Positions 1 to 64,000 of a stretch of DNA of 64,000 nt are shown one piece after another (position 1 is the stretch's first letter; the number at the start of each line of letters is the position of its first letter). Position numbers and translations under genes: made by a program. The DNA comes from an uncultured delta proteobacterium (lineage in GTDB: Bacteria > Desulfobacterota > Binatia > Binatales > Binataceae): NCBI GenBank assembly GCA_963724765.1, contig CAVRVY010000004.1, forward strand, positions 1,536,001-1,600,000, written 5' to 3'. The notes below the pieces were generated by a model. The model worked only from the letters and a program-made list of their open reading frames with translations. It had not been told where the DNA came from and did not search any database.

Positions 1-166
1 GCTCGCTCTCGGGGTCGAACCAGATCGTGTTCTTGAGCGCTTCGAGCTCGTCCTTGGTAAGCCAGTCCTTGGCGCGCTCCCACAGCCACGGTGGCTCCGT
101 GACATGAGCGTCGCAGTCGAAGATGGCGAAATTCTTTGTCATCGGTGGGAATTTCTGAACCGTCAT
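1..166 (-). CDS. amidohydrolase family protein, N-terminal part (runs off the window edge)
   Basis: Manual translation MTVQKFPPMTKNFAIFDCDAHVTEPPWLW...; D-x-D-x-H metal-binding motif; GGAGG RBS upstream. Confidence 0.75.
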   Translation of the reverse strand, partial: MTVQKFPPMTKNFAIFDCDAHVTEPPWLWERAKDWLTKDELEALKNTIWFDPESE

Positions 167-214
167 GACCCGCCTCCATTGGTTCACCGACTCACGCAGA
201 TCGGTTGGATAGCC

Positions 215-1213
215 CTAAATAGTCTCCAGCCAGACATCTGGCATAGTGACCGCCCGGTGCCGGGCGAAAATCGCATCGATCTCTTTCATGTCGGCATCGG
301 ATATCGACCATTGCAATGAGCCGACATTGTCGTCGACCTCCCTGGGATTCCGGCATCCGACCAGTGCAGTGCTGATTACAGGATTTGACAGGGTCCAGCG
401 CAGGGCAAGTTGCGGCAGGCTCTTGCCGTAGCGTGTCGCTACCGCTTTCAGTTCTTCAACCGCCCGCAAATTCTTAAGGAAATGCTCCGAACCAAACAGA
501 TGCTGAAACAGGTTCAGGTTCATCAATTGCCCGCGCTTTGCCCGCCAGTCACCCTTTTCGAAACCCTTCTCCTCGCTGAGCGTGCCGGTCAGCATTCCAT
601 AGGCCAGCGATCCGTAGGCCATCACCCCGATCTTGTTCTCGCGGCAGTAAGGGAAAATCTCGGTCTGCATCCGCCGGTCGAACATATTCCAGCAGTACTG
701 CACGACGTCGACGCGACGCGCGGCCATGCAACTTTTGATTTCGTCGAGCTTGAAGTTTGAGAGCCCGACCGCGCGGACTTTGCCCTGTTTCACGAGGTCG
801 TCGAGCGCGCGCATCGTCTCTTCGAAGGGCACCGTCCGATCGGGCCAGTGGATCAGGTAAACATCGACATAATCGGTATTTAGTGCCTTGAGGCTCCTCT
901 CTATCGACTCCATCACGCGCTGGCGCGAGCTGTCCCGATAGTTCCTCTTATCCGGATATCCGACTCCGAATTTTGTCGTGATCACAGCCTCTTTGCGCCG
1001 CGATCCGAGGGCTTTGGCCAGCGATTTTTCCGACGCACCCATACCATAGGCCTCGGCGGTATCGAAACTGTTGAATCCAACCTCGAGCGCCCGATTGATT
1101 GCTTTGACGAACTCGGTTTCTTCGATACTTCCGTAACCGCCGCCGATTTCCCAGCAGCCGAAACCTATCGCGGAGATTTTGATGCCGGTCTGACCGAATA
1201 GACGGTATTCCAC
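215..1213 (-). CDS. aldo/keto reductase
   Basis: GFGCW, FDTAEAYG, TKFG, DVYLIHWPD, GKVRAVGLSN motifs. Confidence 0.93.
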   Translation of the reverse strand: MEYRLFGQTGIKISAIGFGCWEIGGGYGSIEETEFVKAINRALEVGFNSFDTAEAYGMGASEKSLAKALGSRRKEAVITTKFGVGYPDKRNYRDSSRQRVMESIERSLKALNTDYVDVYLIHWPDRTVPFEETMRALDDLVKQGKVRAVGLSNFKLDEIKSCMAARRVDVVQYCWNMFDRRMQTEIFPYCRENKIGVMAYGSLAYGMLTGTLSEEKGFEKGDWRAKRGQLMNLNLFQHLFGSEHFLKNLRAVEELKAVATRYGKSLPQLALRWTLSNPVISTALVGCRNPREVDDNVGSLQWSISDADMKEIDAIFARHRAVTMPDVWLETI

Positions 1214-1489
1214 TTGTTCTGTCTCCTTTGTCGGCGCGCCGCCGAGCGCTCCTCTTTAAAGCCTTCGGACCGAAACTTCCGTTATGATTCAGGACTCAGG
1301 CTCGCATCGATAACGGTCGGCTTGCAAACGCAAAACGATGGAGCGGTATCGTGATTCCGGCCCTTCGAACGTTCAGGTTATCCAGCGTACTCGGTGCGGC
1401 GTGGTGGCAGGGTGCGCGACGCCCGTTCCGGCGCTCAAAAACTCTTACAGCAGCCCGACGCAGGAGACTGAGCTTACACCTGGCTTCGC

Positions 1490-2512
1490 CTACGACTTCG
1501 TCTTGAAATTGGGCAGAAGCTCTCGCGCGAAGGTCTCCATTGAGCGCCTGGCGAGCTTCGGGTCGATGCCAGGGAAATGCATGCCCAGTACGAGATGCGT
1601 CGTGCGTACCCTGCGCGTGAACTGCTCCAGTCCTTCCGCGACATCTTCGGAGTTTCCCACGATCGGGGTGAACAGCAACGGGTCGGTTGTGCGCCGTAGC
1701 TCCGACGCCGGCGGCGGATTGAACAGCGTGGGAGGGCCCTGGAGCTCACCGGCGTCGCTCAGCCACTTACCATAGACCGTGAGCATCCAGTGCACGTGCT
1801 CCTGGACCTCGTCCCAGGCTTGCTCTTTCGAGGGGGCAAGATGCACCCAGACGAGTTGCGCGACGCTGAAGTCGGACGGATTACGGCCGTGCCGTCGCAG
1901 AGCCTCATCGTAAGCGGACGTATCGCCGACGCCGAGGTAGTGGCAGCCGAGTCGTGCCGCGCGATCCACAGCCTTCGGATTGAGAGCGCCCACCCAGAGC
2001 GGCGGGTGCGGCTGCTGCACGGGCTTCGGCGTAAGTCGGATGTCCTGCAAATTGTAGTGCTTTCCCTGGAAGGAGAACGGATCCTGGGTCCAGATGCCGC
2101 GCATCACGTCGATGCCCTCTTCGAAGCGCGACGCACGCTCCTTGCTGGGAATCCCATAGCCGAGAAATTCATGCCTCGCGTATCCCTTGCCGATACCGAG
2201 ATCGAAGCGTCCCCGCGAAATGACGTCGACCGTGGCAGCGTCCTCTGCAACGCGAACGGCATTGTGCAGCGGCAGTAGGAGCAAAAATGTACCAATGCGG
2301 ACCCGGCTAGTCTTGGCGGCGACTGCGCCGGCGAGCGTCATCAGCGATGGCGAGTAGCCATCCTCGGCGAAGTGGTGCTCGGTCAGCCAAACCGTGTCGT
2401 AGCCGAGATCTTCGGCGAGCTTCGTTTGTTCAAGCTGTGATTCGTAGACGTCCGCCCAAGGCTTCTTCCATTTGGGCGGGTTGCGAAACGAGAACATGAG
2501 TCCGACGTTCAT
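1490..2512 (-). CDS. LLM-class flavin-dependent oxidoreductase
   Basis: AEDLGYDTVWLTEHHF, SRGRFDLGIGKGY, PKPVQQPHPPLWVG. Confidence 0.92.
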   Translation of the reverse strand: MNVGLMFSFRNPPKWKKPWADVYESQLEQTKLAEDLGYDTVWLTEHHFAEDGYSPSLMTLAGAVAAKTSRVRIGTFLLLLPLHNAVRVAEDAATVDVISRGRFDLGIGKGYARHEFLGYGIPSKERASRFEEGIDVMRGIWTQDPFSFQGKHYNLQDIRLTPKPVQQPHPPLWVGALNPKAVDRAARLGCHYLGVGDTSAYDEALRRHGRNPSDFSVAQLVWVHLAPSKEQAWDEVQEHVHWMLTVYGKWLSDAGELQGPPTLFNPPPASELRRTTDPLLFTPIVGNSEDVAEGLEQFTRRVRTTHLVLGMHFPGIDPKLARRSMETFARELLPNFKTKS

Positions 2513-2775
2513 ACGGCCCTCTCCTTGATTCGACTATGCTGTCATTTCCGATTGCGGCAACGGTTCCAGAGGCGCGAAGGGCAACGCTCTCACAAACTTC
2601 ACCTCGCCAGCAGCAAGATGCTAGGCGATCAACCCGCTCGCGCCCGATGAGCCTCCGAATGACTGGCGACCGCGTTAGAATGAGATCTATAACGCAAAAA
2701 AGTCTGAACTTCCCAGCAAAAGGTGCAGTGGCCGGCTATGATCGAAGAAAATTCCATGACTAGTGCCGTCTCTTG

Positions 2776-3555
2776 TCACGCGTTCCGGATCGTCAATCCT
2801 CCATCCACAGGTATCACCGCACCAGTCAGATATGAGGCCGCGGGCAGGCACAAACTGAAAGTGATATGTGCAACTTCCTCCGGATAGCCGTAGCGTTTCA
2901 CCGCCGTGCGTCGCTTGGCAAAAATCGTCTTATGTTCCTCCGGTATGGCGTCTGTCAGATTCGTCCGTATTGGGCCTGGGCAAACGCAGTTGACGGTGAT
3001 GCCCTCCGGACCGAGATCAACAGCGAGCGCATGCGTCAGACCGATCACCCCGGTCTTCGCAACCACATACGGACTATCACCCGGCGTCGCGCCGAGTCCT
3101 TCGGTGGAGGCGATGTTAACGATTCGTGCCGCATCCGATTTGCGCAGGTGCGGTAGCGCTGCACGAACGAGCCGCTGCTGCGCGGTGAGCATCCCGTTGA
3201 TCGCACGATCCCAGACCTCGTCGTAACCGGTCGCATCAATCGGATGAAAGGCGCCGAATCCCGCGTTGTTGATGAGGATATCAAGGCGGCCGAAATGCCG
3301 CGCCGCTTCGTTCACCACTCGCTTTATATCGTCATGGTCGAGAACATCCAGACGCCAGGCATGCGCGTTCCCGCCCTCGGACTTGATTTCATCGAGCACG
3401 CGCGCGACTCCGCCTTCATTTATATCGGTAATCGCAACGAGCGCGCCTTCCGCGGCGAACACATGCGCGGTTGCGCGGCCCATCCCGCTTGCTGCTCCGG
3501 TGATTAGTACCGCCCTTCCCTTCACTGAACGATCGAGTCTCTTAATTGGATCCAT
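2776..3555 (-). CDS. SDR family oxidoreductase
   Basis: TGAASGMG, NNAG, YVVAK catalytic motif, VDGG C-terminus. Confidence 0.93.
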   Translation of the reverse strand: MDPIKRLDRSVKGRAVLITGAASGMGRATAHVFAAEGALVAITDINEGGVARVLDEIKSEGGNAHAWRLDVLDHDDIKRVVNEAARHFGRLDILINNAGFGAFHPIDATGYDEVWDRAINGMLTAQQRLVRAALPHLRKSDAARIVNIASTEGLGATPGDSPYVVAKTGVIGLTHALAVDLGPEGITVNCVCPGPIRTNLTDAIPEEHKTIFAKRRTAVKRYGYPEEVAHITFSLCLPAASYLTGAVIPVDGGLTIRNA

Positions 3556-3963
3556 TTGCTTCTCCTTGTTGGTTGCCCTAAACCGAAGTTCGGAGGTCCG
3601 CCAACAGCTTTACTCCTTGAGCGCATGCAACTGAGAATAGTCGACGCGGTTAAGCGATCGACTGTCCATGGGCCATTCTACTTAATACCCCGGCAATTCG
3701 TGGTGGCGCGGAGCGGTCTTTTGGAGCTGACGGTAAGACCGTTAACCGGCTAGGAACATCGTTTAGGCCTAAGCGCGCAGGCGGCGACATGGCCAGGAAT
3801 TCGCCGAGCGAGATCAGGTGCGCGCACGGATCGTCGGAGGTGAAGCCGGACCGCTTTAAGAATCGACAACCGAAACGACCAAAGCCTTCTCGACCCCGAC
3901 GCGTCGACCATCCCGCGCCCTAATTGAGCTATTCGATGAAGCCCGGTCTGCCCACATTCCTAT

Positions 3964-4428
3964 CTAGAAAATAAATTTCTTTTCCGCCCAGCCCTTGTCA
4001 AAGGGAGTGATAAAATAGGGGGTGAAGCGCAGCAGCTTGTACTTCCACTCGCCGCCTACTTTGACGTATTCCTCGAAGTAACGGCCTGAGCACCAGGTCG
4101 CCAGGTTGTTTTCAAGCATGGTTAGTGGACACAGCAGATACCAATGACCAATCGCCGTGTCGCCACTGACCTCGATCAGCGGATTCATAAACAGATGCAT
4201 CGCAAAACCGATCTTGTTGCGGCCGAGGTCGTGGAAGAAGGTATGGATCGCTTGGCGTCCTTCATGCCGCCCGAATTGCCCGCCGTCCCATACGCCATCT
4301 TCGATGAATAGCGAAGAGATTCCGTCGGGATTATAGCTATCGTCGCAATAGTACCCATAGCGGGCCTTCAACATCTTGATTGCTTCGATGTCCTCGAGCT
4401 GCAATTTGGCGCTGCGCTTGGTGCTCAT
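3964..4428 (-). CDS. SnoaL/NTF2-like protein (LinA/BaiE-like)
   Basis: LEDIEAIKMLKARYGYYCD, H in FAMHLFMNP, GRYFEEYVKVGGEWK. Confidence 0.85.
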   Translation of the reverse strand: MSTKRSAKLQLEDIEAIKMLKARYGYYCDDSYNPDGISSLFIEDGVWDGGQFGRHEGRQAIHTFFHDLGRNKIGFAMHLFMNPLIEVSGDTAIGHWYLLCPLTMLENNLATWCSGRYFEEYVKVGGEWKYKLLRFTPYFITPFDKGWAEKKFIF

Positions 4429-4489
4429 TGACCCCTCTCCCCTCCGACTGAGAATCTTTCCCGGCTTGAACCGTTGCCGGAAACCGAAA

Positions 4490-5347
4490 CTAGGATTTGG
4501 CCTGAATGTCCGCGAGGACCGGCATCAGATATTTCTTGAATTGAACCGGATCCTCAGCCATCGGAAAGTGTCCCATCCCTTCCATCAACGTATAGGTCGC
4601 TCCGGGCACCGCATCCGCCAGGGCCTTCGCCGCCGCCGGGTATGCCGACCAATCGTACTCCCCGCTGAGCACGTAGAGCGCGCATTTGCGCGTGTCGATG
4701 TTCTTCGCGGTCTGCCGCAAATCATGCTCGAAGGCGTAGTAGTATAGGTCGCCTTTGAAAACCGGCGGCGCGCCTTGGCTGTATTCCCAGACCGTCTCGC
4801 GGATGTATTCTTCCGGCGCGTTCGGCGAGCACAGGCTCAGCATGAGAGCCGGCTTCGATTCGTTCGATAAGCGGGGATGGTGGAACCACTGGTTCACCAA
4901 TCGATCGGTATTGCCGCTCCACATCGATGCCTCCAACCCGATACAGGCGCGGAATTCGTTCGGATAGTTGAGCGCCAGGTCGGGCGCGAGATGACCGCCC
5001 ATCGAGCAGCCCATGTATACGGGCCGATTGAGTTCAAGCTCATGACAAAGCTTCACCCAGTAACGCATGAACCAATCCTTGGTGAGCTTGTATTCCTGTT
5101 CCCAGTACCTGACGGAAATCGGTGGAAGCGACTTGCCGTGATAGGGCAGGTCGGCGGCAACTACATGAAAGCGCGACGTGATGTCGCGATCTTCAAGGAT
5201 ATGCCGATATTGGCGTCCATCCGATCCCGCCGTGTGCTGGCATACCAGCGGAATTCCCTTGCCCGCCTCTTCGATATAGACGCGGTACTCGACGCCGTCC
5301 ACTTCAAGGTAAACATAACGGCCAATAATGTCTGAAAACTTTGCCAT
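4490..5347 (-). CDS. alpha/beta hydrolase
   Basis: DLPYHGKS, GCSMGG nucleophile elbow, GEYDW, GHFP. Confidence 0.88.
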   Translation of the reverse strand: MAKFSDIIGRYVYLEVDGVEYRVYIEEAGKGIPLVCQHTAGSDGRQYRHILEDRDITSRFHVVAADLPYHGKSLPPISVRYWEQEYKLTKDWFMRYWVKLCHELELNRPVYMGCSMGGHLAPDLALNYPNEFRACIGLEASMWSGNTDRLVNQWFHHPRLSNESKPALMLSLCSPNAPEEYIRETVWEYSQGAPPVFKGDLYYYAFEHDLRQTAKNIDTRKCALYVLSGEYDWSAYPAAAKALADAVPGATYTLMEGMGHFPMAEDPVQFKKYLMPVLADIQAKS

Positions 5348-5361
5348 TGTCCTGGTGCCCC

Positions 5362-5772
5362 CTATGCGGCACGCGATTCGATCACCGCCTGGCGCATGAT
5401 CGCGTTGATCCGGCGGATTGCGTAGTAGTGTGCGTATGCCGATTCGAGATCGCCGCCGAACGTGAATCCATGATGGAACGAAGCCGCGAACCAGTCGTGA
5501 TAGAAGGGTTTCGGCCGCCGCTCCATCATCTTCTTCCAGACTTCCTCGGGACCACCGATGTTGATGGTGTATGGGTCGAAGCCCTGGGTGCCATACTGAA
5601 AACGATCGACCTTGCCGTTCTCGATCCGCATGAAATACGGGTCCTCGCCGATGAAAAAACGGATGTCGCAGTACCAGAAGCGCGCCGTCAATAGAAATTC
5701 CGGGTCCCGATTCAGACGATCCCGAATGGTGTCGACCGGCAGGACAAGACCCACCCTGGTTTCAGTATTCAC
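5362..5772 (-). CDS. hypothetical protein (possibly SCP2-like fold), likely co-transcribed with the hydrolase
   Basis: GTG start at 5772 with GGAGGG RBS; ends 14 bp before the hydrolase start. Confidence 0.6.
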   Translation of the reverse strand: MNTETRVGLVLPVDTIRDRLNRDPEFLLTARFWYCDIRFFIGEDPYFMRIENGKVDRFQYGTQGFDPYTINIGGPEEVWKKMMERRPKPFYHDWFAASFHHGFTFGGDLESAYAHYYAIRRINAIMRQAVIESRAA

Positions 5773-6301
5773 GGTCTTCCCTCCGTTGTAATTTGCCGAA
5801 TCGCGATGCGGGCATCGCAAAGTCCGCTGTCGCGCCTGAGCATGGTTGCGCTTTTGCAAGTTTTTGTCCACGCGATTGATGGGCCGGCTGGCCAGTTCCG
5901 CTTGCTAGCCTGGCTCTCTCGACTGCTGCCCGGCTCAGGTGCCGGTGCCACTCAGACTCACGACCTGTTGTCCATTGGACGCGTTGCCAGTGATGGTCAG
6001 AGAGCCGCTAACGGAGCTGCGGCTCTTTCACCTGTCCTAATTCTCGTTCAGATGAGATATTTGGTAGGGACAGCTATTACGGCGGCGAGTAGTGCAAACT
6101 TTGCAATCCGGTTGATTCGATACAGCTCCCTTTTCCCGGCGACCAAATCCAGAAAGCTGCGCCCCGCAGCCCGCTCGAATCCTCGCTTATTCATGGCGAG
6201 GCAAGCCTTTGCAATGTCTTCTCAAAATTCTTCTTGACATCGCGCGCAAAAAGCGAGTTGACTGGAAAGACAACCGATACTTCCCTGATGAGATCCTGGC
6301 G

Positions 6302-6640
6302 GTGCACGAACTCGCAATCACTGAGAGTGTCATTGAGGCGATAACTGACCGTGTCCGTGATACCAAGGTGACTCGGGTACTGCTCGAAATCGGCAAACTT
6401 TCTGGCGTGGTTCCCGATGCAGTCCGCTTCTGCTTCGATATCGCGGCCCACGGAACGCCACTTGTCGGCGCCGTGCTCGACATCATTGAGACGCCGGGAC
6501 GGGCTCGATGCCGCGAATGCGGCGCGCGAATCGAAGTCGACGGTCCCATCGCGTTGTGCCACTGCGGCAGTGCCAACCTCGAATTTAGTGGCGGCACCGA
6601 GCTGCGAATCAAAGAAGTTGAGGTAGCCTCCCATGTGTGA
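6302..6640 (+). CDS. hypA: hydrogenase maturation nickel metallochaperone HypA
   Basis: (M)HELAI N-terminus from GTG 6302; CRECG...CHCGS Zn motifs; GTELRIKEVEV. Confidence 0.93.
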   Translation: MHELAITESVIEAITDRVRDTKVTRVLLEIGKLSGVVPDAVRFCFDIAAHGTPLVGAVLDIIETPGRARCRECGARIEVDGPIALCHCGSANLEFSGGTELRIKEVEVASHV

Positions 6641-7586
6641 CACCTGCGGCTGCTCCGATGCTTCGTCTGTGCAAATCACCGATCCTGCCGAGAGACCGTC
6701 CGCGCACGGCCATCCCCATGAACACTCTCCTGGGCCCGACCACCCGCATGCCCATACCGACGTCTCTCACGACCACCGCCAGGAGCATGCACACGAACAT
6801 GATCATGGGCATGCACATGATCTCTATCCTCGAGAGCACGCCGGTGACGCACGCGCTGGCGGCGCGATGAACGATCACAAAGCGAGCCGCATTATTCGTT
6901 TCGAACAGAATGTCTTAGCGAAGAATGATCTCATGGCGGAGCGAAATCGCGGATGGTTCGAAGGCCGCGGAATCCTCGCGCTCAACCTGATGAGCTCGCC
7001 AGGAGCGGGCAAGACCACGCTGCTGGAGCGCACGCTCGCCGATCTCGCGAAAGAAGTGCGGCTTTCAGTGATCGAGGGCGACCAGGAAACCGTGCGCGAT
7101 GCCGAGCGGATTCGCAAGGCGGGCGCCCGGGCGATCCAGATCAACACCGGCAGCGGGTGCCATCTCGACGCCCAAATGGTCTCCGCGGCGCTTCGTAAGC
7201 TGGCTCCGCCCGCGCACTCGCTGGTGATCATCGAGAACGTTGGCAATCTCGTTTGTCCCGCGTTGTTCGACCTGGGGGAAGCGGAAAAGGTCGTAATAAT
7301 GTCGGTGACCGAGGGCGAGGACAAGCCGCTCAAGTACCCGCATATGTTCCGCGCCGCAGGCGTGATGCTGATCAACAAGATCGATCTGATTCCGCATCTG
7401 GAATTCGACATCGAGCGATGCTCTCAATTTGCGCGCGAGGTTAATCCCAAGCTCGAGATAATGCGCGTCTCTGCTCGCACAGGGGACGGGCTTGATCCAT
7501 GGTACCAGTGGTTACGCGCCCGAAGCGTTAGGGGTGGAATCGGCCCCCGATTAAATCGCAGCCTCATCCTCCGGAGTCTCACATGA
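6633..7586 (+). CDS. hypB: hydrogenase nickel incorporation GTPase HypB with His-rich linker
   Basis: MCDTCGC, His-rich tract, SSPGAGKTT, CHLDA, ENVGNLVCP, NKIDL. Confidence 0.96.
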   Translation: MCDTCGCSDASSVQITDPAERPSAHGHPHEHSPGPDHPHAHTDVSHDHRQEHAHEHDHGHAHDLYPREHAGDARAGGAMNDHKASRIIRFEQNVLAKNDLMAERNRGWFEGRGILALNLMSSPGAGKTTLLERTLADLAKEVRLSVIEGDQETVRDAERIRKAGARAIQINTGSGCHLDAQMVSAALRKLAPPAHSLVIIENVGNLVCPALFDLGEAEKVVIMSVTEGEDKPLKYPHMFRAAGVMLINKIDLIPHLEFDIERCSQFAREVNPKLEIMRVSARTGDGLDPWYQWLRARSVRGGIGPRLNRSLILRSLT

Positions 7587-8557
7587 ATACCGAGGCTTGG
7601 ACCGCACGTTACACTTTCAACAACATCCTGGGTGTCAGCAGGCAACTGCGCCAAACCATCGAGCTTGCGCACCACGCCGCGCGGGCCGACTACCCGGTGG
7701 TGCTGGTAGGCGAGTCAGGGACCGGTAAGGAATTGATCGCCCACGCGATCCACAACGCGAGCGCGCGCCGCCGCGGTCCATTCGTCGCCGTGAATTGCGG
7801 AATGCTATGCGGAGAAATAGCGATTCCGGAGCTGTGCGGATATGAACCGGGATCGTTCACCGGCGCCGACCGACACGCCCATCAAGGGTTTTTCGACGCT
7901 GCGCGGGAAGGCACGCTGTTCCTCGACGAATTTCAAGATCTGCCACCTACCCCTCAAAGCGTGTTGCTGCGGTTTTTGGAAACCGGCCGTTTTGTTCGCG
8001 TTGGAGGCACCCAACAAGTCCATTGCGGGGTACGGGTGGTGGTCGCGACCAACATTCCAATCGAGGAATTGAGCGACGGCCGGATCCGCTCCGATTTGAT
8101 CTACCGCCTCAATTGCCTCTCGATCGAAATTGCGGCGCTGCGCGACCGTCGCCAGGACATCCGGCCAATAGCGGAAAAATGCCTGCGCGAGGAATTGCAT
8201 TACCTGGGCGAAGTGGACGACGGGGTGTGGCAGGCGCTCGAGTCCTGTCCCTATCCTTGGCCGGGTAATGCGCGCGAGCTGCGCAACGTCCTGCTCAGGA
8301 CTATTCTGGTTTCATCGCGCGATCGACTGATGCCTGCCGATCTTCCGTCCGAGTTGTGGCATCGCACTCAGCTCGCGAGGGGAATCAAGCGCAGCGAAAA
8401 TGATTCAGGCAGCAATCCCAGCGATGGGGCGATCGTCGCGCTGAAGGCGGTTTTCGACGCCAGCCAGCACAACGTATCCGAAACGGCGCGCCGCCTTGGA
8501 ATCCACCGCTCCACGGTCTATCGCCGGCTGCGCAGTGAGATAAGGTCCAAGCAATAG
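7583..8557 (+). CDS. sigma-54-dependent Fis-family enhancer-binding protein lacking an N-terminal sensory domain
   Basis: GESGTGKE Walker A, GSFTGA (GAFTGA variant), LFLDE, WPGNAREL, C-terminal NVSETARRLGIHRSTVYRRL HTH. Confidence 0.9.
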   Translation: MNTEAWTARYTFNNILGVSRQLRQTIELAHHAARADYPVVLVGESGTGKELIAHAIHNASARRRGPFVAVNCGMLCGEIAIPELCGYEPGSFTGADRHAHQGFFDAAREGTLFLDEFQDLPPTPQSVLLRFLETGRFVRVGGTQQVHCGVRVVVATNIPIEELSDGRIRSDLIYRLNCLSIEIAALRDRRQDIRPIAEKCLREELHYLGEVDDGVWQALESCPYPWPGNARELRNVLLRTILVSSRDRLMPADLPSELWHRTQLARGIKRSENDSGSNPSDGAIVALKAVFDASQHNVSETARRLGIHRSTVYRRLRSEIRSKQ

Positions 8558-8568
8558 AAATTTCCATT

Positions 8569-9303
8569 TCATTTGCAGTTGCGTGAGGGCTCGGCCACCG
8601 CGCCGATCGCAATCACCGAGCCGATCACCTTCCCCTCCTCATTGCGAATCGTGGTGCTGCTTTCCTCGATTGGGACCTCTTTTCCAGCGCGATGGTGCAA
8701 CACACCCTGCGCTCGGCCGCCGCGGATCAATTCCGGAGCTGAGATCGACACCGACACGACTTCCGAAAGGGCACGGCCAATTGCCTCGTCCGCAATCCAT
8801 CCGGTGAGCTCTTCGGCGGCAGGATTGATAAACCGCACTCGCCACGCGGCGTCAGTCGCGACCACACCGTGTCCAATACTGCGCAGAATCGCCCTTAGCC
8901 ATTGCTCACTCTCGCGAAGATTTCGTTCGGTTCGATGGCGGTCAAGCGCGGTCTCGAGGACCAAGTCCAGCTCCAAGTCGTCGAACGGCTCCAGTAGATA
9001 TCCATAGAAATTCGAGCCCTTAACGGGCCGTACAAGCGCTAGATCAGCGGGTGTCCCTAGGAAAACTGCCGGCACATCCAACCGTCCGCCGATCTCCTCG
9101 ATATTCCCGGTCGCATCGTGAGGCTTCAGCGGGTCTACCCTGACGATTGCGAGGTTCGGACGCAGACTATCAAGCGTCTCAGGTGCCTCGTCACAACCGC
9201 TACACGCAACCAGATATCCTCGCTTGATCAATCTGGTCTTCATGGCCTCGGCGGACGGGCCGGGCGCCTCTGATAAGAGAATTCGGGCAGGACGCGACCG
9301 CAT
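8569..9303 (-). CDS. degenerate receiver domain + PAS domain protein, no output domain
   Basis: REC-like N-terminus (RILLSEA...PNLAIVRV...YGYLLEPF), LRESEQWL linker, PAS (INPAAEELTGW). Confidence 0.8.
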   Translation of the reverse strand: MRSRPARILLSEAPGPSAEAMKTRLIKRGYLVACSGCDEAPETLDSLRPNLAIVRVDPLKPHDATGNIEEIGGRLDVPAVFLGTPADLALVRPVKGSNFYGYLLEPFDDLELDLVLETALDRHRTERNLRESEQWLRAILRSIGHGVVATDAAWRVRFINPAAEELTGWIADEAIGRALSEVVSVSISAPELIRGGRAQGVLHHRAGKEVPIEESSTTIRNEEGKVIGSVIAIGAVAEPSRNCK

Positions 9304-9479
9304 ACATGCTCTTTAGCGCTGCGCCAGGTGGCGCTCTGTTGGGGAAGCGGGAACTGTCCGCGGATTTGGAGCATTAAGTGTTCCAGCCACAAATCTCACT
9401 TCGAATTCGAGTTTTTCGAAAACTCCGCCGTGTCCTGAAATATTGTTCAACATTACGGCTGAGATCGAAGTGCTGTTGC

Positions 9480-9607
9480 TGCGACACCCTGCGACACTCC
9501 GCACGAACATGATCATAGTCATCGAGTGTTCCTACCTGGTGTTTAGGCCATCAAATATAGCCCCATCTGTCCAAATTTATACGCGCTCGCTGTCGCATAG
9601 TGTCGCA
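9480..9607. promoter_or_regulatory. candidate upstream activator sequences for the sigma-54 activator
   Basis: TGCGACA at 9480 and 9490; its reverse complement TGTCGCA at 9591 and 9601; 10-bp period within each pair; ~130-255 bp upstream of the -24/-12 element. Confidence 0.6.
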
Positions 9608-9735
9608 TCACAGCGCGCGCATCGCGGGACGCTACTACTTGCAAAAGTTCGAATTCAGCGCAGACATTGGCTTCGCGACTCCTCGTTTGCGCAACGGATC
9701 ATGCCTCGTACGCTCGGCTGAACATGGCTCGGCAA

Positions 9736-9751
9736 TGGCATCGCTATTGCT
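9736..9751 (+). promoter_or_regulatory. sigma-54 -24/-12 promoter of the hydrogenase operon
   Basis: TGGCA-TCGCTA-TTGCT with exact GG-N10-GC spacing, 57 bp before the small-subunit ATG. Confidence 0.8.
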
Positions 9752-9808
9752 GCCCGTTAGAAGCTGACCTTCGACCGCAAACTTTCTCCACTTCGCATGT
9801 GAGATGTC

Positions 9809-10855
9809 ATGCCCGACAAAGAAACCGTCGTTCACGTTCTCTGGATCAACGCGGGTCTGAGTTGTGACGGTGATTCCGTCGCGCTGACCGCGGCCATGCA
9901 ACCCAGCATTGAGGATATCGTGCTCGGCACGTTGCCGGGCCTCCCCAAGGTCGATGTCCATTGGCCGCTGATCGCGCCCGAGACAGGCCCGGTCGGCAGC
10001 AATGATGATTTCATCGAATGGTTCTTTAAGGGCGCACGCGGAGAAATCAATCCGTTCGTGCTCGTGATCGAGGGATCGATCCCCAACGAGAAGATAAAAA
10101 AAGAGGGATACTGGTCGGGCTTCGGCAACAACCCAGCGACCGGGCAACCGATCACCACCAGCGAATGGATCGATCGCCTGGCTCCGAAGGCTTTGCTGGT
10201 GCTGGCGGTCGGCACTTGCGCCACGTACGGCGGAATCCATGCGATGTCGAATAATCCGACCGGTGCAATGGGAGTGCTCGACTATCTCGGGTGGGATTGG
10301 AAATCACACGCGGGAATTCCCATCGTATGTGTGCCCGGATGTCCGATTCAGCCTGATAACCTTTCGGAGACTATCGCATACCTGCTCTACCAGGCAGCGG
10401 GGCAGGCACCGATGATTCCTCTCGACAAGGAGCATCGTCCGAAATGGCTGTTCGAACAGACTGTCCATGAGGGATGCGATCGCGCCGGCTATTACGAGCA
10501 GGGCGATTTTGGCAAGGCGTACGGTTCGCAAAAATGTCTAGTGAAGATCGGGTGCTGGGGCCCAGTCGTTAACTGCAACGTGCCGAAACGGGGATGGATG
10601 GGTGGGATCGGCGGATGCCCCAATGTGGGAGGAATCTGTATCGGATGCACCATGCCGGGATTCCCCGATAAATTCATGCCGTTCATGGATGAGCCACCAG
10701 GCGGCAAGCTTTCCAGCGCTTTGATCAGCGGCTATGGCGCCCTGATTCGGTCGCTCCGCAGCCTTACTCAGCACACTCTCAACAAGGAGCCGAAGTGGCG
10801 CAGGCCGGGCCAGCAGTTGCGCACCGGATATAGGCCGCGCTGGTACGCGGAATAG
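9809..10855 (+). CDS. hhyS: group 1h [NiFe]-hydrogenase small subunit (no Tat signal)
   Basis: LWINAGLSCDGDSV, GTCATYGG, PGCP, HEGCDRAGYY, CLVKIGCWGP, GGCPNVGGICIGCTMPGFPD. Confidence 0.93.
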   Translation: MPDKETVVHVLWINAGLSCDGDSVALTAAMQPSIEDIVLGTLPGLPKVDVHWPLIAPETGPVGSNDDFIEWFFKGARGEINPFVLVIEGSIPNEKIKKEGYWSGFGNNPATGQPITTSEWIDRLAPKALLVLAVGTCATYGGIHAMSNNPTGAMGVLDYLGWDWKSHAGIPIVCVPGCPIQPDNLSETIAYLLYQAAGQAPMIPLDKEHRPKWLFEQTVHEGCDRAGYYEQGDFGKAYGSQKCLVKIGCWGPVVNCNVPKRGWMGGIGGCPNVGGICIGCTMPGFPDKFMPFMDEPPGGKLSSALISGYGALIRSLRSLTQHTLNKEPKWRRPGQQLRTGYRPRWYAE

Positions 10856-10949
10856 TGATCTTTAGGTCTTAACAACCAGTCACGACCCGCGACCAGTATG
10901 CCACATGGTCCGGGGGGCGCAGGCCCCAATTTCGTTGGAGGTTTCGAGG

Positions 10950-12719
10950 ATGAGTGCTGCCTCAACTCAAGGCAATCTGGTCGAGATGAACTGGGATCCG
11001 ATCACCCGCATCGTGGGCAGTCTCGGAATCTATACTAAGATCGATTTCTCCAACCGGAGAGTTGCCGAATGCTATAGCACCTCGTCGGTGTTTCGTGGCT
11101 ATAGCATCTTCATGCAGGGCAAGGATCCACGCGATGCCCACTTCATCACCAGCCGCATATGCGGAATCTGCGGCGACAATCACGCCACTTGTTCCTGTTA
11201 CTGCCAGAACATGGCGTATGGCGTGCAACCGCCGCATCTCGGCGAATGGATTGTCAACCTCGGGGAAGCCGCCGAGTATATGTTCGATCACTGCATCTTC
11301 CAGGAAAACCTGGTCGCGGTAGATTTTTGCGAGAAAATGGTCCGCGCGACGAATCCGGGGGTCTGGGAAAAAGCCGCCAAGACCGAGGCTCCGCATGCCG
11401 CGGACCACGGCTACCGAACCATCGGCGACATCATGAAAGCGGTCAATCCGCTCGAGGGAGACTTCTATCGCGAAGCGCTCCAGACGAGCCGTTACACGCG
11501 TGAAATGTTCTGCCTGATGGAAGGCCGCCACGTTCATCCCTCGACCCTGTATCCGGGAGGTGTCGGCACGGTGCCATCGGTGCAGCTGCTTACCGATTAC
11601 CTGTCGCGTTTGATGCGCTACGTCGAATTCGTGAAGCGTGCGGTTCCGATGCACGATGACCTCTTCGATTTCTTTTACGAGGCGATGCCCGGCTACGAGC
11701 AAGTTGGAAACCGGCGGATACTGCTCGGATGCTGGGGCGCATTTCAGGATCCCAACGTATGCAACTTTAACTATCGCGACATGACCGAATGGGGCCGGCA
11801 CATGTTCGTAACGCCGGGCGTGGTGGTCGACGGCAAACTGGTCACCAACGACCTGGTCAAGATCAACCTGGGAATCAGAATCCTGCTCGGCAGCTCTTAC
11901 TACGAGGACTGGGAAGGCAAGGAGATGTTCGTGCGCGAGGATCCGCTGGGCAACAGGGTCGACCCGCGCCATCCGTGGAATCAGCACACCATACCGAGGC
12001 CGCAGAAGCGCCAGCTAGGCGACAAATACACGTGGGTCATGTCGCCGCGATGGAACGACGGAAAGGACGATCTTCCCCTCGACACCGGCGGCGGCCCGCT
12101 CGCGCGCCTATGGGCGACGGCTTTGGCGAAGCTGGTCGATATTGGATACGTGAAATCCACCGGCAACAGCGTGGTATTCAATTTCCCCAAGTCCGCGACC
12201 AAAGGGCCGGTTACGCTGGAATGGAAAATTCCGAAGTGGAGCAACACCATCGAGCGCGATCGCGCGCGCACTTATTTCCAGGCCTACGCCGCTGCGGCTG
12301 CGCTGTACTTCGTCGAGCAGGGACTGAAGGAAGTCCGCCAAGGACGCACCAAGACCTGGAATGAGTTCAAGGTTCCACGGGACGGAATCGGATGCGGGTT
12401 CACCGAGGCGGTGCGTGGTGTGCTCTCTCATCACATGGTTATCCGGGACGGGAAGATCGCGAACTACCATCCGTATCCCCCGACTCCGTGGAACGCGAGT
12501 CCGCGCGATTCGCATGGCGTTCCCGGCCCTTACGAAGACGCAGTGCAGAACACGCCGATTTTCGAGGACAACGGACCCGGTCCGGCTTTCCGGGGAATCG
12601 ATATTATGCGCACCGTGCGTAGCTTCGATCCATGTCTGCCGTGCGGCGTCCATATGCATCTGGGTCACGGCCGGGTGCTTAAGCAAATCCATTCGCCGTC
12701 GATGATTCACACCGTGTGA
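10950..12719 (+). CDS. hhyL: group 1h [NiFe]-hydrogenase large subunit
   Basis: WDPITRIVGSLG, L1 SRICGICGDNH, L2 SFDPCLPCGVH followed by a cleavable C-terminal extension. Confidence 0.95.
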   Translation: MSAASTQGNLVEMNWDPITRIVGSLGIYTKIDFSNRRVAECYSTSSVFRGYSIFMQGKDPRDAHFITSRICGICGDNHATCSCYCQNMAYGVQPPHLGEWIVNLGEAAEYMFDHCIFQENLVAVDFCEKMVRATNPGVWEKAAKTEAPHAADHGYRTIGDIMKAVNPLEGDFYREALQTSRYTREMFCLMEGRHVHPSTLYPGGVGTVPSVQLLTDYLSRLMRYVEFVKRAVPMHDDLFDFFYEAMPGYEQVGNRRILLGCWGAFQDPNVCNFNYRDMTEWGRHMFVTPGVVVDGKLVTNDLVKINLGIRILLGSSYYEDWEGKEMFVREDPLGNRVDPRHPWNQHTIPRPQKRQLGDKYTWVMSPRWNDGKDDLPLDTGGGPLARLWATALAKLVDIGYVKSTGNSVVFNFPKSATKGPVTLEWKIPKWSNTIERDRARTYFQAYAAAAALYFVEQGLKEVRQGRTKTWNEFKVPRDGIGCGFTEAVRGVLSHHMVIRDGKIANYHPYPPTPWNASPRDSHGVPGPYEDAVQNTPIFEDNGPGPAFRGIDIMRTVRSFDPCLPCGVHMHLGHGRVLKQIHSPSMIHTV

Positions 12720-12732
12720 ACGAGCGCTAGCC

Positions 12733-13629
12733 ATGAACTCTGATGATAATTTCCGGCGCGCTGGAGAACGGATCGAGAAATTACTCGACGAGCTTCGCGC
12801 GATGGCCGAGCCATCGACCTGGCCGCGCGTCGAGGAGCTGATGCGTCTGGTGGTAGAGTTGTACGGAGCCGGCCTGACCCGGTTCGTCGACCTGCTCGAC
12901 ACGGATCTGACAATCGACAAATTGCGCGAGCGCGTGCTGGAGGACGAACTCCTCGCGAGCCTCATGCTGCTTCACGGACTTCATCCGGAGGACACTGCCG
13001 CTCGTGTTGCGCGCGCTCTCGATCGCGTGCGGCCTTATCTGGGATCGCACGGCGGTGACGTGGCGGTGGTGGGCGTGGATGAGACGGCCGGCGTGGTGAA
13101 GCTCCGCCTGGACGGAACTTGCGACGGGTGCCCGTCGTCAGCCTTGACGGTGAAGCTCACCGTTGAAAGTGCGATCAAGGAACTCGCTCCGGAAATCGCC
13201 AGAATTGAGGTCGAAGGTATTACCGAGCACAAGAATCCGTTGAATTCGATGATCGCGAAATCGCACGTCAACGGCACTAACGGCAATGGGAGTGCCGCCG
13301 CCAAACTCCCCGAATGGATCGCGCTCGAGCAGCAACCGCCTCGCCAATCCGGCGAATTGCTCGCGACCGAAGTTACCGGCGAGCGCATTATGCTCTGTCG
13401 CGTAGGCAAGCAGCTCTACGCATACCGCGGACGATGCCCCTCGTGTGGATCGGCACTGGAAAACGGAGGCCTGGAAGGCGACTTGCTTACCTGCCGGTCA
13501 TGCGCCGAGCGCTACAATGTCCGATTCGCCGGGCGCTCAATCGGCGACACACAATTACATCTGGAGCCGATTCCCTTGCTCGAGAGTGGCTCCGGCGTTC
13601 GAATCGCCATTGCGGGAGGCGCGGCATGA
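12733..13629 (+). CDS. NifU-like / Rieske-like Fe-S protein associated with hydrogenase
   Basis: VRPYLGSHGGDV...GTCDGCPSS NifU C-terminal motif; second Cys cluster CPSC...CRSC. Confidence 0.85.
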   Translation: MNSDDNFRRAGERIEKLLDELRAMAEPSTWPRVEELMRLVVELYGAGLTRFVDLLDTDLTIDKLRERVLEDELLASLMLLHGLHPEDTAARVARALDRVRPYLGSHGGDVAVVGVDETAGVVKLRLDGTCDGCPSSALTVKLTVESAIKELAPEIARIEVEGITEHKNPLNSMIAKSHVNGTNGNGSAAAKLPEWIALEQQPPRQSGELLATEVTGERIMLCRVGKQLYAYRGRCPSCGSALENGGLEGDLLTCRSCAERYNVRFAGRSIGDTQLHLEPIPLLESGSGVRIAIAGGAA

Positions 13630-14327
13630 GCGTCGCCCCTCGAATCTCCGCTGCCGCGCCCCATCTGCGCGCCCTGCGCGCTTTCGTCTCTCGCGAGCAG
13701 ACCAAGCTGGCAGGCGAAGTATGCGAGATGTGCCGCATTGCGCTCAGCGAGGAGCATTCCCATTTGGTGAACATGGAGAGCCGGAACCTGATCTGCAGCT
13801 GCCGCGCCTGTTACCTGCTCTTCACGGCGGAGGTCGCAGGACAACGCCGCTATCGGGCGATCCCGGATCGCTATCTGCACGATTCCGGTTTCGCGCTCAC
13901 CCAATCGGCTTGGGACGCCTTCCAGATTCCGGTGCGAATCGCGTTCTTCTTTCACAACTCACTGATCGGGCGAATCGTGGCGCTCTATCCCGGTCCAGCC
14001 GGCGCGACTGAATCGATGTTGGACCTGCGGGCATGGAACGATCTGCGCGCGGCCAACCCGATGCTCGAAACGATGCAGCCCGATGTCGAGGCGCTGCTGG
14101 TTTATGGCCATCGCAACGGCGAATTCGACTGTTTCATTGTTCCCATCGATGCTTGCTACGAACTAACCGGGACTATGCGACGTCGCTGGAAGGGCTTCGA
14201 TGGCGGCGAGCAAGCCTGGAATGACGTGGATGCCTTCTTCGATAAGATCCGGAAACGGAGCCAGCCCGCAGCATTCCGCAGACAACTCTTACGCAATGGC
14301 GATCTGCGCCCGGGGATCGGCAGATGA
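13626..14327 (+). CDS. conserved group 1h accessory protein (DUF5947-like)
   Basis: CEMC...HSHL...CSCRACYLLF, YPGPAGATES, VPIDACYEL; ATGA overlap with the upstream gene. Confidence 0.8.
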   Translation: MSVAPRISAAAPHLRALRAFVSREQTKLAGEVCEMCRIALSEEHSHLVNMESRNLICSCRACYLLFTAEVAGQRRYRAIPDRYLHDSGFALTQSAWDAFQIPVRIAFFFHNSLIGRIVALYPGPAGATESMLDLRAWNDLRAANPMLETMQPDVEALLVYGHRNGEFDCFIVPIDACYELTGTMRRRWKGFDGGEQAWNDVDAFFDKIRKRSQPAAFRRQLLRNGDLRPGIGR

Positions 14328-15001
14328 CTGGTCCTGTGCAACCGGGCAATTCGCCGCTATCGCAACAGTTCCGTTTCGAGGTCGAAGCGGCGCGTCCTGA
14401 ACGCTATGCGGCTGTCCCCACGTTGACCTTCGTGATTCGTGTCGACCAGGAGAGCGGCCCTCCGATCCATACGATAGCGCTGCGATGCCAGATTCGAATC
14501 GAGCCAAATCGCCGCGGATATTCCGACGCGGAAGAGCGCCGGCTCGAGGAATTGTTTGGTAACACCCCGCGCTGGGGCGATACCGTAAAGCCCTTTTTGT
14601 GGACCAACGTCTCTCATCTGACGCCTGCGTTTGATCGCTCTCAAATGGTCGAATTGCCGGTGCCATGCACCTACGATCTCGAAATCGCCGCCGCCAAGTA
14701 TTTTCATTCACTCGACGACGGCGAGATTCCGCTGTTGCTCCTGTTCAGCGGAACCGTTTTCGCCCGTAACGGCAGCGGCTTCCAGGTCAGTCAGGTGCCG
14801 TGGCATGCGGAGGCGTCGTATCGAATGCCCGTCAGCGTATGGCGCGAGATGATGGATCTCTACTATCCGAACGCCGGATGGTTGCGGCTTCGGCGCGACA
14901 CGCTCGACAAGCTGATGCGGCTCAAGACCACGCTCGCCCTTGCCAGTTGGGATCAGGTTTTCGACGTTCTTCTTGCCGATGGTGAGGGAGCGGCGCGATG
15001 A
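14324..15001 (+). CDS. conserved group 1h accessory protein (DUF6084-like)
   Basis: ALRCQIRIEP, PCTYDLE, LLFSGTVF, VPWHAE. Confidence 0.8.
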   Translation: MTGPVQPGNSPLSQQFRFEVEAARPERYAAVPTLTFVIRVDQESGPPIHTIALRCQIRIEPNRRGYSDAEERRLEELFGNTPRWGDTVKPFLWTNVSHLTPAFDRSQMVELPVPCTYDLEIAAAKYFHSLDDGEIPLLLLFSGTVFARNGSGFQVSQVPWHAEASYRMPVSVWREMMDLYYPNAGWLRLRRDTLDKLMRLKTTLALASWDQVFDVLLADGEGAAR

Positions 15002-16329
15002 GCTTCGAGAGCGCTAAGAAGATCGCCGACGCTGTGCTCTATGAAGGATACGTCCTGTATCCATATCGAGCCTCCGCCCGCAAGAATCGTTTGCGTTTCC
15101 AGTTCGGCCTGCTGGCGCCGCGTCAGTGGAGCGAGTCAGGCGGATGCGAGCAGTGGTGGATGAGCACCGAATGCATCGCCGAGGCCCATCCGGACGCGCG
15201 GGTCTCCGGAAACGTTCGTTTTCTCCAGATGCAACATCGAACGGTTGAAGAAGCCGACGGTGATTCATTCCGAGCAGTGGAATCGGTCGATATCGATGGA
15301 AAGCTGTTTGCCTCGTGGGATGAGGGAATCGAGCGAGAGGTGGGTTTCGAATTTCCGATCAGCACAGACGCCCCGGAACGTGAAATTCATTTCGAATTCC
15401 CTGTCGCGCTTGCCATCGAACCGATAGGAAATTTGCGCGGGGTCATTGTCGCACGAATCGTTAGAGAGATGGTCGCTCTGAACGGCGTGATTCGGCTTGC
15501 GACGGTTGCCGTCGGCGATCGACTCGTCAAGCTGACCATCAGAATCGAGAACGAGACTCCGTGGCCCGAAATCGAATCGGGACGCGACGAAGCGTTGCGC
15601 GGCTCATTTATCGGGGCGCATACGCTGCTGGCGGTAACGGATGGGAATTTCGTATCGCTCACCGATCCGCCTGAGTATGCGCGTGCGGCCTCCGCGCAAT
15701 GCTCCAACGTCCGCACCTGGCCGGTGCTGGTTGGCGAAAGCGGCACCCGTGACATGCTCCTGTCGTCACCGATCATTCTTCAGGACTATCCGGCGATTGC
15801 CCCGGAGAGCCCCGGCGACCTGTTCGATGGGACCGAGATCGATGAAATTCTCACGCTTCGCACCATGACGCTCACGGATGAAGAAAAGCGCGAAGCGCGC
15901 GCCACTGACGAAAGAGCTGCGGCGATTATCGAACGCGCCGATGCGATGCCGCCCGAGATGCTCGACAAGTTGCATGGAGCCCTGCGCTCAGTGGGCTCGC
16001 CGCCGCCTTCTACCGATGCGCCTTGGTGGGATCCGGGCGCCGACTCCTCGGTGTCGCCCGAAACCGACAGCGTCGAGGTTAATGGCGTGTCAGTGCGCAA
16101 GGGGTGTCGCGTGCGCTTATGTCCGGGAGCGCGCCGCGCCGATGCGCAAGACATGTTTCTGGAGGGCCGCGTCGGCATGGTGGAAGGCGTTTTCCTGGAT
16201 GTCGAGAATCGCAACTACGTCGCCGTAACGCTCGAGGACGATCCGGGCGCTGATCTCTATCAAGCGCAGGGGCGTTATCTGTATTTCTCGCCCGATGAGG
16301 TCGAACCGCTCACGGAGAGCACCACATGA
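14998..16329 (+). CDS. conserved group 1h accessory hypothetical protein
   Basis: ADAVLYEGYVLYPYR, LSSPIILQDYP, DGTEIDEILTLR, GRYLYFSPDEVEP; translationally coupled. Confidence 0.8.
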   Translation: MSFESAKKIADAVLYEGYVLYPYRASARKNRLRFQFGLLAPRQWSESGGCEQWWMSTECIAEAHPDARVSGNVRFLQMQHRTVEEADGDSFRAVESVDIDGKLFASWDEGIEREVGFEFPISTDAPEREIHFEFPVALAIEPIGNLRGVIVARIVREMVALNGVIRLATVAVGDRLVKLTIRIENETPWPEIESGRDEALRGSFIGAHTLLAVTDGNFVSLTDPPEYARAASAQCSNVRTWPVLVGESGTRDMLLSSPIILQDYPAIAPESPGDLFDGTEIDEILTLRTMTLTDEEKREARATDERAAAIIERADAMPPEMLDKLHGALRSVGSPPPSTDAPWWDPGADSSVSPETDSVEVNGVSVRKGCRVRLCPGARRADAQDMFLEGRVGMVEGVFLDVENRNYVAVTLEDDPGADLYQAQGRYLYFSPDEVEPLTESTT

Positions 16330-16814
16330 ATCGAGTGCTGATCGCCGGCGTGGGTAATATTTTTCTTGGCGACGACGGATTCGGTGTCGAGGTGGCGCGC
16401 CGTCTCGCCTGCGAAATGTGGTCCACAGATGTCAGCGTCACGGATTTCGGCATTCGCGGAGTTCATCTCGCTTACGAGCTTATCGCCGGCTATGACCTGG
16501 TGATCATTGTCGATACGGTTTCTCGCGGTGCCGCGCCCGGAACTATTTACGTCATCGAACCGGATCTTGAAGGCGTCAGATGCGGCGCCGTTTCCGACTC
16601 GCACGACATGGCTCTCGATAACGTATTCGCTATGGTTCGCACGCTGGGAAACAGCATGCCGCCGCGTGTTCTGATAGTCGGATGCGAGCCCGCCGACCTC
16701 GGCGAGAAAATAGGATTGTCCGAACCTGTGAGCCGCGCGATTCCTAACGCGATCCGCGCAGTGCGCGAAATTGTTGAAGGACGGATGGCTAGCGTTTCCG
16801 TTTCTTCAGGCTAA
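16326..16814 (+). CDS. hydrogenase maturation endopeptidase (HupD/HyaD family)
   Basis: GVGNIFLGDDGFGV, IVDT, DSH, VGCEP. Confidence 0.92.
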   Translation: MNRVLIAGVGNIFLGDDGFGVEVARRLACEMWSTDVSVTDFGIRGVHLAYELIAGYDLVIIVDTVSRGAAPGTIYVIEPDLEGVRCGAVSDSHDMALDNVFAMVRTLGNSMPPRVLIVGCEPADLGEKIGLSEPVSRAIPNAIRAVREIVEGRMASVSVSSG

Positions 16815-16837
16815 ATGGGAACTCACAAGGAGGCGTG

Positions 16838-16945
16838 ATGTCCTGTGTCATAGGCATACTAATCGCCGTGGCGGTCGTTGTTGGAGTGCTCGTCGTGATC
16901 TCTATTCCGGATATCGCGCGCTACGTGCGCATCAGCCGGATGTAG
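16838..16945 (+). CDS. 35-aa single-TM small protein (DUF6893-like)
   Basis: AAGGAGG RBS; MSCVIGILIAVAVVVGVLVVISIPDIARYVRISRM; below the ORF-track length cutoff. Confidence 0.7.
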   Translation: MSCVIGILIAVAVVVGVLVVISIPDIARYVRISRM

Positions 16946-17036
16946 GGCGTCGAGCGCTTCGGCATGCTTCTGTGAAAGTCCGAGCACGCTTGATGCTCAA
17001 GCGCGCGGGTTGGGTGGGGCAAGGAGACGATTCGCG

Positions 17037-17315
17037 ATGTGCCTTGGAATACCGGGGAAAATAATCGAAATCGTCGACGCCGACCGGGCGATCGCCAAGG
17101 CCGAAGTCGGCCGCGTAAGGCGCAACGTTTCGATTCAACTGCTCGAGGACCAATCCTCCCCGGTACAGGTCGGCGACTGGGTGCTGATTCACGTTGGGTT
17201 CGCGCTCTGCAAAATCGATGAACAGGAAGCCGAGGCCACGCTCAAGCTCCTAAACGGAATGGACAGCGCGTATTCGGACGAGCTTCGCGCCCTCGAGAAA
17301 AGCGAGATTGCCTAG
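17037..17315 (+). CDS. hypC: hydrogenase chaperone HypC
   Basis: MCLGIPGKI, VGDWVLIHVGFA. Confidence 0.95.
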   Translation: MCLGIPGKIIEIVDADRAIAKAEVGRVRRNVSIQLLEDQSSPVQVGDWVLIHVGFALCKIDEQEAEATLKLLNGMDSAYSDELRALEKSEIA

Positions 17316-17956
17316 TGGCGAGCATTCTCTATCAGAGAGCGAGCACTGACAGCCGCGACGCGGCGCGCGCACGCCTGATCCGTTCGCTCGCGTGCCGATC
17401 TGAGGCCGGTCGTTTGCTCACGCGCGATGCGGAACGGGTGGCCCGCGCGTGCCATGCGATGTCCGAACGATTTCATCGCGGTGGCAAGCTGATCGTATTC
17501 GGCGCCGGTTCATCGAGCACCGACGCACAACACGTCGCCGTGGAATTCCTTCATCCGGTGATCGTCGGCAAACGTACACTTCCCGCGATCGCACTCACTA
17601 ACGACGTCGCCACGATCACCGGTGTCGCGAGCGCGCGCGGCTTCGACGATGCGTTCGTGCATCAGCTCCACCATCTTGCTGCGCCCGAGGATATCGCCCT
17701 TGGCATCGATTCGGGCGGACTGTCGGCAAGCGTCCTGCGCGCCCTGCAGGCGGCGCAGGAGCGGAATCTTCTGACGATCGCGATGACCGCCAGCGAGCAT
17801 CCCGGCGGCGGGTCGGCGATCGATTTCGAATTCATCGCACATTCTGACAACCGGATGATCGCGAAGGAAATTCAGGTGACGACCTACCACATCTTGTGGG
17901 AGCTAGTTCATGTGTTCTTCGAGCATCCGGGTGTTTTCGGCCCCAGCTTCGCCTAA
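17315..17956 (+). CDS. SIS-domain protein, GmhA-like (copy 1)
   Basis: GGKLIVFGAGSSSTDAQHVAVEF, PAIALTND, KEIQVTTYHILWELVH. Confidence 0.85.
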   Translation: MASILYQRASTDSRDAARARLIRSLACRSEAGRLLTRDAERVARACHAMSERFHRGGKLIVFGAGSSSTDAQHVAVEFLHPVIVGKRTLPAIALTNDVATITGVASARGFDDAFVHQLHHLAAPEDIALGIDSGGLSASVLRALQAAQERNLLTIAMTASEHPGGGSAIDFEFIAHSDNRMIAKEIQVTTYHILWELVHVFFEHPGVFGPSFA

Positions 17957-17972
17957 TGAGGTTCTTAAACTG

Positions 17973-18194
17973 ATGCGTGCGGTTCCGAAAACGCCAGAAT
18001 GTCACGACCAGGTATGCATTACCTGCTCGGACGTCGCGATCGAAGCTCGTGTGATCGAGATGCTCGATGACGATCTCGCGCGGGTGGAGATTGGCGACGA
18101 AATCGAGGTCGTGAGTGTCGCGCTGGTCGACGCAGGTCCGGGCGATTCGATTCTGGTGCACGCGCGCGAAGCGATAGCAAAACTGATCAAATGA
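17973..18194 (+). CDS. atypical HypC/HupF-like protein
   Basis: CITCSD N-terminal motif; C-terminal GDSILVHAREA resembles the HypC core. Confidence 0.7.
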   Translation: MRAVPKTPECHDQVCITCSDVAIEARVIEMLDDDLARVEIGDEIEVVSVALVDAGPGDSILVHAREAIAKLIK

Positions 18195-18874
18195 GCGGCA
18201 ATGGCGAAAAAGACGGCGCGGGAGGGCTCGAGCAGCTGTATCCGTTCCTTTACGCGAAAGCGGATGACGTTGAAAAGGTTCTCGCCGAGGTGGGCACTTC
18301 GACCGCGCACAAGGCCCGCGAAATAGTATCTCTTCGCGAATCCACTATTGCGGCGCTCTCCGATCGGATGCTCGATTGCGGAGAAGCGATGGCCTATGCG
18401 TTCGCCGCCGGCGCCCGGCTGTTCTCCTTCGGCAATGGCGGCAGCGCGACCGACGCGCACGCGGTTACGCATTTGTTTCTTAATCCAGCGCGCGAGCTGC
18501 CGCTACCGGCGATTTCGCTCGCGGCGGATATCGCCGTAATCACGGCGCTCGGTAACGACATCGGATTCGAAATGGTATTCGCGCGCCAACTCTCTGCGTT
18601 GGGGCGCCGCGGCGATATCGCGCTCGGCCTTTCAACGAGTGGCAATTCCCGCAACCTCCTCAATGCCTTCGAGGCAGCGAATCGCCGCGGAATGATGACT
18701 ATCGGAAGCGCCGGTTACGATGGCGGAAAGATGGCCGAAGCTGGCACTGTGGATTTCCTGTTCATAGTGCCCTCGCCCTCCGTACATCGTATCCAGGAAG
18801 TCCAAACCACCATCTACCACATGCTCTGGGAAGTGACGCAGGCGTTTCTCGACCCGGCGAGTGAAGCACGATGA
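18191..18874 (+). CDS. SIS-domain protein, GmhA-like (copy 2)
   Basis: FGNGGSATDA, TALGNDIGF, STSGNSRN, HRIQEVQ. Confidence 0.88.
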   Translation: MSGNGEKDGAGGLEQLYPFLYAKADDVEKVLAEVGTSTAHKAREIVSLRESTIAALSDRMLDCGEAMAYAFAAGARLFSFGNGGSATDAHAVTHLFLNPARELPLPAISLAADIAVITALGNDIGFEMVFARQLSALGRRGDIALGLSTSGNSRNLLNAFEAANRRGMMTIGSAGYDGGKMAEAGTVDFLFIVPSPSVHRIQEVQTTIYHMLWEVTQAFLDPASEAR

Positions 18875-20025
18875 AATTTGTCGACGAATTCCGTTCCGAG
18901 CCGCTGGCGCACCGGCTGGCCGCCCAAATCGCGGAGGTCGCGGGAAGTCGGCCCTATCAAATCATGGAAGTGTGCGGCGGCCATACTCACACCATCTACA
19001 AGCACGGACTTGAAGATTACCTGCCGGCAAATATCACGCTGGTTCACGGCCCCGGATGCCCAGTCTGCGTGATCCCGATGGGCCGTCTGGACGATGCCAT
19101 CTTTATCGCGGAGCAGAAAGATGTGATTTTCACGTCGTTCGGCGACATGATGAGGGTGCCAGGCGGACGCGGATCGTTTCTCGACGCGAAGGCGCGCGGC
19201 GCGGACATCCGGATCGTCTATTCGCCGCTCGACGCGCTCGGTATCGCGCGACGCAATCCGGATAAGCGCGTGGTGTTCTTCGCGATCGGCTTCGAAACCA
19301 CTGCGCCGTCGACCGCGGTCACTCTACTGCGCGCGAAAGCTGAGGGAATCGAAAACTTTTCGATTTTCTGCAATCACGTGACTATCATTCCGGCGATCAA
19401 GGCGATCCTCGATTCGCCCGACCTGCGGCTCAGCGGCTTTATTGGGCCCGGTCACGTGTCGACGATAATCGGATGCCGTCCTTATGAATTCATCTCGCGC
19501 AACTATGGCAAACCGATCGTGGTCGGCGGATTCGAGCCGCTCGACATCTTGCAATCGATTTACATGATCCTCAAACAGATAACGGACGGGCGCGTTGAAG
19601 TTGAAAATCAGTACACGCGCGCCGTGAACTGGGACGGCAATTCCCGCGCGCTCAAAGCTTTGAGCGAGACCATGGAGCTGCGGCCGTTCTTCGAGTGGCG
19701 CGGCCTCGGTTTTATCTCGTATTCAGCGCTCACGTTGCGGGCGGCCTACGCCGAGTATGACGCCGAGCGAATTTTTGCGTTGCCGGGAGTGCGCGTCGCC
19801 GATCCGAAGGCATGCCAGTGTGGTGAGGTCCTCAAAGGCGTGTTGAAGCCGTGGCAGTGTAAGGTGTTCGGAACCGCATGCACCCCTGAAACGCCGATCG
19901 GCAGCTGCATGGTGTCGTCGGAAGGCGCGTGTGCCGCGTACTACAACTACGGCCGGTTTACCCGCGAGAGAATTCGCGACGCCGCGAATGGTACGAACCC
20001 GGTTGACGCACGATGCAAAAGCTAA
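18871..20025 (+). CDS. hypD: hydrogenase formation protein HypD
   Basis: MEVCGGHTH, GPGCPVC, GFETTAP, PGHVS, CMVSSEGACAAYY. Confidence 0.96.
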   Translation: MKFVDEFRSEPLAHRLAAQIAEVAGSRPYQIMEVCGGHTHTIYKHGLEDYLPANITLVHGPGCPVCVIPMGRLDDAIFIAEQKDVIFTSFGDMMRVPGGRGSFLDAKARGADIRIVYSPLDALGIARRNPDKRVVFFAIGFETTAPSTAVTLLRAKAEGIENFSIFCNHVTIIPAIKAILDSPDLRLSGFIGPGHVSTIIGCRPYEFISRNYGKPIVVGGFEPLDILQSIYMILKQITDGRVEVENQYTRAVNWDGNSRALKALSETMELRPFFEWRGLGFISYSALTLRAAYAEYDAERIFALPGVRVADPKACQCGEVLKGVLKPWQCKVFGTACTPETPIGSCMVSSEGACAAYYNYGRFTRERIRDAANGTNPVDARCKS

Positions 20026-21191
20026 ACACCATCGATGCGAATCCTCTGTCTGGCGATCGAGCCGAAGACGCGATTCGCGAAAACTGCGCGAATCATAACC
20101 ACGCCGCCAACGATTTACGTAGCATCACGGAGCGCGACGTGCTTGCGCGGCTTGAGGGTGCCAGGACCAGGAAAGCACGCATCCGTGAGGACCGTATCAC
20201 GCTCGCACACGGAGCCGGCGGCAAAGCGACGCACTCGCTAATCGAGGCGATGTTCCTCGAAGGCTTTCGCAATCCGATCCTGGAGGCGATGGAAGATCAA
20301 GCGGTGCTGCACGTGGGGGACGCACGGCTCGCCTTTACCACCGATTCGTTCGTAGTCTCGCCCCTGTTTTTTCCTGGCGGAAATATCGGCGACCTCGCGG
20401 TAAACGGAACGGTGAACGACCTCGCGGTGGGCGGAGCCCGCCCGCTCTACTTGTCGGCAGGATTCATTCTCGAAGAAGGATTTCCGATTAGTGATCTGAG
20501 CCGCATCGTCACCTCGATGAAATCCGCGGCACAGGCCGCCGGCATGCAAATCGTCACCGGCGACACCAAGGTGGTGCAAAGAGGGAAAGGCGACGGCTGC
20601 TACATCAACACCTCGGGCGTCGGCGTGATCGACCGGCCGGTGAGCCTCAGCGCCGCGAGCTGCCGTCCCGGCGACGCGGTGATTGTGTCGGGGCCGATCG
20701 GGGAGCACGGGATCACGATCATGCTGGCGCGCGGTGAGCTTGAAATCGAAGCCGATATAGCATCGGATACGGCGCCACTGGCCGCGCTGGTGGAGCGGAT
20801 CCTCGATGCGGCACCGCAGGCGCGATGCATGCGTGACGCGACCAGGGGCGGCGTCGCGACCGTACTCAACGAGATCGCGGCGGCTTCGGGAGTCGCTATT
20901 ATGATCGATGAATCCGCCGTGCCGATTCGTGAAGAAGTAGCCGGCGCGTGTGAACTTCTGGGAATCGATCCGCTTCACGTCGCCTGCGAAGGCAGGCTGG
21001 TAGCAATCGTCGGCGACGAATCCGCGCAAGCAGTCCTAACGGCGATTCGCTCCGGGCCCTATGGCGACGGCGCGAGCATCATCGGCCGAGTGAAAGCCGA
21101 CCCGGTGGGGATTGTGCTGCTGAAGACATGCTTTGGCGGTACTCGAATTCTGGATCTGTTGATTGGAGATCCGTTGCCGCGCATCTGCTGA
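20013..21191 (+). CDS. hypE: carbamoyl dehydratase HypE
   Basis: HGAGGK, TTDSFVV, GTVNDLA, GDTKVV, MRDATRGG, C-terminal PRIC. Confidence 0.96.
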   Translation: MQKLNTIDANPLSGDRAEDAIRENCANHNHAANDLRSITERDVLARLEGARTRKARIREDRITLAHGAGGKATHSLIEAMFLEGFRNPILEAMEDQAVLHVGDARLAFTTDSFVVSPLFFPGGNIGDLAVNGTVNDLAVGGARPLYLSAGFILEEGFPISDLSRIVTSMKSAAQAAGMQIVTGDTKVVQRGKGDGCYINTSGVGVIDRPVSLSAASCRPGDAVIVSGPIGEHGITIMLARGELEIEADIASDTAPLAALVERILDAAPQARCMRDATRGGVATVLNEIAAASGVAIMIDESAVPIREEVAGACELLGIDPLHVACEGRLVAIVGDESAQAVLTAIRSGPYGDGASIIGRVKADPVGIVLLKTCFGGTRILDLLIGDPLPRIC

Positions 21192-21211
21192 CGACGGGAC
21201 TGGAAAAACTA

Positions 21212-21535
21212 ATGTGCCTGGGAATTCCGGGGCGAATCATTTCGATCGAGACGGAACATTGCGATCTTGGCGAGGTCGAGGTCGCCGATGTTACGCGCAA
21301 GATCAACCTCGGAATTCTCGCGGACCGGCCATCCGTCGGTGACTGGGTGCTGATTCAGTCCGGATTCGCGATCGAGCGCATCGACGAGGAGCGCGCTCGA
21401 GCGCAAATGGAACTGCTTAATCGCTATACCGGCGGTCCGCCTATGGATGACGACGGGCTCGCGAGTGAGAACACCGAATTCGATTGGGAGAGAATGCTTA
21501 TGACACGCTCGAATTCGGGAGCGGAGGAAGAATAG
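21212..21535 (+). CDS. hypC: second HypC-family chaperone with acidic tail
   Basis: MCLGIPGRI, VGDWVLIQSGFA (conserved His replaced by Gln). Confidence 0.85.
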   Translation: MCLGIPGRIISIETEHCDLGEVEVADVTRKINLGILADRPSVGDWVLIQSGFAIERIDEERARAQMELLNRYTGGPPMDDDGLASENTEFDWERMLMTRSNSGAEEE

Positions 21536-21542
21536 GAAGCCG

Positions 21543-21827
21543 ATGAAATTCCTGGTCATGTGGCGAATCGAACTTTCGCTGATGTCGCGCGGCGTCGTCG
21601 ATGCGGTTCTCAAGATGGCCGACTACGCTGGGCCACTGGAGAAAAGCCACAAAGTTCTCTCGCGCTACCATATTCCGGGAGCGCATGGCGGCGCCTGGAT
21701 ATACGAGGTCGACTCCAACGAAGAGTTGGATATGCTGCTCGCGCGGTCGCCGGTCTATAACGTCGCGCGGTACGAAGTGCTACCACTTGCGGAGATGATT
21801 CCTCCGAAATTACGGGCCTCGAGCTGA
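21543..21827 (+). CDS. muconolactone delta-isomerase-like protein
   Basis: MKFLV..., IYEVDSNEELDMLLARSP...YEVLPL pattern. Confidence 0.65.
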   Translation: MKFLVMWRIELSLMSRGVVDAVLKMADYAGPLEKSHKVLSRYHIPGAHGGAWIYEVDSNEELDMLLARSPVYNVARYEVLPLAEMIPPKLRASS

Positions 21828-21832
21828 CGCCG

Positions 21833-24142
21833 ATGGACGCTGGAATCGATTCTGCGCGCGCCAATCGACGAGCGCGCGTGCGCATCCGCCTCGACGGTAT
21901 CGTGCAGGGAGTCGGCTTTCGGCCCTTCGTGTATTCGCTGGCCTCGCGGATAGCGCTGTCGGGTTTTGTACGCAACGATTCGCGCGGCGTTGTGATCGAA
22001 GTCGAGGGAGCGCAGGATCAACTTTACGAGTTTATCGATAAATTGCAGTCGGAAGCGCCGCCGCTCGCGGCTATAGAGCTTATCGAGAGCCTGGCGATCC
22101 CTTTGGCCGGTGAAGGCCGGTTCGAGATAAACGAAAGCGACGGCGCGGGCGATCGCGAAGTTTTGGTCGCACCGGATATCGCCACCTGCGACGATTGTGT
22201 GCGAGAGATTTTTACCCGCAGTGATCGCCGCTTTCGCTACCCGTTCAACAACTGCACCAACTGCGGCCCGCGCTTCACGATTGTGACTGGTGTGCCATAC
22301 GACCGCCCGCTCACCACCATGGCGCGCTTCGCGATGTGTCTCGAATGCGCTCGCGAATATAGCGATCCGCTGAACCGGAGATTTCATGCGCAGCCTGTCT
22401 CATGTTCGCGATGCGGCCCGGTGTTACGGCTGATCGATTGCGGCGGGAATTCCGTTGCCGGAGATCCGATTCGGGCTGCCGCTGATCGATTGCGATCTGG
22501 GCAGATAGTTGCGGTCAAGGGACTTGGCGGATTCCATCTTGCGGCAGACGCCACTAATGAAAGCACGGTCGCCGAGCTACGCGGGCGTAAGTATCGCGAG
22601 CACAAGCCGTTCGCGGTCATGGTGCGCGATATAGCCGCGGCACGTGAACTAGCCGAAATCGATAGCGTCGAAGAACAATCGATAACGGGTGCGCGGCGGC
22701 CGATCGTGCTTCTGCACCGCGTCGCGGACACAAATCTTGCGGCGTCGGTAGCCCCGGCCAATCGCGATATCGGCCTCATGCTGCCGTATACGCCGATCCA
22801 TCATCTGCTGTGTGCGGAACTCGCCCGACCGCTCGTACTCACCAGCGGAAACGTTTCCGACGAACCGATCGCTTACCTCGACGCCGACGCCGCTGAGCGG
22901 CTGGGCGCTATTGCGGATTGCTTCCTGATCCACGACCGACCAATTCACATCCGCACCGATGATTCTGTCATTCGACTGGTTCGCGGGCAGGAGTATCCGA
23001 TTCGCCGGTCGCGCGGCTATGCGCCTCAGCCGCTGCTGACACCGCTCAGTGCCCGCCGCCCGGTTCTTGCCTGCGGCGCCGAATTGAAAAGCACTTTTTG
23101 TCTGGTGAAGGGCAACCGTGCCTTTGTGTCGCATCACATTGGCGATCTGGAAAACTACGAAACCTTGCGGGCCTACGTCGATGGCATCGATCATTTTCGC
23201 AGCCTGTTCGGAATCGAACCGCAGGTAGTCGCGCATGATCTGCATCCTGAATATCTCTCCACCAAGTACGCCATGGAGCTCGAGGGTGTCCAACTGATCG
23301 GCATTCAGCATCACCACGCGCACGTCGCGTCATGCCTGGCCGACAATCAGGAGCGGGGTCCTGCGATAGGGGTAGCCCTGGACGGACTCGGCTATGGGAT
23401 CGATTCGACATTTTGGGGCGGTGAGTTTCTTGTTGCCGATCTAAAATGCTTCAAGCGACTTGGCCATTTCGAGAACGTTTTGATGCCTGGCGGCGCCGCC
23501 GCAATCAAACAGCCGTGGCGGATGGCGGCCGCCTACCTTGATCTGCTTTTCGGCGATTCCATTCCCGAATGGTTGGAGGTGTTTCAGCGCAATTCCATGC
23601 GCTGGCGCAAGGTGGTACAGCTTGCTCGTGCGCCAATTAATTCGCCGGCAACCTCAAGCGTGGGGCGGCTGTTCGATGCGGTTGCGGCGATACTCGGTAT
23701 TCGCGATTCGATCGACTACGAAGGCCAGGCCGCAGTCGAGCTTGAGCAGCATGCGATCGCGTCCGAGTCGTCCTCCTACGAGATCGATATCGATCCGGGC
23801 GAAGCGTTGCTGCCGCGCGGAACCGATCTGATCCGTGCCGTTGTCGAAGATCTTCGCGACAATGTGTCAATCGGAATAATTGCCGCTCGATTTCACAACA
23901 CGCTGGCACAAATGATCGCCGATACGTGCCGGATTGTTCGCTCGCGCACCGGACATAACACGGTAGCACTGAGCGGCGGCGTCTTTCAGAATATGCTTCT
24001 CTTGAACCGGACGGTGCGTACGCTCAAGGAACAAGGCTTTCGCACGCTCACCCATCACAATGTTCCAACCAACGACGGCGGGGTCAGTCTCGGACAGGCC
24101 GCGATCGCGGTTGCGCGGGATAGCTCCGCTTTAAGACGGTAG
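21833..24142 (+). CDS. hypF: carbamoyltransferase HypF
   Basis: GIVQGVGFRPF acylphosphatase domain, Zn fingers (CTNCGPR), KGLGGF, QHHHAH, NDGGVSLGQ. Confidence 0.96.
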   Translation: MDAGIDSARANRRARVRIRLDGIVQGVGFRPFVYSLASRIALSGFVRNDSRGVVIEVEGAQDQLYEFIDKLQSEAPPLAAIELIESLAIPLAGEGRFEINESDGAGDREVLVAPDIATCDDCVREIFTRSDRRFRYPFNNCTNCGPRFTIVTGVPYDRPLTTMARFAMCLECAREYSDPLNRRFHAQPVSCSRCGPVLRLIDCGGNSVAGDPIRAAADRLRSGQIVAVKGLGGFHLAADATNESTVAELRGRKYREHKPFAVMVRDIAAARELAEIDSVEEQSITGARRPIVLLHRVADTNLAASVAPANRDIGLMLPYTPIHHLLCAELARPLVLTSGNVSDEPIAYLDADAAERLGAIADCFLIHDRPIHIRTDDSVIRLVRGQEYPIRRSRGYAPQPLLTPLSARRPVLACGAELKSTFCLVKGNRAFVSHHIGDLENYETLRAYVDGIDHFRSLFGIEPQVVAHDLHPEYLSTKYAMELEGVQLIGIQHHHAHVASCLADNQERGPAIGVALDGLGYGIDSTFWGGEFLVADLKCFKRLGHFENVLMPGGAAAIKQPWRMAAAYLDLLFGDSIPEWLEVFQRNSMRWRKVVQLARAPINSPATSSVGRLFDAVAAILGIRDSIDYEGQAAVELEQHAIASESSSYEIDIDPGEALLPRGTDLIRAVVEDLRDNVSIGIIAARFHNTLAQMIADTCRIVRSRTGHNTVALSGGVFQNMLLLNRTVRTLKEQGFRTLTHHNVPTNDGGVSLGQAAIAVARDSSALRR

Positions 24143-24148
24143 TGCCGG

Positions 24149-24850
24149 ATGTCCACTGACAAAGAGCAGATCGGCGATTCAGCCGGAGACCTTTCCGCAT
24201 CCGAGAGGCACGTAGCGAAAGAACGCAGCGCGTTGCGAGCGGCGGTAATCCACGAGGCAATTCGTACCGAAGGTGAAGCGGAGCTGCGGCGCCCGGCTAG
24301 CGCGTTGATCTGGTCTGGTGTCGCAGCGGGACTTTCGATGGGTTTCTCGCTGGCCGCGATGGGACTTATACTCTCGTCTGCCGGATACTCCGTGGCGATC
24401 GTTGATCACCGATTTCGGCTATACAGTTGGCTTCCTTGCAGTGATTCTTGGCCGTCAGCATCTCTACACTGAAAATACTTTGACCGTCATGCTTCCGCTG
24501 CTTACCAATCGAGACCGAAAAACCCCGTGGGCCATGCTCCGCTTGTGGAGCATCGTCCTCATCGCGAACGTGTTCGGCGCGGGAATGATCGCGTGGGCGC
24601 CTTTCTGATCCCTACCGCGATAGGCAATACGATCGGCAGAACTGATGTCTTCAGGCCGGAAGTTCACGCAGCGTTCGCGGAAGTCGCGATGCTCACCGTA
24701 AAAGGAAAATGGGCCACCGTGCTGCTCCGTGGACTATTCGCGGGCTGGATCATCGCGATGATGGTATGGATGATGCCGGCGTCAGATTCGTCCCGGCCCG
24801 CGATCATCATCTTCAGGGTCGGCCCTGAATCGAGATCGAACTACCTCTGA
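24149..24850 (+). pseudogene. formate/nitrite transporter (FNT, YfdC-like), frameshifted and truncated
   Basis: Consecutive fragments in different frames: GEAELRRP...AAGLSMGFS; YTVGFLAVILGRQHLYTENTLT; LRGLFAGWIIAMMVW. Confidence 0.8.
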
Positions 24851-25231
24851 TAAAGAAATTCTCAGACGACGGCGTGCCGGCTGCGGAACAACCGTTGGTC
24901 AGCGAGAGCTGGTACTAGTCAGACGGCGAGCCGTTCGTAGCGATAATGCAGCTGAGAAGTTCAACACCGGAGAGCAAATGAACACCGACTGGTTGTAGGT
25001 CGGCCTCGCCGACATTCCGCCCGGTGTCCCTACCAAATATCTCATCTGAAAGAGAATTAAGACAGGTGAAAGAGCCAAGAGCGACCAGCTGCAATGAAAT
25101 GACGTGGGTTGCAGGCTGGACCATGGGGCCTGTCAAATGATCGAGATGTCCGCATTTCGGATTCGAGGATCCGCGGACGAAATGGTATCGGCTGCCGCAC
25201 GATCAAATCGTAGAGAAGTAGATGACGCCTG

Positions 25232-25375
25232 TCAGGCCGCGAGGCGTTCGTAGCGATGGTGTAGGCCACCGGCCTGCGGGATGGCGATGACCTTGCCGCG
25301 TGTGGGTGGCTGGACGGGTCGAGAATCTGGACAATCTTTGTCCAGTGAGAGATGGGTCCGGGTGCGGTGGCGCAG
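25232..25375 (-). pseudogene. C-terminal remnant of an integrase-core (rve) transposase
   Basis: RTRTHLSLDKDCP...GGLHHRYERLAA; a second tiny remnant LHYRYERLAV lies at ~24918-24952. Confidence 0.7.
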
Positions 25376-25533
25376 TTCGGCTTCGCTGCGTTGCCAATTC
25401 GGGAATTTCCCGAACGCGGCGGCCAAGGCTCCCAGCGTCGCCTGTCCATGGGCGCCGGGTCGGACAGGCGCCCCGATTTGAATAGCCTAACCTCTACAAC
25501 CTGCGCCGAGCACAATCGCCGTTTTTCGGAAGA

Positions 25534-26328
25534 TCAAGAATCGACCAAGTAGAGGCGCCATCTATCGGGCACGCCTTTGAGGTTGTGAACGCCACGATCC
25601 TTAAACCTGATTCCCGACTCGGGCACCAGGTCCTTCACCGCGCTCGAGACCAATACTTCGCTGGCGCCCGCCTTTGCAGTTATACGCGCGCCAATATGAA
25701 TCGCGATGCCGACGACCTCATCTCCAATCAATTCGTATTCGCCCGCATGCAGCCCCGCCCTGATCTCCAGCCCGAGAGTGCGGACGGCCTCACGGATTGC
25801 AGCCGCGCATCGAATCGCCCTGGTTGGCGCCTGGAACGTGGCGAGCATTCCGTCACCTGTAGTGATTACCTCTCTTCCGCGCTCCGCGCGCAGCTCTCTA
25901 CGCACCGCGGCGTAATAGTGATTCATTACCTCCGACCAGCGACGGTCGCCGAGTCGCGCGGCTTTCTCAGTCGAGCGAACAATATCGACAAACAGAGTCG
26001 TGGCAAGCATGCGATCTAACTCAACGTTATGGCGCGCCGGACGTCGCCGGATGGGCACGTTTTCCAGTAGCCGTTCATATTGATGGCCCACCCGCCGTGA
26101 AATTGCGTTTTTCACGTAGTCTCTTGCGCGTTCCTCCGTGCGACAGCGAACAGTTTTTTGCCGAGGTGCATCCGTCCAGAAGATCCGTCTGCCGCGACCC
26201 GCTCCACGGACCTCGACGGCGCCCCACTTCAAGAGCACAGTCGATCCGACCCGGCGAACCGACCATGCTTTGGACGTATATCCGGACACATTCGAATGAT
26301 GAACTCCGATCCGGAGAAACTTCGCCAT
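25534..26328 (-). CDS. class III adenylate/guanylate cyclase domain protein with basic WGR-like N-terminus
   Basis: LFVDIVRST, TGDGMLATF, IRAGLHAGE, LKGVPDRWRLY. Confidence 0.85.
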   Translation of the reverse strand: MAKFLRIGVHHSNVSGYTSKAWSVRRVGSTVLLKWGAVEVRGAGRGRRIFWTDAPRQKTVRCRTEERARDYVKNAISRRVGHQYERLLENVPIRRRPARHNVELDRMLATTLFVDIVRSTEKAARLGDRRWSEVMNHYYAAVRRELRAERGREVITTGDGMLATFQAPTRAIRCAAAIREAVRTLGLEIRAGLHAGEYELIGDEVVGIAIHIGARITAKAGASEVLVSSAVKDLVPESGIRFKDRGVHNLKGVPDRWRLYLVDS

Positions 26329-26742
26329 TGGCGTTTCTTGCTTTCGAGGTGGATGTTTAACCGACTAGGACCCAAAGTTTGATCACGCGTGCCGTCGTTT
26401 TGCAACGCTCTCCTTCAGGCAGAGGTACGCTGAGGGCATTCCTCCTCGAAAATTAATCCGCACCTAATTATTGGCCGGTCTCGACCGACGGGCTGTAACC
26501 GACCTTCACACTGATGTCGACCGGGGCCGCGACCCGCGTGTGTTTGGAAATGCTCAGCATAGACGAAGCTGTTTATATAAGCATCGCATGATAGCTACCT
26601 AGCGGGGGGCCTTGCACGAAGAATGTCCGGCCACGGCACGACCGCTTTTCCTCCGGGATGAGTTCGCGGAAAGCGCTTTGTCACCGAGTCTGGAATTGTG
26701 ATTAGTTGAATTGATCGCAAGTGAAAACTGGAGGAATGGAAG

Positions 26743-27048
26743 ATGTACGTATCACGGCTTCTTTTTCATACCGTTCCTGGCAAGACGGGCGAGGTTGAAC
26801 GGGAGCTTAAGAAATTGCGCGAGATGGTGACGAGTGCCGGGGGCGCCGACGCGCGCATCCTGCACATCCACTTCGCATCTCTCGGCGCGCCTGATGCAGT
26901 GTTCGAGCAAAAGGCGCCCGACCTGTCGGCACTCGAAGAGCAGATAAGCAAGCTCACCCATAGCTCAGAATTTCAGACGTGGAGCCGTCGGATGTCCGCG
27001 CTGCTCGTCCAGTCGCCCAAGCGTGAGGTCTACATAGTTGCGAATTGA
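26743..27048 (+). CDS. hypothetical protein (dimeric alpha-beta barrel / NIPSNAP-like)
   Basis: GGAGG RBS; 101-aa ORF with a plausible barrel pattern. Confidence 0.6.
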   Translation: MYVSRLLFHTVPGKTGEVERELKKLREMVTSAGGADARILHIHFASLGAPDAVFEQKAPDLSALEEQISKLTHSSEFQTWSRRMSALLVQSPKREVYIVAN

Positions 27049-27750
27049 CTCGCGCCGCATAACAGCCACTTTTTTTACCGCCCAAAACGTGAAGGACACC
27101 GAGATACTCCGGCAGGGAGAGAGATTAAGCTTTTCCTCCCCGTGGCGCCGGGGAGGAGATTCTCCGGTGTCCTTCAAATCACGTGAAGGCCGCGGGCACG
27201 CGGCAGTTTCGCTCAGTTCTTCAGAGAATCCGGAGATTTTGAGACTGGTTGGCGGATGACCCAGTCAGGGGCGAACTCCTCTCCCCGGCCTGCCAACCGG
27301 TTGACACTCTAGCTGCGGTTGGCAAACCCCTATTTCCGGACTTTCCGGACTCGCTTGCGCGCGCGCGATGGCGTGAATAGTCAATCCAACCAATATAAGC
27401 AAACATCGTTTGAATGTTGTCCGATGTTACCTGTGCGTCCCGAAAACTTTGTCCGGGATGACGGTCGGGTGGGCGTATGGTAATGAAGCGGCCGATGGTC
27501 GCGTTTCTGATCCAGCTGTTGTGTGGTATCCGGTCGCGGTTCACGGGGCGAGCGCGGCTTGAGGCCGAGAATCTCCTCCTGCGCCAACAACTGATAGTTC
27601 TAGGGCGGGAGTCCCCGACGCGCGTGAGACTGTGGAACATCGATCGCTTGCTGTTGGTATGGCTGTACCGACTGTACCCGTCTGTCTGGCACGTGCAGAA
27701 TACCCCACTCTCCGTGGGAGAATATCGATCTGAATTTGGGCCATGTGCCA

Positions 27751-28131
27751 TTAGGGTGCCTGCTGAATAGGGTGCCAATAGGTGCCATAGCGTTCACTGC
27801 GGGGTAGCCGCCGCCGCTTCCGGGGTAACGCCGCCTTTTTATTCGGCTCGGAATTACAGCGGATAAACTGGTGCACGGTCGATGGAACCGGCAACGTGAT
27901 CCCCGACCGGCGCACGATATCCTTTAAGTATTCCTGCGCGCGTTCGCGGGAGCCGTCAGCCGGGGCGCCGCCGCTCTGGCGTTCCACTTCTCCTTCGATC
28001 CAGATAAGCAGGTAGTTCGTAAGCTGCGTGCGCAGGTGCAGATATTTCAGGTTGGTCAGATCGCGAGGCATGACCCAGACCTGCTGAATCAGTTCATCGA
28101 TAAAATTCTCGAACGATCCCTGCTTAGCCAT
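27751..28131 (-). CDS. hypothetical protein
   Basis: 126-aa ORF starting 5 bp after the primase stop. Confidence 0.55.
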   Translation of the reverse strand: MAKQGSFENFIDELIQQVWVMPRDLTNLKYLHLRTQLTNYLLIWIEGEVERQSGGAPADGSRERAQEYLKDIVRRSGITLPVPSTVHQFIRCNSEPNKKAALPRKRRRLPRSERYGTYWHPIQQAP

Positions 28132-28136
28132 TGATT

Positions 28137-30428
28137 TTACAATTCCTCGGATTCGGCAACGGCACCGCGCCCGGTCTTTCTCACCGCGAGCCCTGTGATC
28201 CAGTTGCCGTTACGTTCGTGATCTTTGGCGAAGCCATGGGTCTCGACCAAGCGCTTTGAAAAGTCATTCTGGTTGCCGGGCCGCTCACCACATTCCACCG
28301 CCCAATTTTTGAAATTGTCGAATAGCACCGAGGTCAGCGTCCGCATAGCCGTCTCAGGGCGCCGATCCCGCTCGCAGTTATCATCGATCCAACGACCGAT
28401 CTGATCTTCGTCCGCCACGTATTCCTCAGTGGCGGCTATGACGACTTCAGGCGGGGCCAGCCCTTGGTCTAGCCATAACCGGCAACCGTCAATGGCCCAG
28501 CGCAGGATTCCCGGCCACTCTTTTTTCAATTGTTCTCGGAGATCGTTCTCGCGCTGAAGCACTTTAGTACCCGCCGCTAATTGGTCGTCGGGTTTGGTAG
28601 GATCGGAATAGAAGACCACTCCGAAGGGGACCAGATGCAGCCGCTTGCGAAGAGCCACGCCGCCGCCTTGGGGTAGCGCGGGCTTATGGTTGGAACTAAT
28701 CCAGAGTTTATGCGTGGGATTGTAGCGAAAGAAGTCCTGCCGCATAAACCGCGCGGTGATGGGATCGCCACCGGTCAACATTTTGACCTTGGCCAGTGCG
28801 AATTGGTGACCCGCTTCGGTCTCGGATGCCGTGGCGAAGCGAACGCCTTGCAGGGATGCCAACGCGGTTGGATGGCCCTCGCTCCGTTGCGCTATGAACA
28901 ATTCGCTCGGCGCCACGCTGGCGTAATCGCCCAGCAGATCGTAGATCGTATTGGTCAGAACGCCTTTGCCATTGCGCCCGACGCCACATAGGAAGGTTAG
29001 GTCTTCCTCGGTTACAACTCCGGTGAGTACGTAACCGATCTTACGCTGTAGGAAGGCGATCAGGGATTGGTCGCCATCCATGATTTGATCAAGGAATAGC
29101 AACCAGCGTGGACAATCCGCGTTAACGCACGGCCCTACCGCCGTGGCCTTGGTCACCAAATCTTCGGGCGTGGTAGGACGAATCGATCCCGTCTTAAGAT
29201 CGACCAACCCATCAGGCGTGTTCAATACCCATGGATTAGCATCGAACTGTTCCGGGCGCAGCGCTACCCGCCGATCAGTGAGGGCTAACGCGGATACGGC
29301 GGAGATCGTAGCGCGCGAGAGCAGGCGCTTGCGCTGCTTCGGATTGGCGTCCGCGATGGGCCGCATATAATCGCGCACCTGATCGGTCACCGCGTTGGTG
29401 CCATCGACTTCAAAACGGTAATCTTTGAAGGCATACCAGCCTCGGCCCAGTTGAGCGTGGCGCAGGTTACGACCGCGTTCCTCCACGAATCCCAATGCGA
29501 GCCCGTCGTCCGTAGCAGCGGCAGGGACGGCTCCGGGCGCTAGGAGCAGCAGTTCGCAGACCTGATCTACGACTGCCGGGCCATGCTCTTCGCCCAGCAG
29601 TTTGATCAGTCGAGTTCTGCCGGTGATGTTGCGGTCTTTATTCTTCAGCCGATCAAAAGTGTGCTTCACGTAATAGGCGAGGCGCTTTGAATGGTAGCCG
29701 CCCATCGCCTGAAAGTTGTGCAGGAAATACTCGACTGCCGCCGCATCCCAATGCCGGGCCAACATACCCATCAACGCCTGATTGGCGTCGTGCGCCTGCT
29801 TAGCCTTGGGCCAGAAGCGGTGGAGTAAGGTAGCCGCGCTGAATTGCCGCCACGCCCATTCAGTCTCGGCAGCAGGCGCTACGGTAAACTCCGGCACGTC
29901 GTTCCAAACGACTTCGGAGCCGTTCGGGTGCATGGAAGGAGGCGCCATGGATTGGCAACCGTTGCGCCGCAACTCCAGCAGCGTACTTTTGTCGTCTAAC
30001 GGATCAAGGCACACGATTTTCTTCAAATCGGTCGCGACATCGCCCGGTGCGCGGCGGTAGAGCCAATGAGTGATCTGACCGTCGTGACCCCAGCCGCGCG
30101 TCGGCTTCAACCATAAGCCCGCGTGTTGAATCGCCTCGGCGCAATCGAGATCAACGTCATCGAGCCCGCCCGAAATCGTGCCGAGCAGTATGCCGCGACC
30201 GGTGACGCCATCTTTGCGCCATGCCACATCTATGGCCGCCGAATCGCTTAGCTTCGCGTTGGGCCAGTCGGGGTAGTACGTGGCCTTGTCGGTCAGCGGA
30301 GTCGAATAGATACCGCGCTCGACGTCGGCCTTAACCGCTTCGATCAGTCGAGCGGTCAACGGCCCGTGCAACGGACGCGGTCGTATAGGAACAACGGGAT
30401 TGCCGTGTCCCAGTTTGCGCGCCTGCAT
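28137..30428 (-). CDS. P4-family/D5-like primase-helicase (prim-pol N-terminus + SF3 helicase)
   Basis: DDVDLD, QSMAPPSMHPNG, LNTPDGLVDLKTG, GVGRNGKG Walker A, KMLTGGDPITARFMRQDFF, SNHKP. Confidence 0.9.
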   Translation of the reverse strand: MQARKLGHGNPVVPIRPRPLHGPLTARLIEAVKADVERGIYSTPLTDKATYYPDWPNAKLSDSAAIDVAWRKDGVTGRGILLGTISGGLDDVDLDCAEAIQHAGLWLKPTRGWGHDGQITHWLYRRAPGDVATDLKKIVCLDPLDDKSTLLELRRNGCQSMAPPSMHPNGSEVVWNDVPEFTVAPAAETEWAWRQFSAATLLHRFWPKAKQAHDANQALMGMLARHWDAAAVEYFLHNFQAMGGYHSKRLAYYVKHTFDRLKNKDRNITGRTRLIKLLGEEHGPAVVDQVCELLLLAPGAVPAAATDDGLALGFVEERGRNLRHAQLGRGWYAFKDYRFEVDGTNAVTDQVRDYMRPIADANPKQRKRLLSRATISAVSALALTDRRVALRPEQFDANPWVLNTPDGLVDLKTGSIRPTTPEDLVTKATAVGPCVNADCPRWLLFLDQIMDGDQSLIAFLQRKIGYVLTGVVTEEDLTFLCGVGRNGKGVLTNTIYDLLGDYASVAPSELFIAQRSEGHPTALASLQGVRFATASETEAGHQFALAKVKMLTGGDPITARFMRQDFFRYNPTHKLWISSNHKPALPQGGGVALRKRLHLVPFGVVFYSDPTKPDDQLAAGTKVLQRENDLREQLKKEWPGILRWAIDGCRLWLDQGLAPPEVVIAATEEYVADEDQIGRWIDDNCERDRRPETAMRTLTSVLFDNFKNWAVECGERPGNQNDFSKRLVETHGFAKDHERNGNWITGLAVRKTGRGAVAESEEL

Positions 30429-30432
30429 GGGT

Positions 30433-30666
30433 TTACGCCTTACGCGCGGACTTCAGCGATTTGAAGTACGCCTGTACTTCGGCTCGTATCCAACAACGTG
30501 GACCGCGCGGGCCAATGATCAGCGTCACCGGGCGCGGGAAGTTGGCATCGACCTTCATTAACCGGCTCAGCGTATCCTCGGAGATCTCGAGCGCCTTACA
30601 AATGGTCCGCGAAGTAATCAGGCTCTCCAACTCCTGATCCATTAGTAACTGCTCTTGTGCGTTCAT
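30433..30666 (-). CDS. AlpA/excisionase-like HTH protein
   Basis: ICKALEISEDTLSRLMK...NFPRPV...RCWIRAEVQAY; GGAG RBS. Confidence 0.8.
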   Translation of the reverse strand: MNAQEQLLMDQELESLITSRTICKALEISEDTLSRLMKVDANFPRPVTLIIGPRGPRCWIRAEVQAYFKSLKSARKA

Positions 30667-30852
30667 TAGTCGTGCTCCTATAACGCCGAAGGCGCCCGGC
30701 TTCGAGACCACCTGTTGATGGTCAAGACTCCGGGCGCCTTCCTCACGCCTTTAAGTCTGGGTCCAACACCAGATTAGGCATATCCGGGGTACCTCCGCAA
30801 CTCTCCGGTAAAGCCTAACGACGGACCTATACCATGGGACACCGGGCAGCCC

Positions 30853-30965
30853 GTGACGGCACGTGACGGCTCCTCCCATATATACGAATGTCGATCTTAT
30901 ATTCTTAATATAAGAAAGTAAGATCGAGATCAGGCGATAAGAGAACTGCCGTCACGTGCCGTCAC
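30853..30965. repeat. nested inverted repeats, candidate replication origin
   Basis: Perfect 18-bp IR GTGACGGCACGTGACGGC / GCCGTCACGTGCCGTCAC around an AT-rich core containing TCGATCTTA/TAAGATCGA and TTCTTA/TAAGAA. Confidence 0.7.
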
Positions 30966-31827
30966 AACCGGGGAGCTAGATCGGAACTTCGGCCTTGCGG
31001 CCCGAACCCCGGCACACGCGCGTGCGCCACGGCCCGACACGGCACCATCGAAAGGCGATCTAACCCTCTAGCCGATTATAAAGAGCAACGGCAGCAGCCG
31101 AGCCGGGAAGGCACCCTAATGGCACAGGCGCCGATAGCAGATCGATGAACTCTTACGCAGCGTGAGCTGAAATGACGATCTAGCCTCGACTCGTATAGTC
31201 GATATGGCCCGGAAAGCCGCCAAACTTGGCCGCTTTTGCCGGTCTAGGTCGGGCGGATACTCGACCGAGGGCCGTAGCGCCCGCCGTGTGGCGCCGGTGC
31301 CCCGACAAATCGCTATGTCGCTCCTATCCAGGGCGGGGATCGCGGCCTACGCGGGCGGGCTACCCCGGCGGCCTCGCACCTCGGTCGGCGGCGGCGCCAC
31401 AGAACCGGGGGAATATATCGAGGGGGGAGGGGGTAGGCGGTGGCGTTCTTTTCTTTCCCGTTCAAACGGCGGGGATCGATGGCTTGTGATGACTTCCCTT
31501 GGCCCAGGGCACCGGGCATCCGGCACCAGGCATCGGTTCGGCGGCATAGGACCGGCGGCGCCCGCGCGCCACCAGATCCGTTTTCAAAAACCGTCCAGGC
31601 GCGCGCCCGGCAAAAATTTCCCGACCAAAAACTTGAACGGGGTCCAGGGCCGCCGGTTAGTTAATGCTCTTTGAACTTCGGGAGCATTACTAATAAAGGC
31701 CCCTTGACGACATAGTTATTTTCGAGCCATGGTAATAACTAACAGCAGCGCAGCGATCAGTGCCGGTGGTTCGGCAGCCAAAGACCACCGGCATTTTTGC
31801 GTTCTAAAGCTGTAGGCGGAGTATGTA

Positions 31828-32016
31828 ATGACTATTGGAATCCCATTAACGGAATTAGCCGAACAGCTAACCGTGCCACCTCGTATCGTACGGTCGTGGG
31901 TAGCGAAGGGGTACCTGACCGCCCGCCGGGGGAAGGGCGGTCGCATCTTTGTCTACCCGCGCAGTTATGCCCGGCTCCTTTCAGGAGGCTCGTATGCCGA
32001 AGCTCGTACAGCTTAA
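31828..32016 (+). CDS. small MerR/Xis-like HTH protein
   Basis: LTELAEQLTVPPRIVRSWVAKGYL...GGRIFV; GGAG RBS. Confidence 0.65.
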   Translation: MTIGIPLTELAEQLTVPPRIVRSWVAKGYLTARRGKGGRIFVYPRSYARLLSGGSYAEARTA

Positions 32017-32299
32017 GGATCACGTTGTGGAGCACCGGCGGTGCCGGAACTGCGGCTTCGATCAGGACGCTCCCGAACTAACGCCCGAGCAGATGATTGA
32101 GCTACTCCGGGCCTGGCAGGAAGCCCATCCACCTATCTATTGCTGGACGCGCGACGAATTGGATGGCCTACGGCGTGGATTGCTACCGGGCGATGTGTTC
32201 GTCAACTTTTTTTGCAATAGCGTCGTGTTCAAACGCGCGGGCGTTTCCATTACCTGGGAGCGGGGCGCGCGCAAATCTGAATCGAAGGAGATAGGGTAA
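31994..32299 (+). CDS. hypothetical protein with CxxC
   Basis: AGGAGG RBS; CRNC; stop overlaps the next ATG. Confidence 0.6.
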   Translation: MPKLVQLKDHVVEHRRCRNCGFDQDAPELTPEQMIELLRAWQEAHPPIYCWTRDELDGLRRGLLPGDVFVNFFCNSVVFKRAGVSITWERGARKSESKEIG

Positions 32300-33009
32300 T
32301 GAGTTTATTTTTCGGCAAAACAGATCCCGTGGATCAAGCAGATCGCGCCGCCCGCGCCGCCGCCGACAAGGAATCCCTGGCGAAGCAAACTGGGCTACGT
32401 AATGCGCTACCAGCGGAGCACGGTTCACGACTGGAGATGGCGGCGGGCGCCATTGAGGATGAAGTCTACAAGGGCCGCCTCGATCAATTCTCGATCCTCC
32501 GGGCGCGCGAACAAGCGCTGGGTATCCTGCAGCAGGCCGTCCACCGGAATCAAATGAGCGAGGACGTCGCTCTACAGGACTATCGTGAGGCTTGCCAGCT
32601 CGAATTGGAAAAATGGCTCGATGCGCCTACGGCTGCCGCCGCGCTATGCCGGGCGCGGGTTCGAGCCATCGTGCCCAAGCCGCGCGACCAGTTTACGTGG
32701 ACATGGGAATCCGCTGTGGCGCGGGCGCTCGGCTCCGGGGCGATCCCGCGCGATATCCCGCCGATAGCTATCGACACGCTGGGCGCGGAAGTGTTGAAGG
32801 AAGGAGACCAGATCCGCGCCTTCGATGAGCGCTACGGCGGGGTCTTCTACGTGGTAGGTACGGACAACAAAACCCGCGAGGTGAAGTACTCCTCGTTGCA
32901 GGAGTTTCGGCCACGAGGCGTGGTGATGAGCCCGGAAGGGATCGCGCGCTGGAACCTGCGCTTCAAACGTTCACATCAACCGGAGAGCCTTGAAGGCCCA
33001 GCCGTATAA
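32299..33009 (+). CDS. hypothetical protein
   Basis: 236-aa ORF, AAGGAG RBS, TAATG coupling. Confidence 0.65.
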   Translation: MSLFFGKTDPVDQADRAARAAADKESLAKQTGLRNALPAEHGSRLEMAAGAIEDEVYKGRLDQFSILRAREQALGILQQAVHRNQMSEDVALQDYREACQLELEKWLDAPTAAAALCRARVRAIVPKPRDQFTWTWESAVARALGSGAIPRDIPPIAIDTLGAEVLKEGDQIRAFDERYGGVFYVVGTDNKTREVKYSSLQEFRPRGVVMSPEGIARWNLRFKRSHQPESLEGPAV

Positions 33010-33296
33010 AGTTTACGCCGCTGGGCGCGGGTACGTGTGGTACCGGCAGGAGATCTCCGGTCGCGGTTTCAACCATTCCCGCGATGAATCAGAAGTGCCT
33101 GCGCCCGCATCAAGTGTTCGACAGGGGGCCGTGCCAGGGCGACCCTAGATAGTAGGTGCTTATGTAAAGGTTGGCGCCTGCTAACCCTGGCAAAAACTTT
33201 ATGGGATGTCGCACGATCAGAAGGTTCTCGCTGTGGCGGCGGCAGTGACGTTTAGGGAATCAGCGCTATCAACTTTGCAACTCGGAGAAGAAGAAC

Positions 33297-33959
33297 ATGG
33301 ACCATTTCGAAGCCGTAAGCCAAATGCTCGGCATCAACCGGGGCCAGCTACAATATCGCGCGGCTCATGCGCGCGGTACCGAAGACCGGAACACGGTCCG
33401 CGAGGTTCACGAAACTCCGGACATCACTGCTATCGCTGCGAACGTGGACTACTCGAACCGCCACGCCCTGGCGCAGAACATCGTGGACGTAGATGGCGAT
33501 GCCGAAGACGGTCGCGACTGCTCCGGCATCGCCCGTACCGTCAATGCCATGAAGGCGCCGAAGCTATCCGAGACCGGACTCGGCAACAAGGAGAAGGGCG
33601 ATCGCGAACCTGACGGCAATCCGGATAAGTCCAAGCAGGAAGGTGCTGACGGCCAGCCCGATATCATCAATGCCAAGGGTGCCGAAGAGGACGAGGATTG
33701 CGATGACGACGGCGAGGACATCGATGCCAAGGCCAAGGCGGTCAAGAAGGTTTTCATGCTCAGGCATGGATCGGAAGCTCGAATGATGTTGCGCGGGCAC
33801 GTTCGTGAAGGTGATTGGACTGACGAAGATCGGCCGTTGCGCAAGGCGCTGGAAAGCATGTGCGAGAACGACGCCGAGTGGGATGCCGGCCGGGCGGCAC
33901 ACGCACGCATGGGCGGCAGCGCGGGCGGCTACGACAACGTGACTCGCGTATTTGGTTGA
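33297..33959 (+). CDS. acidic hypothetical protein
   Basis: 220-aa ORF, GGAG RBS, Asp/Glu-rich tract. Confidence 0.65.
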   Translation: MDHFEAVSQMLGINRGQLQYRAAHARGTEDRNTVREVHETPDITAIAANVDYSNRHALAQNIVDVDGDAEDGRDCSGIARTVNAMKAPKLSETGLGNKEKGDREPDGNPDKSKQEGADGQPDIINAKGAEEDEDCDDDGEDIDAKAKAVKKVFMLRHGSEARMMLRGHVREGDWTDEDRPLRKALESMCENDAEWDAGRAAHARMGGSAGGYDNVTRVFG

Positions 33960-33983
33960 CCATTGTAGGCGCGTGGAATAAAC

Positions 33984-34250
33984 ATGAACGCCCCACTAAT
34001 ACTCCATGGCCGCGTTCGCCTGCACCGGGCCGAGGACGACCGGGATCAGCCTCAGACCTATCCGATAGATACCGCGCCGAACGACGTCATCTTCGCGTGT
34101 GTTCGATGTGGTTATGAAAGGACGGCGCTGCGTTGGCGGTTGCGCACCGAGAAGGTTCTGAAACGCTACAAAGGTCTCCGGCCAGACCCTCCGGCGCAAT
34201 GCCGTTGTGGCTCATACGACTTCCGCGAGGTGAAGCCTCGTGATGGATGA
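33984..34250 (+). CDS. hypothetical Zn-ribbon protein
   Basis: CVRC...CRCGS. Confidence 0.55.
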   Translation: MNAPLILHGRVRLHRAEDDRDQPQTYPIDTAPNDVIFACVRCGYERTALRWRLRTEKVLKRYKGLRPDPPAQCRCGSYDFREVKPRDG

Positions 34251-34350
34251 TCTTAGACGTTTCCGAACGATTCTGGCGGACTGGAGTAATTACCACGCTG
34301 ATTTTGTGCGAATGGTCGGTTCAAGGAAATCGCGAGGCTAGGGAAGGATA

Positions 34351-35130
34351 ATGCCCTCGCAGCCGCTACCGGGTGAAGAACTGGTCTCGGTACCCTGCCT
34401 GAACTGCGAGACCTTGATCGAGGTACCGGAGGGCAAGGTTCGCTACGGTTGGGCCAAGGATGAACTTGGCAAGCCCATCACGATTCCTAAGAATCGCTGC
34501 CGCGATTGCTCCCGCCTCCACGACAACCTCCGCCACGAACGAGATCAGGAATTCGAAACCCGCTTCAAAGAAGTAATCAAGACCAAAAACCGTGCGCGCG
34601 TAAAGAAGCGACTGGAGCAGTTTCCGGTGGTCGAGGAATTGGCCAAGCTGAGGGTAGGCCGCAACGGTGAGCCCGGTTTTGATCGGCTACTTGATCTCCT
34701 GGAAGGCGTGGCGGGCGGGCGCCACAACTATCGGCCCTTTACCACCAAGGCTATTACCCCTGGCATGCGTGCCGAGATCCAGGAGCACGATCCCTATTAC
34801 GATGGCCCGGTGCCGCGCGACTACCGGAAGGTCTGCGGCCAGCAACGTCGAGAGATGAAGGCCATGCGGGCGCGCGGGGAAATACCGATGGCTTCCATGT
34901 TTCCGCAGATCAACGTCTACCACCGGATGGGGGAACACGCCCGGATGGGATTGGACGGGGAGCAATGCCCGGAGTGCTGTGCCGCGCCGAAGAATACTGG
35001 GTTGTCGAAGAAGTACCGGCTCAAGCACGGGATCGACATGACGGCGCCCGCCGAGCCTCTGGTGGAGACCCGGCGGGCAGTTAAGACGTGGAACCGGCAT
35101 CCAGAACGCGATCTGGATCAGGAGGAATAG
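34351..35130 (+). CDS. hypothetical Cys-motif protein
   Basis: CLNC...CRDC and CPECC; GGAAGGA RBS. Confidence 0.6.
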   Translation: MPSQPLPGEELVSVPCLNCETLIEVPEGKVRYGWAKDELGKPITIPKNRCRDCSRLHDNLRHERDQEFETRFKEVIKTKNRARVKKRLEQFPVVEELAKLRVGRNGEPGFDRLLDLLEGVAGGRHNYRPFTTKAITPGMRAEIQEHDPYYDGPVPRDYRKVCGQQRREMKAMRARGEIPMASMFPQINVYHRMGEHARMGLDGEQCPECCAAPKNTGLSKKYRLKHGIDMTAPAEPLVETRRAVKTWNRHPERDLDQEE

Positions 35131-35390
35131 TTTACGGTGAGCCGCTGCATTCCGGCGCGGAACCGGCCCATTCGCCCACGTCGTCGGCGGCGCCTGCCGG
35201 GATATAACCCTCATTGCCGTTGTGCAGGCGGATCAGCATCCGACCGTCGGCCCGGATCGCGATAATGTGGACCAGACGCCCGGCATGGAGGGTCTGGAAA
35301 ACTTCACCCGTCCTATAGCTAAGGTTCACGTCAGCGTTGAGGCGGCCCAGCAGATTGACCGCGCGTGGGCCGGCACTGTCCAAACCAAAT

Positions 35391-35846
35391 CTATGAAGTC
35401 GGAACCTTGGCAACCCAATTGCCAAAATCCTTTTCAGTGCGTTTCCCGACTTGGGCAACGGCACCGCCCTTGAAGAAAGAGCTTCCAAAGATGTGGATGT
35501 AACCGCCGAAGTCGGACGGCAGATAAAAGTTCCCATACTTGAGCATTGCCACCCTTTCTTTTCCCAAGCAGCCATAGAAGTACCCGAACTCGAAGAGCAC
35601 GTTCAGGTTGGGTGTCCACACCGTTTTGCCCCGAACAGTAGCCTCAGCCTCCGGTGAGAAGAGCAAGATCGCACCGTTCACCTTAGCTCGTATATTGTCC
35701 AATTCTTCAAGCAAAGTTTTTCCCAGTGTAAAGGCGTCCCACCACGGGAGCAACTCGATAGTTGGACCTTTGAACTTTTCTACAACTGCTTTGGCCTGTG
35801 ATTTTGCGGCAGCAGATGAGCCGATAAAGAGGGTCGCTTTGGGCAT
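35391..35846 (-). CDS. standalone TIR-like predicted nucleotide-binding protein (CAP12/Pycsar-type TIR)
   Basis: LFIGSS, PNLNVLFEFGYFYGCLGKERV (catalytic Glu retained), LPSDFGG. Confidence 0.8.
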   Translation of the reverse strand: MPKATLFIGSSAAAKSQAKAVVEKFKGPTIELLPWWDAFTLGKTLLEELDNIRAKVNGAILLFSPEAEATVRGKTVWTPNLNVLFEFGYFYGCLGKERVAMLKYGNFYLPSDFGGYIHIFGSSFFKGGAVAQVGKRTEKDFGNWVAKVPTS

Positions 35847-35983
35847 GCCTTAGCATATCTCAAAAGGCAAGCGTCGCACCCGCTCTGGGGGATTGATCGC
35901 GGTGAAATAGAGCAACATAACGTTCTTTATGACTGGACCGGATGGGCGTGTCCATCCGGCCCTTGTGATCGGCCCGGCAGGTG

Positions 35984-37428
35984 CTATTCCGGCGGCTTTT
36001 CGCCCGCGCCCTCATCTACGGGTTGCTCATAGTGCCCTACCTCGTTGCCCCAGCTTTTCCATTCTCCGCCACGGAGACGGCGGGCGAATAGCTCCAGCTT
36101 CCGCACCTTCGGATACATCATCTCGATGATCTCATAGGCGCGGTCCGGCTTTGCGCTATTCAGTTCGGACCAAGGCTCACCCTCGAACACGGATCGCGGC
36201 TTCTCGTACTGCAAAGGTGAAATTGAGCCCCGCGTACCGATCAACAGCACCTCGTGCTGCCAGAAGGCGAAGCTACCGATCACCGGGCGGGGCTTCTTCC
36301 AGATGAAATGACTATTGTACGCAAAGCCCCAGCCCGCCATTACGTTCATCGCGGCGGGCAGCATCTTTACCGTGGCCCACAGGAAAAGCGCGCAGTCGTC
36401 GGTCAGGTGCTCGTCAAGGTTGAGATCTTCTCTAAGAGCAATGATCTCCTCGGCGTCCATGGTCGGGAACGTATTCTCGGCGGCAGCACTGCTATGCTCA
36501 TTGCCGTATTTCCACGGAGGGTCGGCGTACACCACGGCGAACTTGCCCCAATCCTCGCCGGGCAACGGCGTGCCCTGCTCGATGAGATTGCCGAATCTTT
36601 GTTCACGTTTGGCTTCGCGCAGGAGATGCCGAATATAACCGGCTGTGCGGTCCTTCCTCTCGAACGCCGTCACAACAGCGTCGGGGCGTTCGGCAAGTGC
36701 CAAGACTTCCTCGTGGGTAAGGTGGATCTTCTCATTCAGGATGTCGTCTCTCAGTGCACCGCCAGCGACCTTGATCTTACCGATCTGATCAACGGCTTGG
36801 CTGAACGCGCCACGGCGTTCGACGGTGCTGTCGCTGACGCTGTTTTCACGACCGAGCCTCTGGGCGAGAGTTTCGAACTTCTCCCCATTTTGGGAGAGGT
36901 TAGATCGGTGCGCGTCCCTTGCGCCTTCTGTTCGTTGTACTCTTGGCCGAGGCAGTATTTCGACCACGTGCGATTGTGGTTGCGGCGGCCTCTCTGATTG
37001 TCGCGAATCCATTTTTTTGCGTGTTCCCACGATTCAAATGGCTGCTCTTGGAAAACCGGCTTGAGCCATCCGTGCTCGCGTTCCTTCAGCCAGATATCGA
37101 GTCGGTGATGGCCATCGGCTAAGAAGCGCTGTCCATCTGGCAGCACTCCTATCGTCAGCGGATGACTGATACGGCGGTCGGTGCGGATCAGGTTCAGGAG
37201 GTTGGCCTTCTCTTCAGGAGTCAGCGGTCGGAGAAGGCGTCGAGCCTTCCAATAGATATCAAACGCGACGTCTACGAGCATTTTCCACTCGACGTCAGCG
37301 ATTCCGACATACTCAGTGCCTAGGCGCTTCCCGTCAGAAACCCGGTCGAGGTATTCGGGCCGCTCCTTCGTCGAACGGTACGTCTGTCCCGGTGCAGGCC
37401 GAGCCTTGCCTTCATCGCGCGTCATCAT
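35984..37428 (-). pseudogene. ParB-like + MT-A70 adenine methyltransferase fusion with one frameshift near 36890
   Basis: N-part PLTPEE...LADGHHR...NQRGRRN; C-part VYADPPW, LFLWAT, SAKPD, LELFAR, WGNE. Confidence 0.8.
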
Positions 37429-37457
37429 CCGCCTCCGCTCTGATGAGCAGCGCCACC

Positions 37458-37922
37458 TTATTCACCTTGGCTAGTTGGCCGTACCTTCAGCCCTTTGCGA
37501 TATTGTTCGACGTCTGTGTCGAGGGTAGCCAGCGCGCTAGCTGCCATCTCATTAACGCGGTGCGCACCGACCACGAATACCGTAGTATCTAAGTACATTT
37601 CGGAGGTTTTAGTTGTTAGGGTTATGCTAATAGCTATAGCACTTGAATACCCGGTCAACTCACCATTGTTGTCATCGACGCAAACTATTCGCATTCCGGC
37701 TGCTGGATTGTCACCGTCTTGGACCAATTCGTAACCGGCGGATGCCCTGATTTTCTCTTTCAGAGCGAAGCAAAATCTCGAACCTACGGTATCGTTGCAA
37801 GCGCAACCAACAACCACTCCCACGGGAGCGCCACTTGCTGCTTGCGCACGCCAGCACGACAGGGATGTAAGAGCTATAACTATTGCGATCGCGGCGCCGC
37901 GTTGAGCTGATTGTATTCTCAT
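37458..37922 (-). CDS. hypothetical secreted protein
   Basis: Hydrophobic N-terminus with AQA cleavage-like site. Confidence 0.6.
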   Translation of the reverse strand: MRIQSAQRGAAIAIVIALTSLSCWRAQAASGAPVGVVVGCACNDTVGSRFCFALKEKIRASAGYELVQDGDNPAAGMRIVCVDDNNGELTGYSSAIAISITLTTKTSEMYLDTTVFVVGAHRVNEMAASALATLDTDVEQYRKGLKVRPTSQGE

Positions 37923-38405
37923 GTACTGCTCTGCTCCCCTTGGCCCGGCGCATACTAAGGGTTGGCCTGATCAGATCAGGATTTGCGAGCACATCCCCTG
38001 CGTCCCGAACGCCAAAGCAGTTTAACAATGCCTTAGAGCGCTCACAAGAGGCTAGATGCCTTTAGAGATAATCTATAGAGGTCTGGGTCAGCGCAGCGGC
38101 GGCATCAGCATGATTGATGATGCTACGCCCGGCCTGCATGGTCATCGCTCCTTGGGCTCGTCAGGTGTACAGGACGCGGGTTCGCGGCCGAAAAAAGCAG
38201 GGATCCTCCAAGATTCTCAGTACTCCCCCGTGGGCGACCTCAGTGTCTCGGAGGGGCGGCATGGATGTCTGGGATCGGGGGTCGCTAGCGTCCTACGAAG
38301 AAGAGCAACGTTAACCACACAACGTAGGGCAGACGGAGGAGAGTCAATACGCAAAGTAATAACCGGCCCCGGACAGGCGTGTCTCTCCCTTTTCGGTGCC
38401 GTCAA

Positions 38406-38434
38406 TTGAATGCCTGACTTTCACGCCGTATTCT
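38406..38434 (+). promoter_or_regulatory. sigma-70-like promoter for the HTH gene and tRNA-like RNA
   Basis: TTGAAT-N17-TATTCT, 26 bp before ATG 38461. Confidence 0.55.
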
Positions 38435-38460
38435 TTTGGTCGGAGGCACGAAAACTACCG

Positions 38461-38937
38461 ATGAGTAACAAGGCAACCGCACAGAGTTCGACCACCACGC
38501 TCCGAGTGAATGAAGCGAAATGGTCGAAGGCGCTCATGGCGGGCGGCTGGACCGTCATGCCCAATGTCATCATCGAGCGGCAAAAGGTGCTCGGTCTCGA
38601 CGCAGTCGATATCAACATCTTGATGCACTTGGCGCTCTACTGGTGGACACCCGACAACAAGCCTCATCCCTCGAAAAATACGATTGCGGCCGCGGTCGGC
38701 GTTCATCCTCGTACGGTGCAGCGCCGCATTGCTGAAATGGAAAAGCACGGGCTGATCCGACGTGAGGAACGGCGCATACGTGGGCAGGGCAGTAAGACCA
38801 ACCTCTACCATTTCGACGGGCTCATTAAGGAAGCGACGCCCTATGCGGCAGAAAAGGTACAGGAAGCCGCGAAGCGCGCGGCCGAGCGCAAGGCCACGGC
38901 CGCCCGTAAGGGGAGGCCACGGTTGCGCCTCGTTTAG
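38461..38937 (+). CDS. winged-HTH protein (HTH_36 / replication-initiator N-terminal-like)
   Basis: PHPSKNTIAAAVGVHPRTVQRRIAEMEKHGLIRR...TNLY. Confidence 0.8.
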   Translation: MSNKATAQSSTTTLRVNEAKWSKALMAGGWTVMPNVIIERQKVLGLDAVDINILMHLALYWWTPDNKPHPSKNTIAAAVGVHPRTVQRRIAEMEKHGLIRREERRIRGQGSKTNLYHFDGLIKEATPYAAEKVQEAAKRAAERKATAARKGRPRLRLV

Positions 38938-38958
38938 GACGAGTAGCGGGATTAGAAT

Positions 38959-39065
38959 CGCGGTGTAGCTCAGGCGGATAGAGCACCTCGCTTTCTTCAT
39001 ACGACGTAGGACGACAAACCACAGTATGGGCGAGGAGGTCGCAGGTTCAAGTCCTGCCACCGCCA
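38959..39065 (+). ncRNA. tRNA-Met-like RNA with a 40-nt structured insert in place of the 7-nt anticodon loop
   Basis: Acceptor CGCGGTG/CACCGCC (1:72 mismatch), D arm GCTC/GAGC, anticodon stem CCTCG/CGAGG, variable AGGTC, T arm GCAGG-TTCAAGT-CCTGC, 3' ACC(T). Confidence 0.8.
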
Positions 39066-39348
39066 CCTTTGAAGGGAAAGATGGGCTAAACTGAGGTTCC
39101 CCTGTTGCCCAGCGCCCACGCCCGAGCCGATTCTTGTCCGACACTTTCTGCCAAACCGGATCGGATACCGAAGGAAAAACGCGGGAACTTTGGCTATTGA
39201 TGGCCTGTGCCTCGTTTTGTACCTCGCATAGCTGAGAGCGCCAGAGAGAAAATCCCTCACTGAAGCAGCCGGATAGACCGGTTGCACCGGAGTAAAAATC
39301 CGGCAGCAATAGCCCATTTGCCGTGGAACGGCAGAGGTGGGCGGAGGG

Positions 39349-40848
39349 ATGAAGCGGGTGGAACTATACGCGCAGGTTCGACGAGCGGTTTACGTGGAGG
39401 GGCTGAGTCGGCGGGAAGCAGCACGGCGCTTTGGGATCGACCCGCGGACGGTGGCGAAGATGCTGGCGTTCTCGGTGCCGCCTGGTTATCGACGGAGCCG
39501 GCCGCCGGCGCGGCCCAAGCTGGATCCGTTTGTCGGGATTATCGACCGGATCTTGGAAGAAGATAAGTTACGCCCAGCCAAGCAGCAGCACACGGCGAAA
39601 CGGATTTTCGAGCGGCTGCGCGATGAGCATGGGTATGACGGCGGGATCTCGATCGTAAGGGCTTACGTACACGAGCATCGCCAGCGGCTGCGCGAGATGT
39701 TCGTGCCACTGCACCATGATCCTGGACACGCGCAAGTCGACTTCGGTGAAGCGCTCGCGGTAATCGCAGGTGAGGAGTGCAAGATCCACTTCTTCGCGAT
39801 GGACTTGCCGCACAGCGATGCTTGTTTGGTGCAGGCCTATCCGGCGGAGAGCACCGAGGCCTTCTGCGAAGGTCACAACGTCAGCTTCGAGTTCTTTGGC
39901 GGAGTGCCGCGTTCGATCCTCTACGACAACACCAAGCTGGCGGTGGCGCGCATACTCGGAGATGGCACCCGTAAGCGCACCAAGGTCTTCAGTGAGCTGC
40001 AGTCCCACTCTCTGTTCGCCGATCGCTTCGGGCGGCCGGGCAAGGGTAACGATAAGGGCAAGGTCGAGGGGTTGGTCGGCTATGCGCGGCGCAACTTCAT
40101 GGTGCCGATCCCGCGCGCACTCAGCTTCGCTGAGCTAAATGAGCAGTTGCTGGAGTGCTGCCGCCGTCGTTTGAAGGATCGGCTACGTGGTCATGATGAC
40201 ACCATCGGCGAGCGGCTGGTGAAGGACCGTGAGGCTCTCCTGCCGCTGCCGCCCGCACCCTATGATGCGTGCGAAAAGAGGCCCGCCTGGGTCAGCTCGT
40301 TGTCGCTGGTGCGCTACCGCGGCAACAACTACTCAGTGCCAAGCGCATACGGTCACCGCGAGGTGCTGGTCCGAGGTTACGTCCACGAAGTTGTGATCGC
40401 CTGTGCAACCGAGGAGATCGCCCGGCACGCTCGTTCCTACGAGCGCGAGGACTTCGTGTTCAACCCACTGCACTACCTGGCCCTGCTGGAGCGGAAGATC
40501 GGCGCGCTGGACCAGGCCGCGCCGCTGGTCGGCTGGGAACTACCTGAAGAGTTCGCAACGCTGCGCCGGCTGCTCGAAGCGCGCCTGCGCAAGCCCGGTA
40601 AGCGGGAGTTCGTTCAGGTCCTGCGCTTGCTCGAGGTGTTCGGTCTCGAAGACGTGGTCGCAGGAGTTCGAGAAGCGATCGATCGCGGAGTGATTAGCTT
40701 CGACGCGGTCAAGCATCTCGTGCTGTGCCGCATCGAACGGCGCCCACCGCGACTCGACCTGAAGATCTATCCCTATCTGCCACAGGCGACTGTGAGCACC
40801 ACCTCGGCCCGATCCTACCTGAGCCTGATGGCGGGAGCAGGTTCATGA
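39349..40848 (+). CDS. istA: IS21 transposase IstA
   Basis: AQVDFGEA, LYDNTK, NDKGKVEGLVGYARRN. Confidence 0.95.
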   Translation: MKRVELYAQVRRAVYVEGLSRREAARRFGIDPRTVAKMLAFSVPPGYRRSRPPARPKLDPFVGIIDRILEEDKLRPAKQQHTAKRIFERLRDEHGYDGGISIVRAYVHEHRQRLREMFVPLHHDPGHAQVDFGEALAVIAGEECKIHFFAMDLPHSDACLVQAYPAESTEAFCEGHNVSFEFFGGVPRSILYDNTKLAVARILGDGTRKRTKVFSELQSHSLFADRFGRPGKGNDKGKVEGLVGYARRNFMVPIPRALSFAELNEQLLECCRRRLKDRLRGHDDTIGERLVKDREALLPLPPAPYDACEKRPAWVSSLSLVRYRGNNYSVPSAYGHREVLVRGYVHEVVIACATEEIARHARSYEREDFVFNPLHYLALLERKIGALDQAAPLVGWELPEEFATLRRLLEARLRKPGKREFVQVLRLLEVFGLEDVVAGVREAIDRGVISFDAVKHLVLCRIERRPPRLDLKIYPYLPQATVSTTSARSYLSLMAGAGS

Positions 40849-41621
40849 GCGATACGCCCCAGGTTCTGCTCACCCATTACTTGAAAACACTCAGATTGCC
40901 CACCTTTTTGCGCGAGTATGACAAGTTGGCGCGCCAATGCGCCGGCGAGGATGTCGACTATCCTCGCTACCTGTTGCGCCTGGCCGAGCTGGAGATGATC
41001 GAACGGGAACGCCGGACCATCGAGCGGCGAATCAAGGAAGCCAGGTTCCCGGCGGTCAAAAGTCTCGATAGCTTCGAATTCGCAGCGCTCCCCTCGCTCA
41101 ACAAGACGCTAGTGCTGGAACTGGCCCGCTCGGAGTATATCGCGCGCCGCGAGAACATCATCGCGGTCGGCAACAGTGGCACCGGCAAGACTCATGTGGC
41201 TCTCGGGCTAGGTCTGGCCGCCTGCCAGAAGGGTCTCGCGGTCGGCTTCACCACCGCTGCCGCTTTGGTCAACGAGCTGCATGAAGCGCATGATGAGAAG
41301 CGTCTGCTGCGCCTCCAACGTCAACTCGCCGGCTACAAGCTTCTGATCGTGGATGAACTCGGCTACGTCCCGCTCTCCCCAACTGGTGCAGAGTTACTGT
41401 TCGAAGTCTTCAGCCAGCGCTACGAGCGCGGCTCGATCATCGTTACCAGCAATCTGCCGTTCGATGAGTGGACCAGCGTGTTCGGCTCCGAGCGCTTAAC
41501 CGGCGCACTGCTTGATCGTCTTACCCACCACGTTCACATCCTCGAGATGAACGGTGACAGCTTCAGGCTCAAACACAGCAAGCGCCGCATCAGTGACGAT
41601 CAACCGCGAGAATCCGGCTAA
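40845..41621 (+). CDS. istB: IS21 AAA+ helper ATPase IstB
   Basis: GNSGTGKTH, LIVDELGY, TSNLPF, LLDRLTHH. Confidence 0.95.
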   Translation: MSDTPQVLLTHYLKTLRLPTFLREYDKLARQCAGEDVDYPRYLLRLAELEMIERERRTIERRIKEARFPAVKSLDSFEFAALPSLNKTLVLELARSEYIARRENIIAVGNSGTGKTHVALGLGLAACQKGLAVGFTTAAALVNELHEAHDEKRLLRLQRQLAGYKLLIVDELGYVPLSPTGAELLFEVFSQRYERGSIIVTSNLPFDEWTSVFGSERLTGALLDRLTHHVHILEMNGDSFRLKHSKRRISDDQPRESG

Positions 41622-41795
41622 CACCACTAACTCCAACCCACAAAGCTAGATCTTTTCGACACAGTAGCGAGGGGGTGATCCCCCTCGCGCTCCCCCTGCC
41701 AGACGTCAACCTACCTGCCATCGGCTTATCCAAATGATGGACTTTTGCTCTGGCGCGCTGATGTACTTTCACTCCGGTGTTGACAGGAGCGGAAG

Positions 41796-42233
41796 ATGGA
41801 ATCGTACCCGGAGGGACCAATCAAAGGCTCGGAGATGGAACGCCAAATGAATCTGGCCTGGGATAGCATCGATGCGAAGTCCGCCAAGCACATCGATGAC
41901 CTGCTCAAGCCAAAGTCCCAGGAGGAGATCGGCGCCCTGTTCCATAGCCTTTATGACATTCAAGGCGAAATGGGACCGAAACACGACCGCTGCTTTAGGG
42001 ATGCCATCGTGTACCTGATCGTGGGCACCGCCATGCACTCCCTATTGTTGGCCTTTCCTTGTGTCCATTTCCCAGGGAGCGTCCATCGCGTATTCGATCC
42101 TAAACTCTCCGAGGCCGAACGCAAGTCGGTCTGGGAAACCCACGAGAAGGCCGAGGAGCGGGATGCCGAGGCCCACGCCCGGAAACGCCGCAACCAGGCC
42201 AAACGCGAGCGCCGAGAAGCGGCGCGAGCATAA
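41796..42233 (+). CDS. hypothetical protein (possibly 5'-truncated by IS21)
   Basis: 145-aa ORF starting 10 bp after the IS21 end. Confidence 0.5.
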   Translation: MESYPEGPIKGSEMERQMNLAWDSIDAKSAKHIDDLLKPKSQEEIGALFHSLYDIQGEMGPKHDRCFRDAIVYLIVGTAMHSLLLAFPCVHFPGSVHRVFDPKLSEAERKSVWETHEKAEERDAEAHARKRRNQAKRERREAARA

Positions 42234-42429
42234 CCCGTCCGCCCTGGGCCGCCGCTCGGTCGATAACCGGGCGGCGGCTCTCTTGTGCCAAATAGGTGCC
42301 AAATTAACCCGATCCGGGCGGGGTAGCGCCTATTAGCACCGATTACACGTTTATTCAGTTCCTCTTAGAGCCCCTAAGCGTTAATGGGGTTTCGCGTTAG
42401 CGCCTAGTACCCCGGTTTAGCGCCAAGAT

Positions 42430-43274
42430 CGACTGTACCCGTCGCTCCTGGACGCGATCACCATCGTCCAGCCGGAGACCGTGATCCGCTGGCACCGACG
42501 CGGTTTCCGCGCCTATTGGCGCTGGAAGTCCCGCCACGTCGGCGGCCGTCCAAGGATCGATTGCGAGATGCGAGCGCTGATCCGGCGGGGATGAGCCGCG
42601 AGAACCCGCTGTGGGGCGCACCGCGGATCCACGGCGAATTGTTGATGCTTGGAATCGAGGTCGCTGAATCAACCGTCGGCAGGTATATGGTCTGGCGCCG
42701 CCGACCACCGTCCCAAGGTTGGAAGACTTTCCTGCGCAATCACGTTGGCGGCATCGCTTCGCTGGATCTGTTCGTCGTACCCACGTCTCGTTCAAGCTGC
42801 TGTACGGCTTGGTGATCCTGCGTCACGCCCGCAGGCGACTAGTCGCGATCAGCGTCACTACCAATCCGACTGCCGAGTGGATCGCTGGACAGGTGACTGA
42901 CGCTTTCCCCTGGGACGAAGCGCCGCGTCACCTGATTCGCGACCGCGACGGGGGCCTTCGGCCCAGCCTACACCCATCGCATTCGGGCAATGGGGATCCG
43001 CGATCATCCGACCGCGCCGCGTTCACCGTGGCAGAACGGCCACGTCGAGCGCCTCATCGGCTCGATCCGGCGCGAAAGCCTCGATCACTTGGTCGTGTTC
43101 GACGAAGCGCAGTTGCGTCGCGTTCTGAAGAATTACGCTTCTTATTACAATCGGGTCCGAACGCATCTCTCATTGGACAAGAATGCGCCGGATTTTCGAC
43201 GCCCACAGAAGCTCGGCCCCATCGCAGCCATTTCAATTCTGGGTGGGCTGCACCACCAATATGTAAGGGTTTAG
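42430..43274 (+). pseudogene. 3' part of integrase-core transposase, frameshifted
   Basis: MSRENPLWGAPRIHGELL, LIRDRDG, SPWQNGHVERLIGSIRRE, GGLHHQY spread over several frames. Confidence 0.88.
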
Positions 43275-43369
43275 CAACCGTGTTGAGGGCGCGTTGCCCA
43301 CAGGGTCCACAGGCTCTGGGATCGAATAGAGCATCCCGCCTGTGGACTTGTGGGCAACGCGCAGGCTGT

Positions 43370-44505
<1,136 letters not shown>

Positions 44506-45062
44506 CATACGCCGATTCTCAGATACAAGGTTTTGACTAAGCACACCACCTAAGCCGTCCGCAGCTGTCGTCGATCGATCGTTTGCTCTGGGTACGTGGG
44601 AACTGTGTTCTTCGAAGAACCGGATTCGTTTGTCGTGAGCCTTCCTTTAGGTATAGGTTTTTTCAAGGCCGGAAAGTTATTGCACGTGCCACACAACCGT
44701 GTCCGACTCGGACGGCCATAAACCCAACGGAGTTCATTCATGGACGCCTATCTGGATCGTATCTCTCCTGAGAAATTAACGGTCCTCTGCACAAGGGGGT
44801 TTTTCCTCGACGATAGAAGGCTGACATTTATCGACGAATACGGGGCGGAGCTTTCTATCGAAGAGGTCGAGGAAAACAACGTACGCTGGCTGAAGCGCCG
44901 GATCGGTGAGGTCGGACACTGATAGGCTGCTGCCGGAGTCTTTTCAGGAACGCACAAGCGTTAAGGCGGCGTGCGGAAAGTCCGCGCGTGGCAAGTCGAA
45001 CACTCGTCCACATCTACATCGCGAACCTGAAGGGAACACGAAATTAGTAACTGTTTCGGCGA

Positions 45063-46760
45063 TCATCTCGTAACCGGGGCGGTGAGCCCGGTGCCATCCT
45101 CGAGGTCCAGGCTCGAGCCGAGCCTAAGCACCCGCGTGTGAAATTTTCGGAGGCTCGGCCGATGGCCAAGACTGACGACGGTCGTCGGCATCCGCGCGAG
45201 CCTCGCATACAGGAGTTCCTCGTTTCCCGGATCGAGTGCGCTGGTCGCCTCGTCGAGGAACGCATAGCGCGGATGGTTGAGCAGAAGCCGCGCGAAAGCT
45301 AGCCTCTGCTGCTCGCCGGCGGAAAGCACGTCTACCCAATGCATCTCCGCGTCCAGTCCGCCGAATCGCGCCGGCAGATCGACCAGGTTCACCTCCTTCA
45401 GCGCTTCGAGTTGTTCCTCTTCGGTGGCGTCCTCCGCGCTCGGGTAGCGGAGCTGATCACGCAGTGATCCGAGGATCATGTATGGGCGCTGCGGCAGGAA
45501 CATGATCTGGTTCAGCGGTGGGCGCTCGATACGTCCGCTGCCGGAGTCCCAAAGCCCGGCGACCGCGCGCATCAACGAGGTCTTGCCCACGCCGCTCGGA
45601 CCCATGACCAGCAGCGCGTCGCCCTCGTTGACCGCCGTCGAAAGCCCGTCGAGCAGCGTCCGCGACCGATCCGGCGTCATCAGTGTCAGGTTTTTAAGCG
45701 CAAGGCGTCCGTCCTCGACCACCTCGATCCGCTCCGCGCCGTCGGGCTCGGGAGCATCAGCCTTCTCGCATTCTTTCTTGAACGTCGCGAGACGGTTGAC
45801 CACCGACGCATAGTCAGTGAGGCTTTGGAAACGGTCGATCACCAGTGACAGAGAGCTTTGAAGCACCGCGAACGCGTAAGCGGCCTGGGTGAATTCGCCC
45901 AACTTGAAATGCTCGGAAAAGTACGCGCCTGCGAGGACGAAATAAGGCACGAGATTCGCCGCGTCGTCATAGGATTCGGTGAAGAAGGTGAGATGGCGCT
46001 GCCACAGAATCAGCAATTTGAAGTTGCGCAGCACCCGCGCAAAGCGGCTGCTCAACTGACGCGCCTCATCGCGGGCGCCTTGATAGAGCGCGATCTGTTC
46101 GGCGTTGTCGCGCGCGTGCACGAGCGCGAAGCGGTAATCTGCCTCGTAGCGTTGCTGATCGAAATTGATCAGCACGAGGCGCCTGCCGATTGTGACCGTC
46201 AGCCAGGTACCGACGGCAGCGTAGCCGACCAAGCACACTGCCAACCATGACGAGATCGACCACAGGATTCCGAAAAACGTTGCGGCGGTGACGAGCGCGC
46301 TCAGCATTACCATCGAGTAGGTCAGCGCGCCGGTCGTGAAGCTGTTGATATCCTCACTGATTCGCTGGTCGGGGTTGTCGACGGAGCGATCGCGCATGAT
46401 GCGGTAGAGCGCGTTCTTGTGCAAGCTGAGGCGAACGAACCACTTGGTCATCCATTCGCGCCATTCGATCCCCAGCAGCCTGGTCAGGTAGGGATGAAAA
46501 GCTGCGATGGGCACGAAGATAACGATCCATACCACATACAGAAGTATCAAGTGATAAAAGTGCGCAGCATCCTTGGCCTGCAGCGAGTTCATCACATCGC
46601 GCGAGACGTAGCTGAAGACGGCCCGCATCCCGATCGTGCCCAGGCTCAAAGCCACCATGATCGCTAGTAGCCCGAGAGCCCGGGCCCGCTTTTCGGAGGT
46701 CCAGTAGGGCTTCACCAGGCTCCAGAGCGCCTTCCAAAACACACGGTCGAACTTGCCCAC
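45063..46760 (-). CDS. ABC transporter fused permease/ATPase (YddA / Rv1819c-like)
   Basis: DNPDQRISED, EADYRFAL, GPSGVGKTS, LSAGEQQRL, LDEATSALD. Confidence 0.92.
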   Translation of the reverse strand: MGKFDRVFWKALWSLVKPYWTSEKRARALGLLAIMVALSLGTIGMRAVFSYVSRDVMNSLQAKDAAHFYHLILLYVVWIVIFVPIAAFHPYLTRLLGIEWREWMTKWFVRLSLHKNALYRIMRDRSVDNPDQRISEDINSFTTGALTYSMVMLSALVTAATFFGILWSISSWLAVCLVGYAAVGTWLTVTIGRRLVLINFDQQRYEADYRFALVHARDNAEQIALYQGARDEARQLSSRFARVLRNFKLLILWQRHLTFFTESYDDAANLVPYFVLAGAYFSEHFKLGEFTQAAYAFAVLQSSLSLVIDRFQSLTDYASVVNRLATFKKECEKADAPEPDGAERIEVVEDGRLALKNLTLMTPDRSRTLLDGLSTAVNEGDALLVMGPSGVGKTSLMRAVAGLWDSGSGRIERPPLNQIMFLPQRPYMILGSLRDQLRYPSAEDATEEEQLEALKEVNLVDLPARFGGLDAEMHWVDVLSAGEQQRLAFARLLLNHPRYAFLDEATSALDPGNEELLYARLARMPTTVVSLGHRPSLRKFHTRVLRLGSSLDLEDGTGLTAPVTR

Positions 46761-47462
46761 CGCTGCCTCCGATTCACCCGAGCGGGGCGAGAGAGCGATC
46801 AGGATTCCGCCGGCGTAGCTTTTGTCCGGGGCCGCCTGGCGCGATCCACATTATGCCCGATCGCGTGGGGATACCGGATCGCGGAGATATATGTCCGGGA
46901 GGGGTCAGCCGCCGCCGAGCGTGACTAGGCGTGCGGCATGAGCAACACCGCGACTGATTCTGCCGCTGAGGGCAATCCCTTTGGCACCGTTCGCTTCAAC
47001 AACAAACCTACAGCGCGCCACAAATGCGGTCCAGGGTGAGCGCCCTTCACAACTCGTCTCGATGTAGCAAAGCTTAACGTGATGCTGTCACCTGGCCTTT
47101 AGAAACCGGTACCGGCAGTTCGAATTCAGTTCGCTCCGCCAACCAGTCTCTATCTCCGGGACTAATTCGCTTAACACGCCGAATAGCTCGCGTGTGGGGC
47201 GATGCGCACGGGCCATCGGCACCGGAGAACGCTCAAATGGTGAGCCGCTGCGCGTCACTTCGATTTTCTCTCTGTGGGCGAGTAATTCGGTGCCGATGCC
47301 TACCATTGGCGAACGCAACGTCCGCAGGGAAGCGGCGGATATCGCGAGCGACGCGAAGGGCACGACGGGCTTCCGACGGGTGAAAGCGTTTCGCCCGAGC
47401 ATCGCCTTCTGATGCGTCATCACACAAATTGAGAACCAGGGGCGCATGTTCGAATGCCTCGG

Positions 47463-49151
47463 CTACCCAGCGTTCAAAGCGGTTCTCTGCGAGCACCATG
47501 AGAGCGGAAGCTCGATGCGCCGGGTGAGTGCTTCTGCGGTAAGAGCAGTTGGCTGCCGGCCCTCCACAATAGACTCAACGATATCCGGCGCCAGGAAAGC
47601 CAAGCGGATCAAGCGGCCTACGTAGCGGACGGCTAGTCCCTCGCGCGCAGCTATCGCAGCAAGAGATCTTGCCTTGCCGGTGCTGAGCTCGTCGAACCAG
47701 CGATGTGCCCGAGCAACGGCCTTCAATAGCGATAAATCGACGATGGCCGCTGAACGAATGTGATCGCCTACGATCATTCGCAACTCAACCCCACGCCGCT
47801 TCAGTTGCATTGGAAACGATCGTGCGATTGCGATCTGATCCGGAAGCTGAGCCCGGGACTTTTCCGCGCCTGCGATGGGCAGCTTAATCGACACCCTTAT
47901 GCCGTCAGATTTGAGCTCCACCCGATCCACCAGCGCGGCAATCGCGGCCGTTTGTTCGGCTTCTGATTGAAGGCGGTGACGCCAGGTTCGCGCGGCGTGG
48001 AGTACGCGGTCGACCTGGCTGGAGTTAATGTCAGTTTTCTGAGCGGCCTCGAGAACTGCCGCTTGGTCGTCGAGCATTTCCCGGACAGCGGCCGCTACTC
48101 GCTTTTCGAGCTCTCGCGCAGGCAAACGCCAGCCGGCGCACGACGGCGTAGATCCTTGAGCTGGGAAGTTGCGCGAGACATAATAGCGGTACTTTCGTTC
48201 TCCTTTCCTTGCGTGACTGGGCGTAAGGCCATCGCCATTCTCGTCGACCAATCGCCCGATGAGGGGACTCTTTTCGAGGCTTGCATCGTGGCTCTTGGCC
48301 CGAACTCGGTGCTCCTGAAGCTGCTGCTGGGTTCGCTCCCACACCGCTCGATCCACGATCGCCTGATGCTGACCGGGGTGGCGGAGGTTCTTGTGCCGGA
48401 TCTCACCTACGTAAATCGGATTCGAGAGGAGCGCGTAAAGTGCTCCTTGGGAGAACGAGTGCCCGCCAGACTCGATTCCGGCCTTGGAGCTTCGCCGCTT
48501 GGAAACGACACCGCGGCGGTCCAGATCTTCTTTGAGCAGCCGAACGCAGCCGAGCTCTTGGTATCGACGGAAAATATATCGGACGGTCTCCGCCTCCGGT
48601 TCGTCGATCACAATGCGGCGGTCGCAGACGTCGTACCCGAGTGGAACGAAACCGCCCATCCACATCCCTTTGCGCTTGGAGGCCGCGATTTTGTCGCGGA
48701 TCCGTTCTCCCGTCACCTCGCGCTCGAACTGGGCGAAGGACAGCAGGACGTTGAGCGTCAAACGTCCCATCGAAGTCGTCGTATTGAACTGCTGGGTGAC
48801 AGCGACGAAGGAGACTCCATGCGCGTCGAACACCTCGACCATCTTGGCAAAGTCAGCCAGTGAACGGGTAAGCCGGTCCACTTTGTAAACGACCACCACA
48901 TCGATCAGACGTTCGCGAATATCGGACAGTAAGCGCTGCAACGCCGGCCGGTTCATCGTGGCGCCCGACAGTCCGCCGTCATCATAGGCTGTCTTGACCA
49001 GGCGCCAGCCCTCGCCCTGCTGACTTTTGATGTAGGACTCGCAGGCTTCGCGCTGCGCGTGTAGAGAATTGAAGTCCTGTTCGAGTCCCTCCTCAGATGA
49101 TTTGCGGGTGTAGATTGCGCAGCGCCGACTCGAAGCTTTACCGGATTCCAT
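47463..49151 (-). CDS. large serine recombinase
   Basis: CAIYTRKSS, YKVDRLTRS, SFAQFEREVTGERIRDK, PLGY. Confidence 0.93.
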   Translation of the reverse strand: MESGKASSRRCAIYTRKSSEEGLEQDFNSLHAQREACESYIKSQQGEGWRLVKTAYDDGGLSGATMNRPALQRLLSDIRERLIDVVVVYKVDRLTRSLADFAKMVEVFDAHGVSFVAVTQQFNTTTSMGRLTLNVLLSFAQFEREVTGERIRDKIAASKRKGMWMGGFVPLGYDVCDRRIVIDEPEAETVRYIFRRYQELGCVRLLKEDLDRRGVVSKRRSSKAGIESGGHSFSQGALYALLSNPIYVGEIRHKNLRHPGQHQAIVDRAVWERTQQQLQEHRVRAKSHDASLEKSPLIGRLVDENGDGLTPSHARKGERKYRYYVSRNFPAQGSTPSCAGWRLPARELEKRVAAAVREMLDDQAAVLEAAQKTDINSSQVDRVLHAARTWRHRLQSEAEQTAAIAALVDRVELKSDGIRVSIKLPIAGAEKSRAQLPDQIAIARSFPMQLKRRGVELRMIVGDHIRSAAIVDLSLLKAVARAHRWFDELSTGKARSLAAIAAREGLAVRYVGRLIRLAFLAPDIVESIVEGRQPTALTAEALTRRIELPLSWCSQRTALNAG

Positions 49152-49620
49152 GACTTTGCTCCTTGGCTGCGGATTTGAGGCCGAAGAACAGTGGTCCCGA
49201 CCAGCGCGAGCCGGTGATGACGCGTGCAACCTCGGAAAGTGACTTGTATCGTTTGCTTCGAAAGAGGATCCCGTCTTCGAGCACCTTCGCTTGATGGGTC
49301 ACTCCACCCCAGTCACGCACCAACACGGTTCCGACTTTAGGATGTAGGCTCGGGTAGTGTGGTGAGGGTCGGGAGGTCGCAGGATTGTTAGCGACCTGCA
49401 TTAGATGGCGGCGGACCGAAGATTTGAGTGCGCCGAGTGCATTCTCCTGCATTCGGAGAGCAACCGCCGCAATCAGGAGAGATTGGTGAATCTTCTGAGG
49501 GGGCTTCGTGCCATAGAGGATGCTCCAGAGGTACTTCAGCTCGTCATCGTCTCGCGTTTTGAGGTTCTGCAATTCCCTTGCGAGTTTCTCGGATTTCGCG
49601 TCCGATACCATGCGCTTCAT
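49138..49620 (-). CDS. DUF2924-domain protein
   Basis: GTVLVRDWGG, YKSLSEVARVITGSRWSGPLFFGL. Confidence 0.88.
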   Translation of the reverse strand: MKRMVSDAKSEKLARELQNLKTRDDDELKYLWSILYGTKPPQKIHQSLLIAAVALRMQENALGALKSSVRRHLMQVANNPATSRPSPHYPSLHPKVGTVLVRDWGGVTHQAKVLEDGILFRSKRYKSLSEVARVITGSRWSGPLFFGLKSAAKEQSHGIR

Positions 49621-49895
49621 AGCCAGTTCCTAACCCTCCCCATACACACACATTGCTCGATTCGCGGCGGGTAGCCAGTCCAACGAGGGTTTACTTTCCG
49701 CTTGTCTGATGCGATTTCGCTGGCCCCATTTCGCCTTCCAATCGCCCCCATCGTGCAGACCGTCGATCCGCGCGAGTAGTCGGCTTCTTTCTTTCTGCGC
49801 GAATGACATGGAATGGAGGAGGTAATCACTCGCTTCATGGACGCAACGGAGCAAACATCCCAGCGAGCCCTTAGGGCTTAGGAGATCTAGAGCGA

Positions 49896-50228
49896 ATGGA
49901 ACAAGCGAAATTGGCGAACGGAAGCGTGCATGAATTACCGATCGGACGCTCCCCGTCCCCGGCTAAGCAGGATCAGATGGACGCGGCGCGGTCGACTGGT
50001 AAGAAGGCGGTCCGGACGAAGGCTGCCCCGAGAAAGGACAAGCCTGCACGGCGACTCCGGAAGGAGATGGCTAGTAAGTCGAAATCAAACAAGCTGGTTT
50101 GCCGCTATTGCGGGAGCGACGATCTGGCGCCGAGTTTCATCAAGCGGCGCGATCGCCGATGCCGCAAGTGTTTCAGTAAGCGCTATGGGTCGGCGGCACG
50201 GGCGAGGAAGGCGAAGGTCAAGAAGTAG
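49896..50228 (+). CDS. small basic Zn-finger hypothetical protein (start uncertain, possibly 50067)
   Basis: CRYC...CRKC; followed by a hairpin-U terminator. Confidence 0.55.
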   Translation: MEQAKLANGSVHELPIGRSPSPAKQDQMDAARSTGKKAVRTKAAPRKDKPARRLRKEMASKSKSNKLVCRYCGSDDLAPSFIKRRDRRCRKCFSKRYGSAARARKAKVKK

Positions 50229-50248
50229 TTTGGCCACGACGTGAGATG

Positions 50249-50281
50249 AGGGACCGGGCTCAAAAGGGCTCGGCCCTTTTC
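50249..50281 (+). terminator. intrinsic terminator
   Basis: AGGGACCGGGCT-CAAAA-GGGCTCGGCCCT hairpin followed by TTT. Confidence 0.5.
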
Positions 50282-50571
50282 CGTTTAGGGCTTCGTCTAG
50301 GGGCGGGGCTGAACGAAACCGGTGAACCTTCAAGCGGGCGAAATTCCTTGCGTCATGCCACAAGACGCCGAAGCGAAGCTGACGGCAAGATTTGCATCGG
50401 CCCCGTCAGGCACCGTCGAAACACCGCGGACCAAAACCTTGCCGAGGGCGGGCGTTCGGTCTGCAAGGCAATTGAGATCGGAGAGCCACTACGGAAATCA
50501 GAGTTGAGGACGACCTCAACCAAGCGAGTTTCGCCTGCGTACTGTTTCGAGGGAATGAAAAAGGGGCACTG

Positions 50572-51080
50572 ATGAAAATGAGAGTTGCGATTTTTCTACC
50601 AGTCGTGATGACTTTTGGCGTGGTATCAGTCTTCAGCGCGACTGCGCGCTCAGGATTTCAAAGTCTGCAAGAGTACGTTTGCTTTGTGTACGATTGCCCC
50701 ATGTGACCCGATTCCCGGAAACGACAATCAGCTCGCCTGTCATTGCACTGTCAATAACAGTTATTCCGCTGGCCAGGATCCATGCCAGGGGGTGAAGGAC
50801 ACCCCGAAGGGGCGCAGATCAGGTCGCGCTATTATCCGGTTCACAGTTATGCGGTATGGTCGAACGATCGGCCCTGGGCGTGGTGCCCCGATAAGCCCTG
50901 CATAGTTGACAAGAACAATCCGGAAGCAGCTTCGTGCGCCGAGCAACTACACTCCAAACACTTGCACGACAGGGGTTATTTCGTCGGCGACGGTTCAGCA
51001 AATAACCCAGGTAACAGATTACCTGAAGACCAAGACCAAAGTGCTGACCCCGTTCAACATCTAGGTCCTGAAAAAATGAC
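50572..51080 (+). pseudogene. frameshifted Cys-rich secreted protein
   Basis: Signal-like MKMRVAIFLPVV..., then AQDFKVCKSTFALCTIAPC... and QIRSRYYP...PWAWCPDKPC in different frames. Confidence 0.55.
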
Positions 51081-51682
51081 ACCCCAGTCCGGCAGACTGT
51101 GACGCAGGCACTTGCAGACTTCTCGATGAAGCGTGCCTGTGGCTACGAGAAGTTCCGCATGCGTCGAAAAGTCTTGAGTTTTGGATTCACCGACGCAATA
51201 TCGCCTGCGGACTGCCCTCTCTCATAAGGCAAACCGCTCGGACTGCCCTGTCAATTCTGCGACTGTGGGTCACAGTAGCCGTCGTTGAAACGAAGCGTAG
51301 CAAACCCGAGAGGGGTTTCAACCTCGCTTTTGCCTGCGAGAGTCTCCCTCGGGAGAGAGAAATGCGCGCGAAAGCGCGGACTCATTCGCGAAATAAAGGG
51401 TCTCGATGGTTCAAATCCGCCTCTCCGCCAACCAGTCTTCGATTTACAGCATTCTCTGGAAAGATGGGCGAAATCCCCGCGCCTGCGGTGCTTTGCGGCT
51501 ATTGAAAGTTACCGGAGAGTCGAGGATTAGAATGTTCGTCGCGCGTTTGCAAGAATCTCTCTCTGCGCGGCGCTGACTCGGTGTCCTTCGCGGAACGAAG
51601 CGACCAGAGAGTTCACACAGGCTGCTCTCCATCACGCAGTGTCTGTCCGTGGCTGGAGGAAACGGGGAAGAACGCGTAGCGC

Positions 51683-53506
51683 TCAGGTTGTCGACTTCGC
51701 TCGGAATACATCGGCGAGGGCGGGCACAAGGGTTGCCCAATCGCCCGCCAGTCCGATTGTAGCGCGTTCGAAAATTGGCGCCTCGGGGTCGTTATTGATG
51801 GCCACTACGACTTGAGCGCGCTTGATTCCGACCAGATGATTCGGCGCACCGCGAATTCCGACAGCGAAATACAGTAGTGGACCTATGGCCTTGCCCGTAA
51901 GTCCGACTTGTAGCTGCCGCGGTATCCATCCCTGATCCGTGACGCGCCGCGTCGCGCACATGCCCGCGCCAATCACACGCGCGAAATCCCGCACGGCCGC
52001 GATCCCCTCCGGGCCGCCTACGCCCATCCCGATGCCGACGACGAACTCGGAGCCCTCCAAAGGAGAGACCGAGGCGTCGAGCAGCGAGTATCTGCCGTTC
52101 ACGCGGCTCAGCGGCGGCTGGAGCTTGGGCCTGACAGTCTCGGGCGCCGCCTCGCGAGAACGGTTAGGCTCGCCGAGTTCTATCACTCCAGCGCGCACCG
52201 TAGCCATCTGCGGAAACGTCTTTGACAAAATGGGCGCGACTATATTGCCGCCGAAGGCCGGCTTGAGCGCGACCATCCGCCGCTCGCCGTCCAGCTCAAT
52301 TCCAATAGCGTCGCCAGTCAGCCCCAGGCCCAGACGTGCCGCAAGGCGCGGGCCCCAGTCGCGGCCGCATTCGCTCGCATTTATCAGCACGCCCCAGGGC
52401 TCGCGTTCGCGCACTAAATCGCCCAATGCCGTGGCTGCGGCCTCTGGCGAATATGCTTCGAGCGCGGGATGGTCGAGCACGATTATTCGATCGGCGCCGT
52501 AGCTCGAAAGCAACCCCGCGTGGCGCGCTATCGCTGCGGGGAAGCCTACGGTGGTCAGCGCACCACCGAGCTCGGTCGCGAGCTCGTCGCCGAGCGAAAG
52601 AAGCTCAAGCGTGCCGCGTGTGATCTCGCCCGCAAGGTTGGTCTCGCATGCCACCCAAAGGTCCCGCCCGCGGGCGGGCATCCGCGGCGTGTCACTGATG
52701 GGACGGCGTTTGCCATCGCGCCCAAGCGCTCACATCGCCTCGAGCGTCGTGACAACCTCCTGCACCGCGCGTTTGGGATCTGCCGTATCGACCATGCGAC
52801 ACTTTGGATACTCCGTCCGGATTGCACGCACCTCCTGTACCCAAGTCGGTGACCCCGCAAAGCCGAATAGCTCAGGATGGTCGCCGAGCGCCGCCGCGCG
52901 CACTGCCTCGATCGGCCACGACTTGGCCTCTTCGGCGGCCTCGGGCTTGACCCGGATAGGCTGTGCGACGCGCTCCGCACAGGTGAGGACGGCGGGCAGC
53001 GTGCAGGTGATCTCGTCGTAGCCTTCGTCGCTCTCGCGCTCGGCCGTCACGGTCCGCCCATCGATCTGCACCTTGCGCACACCCGTTATCTGCGCGATAC
53101 CAAGCAATTCAGCGATTTCGGGGCCGACTTGGCCAGTCTCGGCGTCGAGTGAGTATTTGCCGAGCATGATGAGATCGAACGATTCGCGCGCCAGCCATCT
53201 GGCGAGCGCGCGCGCGGTGGCGAGCGTGTCCGAACCGGCGAACGCGCGGTCCTCCAGGTGTACCGCCCGATCCATCCCCATCGCCAGCGCCTCGGTGAGT
53301 GCGGCGCGCGCCTGCGGTGGTCCCATCGTCACCACCGTGGCATGGCCGCCGAGGCTATGTTTGAATTCAACAGCGAGCGAGATGGCGCGAAGGTCGAAGG
53401 CGCTAATCACATTGATGCCATCGCGCCGGATGGTCATAGTGACGGGGTCGAAATTGGCGTCTTCGACCAGCGGAATCTGTTTGATACAAACGGCCATTGT
53501 GAGCAC
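51683..53506 (-). pseudogene. fused EtfB-EtfA flavoprotein interrupted by one in-frame TGA (52730-52732)
   Basis: EtfB motifs (VCIKQ, GSDTLATA, ETGQVGP) and EtfA motifs (PAFGG, QVGLTGK, AINNDPEAPIF) in the same frame. Confidence 0.8.
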
Positions 53507-53850
53507 GGACTGCTTGGCTCCTTCGACATGCGATCTTTGACAGCTAGGATCCCGGGTGTGCTCTAATCAAGACTAAATGCAAATATTTGAAACAACAAGC
53601 AGAAAATAAGAGATAAAAATCATGAAATAACAGAGTTTTGTTGCATAATTCGCACAATTAATGTAGAAAGGTATTAAGAATGGCCGGTGTTAGAAAGCAG
53701 CAGTCGTTAGCGTCCACACTCGATCCGGCACAGCGATGACGGCGATCGCCGTCTCGAAGATACTCGCTGCGGAAGCGGGGCTGCCGGCCCGGGCGCGTGC
53801 CCCATTCTTCGGCGAGTAACCGCTGCACGCAATTCTTCTGGAGCATTCCG

Positions 53851-54960
53851 ATGAAGGTCAAAGCGGCTGTCGCATACAAGGCCGGCGCTCCGCTCGAAAT
53901 CGAAACCGTCGATCTCGACGGACCCGGGCAGGGCGAGGTGTTGGTCGAGATCAAAGCGACCGGCGTATGCCATACCGACGCCTACACGCTTTCGGGCAAG
54001 GACCCTGAGGGGCTGTTCCCGGCGATCCTCGGCCACGAGGGCGCAGGCGTGGTGGTCGATACCGGAGCAGGCGTGACCACGCTGCGCCCCGGCGACCATG
54101 TGATCCCGCTTTACATCCCGGAGTGCCGCCAATGCCCAGCCTGTCTTTCAGGCAAAACCAACCTTTGCACCGCAATCCGCGAGACGCAAGGACGCGGCGT
54201 GATGCCCGACGGCAAGAGCCGCTTCTCGGCCGGCGGCCGGATGATCCATCACTACATGGGCACCTCGACCTTCGCCAACTTCACCGTGGTGCCCGAGATC
54301 GCGCTGGCTAAGGTGCGCGAGGACGCACCCTTCAACCGCATCTGCTACGTAGGATGCGGCGTCACTACCGGCGTGGGCGCGGTGATCAACACCGCGAAGG
54401 TCCAGGTCGGCGATACGGTGGTGGTCTTCGGCCTTGGCGGGATCGGGCTCAACGTGGTGCAGGGCGCGCGGATCGCCGGAGCGCGCATGATCGCCGGAGT
54501 GGACCTCAATCCGGCGCGCCGTGCGATCGCCGAGAAATTCGGACTCACGCATTTCGTCAACCCGGCCGAGGTGCGCGGCGACCTTGTACCCTACCTGGTG
54601 GATCTGACCAGCGGCGGCGCCGACTTTGCGTTCGAGTGCATCGGCAACGTCAAGCTGATGCGCCAGGCGCTGGAGTGCTGCCATCGCGGCTGGGGCACCT
54701 GCGTGATAATCGGCGTTGCCGGCGCGGGTGAGGAGATTTCAACCCGTCCGTTTCAGCTCGTCACCGGCCGCACCTGGAAAGGTACCGCGTTCGGCGGCGC
54801 CAGGGGCCGACGCGACGTGCCGAAGATCGTCGACTGGTACATGGAAGGCAAAATCAACATCGACGACCTCATCACGCACACGATGCCGCTCAACCGCATC
54901 AACGAGGCATTCGACCTGATGCATCGCGGCGAGTCAATTCGCACCGTTATCACACTCTAG
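53851..54960 (+). CDS. frmA: S-(hydroxymethyl)glutathione dehydrogenase / class III ADH
   Basis: GVCHTD, GHEGAG, CRQC...C...[20 protein letters not shown]. Confidence 0.95.
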
Positions 54961-55199
54961 AGAAGTACCATGCCACCGGTCATATCCTTCATGGGCACGG
55001 AATATCGTAGCGATATCCCGGTAGTGGTAGATGACGGGTTCTAGATGAAGCCGACGCAAAAACAGACGAACAAAGCAGACCGGCAGATAGCCAAAAGGAG
55101 GGTTCGATTGGCGACCATGGAGAGGTGGCATTCCTCGAGTACTCAAGGATGTTGACGGCTCCGGGATGTTTATCGCTACAAAGACAGCGATTCTTAGGG

Positions 55200-55440
55200 T
55201 CTTTTGTGGATATTGCGGGTGATGGCTGGCACCGCCGGAGCCCTGAAGACCGAATGTTCGGTCGGATCATGCGGCGAAATTGGTGGATGGTGTCGGCCAA
55301 GGATACGTTGGATCATGCGACCGCGAGCCTGCTAAGGCTGCTGTACGAGCGCTTGCCGGAAACCGGTGTCGACTTTGCCGTGCTCTATCCCACCCTCGCG
55401 TTGGCCTTCCCGAACATTCCGAACGAGGAGCTGAGCCGGC
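55200..55440 (+). pseudogene. amidohydrolase fragment (approximate limits)
   Basis: DTLDHATASLLRLLYERLPETGVDFAVLYPT resembles an internal amidohydrolase segment; no intact start or end. Confidence 0.45.
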
Positions 55441-55480
55441 TCCATTCTTCCCGAGCAAAATTCGCCTCCAGACGAACCGA

Positions 55481-56344
55481 GTGAGGACCGTGGCCTTCAA
55501 GCACCATTACGCACAGCTGGCTGATGTACGTCTTCACTACGTCACGCTCGGGCAAGGCAGTCCGATGGTGCTGCTTCACGGATGGCCTCAGACCTGGTAC
55601 GAATGGCGCCGTTTGATGCCACTGCTCGCCGACCGTTATTCGATGGTGGCACCTGACCTTCGCGGCCTAGGCGACTCCTCTCGTCCTTGCAGCGGTTATG
55701 ACAAGAGGACTATCGCGAGCGACGTTTGGCAACTGATGCACGAGCGGCTCGGCCACGAACGCTTCATCGTCGTGGGGCATGATTGGGGCGCCCCAACGGC
55801 ATTTCGTCTCGCCGCAGACCATCCCCAAACGGTAACTCATCTTGTGATGCTCGATGTTCCAGTACCGGGCGATCTTCCGACCGGCCCGGCGTCAATCGGT
55901 GGTGGTGTTCGATGGCATCATCTGTTTCATCAAGTGCCGGACTTGCCAGAGGCGCTGACTGAGGGACGCGAACGGATTTATCTGGAATGGTTTTTCTCAA
56001 ACATGGTCGAACAGCACGATACTTTCAGCGACGCCGATATTGCGGAATACGTCCGAGCGTATTCGCAGCCAGGTGCGATGCGGGCGGGATTTAATTTCTA
56101 CCGGGCGTTGAAACAAGACGTGGCAGACAATCGCGTAACGCTCGCGACGGGTTTCAAACTGCCGATGCCGACCCTCGGATTGGGCGGCGGCAGTTCCCGC
56201 GGACGCGGCGATCTCGTCGTCGAATCGCTGTCGCGCGTCGCCCTTCAGGCCGAGGGTGGCTCGCTTCCAGATTGCGGTCATTTCATTCCCGAAGAAAAGC
56301 CGCGCGAACTGGCCGCAAGATTGCGCATCTTCCTTGAAAAGTGA
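55481..56344 (+). CDS. epoxide-hydrolase-like alpha/beta hydrolase
   Basis: LLHGWP, PDLRGLGDS, GHDWG, GHFIPEE. Confidence 0.9.
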   Translation: MRTVAFKHHYAQLADVRLHYVTLGQGSPMVLLHGWPQTWYEWRRLMPLLADRYSMVAPDLRGLGDSSRPCSGYDKRTIASDVWQLMHERLGHERFIVVGHDWGAPTAFRLAADHPQTVTHLVMLDVPVPGDLPTGPASIGGGVRWHHLFHQVPDLPEALTEGRERIYLEWFFSNMVEQHDTFSDADIAEYVRAYSQPGAMRAGFNFYRALKQDVADNRVTLATGFKLPMPTLGLGGGSSRGRGDLVVESLSRVALQAEGGSLPDCGHFIPEEKPRELAARLRIFLEK

Positions 56345-56699
56345 TTCTCGACAAAAGACGAAGCGTTGCGCGCAGATAGTAGGACCCCTCCAGAGTGTCG
56401 GTTTGACGATAGACCTGCATGGTATCGCCTCTTTGTGGCACGGCGAGTCTCAAGATCGACAGGTTCTGATTGTACTCGCGAAGCGCGCCATGAGGTCTTC
56501 AACGCCACCACGCTTGGCAGAAGTGCGCCGATTCATGGTGCGAAATAGCCCACGCGATGATCGCCACTGGTCGCATCGTGCCGCCATCATCTGAAACCAT
56601 CAAGTGTTCGGCTACGCCTGCGCGGCGGCGTAGTCGGCGCCCAGGTGGCGATTCCGGTCACTACGCGCGATAGTACCCGAGATGGCGGAGTCGGTGGTG

Positions 56700-57420
56700 A
56701 ATCTCTGCGCTCGGCGGTTAGCCGCGAATTCATCGAGGCGAGTGAAGCGCAGCTCAAGACGCTGTGGAACGGCGGTAAACGAACTGGAGATCTGATGTCT
56801 ACATCGACCGCATCCAGTTCGATGAGTGCCACGCGAATCGTCGCACTGAGTGTTGAGCCGCAGGGCAAGCAGTATCTCTTGGCAGAGTACGCCAGGGCGT
56901 TACCGAGAACACCCCGGTAACGACCGAACTGTTGAACGATCTGGTGGCGCGGGGCATTCCCCGCGCCACTCCCGGTTGTTCGTGATCGACGGCTCCAAGG
57001 CGGTGGGCACGGCGCGTCTCTGGCGTGTGGGTTCGGTGCCAAGATACAGGAACCACAGGAGCTGCGCAGCGTGCTCGACCCACCGGTACCGTCCACCTCC
57101 GGGTCCGTGTCCCAAGCGCGACGTGAACCTTCCCTGACGTTCGAAGCTGCCATTGGCAAACTCAAGCAGCAGGCGCCATGGCTGGAACGCGAATATCCAT
57201 ACGCCGCGACATGTCTGCGTGTGGGTTGGCGAGTTCTTCACTACAACCGGCGCGGGTTTTCTTCCTCGCTCTGTCGAGCGCTGGGCAGTACCGATATCAT
57301 CGAGAACCGCCTCAGCGATCCGCGCAGGGTCCGTATCACGATGGACAGACGGTCAAGCGCTAGGTGACGCGCCGTTTCGTGACACTCAGAAGTACTTCCG
57401 CGAATCTCGGGTTACCGACC
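56700..57420 (+). pseudogene. IS256-family transposase remnant (approximate limits)
   Basis: Fragments SAVSREFIEAS, LFVIDGSKA, WLEREYPYAA, LGSTDIIEN in shifting frames. Confidence 0.65.
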
Positions 57421-57497
57421 TTTGTGGACGCTCACAGCAGGACCATTGAACGGCGAGTCGCTGATTAACATTACGAACGCGTCCTACTATCCTAACT

Positions 57498-58520
57498 TTA
57501 CCCTACCGTCGGCAAGCCCCGGTTTCCTAGTCGCTTGAGATCTTCGATAAGGCACGGCACCACCTGCTTATAGTCGGCGACAACGCCGAGCTGAGCCGCC
57601 TTAAAAATATTTGCATCTGGATCCGTATTTATCGCCACAATCATCTTGGCCCGTCCGCAACCTGCCATGTGCTGACTAGCACCGGATATCCCCACCGCTA
57701 CATACAGATCTGGTGTGACTACTTTGCCAGTAAGCCCTATTTGCCGTGTAGCTGGGCACCACCCGAGGTCGCACGCTACGCGACTCGCTCCGACTGAGGC
57801 ATCGAGAACCTCCGCCAGATGCTCCAGGAGACGAAACCCTTCGGCTCCATTAAGGCCGCGTCCGCCCGCGACAACAATTTTAGCGCTCTCCAAGCGTGCA
57901 TCGGACGACTTCTCTCTGCGGCGCTCAAGCCTCAACATGCGTGCGGCAGAAGGCAGAGAGCCGACGGTGAGCTTGATAACTTTACCGCTCCGTCCCGATT
58001 CTCGTTTTAGACGTTCTTGACATTTCGGTCTAATGGTCGCTACTGCTGGTGATGTTCTGAACGATACGATCGCTCGCGCCTTACCTCCATAGCATGACCG
58101 TGTTGCCATGATCTTATCGCCGCTAACTTGCATGTCCTCGCAATCCGTGGCTACAGCAGTCCCTAGCCGAAAGGCTAGACGAGGCCCGAGATCCGACCCT
58201 ATTGAGGTATGCCCGAGCAAAACTAGCGCCGGCTGTGACTCTTGAACGACCCTCACTAGCAAGGATAACCAATAGTCAGGCTGGTATTCGGCGAGCGCCC
58301 TGTCGTCAGCCACATACACCTCGTCTGCCCCATGAAAAACAAGTTCTTGATCGACGTTTTCAAGATCGCTACCTAAAATAGCTGCAGATACGGGGGCGGG
58401 AGATCCTTCCGACAGTCGGCGACCCAGGCCCAACAGTTCATACGCTGATGAAGCGGGAGCCCGCTTGTCTACTTCAGCCAGGATCAGCACTCCCGACCTG
58501 CCATTTACCGTCGCATTCAA
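57498..58520 (-). CDS. etfA: electron transfer flavoprotein alpha subunit
   Basis: VAGGRGL, GASRVACD, QIGLTGK, GISGASQH, AINTDPDANIF. Confidence 0.93.
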   Translation of the reverse strand: MNATVNGRSGVLILAEVDKRAPASSAYELLGLGRRLSEGSPAPVSAAILGSDLENVDQELVFHGADEVYVADDRALAEYQPDYWLSLLVRVVQESQPALVLLGHTSIGSDLGPRLAFRLGTAVATDCEDMQVSGDKIMATRSCYGGKARAIVSFRTSPAVATIRPKCQERLKRESGRSGKVIKLTVGSLPSAARMLRLERRREKSSDARLESAKIVVAGGRGLNGAEGFRLLEHLAEVLDASVGASRVACDLGWCPATRQIGLTGKVVTPDLYVAVGISGASQHMAGCGRAKMIVAINTDPDANIFKAAQLGVVADYKQVVPCLIEDLKRLGNRGLPTVG

Positions 58521-58546
58521 TGCATTTTCCTCGCCACTATTGCTCG

Positions 58547-59350
58547 CTATAGGATGTTGAATTCCTTAAGCTTTTCGATCAGGTGTGCCGAGAGCTCCTG
58601 TGGTGAATCACCAGCGATGAATTCGCATCGGTTCGTTCTCACCGGAACAAATAGCTGCTCCAATTCCAAGCGTGCACCAGCGGCCCCAACCGCCGAGACA
58701 TCCAACCCTAGGTCAACTGCTGACCACACCGTCACCTGCTTACGAGCAGCTTGCAAAAGTTGCTTCAGTTTCGGATAGCGAGGCTCACCCAACTCATTAG
58801 AAACCGTCACTACCGCGGGCAATGGAGCTTCTATAGTCTCAGAACCATCATCCAGGACTCTCTCGATTCGAACGGCGCGACCCTGTACTGTTACGTCTTT
58901 AGCGAAGGTCACAACCGGGACACCGAGCAATTCGCCGATTCCGATGCCGACAATTCCACAATCTACGTCTGCTGCCTGTCGGCCAGTCAAAATTAGATCG
59001 TAATCGCCTATTTTTTTAATCGCCTCTACAAGCGCACGAGCCGTCGAATAAGAATCGGCGCCTTCGAACGCCGCGTCAGACAGAATTATTCCTTCATCTG
59101 CTCCCATCGCTAGGCACTGCTTGACAGCTTCGCGTACCGAATCAGGACCCATGCTGAGGATGCTGATCTTGCATTCACCGAGCTTGTCTCGAATGCGTAG
59201 CGCGGCTTCGGCCGCTTGGATGTCAAAGGGACTAACCACTAACGGCGTACCCTGCGGCGGAATCACTCTTTTCGCTACTTCATCTACTCTAAAGCCACCT
59301 AGAGCACATTCGGGATCGACAATTTGTTTTATACAAACGATGATATGCAC
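58547..59350 (-). CDS. etfB: electron transfer flavoprotein beta subunit
   Basis: IVCIKQIVDP, GADSYSTA, GRQAADVD, EPRYP. Confidence 0.93.
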   Translation of the reverse strand: MHIIVCIKQIVDPECALGGFRVDEVAKRVIPPQGTPLVVSPFDIQAAEAALRIRDKLGECKISILSMGPDSVREAVKQCLAMGADEGIILSDAAFEGADSYSTARALVEAIKKIGDYDLILTGRQAADVDCGIVGIGIGELLGVPVVTFAKDVTVQGRAVRIERVLDDGSETIEAPLPAVVTVSNELGEPRYPKLKQLLQAARKQVTVWSAVDLGLDVSAVGAAGARLELEQLFVPVRTNRCEFIAGDSPQELSAHLIEKLKEFNIL

Positions 59351-59437
59351 GCGGCACTATTCCTTGTTGCTTGTGTTCAGAGCAAATCCTCCAAACGACC
59401 GTGCGGATAAACCCTGGCCGATGCTAAGTGCGCAGCG

Positions 59438-60652
59438 TCACCACCAGCTCACAGGCGGAGTTTCCACGCCGAGAAGATACCTGCCGATTCGCTGCCGCCG
59501 ATAATCTACTGGGTCATGGAGAGTAAACGTTCGCGCATTACGCCAATACATGTCAAAACCGGTCTGGGGCGCATCCGCTGCCGCTCGAGCACCGGCTATT
59601 TGAAAGATACGACTTGACACATCAAGTGCGCTGTCAGTCGAAAACACCTTCGCACGGTATACGGCCACTGCTGCTTCTGCGCGCATCTCGGCGTGCTTAG
59701 CCGCCTCTTCGAGCATTCGAGCTGCGCGATACAGCAGTAGACGAGACGCCTCCACTTGCACGCTGAGGTCAGCGACATGATTCTGCAGATACGGATCGTC
59801 GACAGCACGCTCGTATGCAGTCTCTCCCCACGGTCGGGTCTTAACCTTAACGTAATCAATTCCTGCTTCCAGCGCTCCCCCCGCGATACCCACATACACC
59901 GCTGTCCAGCCAAGTTGAAAGTACGGTCCGAACAATAACAGTTTGTAGTAGTCGCCCGGTTCACCAATTGCGTTGGAGGCCGGAACAAGGACGTTTTCGT
60001 AAGTAGTTGTACCGCTGGTCGTGGCTCGCTGTCCGAGGGGAGCCCAGTCGCCCAAGACTGCCACCCCCGGCTGGTCGCAGCGAATCATACAGGGCAGCAT
60101 ACCTTTCTCTAACGTCTTGCCTTCGACACAGGCCCATACTTGGAACCACGTGGCACCGCCAGAATTCGTCGAAAAAAACTTTCTGCCGTTAACAACGTAC
60201 CCTTCCCTTACCGGCGCCGCTCGCGTCTTAATATCGTGAACCGTCTTTCCGCCGCGTTCGCTTGCCCAAACGCCATGTAACGAGCCGTGCTGAACGACAT
60301 CGATTGAAAAGCGCTGCTTTTGGTCTTCGCTTCCCAAAATGTAGATGACCTCAAGCGATGCATTGTGATTGTGAAACGCCTGACCGGTGGATGGGCAGCC
60401 TTTACTTAGCTCCTCGACTGCCGCGATCTCTAGTAGCAGATTACTTTCCAGACCAGCACCGTAGCCCCCATACGCCTTCTGAACACTCAGCGCGAGAAGC
60501 CCGGCGTTGTGCATATCCTGAAACGTGTCTTTTGGAAAACTGGCTTCATTGTCGTGCCGTAGTGCTCGTGGTCCTACCTTGGTCCGGCGCAGGGTCTGGA
60601 ATTGTGTTAGAACCTCTCGGTGTTCCTCCAGCTCTAGATTCATTGCCGCCAT
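59438..60652 (-). CDS. acyl-CoA dehydrogenase family protein (DszC/SfnB-like)
   Basis: NGRKFFSTNS, DWAPLGQRATTSG, YWRNARTFTLHDPV. Confidence 0.85.
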   Translation of the reverse strand: MAAMNLELEEHREVLTQFQTLRRTKVGPRALRHDNEASFPKDTFQDMHNAGLLALSVQKAYGGYGAGLESNLLLEIAAVEELSKGCPSTGQAFHNHNASLEVIYILGSEDQKQRFSIDVVQHGSLHGVWASERGGKTVHDIKTRAAPVREGYVVNGRKFFSTNSGGATWFQVWACVEGKTLEKGMLPCMIRCDQPGVAVLGDWAPLGQRATTSGTTTYENVLVPASNAIGEPGDYYKLLLFGPYFQLGWTAVYVGIAGGALEAGIDYVKVKTRPWGETAYERAVDDPYLQNHVADLSVQVEASRLLLYRAARMLEEAAKHAEMRAEAAVAVYRAKVFSTDSALDVSSRIFQIAGARAAADAPQTGFDMYWRNARTFTLHDPVDYRRQRIGRYLLGVETPPVSWW

Positions 60653-60921
60653 ACCCGCCAATCTCCCTAGATTTAAATGGCCAACGCTTTGCTGACTACA
60701 CATCCTTTCGGAACCGGATTCTGTCTTACCCGTTAGACCTATCTCGTTCCGTCCACGCGGCCTTTAACTCCTTGAGCGATGCGAAGCCCACAGCCGCCAC
60801 GTGAGCAACATTTACGTCATACCTCGATCGTGGCGTTATTGTCTTTCATATCACACGCTCAGCATTCGGAAGTCATTTCCGAGCGCCTCACTGCACCATG
60901 CGCATCTCGACAGAACAACCC

Positions 60922-62346
60922 CTATCTGTGCAGTTGTTCTAATTTGTTGGTATCGAATAAGTTTTCGACGAAACCCGCATCAGTAATTGACGGGAAGCCA
61001 CAGCCAAAGCCATCGACGATGGTTCCTCGACTGTTTTGTACGTCTAAAACGTCTGCTGTCGGAAAGGTTTGAGACCGCACGCCGTGATTGATATCGGCCC
61101 ATTCTTTGTGATAATTTTCGCTCCACTTGTACTGCCATTCGTAAATTTTCCAGAGTCGTCCATTTCGGTCAAATGTGAAATGCCACTGCGGATCGTAGTT
61201 TTGTGAATCCCAGAACATTATGGCCGCGCTGTATGGGTGACGCGAATCCTTCGGCACTCGCATAACAACAGCGGAGCGGCGCAGACTCCATATGTCATCC
61301 GGAATCATCGTGGTGGGGCTATAAAAACGGGCATCTGGATATTTTCGATTTGCGACGACCAAAGTGTCTTTCCAACCTAGAAATTTGAAGGTCCAGTCCA
61401 CTTCACGCCCGGAAAAGCTATAGAAATCGTCGAGCGTGAAGTCCGTTCCTAGGAGTGAATCAGATTTAACCTCCGCCGAGATGCGTCGGACGCGGCGTAG
61501 ATTGGGTATGTATGCCCAAGCATCGTCCGCTCTATGAGGGTCGGCATAACGATAAATGACAAATGCAGTTCCTCTTATATCAAAAGGGTCAAAGAAAGCA
61601 GTGATCTCTTTAAATTCAATGTCGTTGGCGCCAGGAATTGGAAGCACGTGCAAGGGTAGCTGCGCTAAATGGCTGTAGTACACTCGCCGATAGTTCGATT
61701 GCAACGTGCGCTCGAATGATCCGCCGCCGGAATAGAGATATGATAGGTTGCCTTTCGGCAAGTCCGATTGCGAATACGGGAACGCAATCATATCGGCAGG
61801 TGGTGCTTGTACGGTAAAATCATGATTGGCACCTTTTCCGTCAAACCGCACCCAGTGCCAGGCGACGTCGACACAAGCCAGACCGAAATATTGCCAGCGA
61901 TACTCGTAATTCCATACTGCTTTGGTGCCTGCATTTTCATCGCGATCAGAGATGCTGCTATTGGGAAATGGTTGGCCGCAGGTATAATTCGCCATTGTGC
62001 CATCGGGTGCGAGGCGGACTTGGTCCTGATACTGTTCGGTGCATTTCATGTAATCCGAACGGGGAGTGTGGTCGACAGACGCCCCGATGTCGATGTGGAC
62101 GTCGGGGAAGTTCAGTTGTTCAAACTCGCCTGGAGGAACGAAGGAGTGGATCCTACTGAGTGCGCCTTGATGTATAACATCGCCAGGCTTAAAGTCTGGT
62201 TTAGTACTCTCATATTTCTTCAACCATTCCTCGAAAGTATGTACCGTGTAGCTTTTGACGTCTTGAGCACAACCTTGAGTGGCACTCAAGAAAAACAGAC
62301 CAGCAATCACTACATTCACAACGATGCTCTTAGCTCGCGTAGTCAT
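60922..62346 (-). CDS. DUF1329-like periplasmic protein
   Basis: Signal peptide; PFDIRG, DDAWAYIPNLRRVRRIS, FDRNGRLWK; AAGGAGG RBS. Confidence 0.8.
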   Translation of the reverse strand: MTTRAKSIVVNVVIAGLFFLSATQGCAQDVKSYTVHTFEEWLKKYESTKPDFKPGDVIHQGALSRIHSFVPPGEFEQLNFPDVHIDIGASVDHTPRSDYMKCTEQYQDQVRLAPDGTMANYTCGQPFPNSSISDRDENAGTKAVWNYEYRWQYFGLACVDVAWHWVRFDGKGANHDFTVQAPPADMIAFPYSQSDLPKGNLSYLYSGGGSFERTLQSNYRRVYYSHLAQLPLHVLPIPGANDIEFKEITAFFDPFDIRGTAFVIYRYADPHRADDAWAYIPNLRRVRRISAEVKSDSLLGTDFTLDDFYSFSGREVDWTFKFLGWKDTLVVANRKYPDARFYSPTTMIPDDIWSLRRSAVVMRVPKDSRHPYSAAIMFWDSQNYDPQWHFTFDRNGRLWKIYEWQYKWSENYHKEWADINHGVRSQTFPTADVLDVQNSRGTIVDGFGCGFPSITDAGFVENLFDTNKLEQLHR

Positions 62347-62449
62347 GTGGGCCTCCTTCTGCTGTAATTGTACGCCGCTTCGTTCGCACCGCGATTGCCC
62401 GAATCGGCTTCTGTCCTTGGGGCTCGTTACGCTCACACGGGTTCGCTAT

Positions 62450-63646
62450 TTATTGAATTGAGACGTCAACAGGCACGATTCCGTCGAAGTGCTTACGCTG
62501 AAAGTTCCACTTAGTTTGAGGCTGAGTGCGGCCGATCTCGTCAGTGGCACGCGCCATAATGCGGTATTGTCCTGGTGTCGCGGCCGTCCACAGGTATGAC
62601 CATCGAGCCCAGAGCCACTTCTCGTGAGGATCCTCCAAGTGCGCTTCATGCCACGTTTCGCCTCCGTCGACACTCACCTCTACCCGGACGATTGCTCCAC
62701 AACCGCTCCATGCTAGACCTCGAATGGCGTGAGAACTGCGCAACAGCGGAGAATCTTCATCTCGCGGACTGGTGACAATGGATTTGACGCCGAGACTCGT
62801 AACCATTGTACGGTTTGGATCAGTCGGCGAAGCTGAATAGACAAAGTATTCGGTTTGGTAGTAACAAGAGGGAATATAGGACAAGACTTCTATTTTCTGG
62901 ATCCACTTCACCCACCAGTTCCCCGACCAGCCGGGAACTATTAGCCGTACGGGTGCACCGTGAACATGTTGCAAGTATTCTCCATTTTGTGCCCACGCCA
63001 AGATGGTGTCGGGATGAAGCGCTTTCTCCATCGGGAGACCTTTATCGTAATTTATGATTCCTGGGTCTTTCACATCGAAATCCGTTCTGCCCGCCGCCAG
63101 ATATTGCACAGCTGGATCAGGTCGACCCCGATCAAATCCTTCCAGGCGTACGCTTTTTGCGCAGTTCTTTGGCGTCGCTTTTTCCAACACGCTTGCCAGC
63201 GATACTCCCGTGAACTCGCCTGCGCTGACGTAGCCTATCGTGGAAGCCGCGGAGCTGAGTCTCGCATCTCCAAGATTGGACCTCGACGGTTTTGTACCGC
63301 CCTTTTGCGCGAAATCGAAAAACTCCGAATCGTTGCCTGCACACTCGGTGACGGCTCGTACAGTTCTGCCGGGAAGCCTCTGCAGATCCTCTAGATTGAG
63401 CGTAAAGGGACGTTCCACCTCCCCTTCGACGGTGAGAGACCAATCCTCCGGGCTTATCGGATCCGGCATCTCTAGCTGTGCGACTATGTAGGATAGATCG
63501 GTCGGCGTGATCAGCCCCTCTAGTTCCAGAAGCGGCGTCTTGCCGGCAATCACGCGTCCTTGTGCATCTTTTCCTTCCACAAGCGTCGGTCTCTTCCTGT
63601 CTGGCCAGCCTTTTACCCACGCACCTTCAATCTCACGTCGACTCAT
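62450..63646 (-). CDS. sulfite-oxidase-family molybdopterin oxidoreductase
   Basis: ECAGN Mo-Cys, HGAPVRLIVPGWSG...VKW, GLAWSG...VEVSVDGG, RATDEIG. Confidence 0.9.
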   Translation of the reverse strand: MSRREIEGAWVKGWPDRKRPTLVEGKDAQGRVIAGKTPLLELEGLITPTDLSYIVAQLEMPDPISPEDWSLTVEGEVERPFTLNLEDLQRLPGRTVRAVTECAGNDSEFFDFAQKGGTKPSRSNLGDARLSSAASTIGYVSAGEFTGVSLASVLEKATPKNCAKSVRLEGFDRGRPDPAVQYLAAGRTDFDVKDPGIINYDKGLPMEKALHPDTILAWAQNGEYLQHVHGAPVRLIVPGWSGNWWVKWIQKIEVLSYIPSCYYQTEYFVYSASPTDPNRTMVTSLGVKSIVTSPRDEDSPLLRSSHAIRGLAWSGCGAIVRVEVSVDGGETWHEAHLEDPHEKWLWARWSYLWTAATPGQYRIMARATDEIGRTQPQTKWNFQRKHFDGIVPVDVSIQ

Positions 63647-64000
63647 ACATAGTTCCTCAAAAGCTATTTGCTTCACCAACTGTTAACCTCAGAGCCGCGG
63701 TCGGTCGTCCTGAAAGCACACCCGCAAAACCAAATAAAGGCCATATTACCACCGTCATCATCCACACTTACTAATCGAGTAATCGTTCCTCGGCGGGCCA
63801 TTTTCCGACGCGGCAGGCAGTGTGCCCTTCGCGTCGCGACCGTTCACGCTGTTTCTTGTAAACAATGCTCTCTCAAGCTCTTCCCAGTATATTCCGTTCT
63901 ATGGAGACCACGCCCTTGCAGTATGGGCACCACTAAATCTACAAACTCATCAAAGGACCCCGGCGTGTAGGTAGGAGTGATATTGAAACCGTCGATATCA

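Follow-up and report, generated by a model that had tools for sequence, protein, structure and literature searches.

A probably decayed, integrase-less integrative element with anticodon-loop-type attachment sites in an IS481-like gene of a Binataceae genome

The locus raises the question of how an insert bounded by short direct repeats, in which no integrase gene is recognisable, entered the chromosome and whether it can still move. The window analysed here is a stretch of 64,000 nucleotides from an uncultured delta proteobacterium of the Binataceae; positions are those of the window unless a contig name precedes them. The original prediction was made from the letters of this window and described a replicative element with tyrosine-recombinase-style att sites in a transposase gene, which was either mobilised in trans or had lost its integrase.

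The borders of the insert were determined with the 14-mer CGACTGTACCCGTC, which occurs twice in the window, at 27669-27682 and 42430-42443, and bounds as a direct repeat a 14.7 kb insert. In genome coordinates the whole element occupies C4:1563683-1578429. Its flanks are the two parts of a single rve-type, IS481-like IS, at about 27430-27682 and 42444-43274.

27430..27682, plus strand: 5' part of the target IS481-like IS, ending in the left repeat copy (BLAST to 14 paralogs; translation)
27669..27682, no strand: attL identity block CGAC-TGTACCC-GTC, with the presumed 7-bp overlap TGTACCC at 27673-27679
42430..42443, no strand: attR identity block, second copy of the 14-mer
42444..43274, plus strand: 3' part of the target IS481-like element with the rve_3 domain and several frameshifts

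By translation, the 5' part encodes the N-terminal 70 or so codons of the transposase. The target copy is itself a pseudogene with several frameshifts, which had been missed in the original prediction, and an intact paralog of 344 aa scored 95 bits on the NCBIfam IS481 model, under the cut-off of 224. The BLAST matches of the left and the right flank overlapped by exactly 14 bp in all 14 paralogs that span the site, showing that the insertion was precise. Each of these paralogs holds the 14-bp sequence once, so the predicted repeat with the interior GAC-TGTACCC-GTC and the predicted empty site CGAC-N7-GTCG were both confirmed. The empty site reads CGAC-TGTACCC-GTCG, a dyad with a 7-nt spacer. 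Set beside an identity-block criterion of at least 7 bp, the block measures 14 bp at both ends and occurs once in the empty site.

The exact 14-mer has six occurrences in the 5.4 Mb genome, namely attL, attR and four empty IS copies, and the remaining 10 paralogs deviate from it at 1-4 positions. The four perfect empty sites are unoccupied and the element is single copy, as is its interior with the exception of a nested IS21; genome BLAST and the flanks revealed neither a second copy nor a tandem partner at the insertion site. The target is not a tRNA or tmRNA gene, and the IS gene is not restored by the element. Compared by eye, the IS site and the anticodon stem-loop of tRNA-Val match in 10 of 15 bases, and both consist of a dyad and a 7-nt spacer. 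The attL junction in the IS was found in only 1 of 165 genomes of the host's bacterial family. The IS target had been called unusual, and it does depart from the tRNA sites of the relatives described below; a PICI inside an IS110 transposase gene, reported in the cited part of PMC10111431, is a precedent.

IS copies with an end near this position were seen in two other genomes. In G129 a copy ends, and in G046 a copy starts, 1-4 nt from the left edge of the repeat. The missing halves were not found in these genomes, which are 88-89% complete, and the truncated copies have chromosomal neighbour genes and no integrase. We treat this as an unexplained coincidence.

The element was also followed in four metagenome runs. 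Its contigs, one of them extending across attL, were at about 2-4x depth and showed no differences in the pieces listed. Joints that skip the element occurred in all four runs and are indistinguishable from uninterrupted IS paralogs. A circle junction was not among the joints listed, at a depth too shallow to show or exclude excised forms.

The gene content between the repeats was as follows.

27751..28131, minus strand: orf126, no assigned function; the arm repeats supply its last 12 codons
28137..30428, minus strand: primase-helicase of 763 aa in a single open frame, with Prim-Pol, D5_N, DUF5906 and the P4-family primase C-terminal region
30433..30711, minus strand: AlpA/Xis-like putative DNA-binding protein of 92 aa (weak matches only)
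30853..30965, no strand: large palindrome upstream of the alpA-primase operon, AT-rich at its centre and with GACGGCAC repeats
31949..35130, plus strand: five ORFs (116, 236, 220, 88 and 259 aa) annotated without function, some with CxxC pairs
35391..35846, minus strand: stand-alone TIR domain protein of 151 aa, CAP12/Pycsar-effector type (PF10137, 70 bits; PADLOC TIR effector models)
35984..37030, minus strand: MT-A70 family DNA methyltransferase
38410..38937, plus strand: HTH_36 protein of 175 aa, resembling the N-terminal parts of replication initiators
38959..39065, plus strand: tRNA-like gene in which 40 nt replace the 7-nt anticodon loop (Rfam tRNA, 52.2 bits)
39233..41785, plus strand: nested IS21 with IstA and IstB, 2553 bp, one of eight genome copies
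41796..42233, plus strand: orf145, no assigned function, starting 11 nt past the IS21 end

A backbone of primase and AlpA had been predicted. The primase belongs to the P4 family, with 261 bits on TIGR01613 (cut-off 108.7) in addition to Prim-Pol and D5_N, whereas the AlpA-like protein encoded upstream of it matched below threshold (27 bits on NCBIfam Xis_Gifsy_1 with a cut-off of 60; PHROG excisionase families at E of about 1e-5 to 1e-3). The palindrome at 30853..30965 may serve as an origin or operator. No family match was obtained for the ORFs in 31949..35130, nor for an ORF at 36751-37428 on the minus strand that overlaps the MT-A70 gene. The tRNA-like gene was not found by ARAGORN; its nearest counterpart among the genome's own tRNAs is tRNA-Val(tac), and a region 79% identical to its own occurs in G133. 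IstA and IstB of the IS21 scored 282 and 281 bits on NCBIfam models, and the eight genome copies share identical TG...CA ends. A target-site duplication of 4-8 bp is present in three of the eight and absent at the nested copy; reciprocal flank pairs indicating IS21-IS21 recombination were not found among the genome copies.

The absence of integrase, capsid, terminase and relaxase genes had been noted originally and withstood the searches. Capsid, terminase and relaxase families were absent from the element ORFs in Pfam, NCBIfam and PHROGs, as was any family for helper-capsid hijacking or packaging. Of the 16 genome matches of a six-frame search with Phage_integrase (PF00589) at E<=1, none lay in the element, where tblastn with nine integrase queries reached a best E of 0.29 and a six-frame Resolvase search had no match. 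The candidate remnant orf126 was rejected (BLASTP E 0.63). A large serine recombinase at 47463-49229, 5 kb to the right, lies outside the repeats as one of 10 genome copies and was not considered the agent. Since no integrase remnant is visible in the element, its loss, as opposed to an original absence, is what we infer and not what we saw, and so is the route of the loss.

The ends of the element were then described by their repeats.

27706..27761, no strand: left arm of a 56-nt, 75% inverted repeat with its partner at 31109-31164
27745..27786, plus strand: left arm cluster, four GTGCC(A) sites forming two doubled motifs
31109..31164, no strand: left arm segment repeated internally in inverted orientation; two GGCAC sites
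42285..42300, plus strand: right arm cluster, doubled motif GTGCCAAATAGGTGCC, 133 bp ahead of the presumed overlap
42324..42424, plus strand: TAGCGCC three times and TAGCACC once, between the right arm cluster and the core

The predicted GTGCC(A) clusters inside both ends were recovered, with four repeats on the left (27745, 27756, 27772, 27782) and two on the right (42285, 42296), all on the plus strand. The TAGC(G/A)CC copies had been described as inverted. They are present and their reverse complement does resemble GGTGCCA, but relative to each other they are direct. The inverted-repeat pair at 27706-27761 and 31109-31164 brackets the alpA-primase-orf126 module. Clusters of at least three GTGCCA within 60 bp exist only twice in the genome, one being the left end of the element. 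The 16-mer at 27745-27760 is identical to a 16-mer located 49 bp past tRNA-Val in a remnant at C4:914954. A GTGCCA cluster at C1:596050 has no integrase nearby and, by eye, only a tRNA-like fragment.

The pattern GGTGCCA-N3-5-GGTGCCA had 135 matches in 63 of the 165 family genomes, against 20 for the reversed control pattern, and GTGCCAAATAGGTGCC was the most frequent variant across the family. Among 30 fetched motif loci of 3 kb each, tRNA-Glu lay within 150 bp in 6 and an integrase match was present in 6; both were found in 3. The GTGCC(A) repeats are therefore a signature common to a family of integrative elements, and the GGTGCCA doublets are probably bound by an integrase.

Seven relatives were fetched, chosen for paired motif matches or for a motif near a primase match. 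The tyrosine integrase looks intact in six of them (G026, G028, G091, G043, G139 and G044) and is broken in G117. Four target tRNA-Glu, two tRNA-Val and one, G044, a non-tRNA site of the form stem-7nt-stem. The crossover of the relatives is at the 7-nt anticodon loop of tRNA-Val or tRNA-Glu; G117 and G028 have a 45-bp direct repeat that starts at the first base of the anticodon loop, and by analogy with such repeats TGTACCC is taken as the probable 7-bp overlap of the element. The distance from the distal motif to the overlap is 133 bp here, 132 bp in the host's own tRNA-Val remnant, 134 bp in G028 and 120 bp in G117. From the overlap to the first proximal motif it is 65 bp here, 21 bp less than the 86 bp of each of the three tRNA-Val cases. 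The arm clusters inside both ends are thus homologous to those of integrase-bearing relatives and positioned as in them, and the att geometry of a tyrosine integrase, as originally proposed, was substantiated by doubled GTGCC motifs at matching crossover distances in the tRNA-Val and tRNA-Glu relatives.

It had also been suggested that relatives might have an integrase where the IS21 now sits. This applies to G028 and G139, with the integrase at the equivalent end, but not to the two primase-bearing relatives G117 and G043, which have it at the opposite end. Besides the same arms, the latter two have an HTH_17 gene and/or a PrimPol-D5 primase with 37-41% identity to that of the element. The G028 element encodes a DUF3854 protein and, like the 1.9 kb tRNA-Val remnant at C4:914.8-916.8 kb, showed no P4-type primase. 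The best match of the primase in the 165 family genomes, the genome contigs and the metagenome contigs was about 45% identical and covered the C-terminal half only, and the other 14 element proteins had no homolog in 178 fetched primase loci; synteny claims about the former place of the integrase are weak for this reason. A DNA search with 30700-39232 in the 165 genomes had only two matches, a degenerate remnant of 1 kb (G133) and one of 377 bp (G129).

An integrase flanked by the same arm repeats, for which a search of the host genome had been proposed, was found in an element of about 20 kb on contig C3 (C3:686.7-706.6 kb). This C3 element has a tRNA-like gene followed by GGTGCCAAATTGGTGCCA, the tyrosine integrase and an HTH_17 gene, and at its far end the doubled motif recurs with partial tRNA repeats. 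The integrase looks intact (PF00589, 105 bits), and its N-terminal 30 or so residues have the pattern W..D(Y/F).DA.G.R.R, as in the integrases of G028 and G044. With the clade of the tRNA-Val and tRNA-Glu relatives it shares only about 24% identity, and the stem-loop of its own core is a different one; the element's primase had no tblastn match in the C3 element. The cognate clade itself, with 48-68% identity among the relatives, has no match above 33% in the host genome.

The insert is probably a decayed, integrase-less member of a family of anticodon-loop tyrosine-integrase elements that landed in a look-alike site of an IS. That family is common in the host's bacterial family. Its elements have doubled GGTGCCA arm motifs inside each of the two ends, and they recombine over a 7-nt overlap with a short dyad around it, which is usually the anticodon stem-loop of tRNA-Val or tRNA-Glu. 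The member described here has a P4/PICI-like backbone of AlpA-like gene, PrimPol-D5 primase and candidate origin, with a cargo including the TIR protein and the MT-A70 methylase. Site-specific recombination of an attP with an attB, which had 14 bp in common, would have brought it into one IS481-like copy at CGAC-TGTACCC-GTCG, a presumed mimic of the tRNA-Val anticodon stem-loop. With its integrase now absent and none of the cognate clade elsewhere in the genome, it should move only if a suitable integrase is supplied. The matching spacing of the arm motifs, the tRNA-Val-like IS site and the integrase-bearing relatives together support the tyrosine-recombinase reading. On the attP side the arms occur without the 3' half of tRNA-Val, so the element is not simply a strayed tRNA-Val element. 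Signs of rearrangement are the IS21 without target duplication and the inverted replication module. The proximal spacing, unlike that of the relatives (65 versus 86 bp), counts against this reading. Of the two possibilities named in the original prediction, simple decay now leads because the relatives carry an integrase beside one arm cluster, and an integrase-less design is less favoured. As relatives normally have an integrase of their own and the copy here has none, the element is most likely stranded and CIME-like.

That the element lacks an integrase by design, as a hitchhiker with functional att sites and arm motifs that a related element's integrase would move in trans, the IS copies being its landing pads, we consider unlikely. 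The C3 element, which has an intact-looking integrase with the shared N-terminal pattern and doubled motifs, could be the donor, or else an incoming relative could. The att sites, primase and AlpA-like gene of the element are all intact, and mobilisation of CIME type in cis or trans is documented in the cited part of PMC5704250. The divergence and different core of the C3 integrase speak against it, as do the four unused perfect sites, the lack of a second copy or tandem partner, the single attL junction among 165 genomes and the integrase or its remains in all seven fetched relatives. Quite unlikely, too, is that the lineage was retargeted from tRNA-Val to the IS481-like stem-loop and persists as a replication-competent, integrase-less rider on the integrases of arm-sharing relatives; it is just as doubtful that it would in effect be a satellite of integrative elements, with the IS copies as many interchangeable landing sites.

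The GTGCC(A) repeats might instead be iterons for the P4-type primase, similar to ori and crr, their closeness to the ends being incidental. The alpha protein of phage P4 binds repeated octamers at ori and at the distant crr. Here the left cluster is directly downstream of the primase operon, and a third cluster (31109-31130) adjoins the AT-rich palindrome upstream of it, a position that fits replication or regulation no less than an integrase function. This is nevertheless improbable, because the same doublets recur at fixed crossover distances where no P4-type primase was found (G028, the 1.9 kb remnant and the C3 element) and because tRNA-Glu adjoins 6 of 30 motif loci. A recombinase of undescribed type, encoded by one of the unannotated ORFs (116-259 aa), is very unlikely as the maker of the 14-bp repeat. 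Nine ORFs are without a family match in Pfam, NCBIfam, PHROGs and PADLOC and, except o37458, lack homologs both in the 178 primase loci and in the rest of the genome. Yet a known integrase family fully accounts for the end architecture, the ESM Atlas results for the 259-aa and 236-aa proteins were uninformative, and a full recombinase motif set was not seen in them by eye. A target-site duplication by a transposase or a casposase-like enzyme is the most remote of these explanations. A length of 14 bp is within the range of casposon duplications, and by eye the element ends form a weak imperfect inverted repeat. Against this, the repeats of the relatives are tRNA-derived and 45 bp long, as site-specific recombination predicts, and the sole internal DDE transposase belongs to the independent IS21. 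Six-frame searches with Cas1 (PF01867, E<=1) had no match in the element and only one in the genome, elsewhere and with E 0.7; in the lack of a Cas1 casposase we rejected the casposon reading.

As the evidence stands, the locus is a case of ordinary decay of a known kind of element. A repeat motif that seemed idiosyncratic in one window is the signature of a family present in 63 of 165 related genomes; motif, tRNA fragment and integrase now allow that family to be mapped. The locus shows how an att site of the anticodon-loop type can land in a look-alike stem-loop of an IS gene and how such elements become stranded without an integrase, and its value is mainly that of a worked example. If trans-mobilisation were true, it would extend the idea of CIMEs and satellites to elements that parasitise other integrative elements.

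The element shares with the P4-like and PICI-type satellites of Gram-negative bacteria a P4-family primase, preceded here by a gene with sub-threshold AlpA-type matches, and the integration into a gene of another mobile element without a replacement sequence (cited part of PMC10111431). In the helper-embedded PICIs (HE-PICIs) of the same source, a doubled motif lies 81 bp to one side of the attP centre and 132 bp to the other, comparable to the co-oriented doubled motif at the likewise unequal distances of about 65-92 and 133 bp here. Unlike these satellites, the element has no integrase, no recognisable capsid-redirecting or packaging genes and no identified helper, and it differs from them in motif sequence and host lineage. 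Islander lists 2083 islands with an anticodon-centred attP, and its islands at the anticodon-loop 'A' subsite have the layout of the element's relatives, with a repeat from the anticodon loop and a restored tRNA 3' half (cited part of PMC4383910). The core of the element corresponds to these in its dyad and 7-nt spacer, but its target is an IS481-like gene and not tDNA, the identity block is only 14 bp, and without an integrase gene it is outside the Islander criteria as given there. CIMEs (cis-mobilizable elements) are by definition decayed ICEs and IMEs, usually in tandem with a functional partner (cited part of PMC5704250); the element resembles them in keeping attL and attR without integration and transfer genes and differs in having no tandem partner and a replication module that is still intact. 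Closest are the host's own tRNA-Val remnant and G117. Both are located in tRNA-Val with a tRNA-derived repeat, unlike the element, and in G117, which has both an HTH_17 gene and a PrimPol-D5 primase, the broken integrase is placed after the proximal arm and before the HTH_17 gene, while the primase module faces the opposite way. With both, the element has in common the identical 16-mer arm motif in the same orientation and TAGCGCC past the distal doublet.

The 14-mer CGACTGTACCCGTC was found at both 27669-27682 (attL) and 42430-42443 (attR). Outside these repeats lies a single copy of an rve-type insertion sequence of about 1.08 kb, which is divided as follows.

~27430-27682: left part of the target insertion sequence, encoding the first ~70 transposase residues
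42444-43274: right part, encoding the remaining transposase including the rve_3 domain

An intact paralog (L194, 344 aa) had IS481 as its top NCBIfam match with 95 bits, which is under the cut-off of 224, and the target is therefore named IS481-like. Several frameshifts make the interrupted copy a pseudogene, and a different contig carries a paralog of 99.8% identity with the same frameshifts. A whole-genome BLAST of both flanks returned 14 paralogs spanning the insertion point. The left and right alignments overlapped by exactly 14 bp in every one of them, so the insertion was precise with 14 bp on each side, and the originally predicted insertion into a transposase gene with a 14-bp direct repeat was confirmed. 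The exact 14-mer occurs six times in the 5.4 Mb genome, at attL, attR and four empty copies of the insertion sequence, and the remaining ten paralogs are 1-4 positions off. The interior of the insert is single copy, except for an IS21 of 2553 bp (39233-41785) with eight genomic copies.

Many insertion sequences were observed in the neighbourhood, and an IS110-family transposase gene (window 43370-44329, minus strand) starts about 100 bp past the IS481-like right end. A gene for a large serine recombinase of 588 aa, preceded by a DUF2924 gene, is located 5 kb right of the element (47463-49620, minus strand). Resolvase-domain matches of 124-143 bits at 10 places in the genome, mostly open frames of ~310-620 aa, suggest a multicopy serine-recombinase element. 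Truncated IS481-like copies in two other genomes, G129:C5:94382 (L195:18383) and G046:C6:440445 (L196:18946), break 1-4 nt from the left edge of the 14-bp site, and in G046 a perfect hairpin adjoins the break. Neither an element nor an integrase was found beside them, nor were the missing halves.

On the minus strand, with transcription running to the left end, the insert encodes in turn an AlpA/Xis-like protein of 92 aa with only sub-threshold family matches, a primase-helicase of 763 aa and orf126. The primase-helicase has Prim-Pol, D5_N, DUF5906 and the P4-family primase C-terminal region (261 bits, cut-off 108.7). No function is assigned to orf126, whose last 12 codons are read from the arm repeats. 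No convincing ORF was seen in the 1.2 kb upstream of the AlpA-primase genes, where a large palindrome, AT-rich at its centre, occupies 30853-30965. Next follow five plus-strand ORFs without assigned function, a stand-alone TIR domain protein and an MT-A70 methylase, then two unassigned ORFs, an HTH_36 protein resembling replication initiators, a tRNA-like gene, the IS21 and orf145. As predicted, a six-frame PF00589 search (E<=1) placed none of its 16 genome matches inside the element, and capsid, terminase and relaxase families were likewise absent from the ORF scans of the insert. Resolvase and Cas1 were not found in it either.

The tRNA-like gene (window 38959-39065, plus strand; L191:10950-11154) scored 52 bits with the Rfam tRNA model and was not called by ARAGORN. 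In it, the 7-nt anticodon loop is replaced by 40 nt that by eye can be drawn as an extended hairpin. Its arms most resemble tRNA-Val(tac) of the same genome, a tRNA that the element family usually targets. G133 has a remnant of 79% identity (orf117', frameshifted HTH_36, tRNA-like gene) that keeps the expansion, and the homology stops exactly at the tRNA-like 3' end. Among the accessory genes, relatives were found for one alone, a 154-aa ORF without assigned function (37458-37922, minus strand): it has a homolog of 68% identity in G129:C14 (L192:7848-8223) and a paralog of 32% identity at C4:439276 of this genome.

The arm repeats are located inside the element ends.

27745, 27756, 27772 and 27782, plus strand: the four left-end GTGCC(A) sites
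42285 and 42296, plus strand: the two right-end GTGCC(A) sites

A paired-site scan of the whole genome returned two more loci, at C4:914.8-916.8 kb and C3:686.7-706.6 kb. The first is a 1.9 kb remnant at tRNA-Val(tac) (C4:914832-916830; L198:9833-11815) with arm doublets at both ends and no integrase. It has a 16-mer identical to 27745-27760 at 49 bp past the tRNA; a second doublet follows ~1.7 kb beyond the first and, 132 bp later, a partial tRNA-Val copy that starts in the anticodon stem-loop and is damaged (3-nt deletion, 90% identity). The second, with approximate boundaries (C3:686738-706620; L197, L199), has a tRNA-like gene (Rfam 35 bits, 12-nt insert in the D-loop, UUU anticodon), a doublet, a tyrosine integrase that looks intact, and an HTH_17 gene. 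Its far end, ~20 kb away, again has doublets, along with several partial tRNA repeats. Four TTGGCAC sites within 45 bp at C1:596050-596095 (L100:10050-10095), with a tRNA 3' fragment by eye ~110 bp off and no integrase within 9 kb, may be a further orphan att end of the element family.

Among the 165 genomes of the family, which include the unpublished G018 and G164, the pattern GGTGCCA-N3-5-GGTGCCA had 135 matches in 63 genomes, and the reversed control pattern had 20. No conclusion depends on the two unpublished genomes by themselves. The commonest variant is that of the element's right end. In the 30 motif loci returned (3 kb each), tRNA-Glu was within 150 bp of the motif in six, an integrase match was present in six and both in three; the other loci may be distal ends. 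Seven relatives were selected by motif matches paired 7-54 kb apart or near a primase match. Six have a tyrosine integrase, identified by Pfam in G028 (116 bits) and G044 (108 bits) and by near-full-length tblastn alignments in G026, G091, G043 and G139, and in G117 it is broken into two pieces. Their targets are tRNA-Glu(ttc) in three cases, tRNA-Glu(ctc) in one, tRNA-Val(tac) in two and, in G044, a non-tRNA site with a repeat of stem, 7-nt spacer and stem. The repeat that flanks the element is 45 bp long in G117 and G028 and runs from the first base of the anticodon loop to the CCA end; this start corresponds to the anticodon-centred subsite reported in PMC4383910 for islands that target tRNA genes.

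Spacing between arm repeats and the presumed 7-nt overlap
Last distal GTGCC to overlap: element 133 bp; own tRNA-Val remnant 132 bp; G028 134 bp; G117 120 bp
Overlap to first proximal GTGCC: element 65 bp; own tRNA-Val remnant 86 bp; G028 86 bp; G117 86 bp

The proximal spacing of the element differs from the tRNA-Val cases by 21 bp. In G117 the order is tRNA-Val, arm, broken integrase, HTH_17 and PrimPol-D5 primase, and G043 is alike at tRNA-Glu. Since both primases are also 37-41% identical to that of the element, its backbone belongs to the arm-motif family. The arms, spacing and integrases of the relatives support reading the ends as tyrosine-recombinase sites.

In its dyad and 7-nt spacer, the empty site CGAC-TGTACCC-GTCG is built like the anticodon stem-loop of tRNA-Val (CGGC-CTTACAA-GCCG), and 10 of 15 positions match by eye. 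The attP matches the insertion sequence over 14 bp. Since no tRNA-Val 3' half is present next to the core, the element is not just one of the tRNA-Val type that used a secondary site. In a search with the attL junction (28 nt, up to 3 mismatches), this genome alone of the 165 had a match, and none of 38 fetched motif loci contained IS481-like sequence. The insertion sequence is therefore a target observed once.

With nine integrase queries from the relatives, tblastn had a best E of 0.29 in 27000-43000. The integrases of the relatives form a clade with 48-68% mutual identity. The C3 integrase is ~24% identical to this clade and the best other match in the genome 30-33%, so the cognate clade is missing from the genome, which is 97% complete. 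In G028 and G139 the integrase is beside the distal arms, the end where the element now has IS21, and in G117 and G043 beside the proximal arms. Signs of rearrangement in the element are the IS21 without target duplication, the alpA-primase-orf126 module, reversed relative to G117 and G043 and flanked by an inverted repeat (56 nt, 75%) with an arm doublet in it, and the end of orf126 in the arm repeats. Three of the eight near-identical genomic IS21 copies have a target duplication; the lack of one in the other five, with no reciprocal flank pairs among the eight, suggests repeated IS21-associated deletions or rearrangements.

Taken together, the element is probably a decayed, integrase-less member of an anticodon-loop-type family with a P4/PICI-like backbone, stranded in an IS481-like pseudogene at a mimic of the tRNA-Val stem-loop. 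Its ancestor would have been an integrative element of this family that inserted at the mimic, and its integrase would since have been lost. Mobilisation in trans by design is unlikely. The C3 integrase shares the N-terminal W..D(Y/F).DA.G.R.R pattern with the clade and may recognise an identical arm motif, but the stem-loop of its own core is a different one. Four perfect empty sites and a single element copy fit an element that is not moving. Contigs of the element were found at low depth in four metagenome runs, each of a separate study, on peat, freshwater sediment and soil; the listed pieces do not differ from it and one contig crosses attL. Joints skipping the element occurred in all four runs and can be explained by the many uninterrupted paralogs of the insertion sequence.

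A role of the GTGCC repeats as primase iterons is slightly less probable than such mobilisation; it concerns the function of the repeats and is compatible with the stranded-element reading. A hidden recombinase is very improbable, and for the 14-bp repeat an origin as a target-site duplication is hardly credible.

The element has published parallels. According to PMC10111431, a PICI within an IS110 transposase gene has already been reported, and satellites are likewise on record that use genes of other mobile elements as targets and do not restore them. The same source reports a motif that occurs doubled on both sides of the attP centre, at distances of 81 and 132 bp, and leaves undecided whether its binder is the integrase arm domain or AlpA. 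The element has the same geometry and the same ambiguity over the binder.
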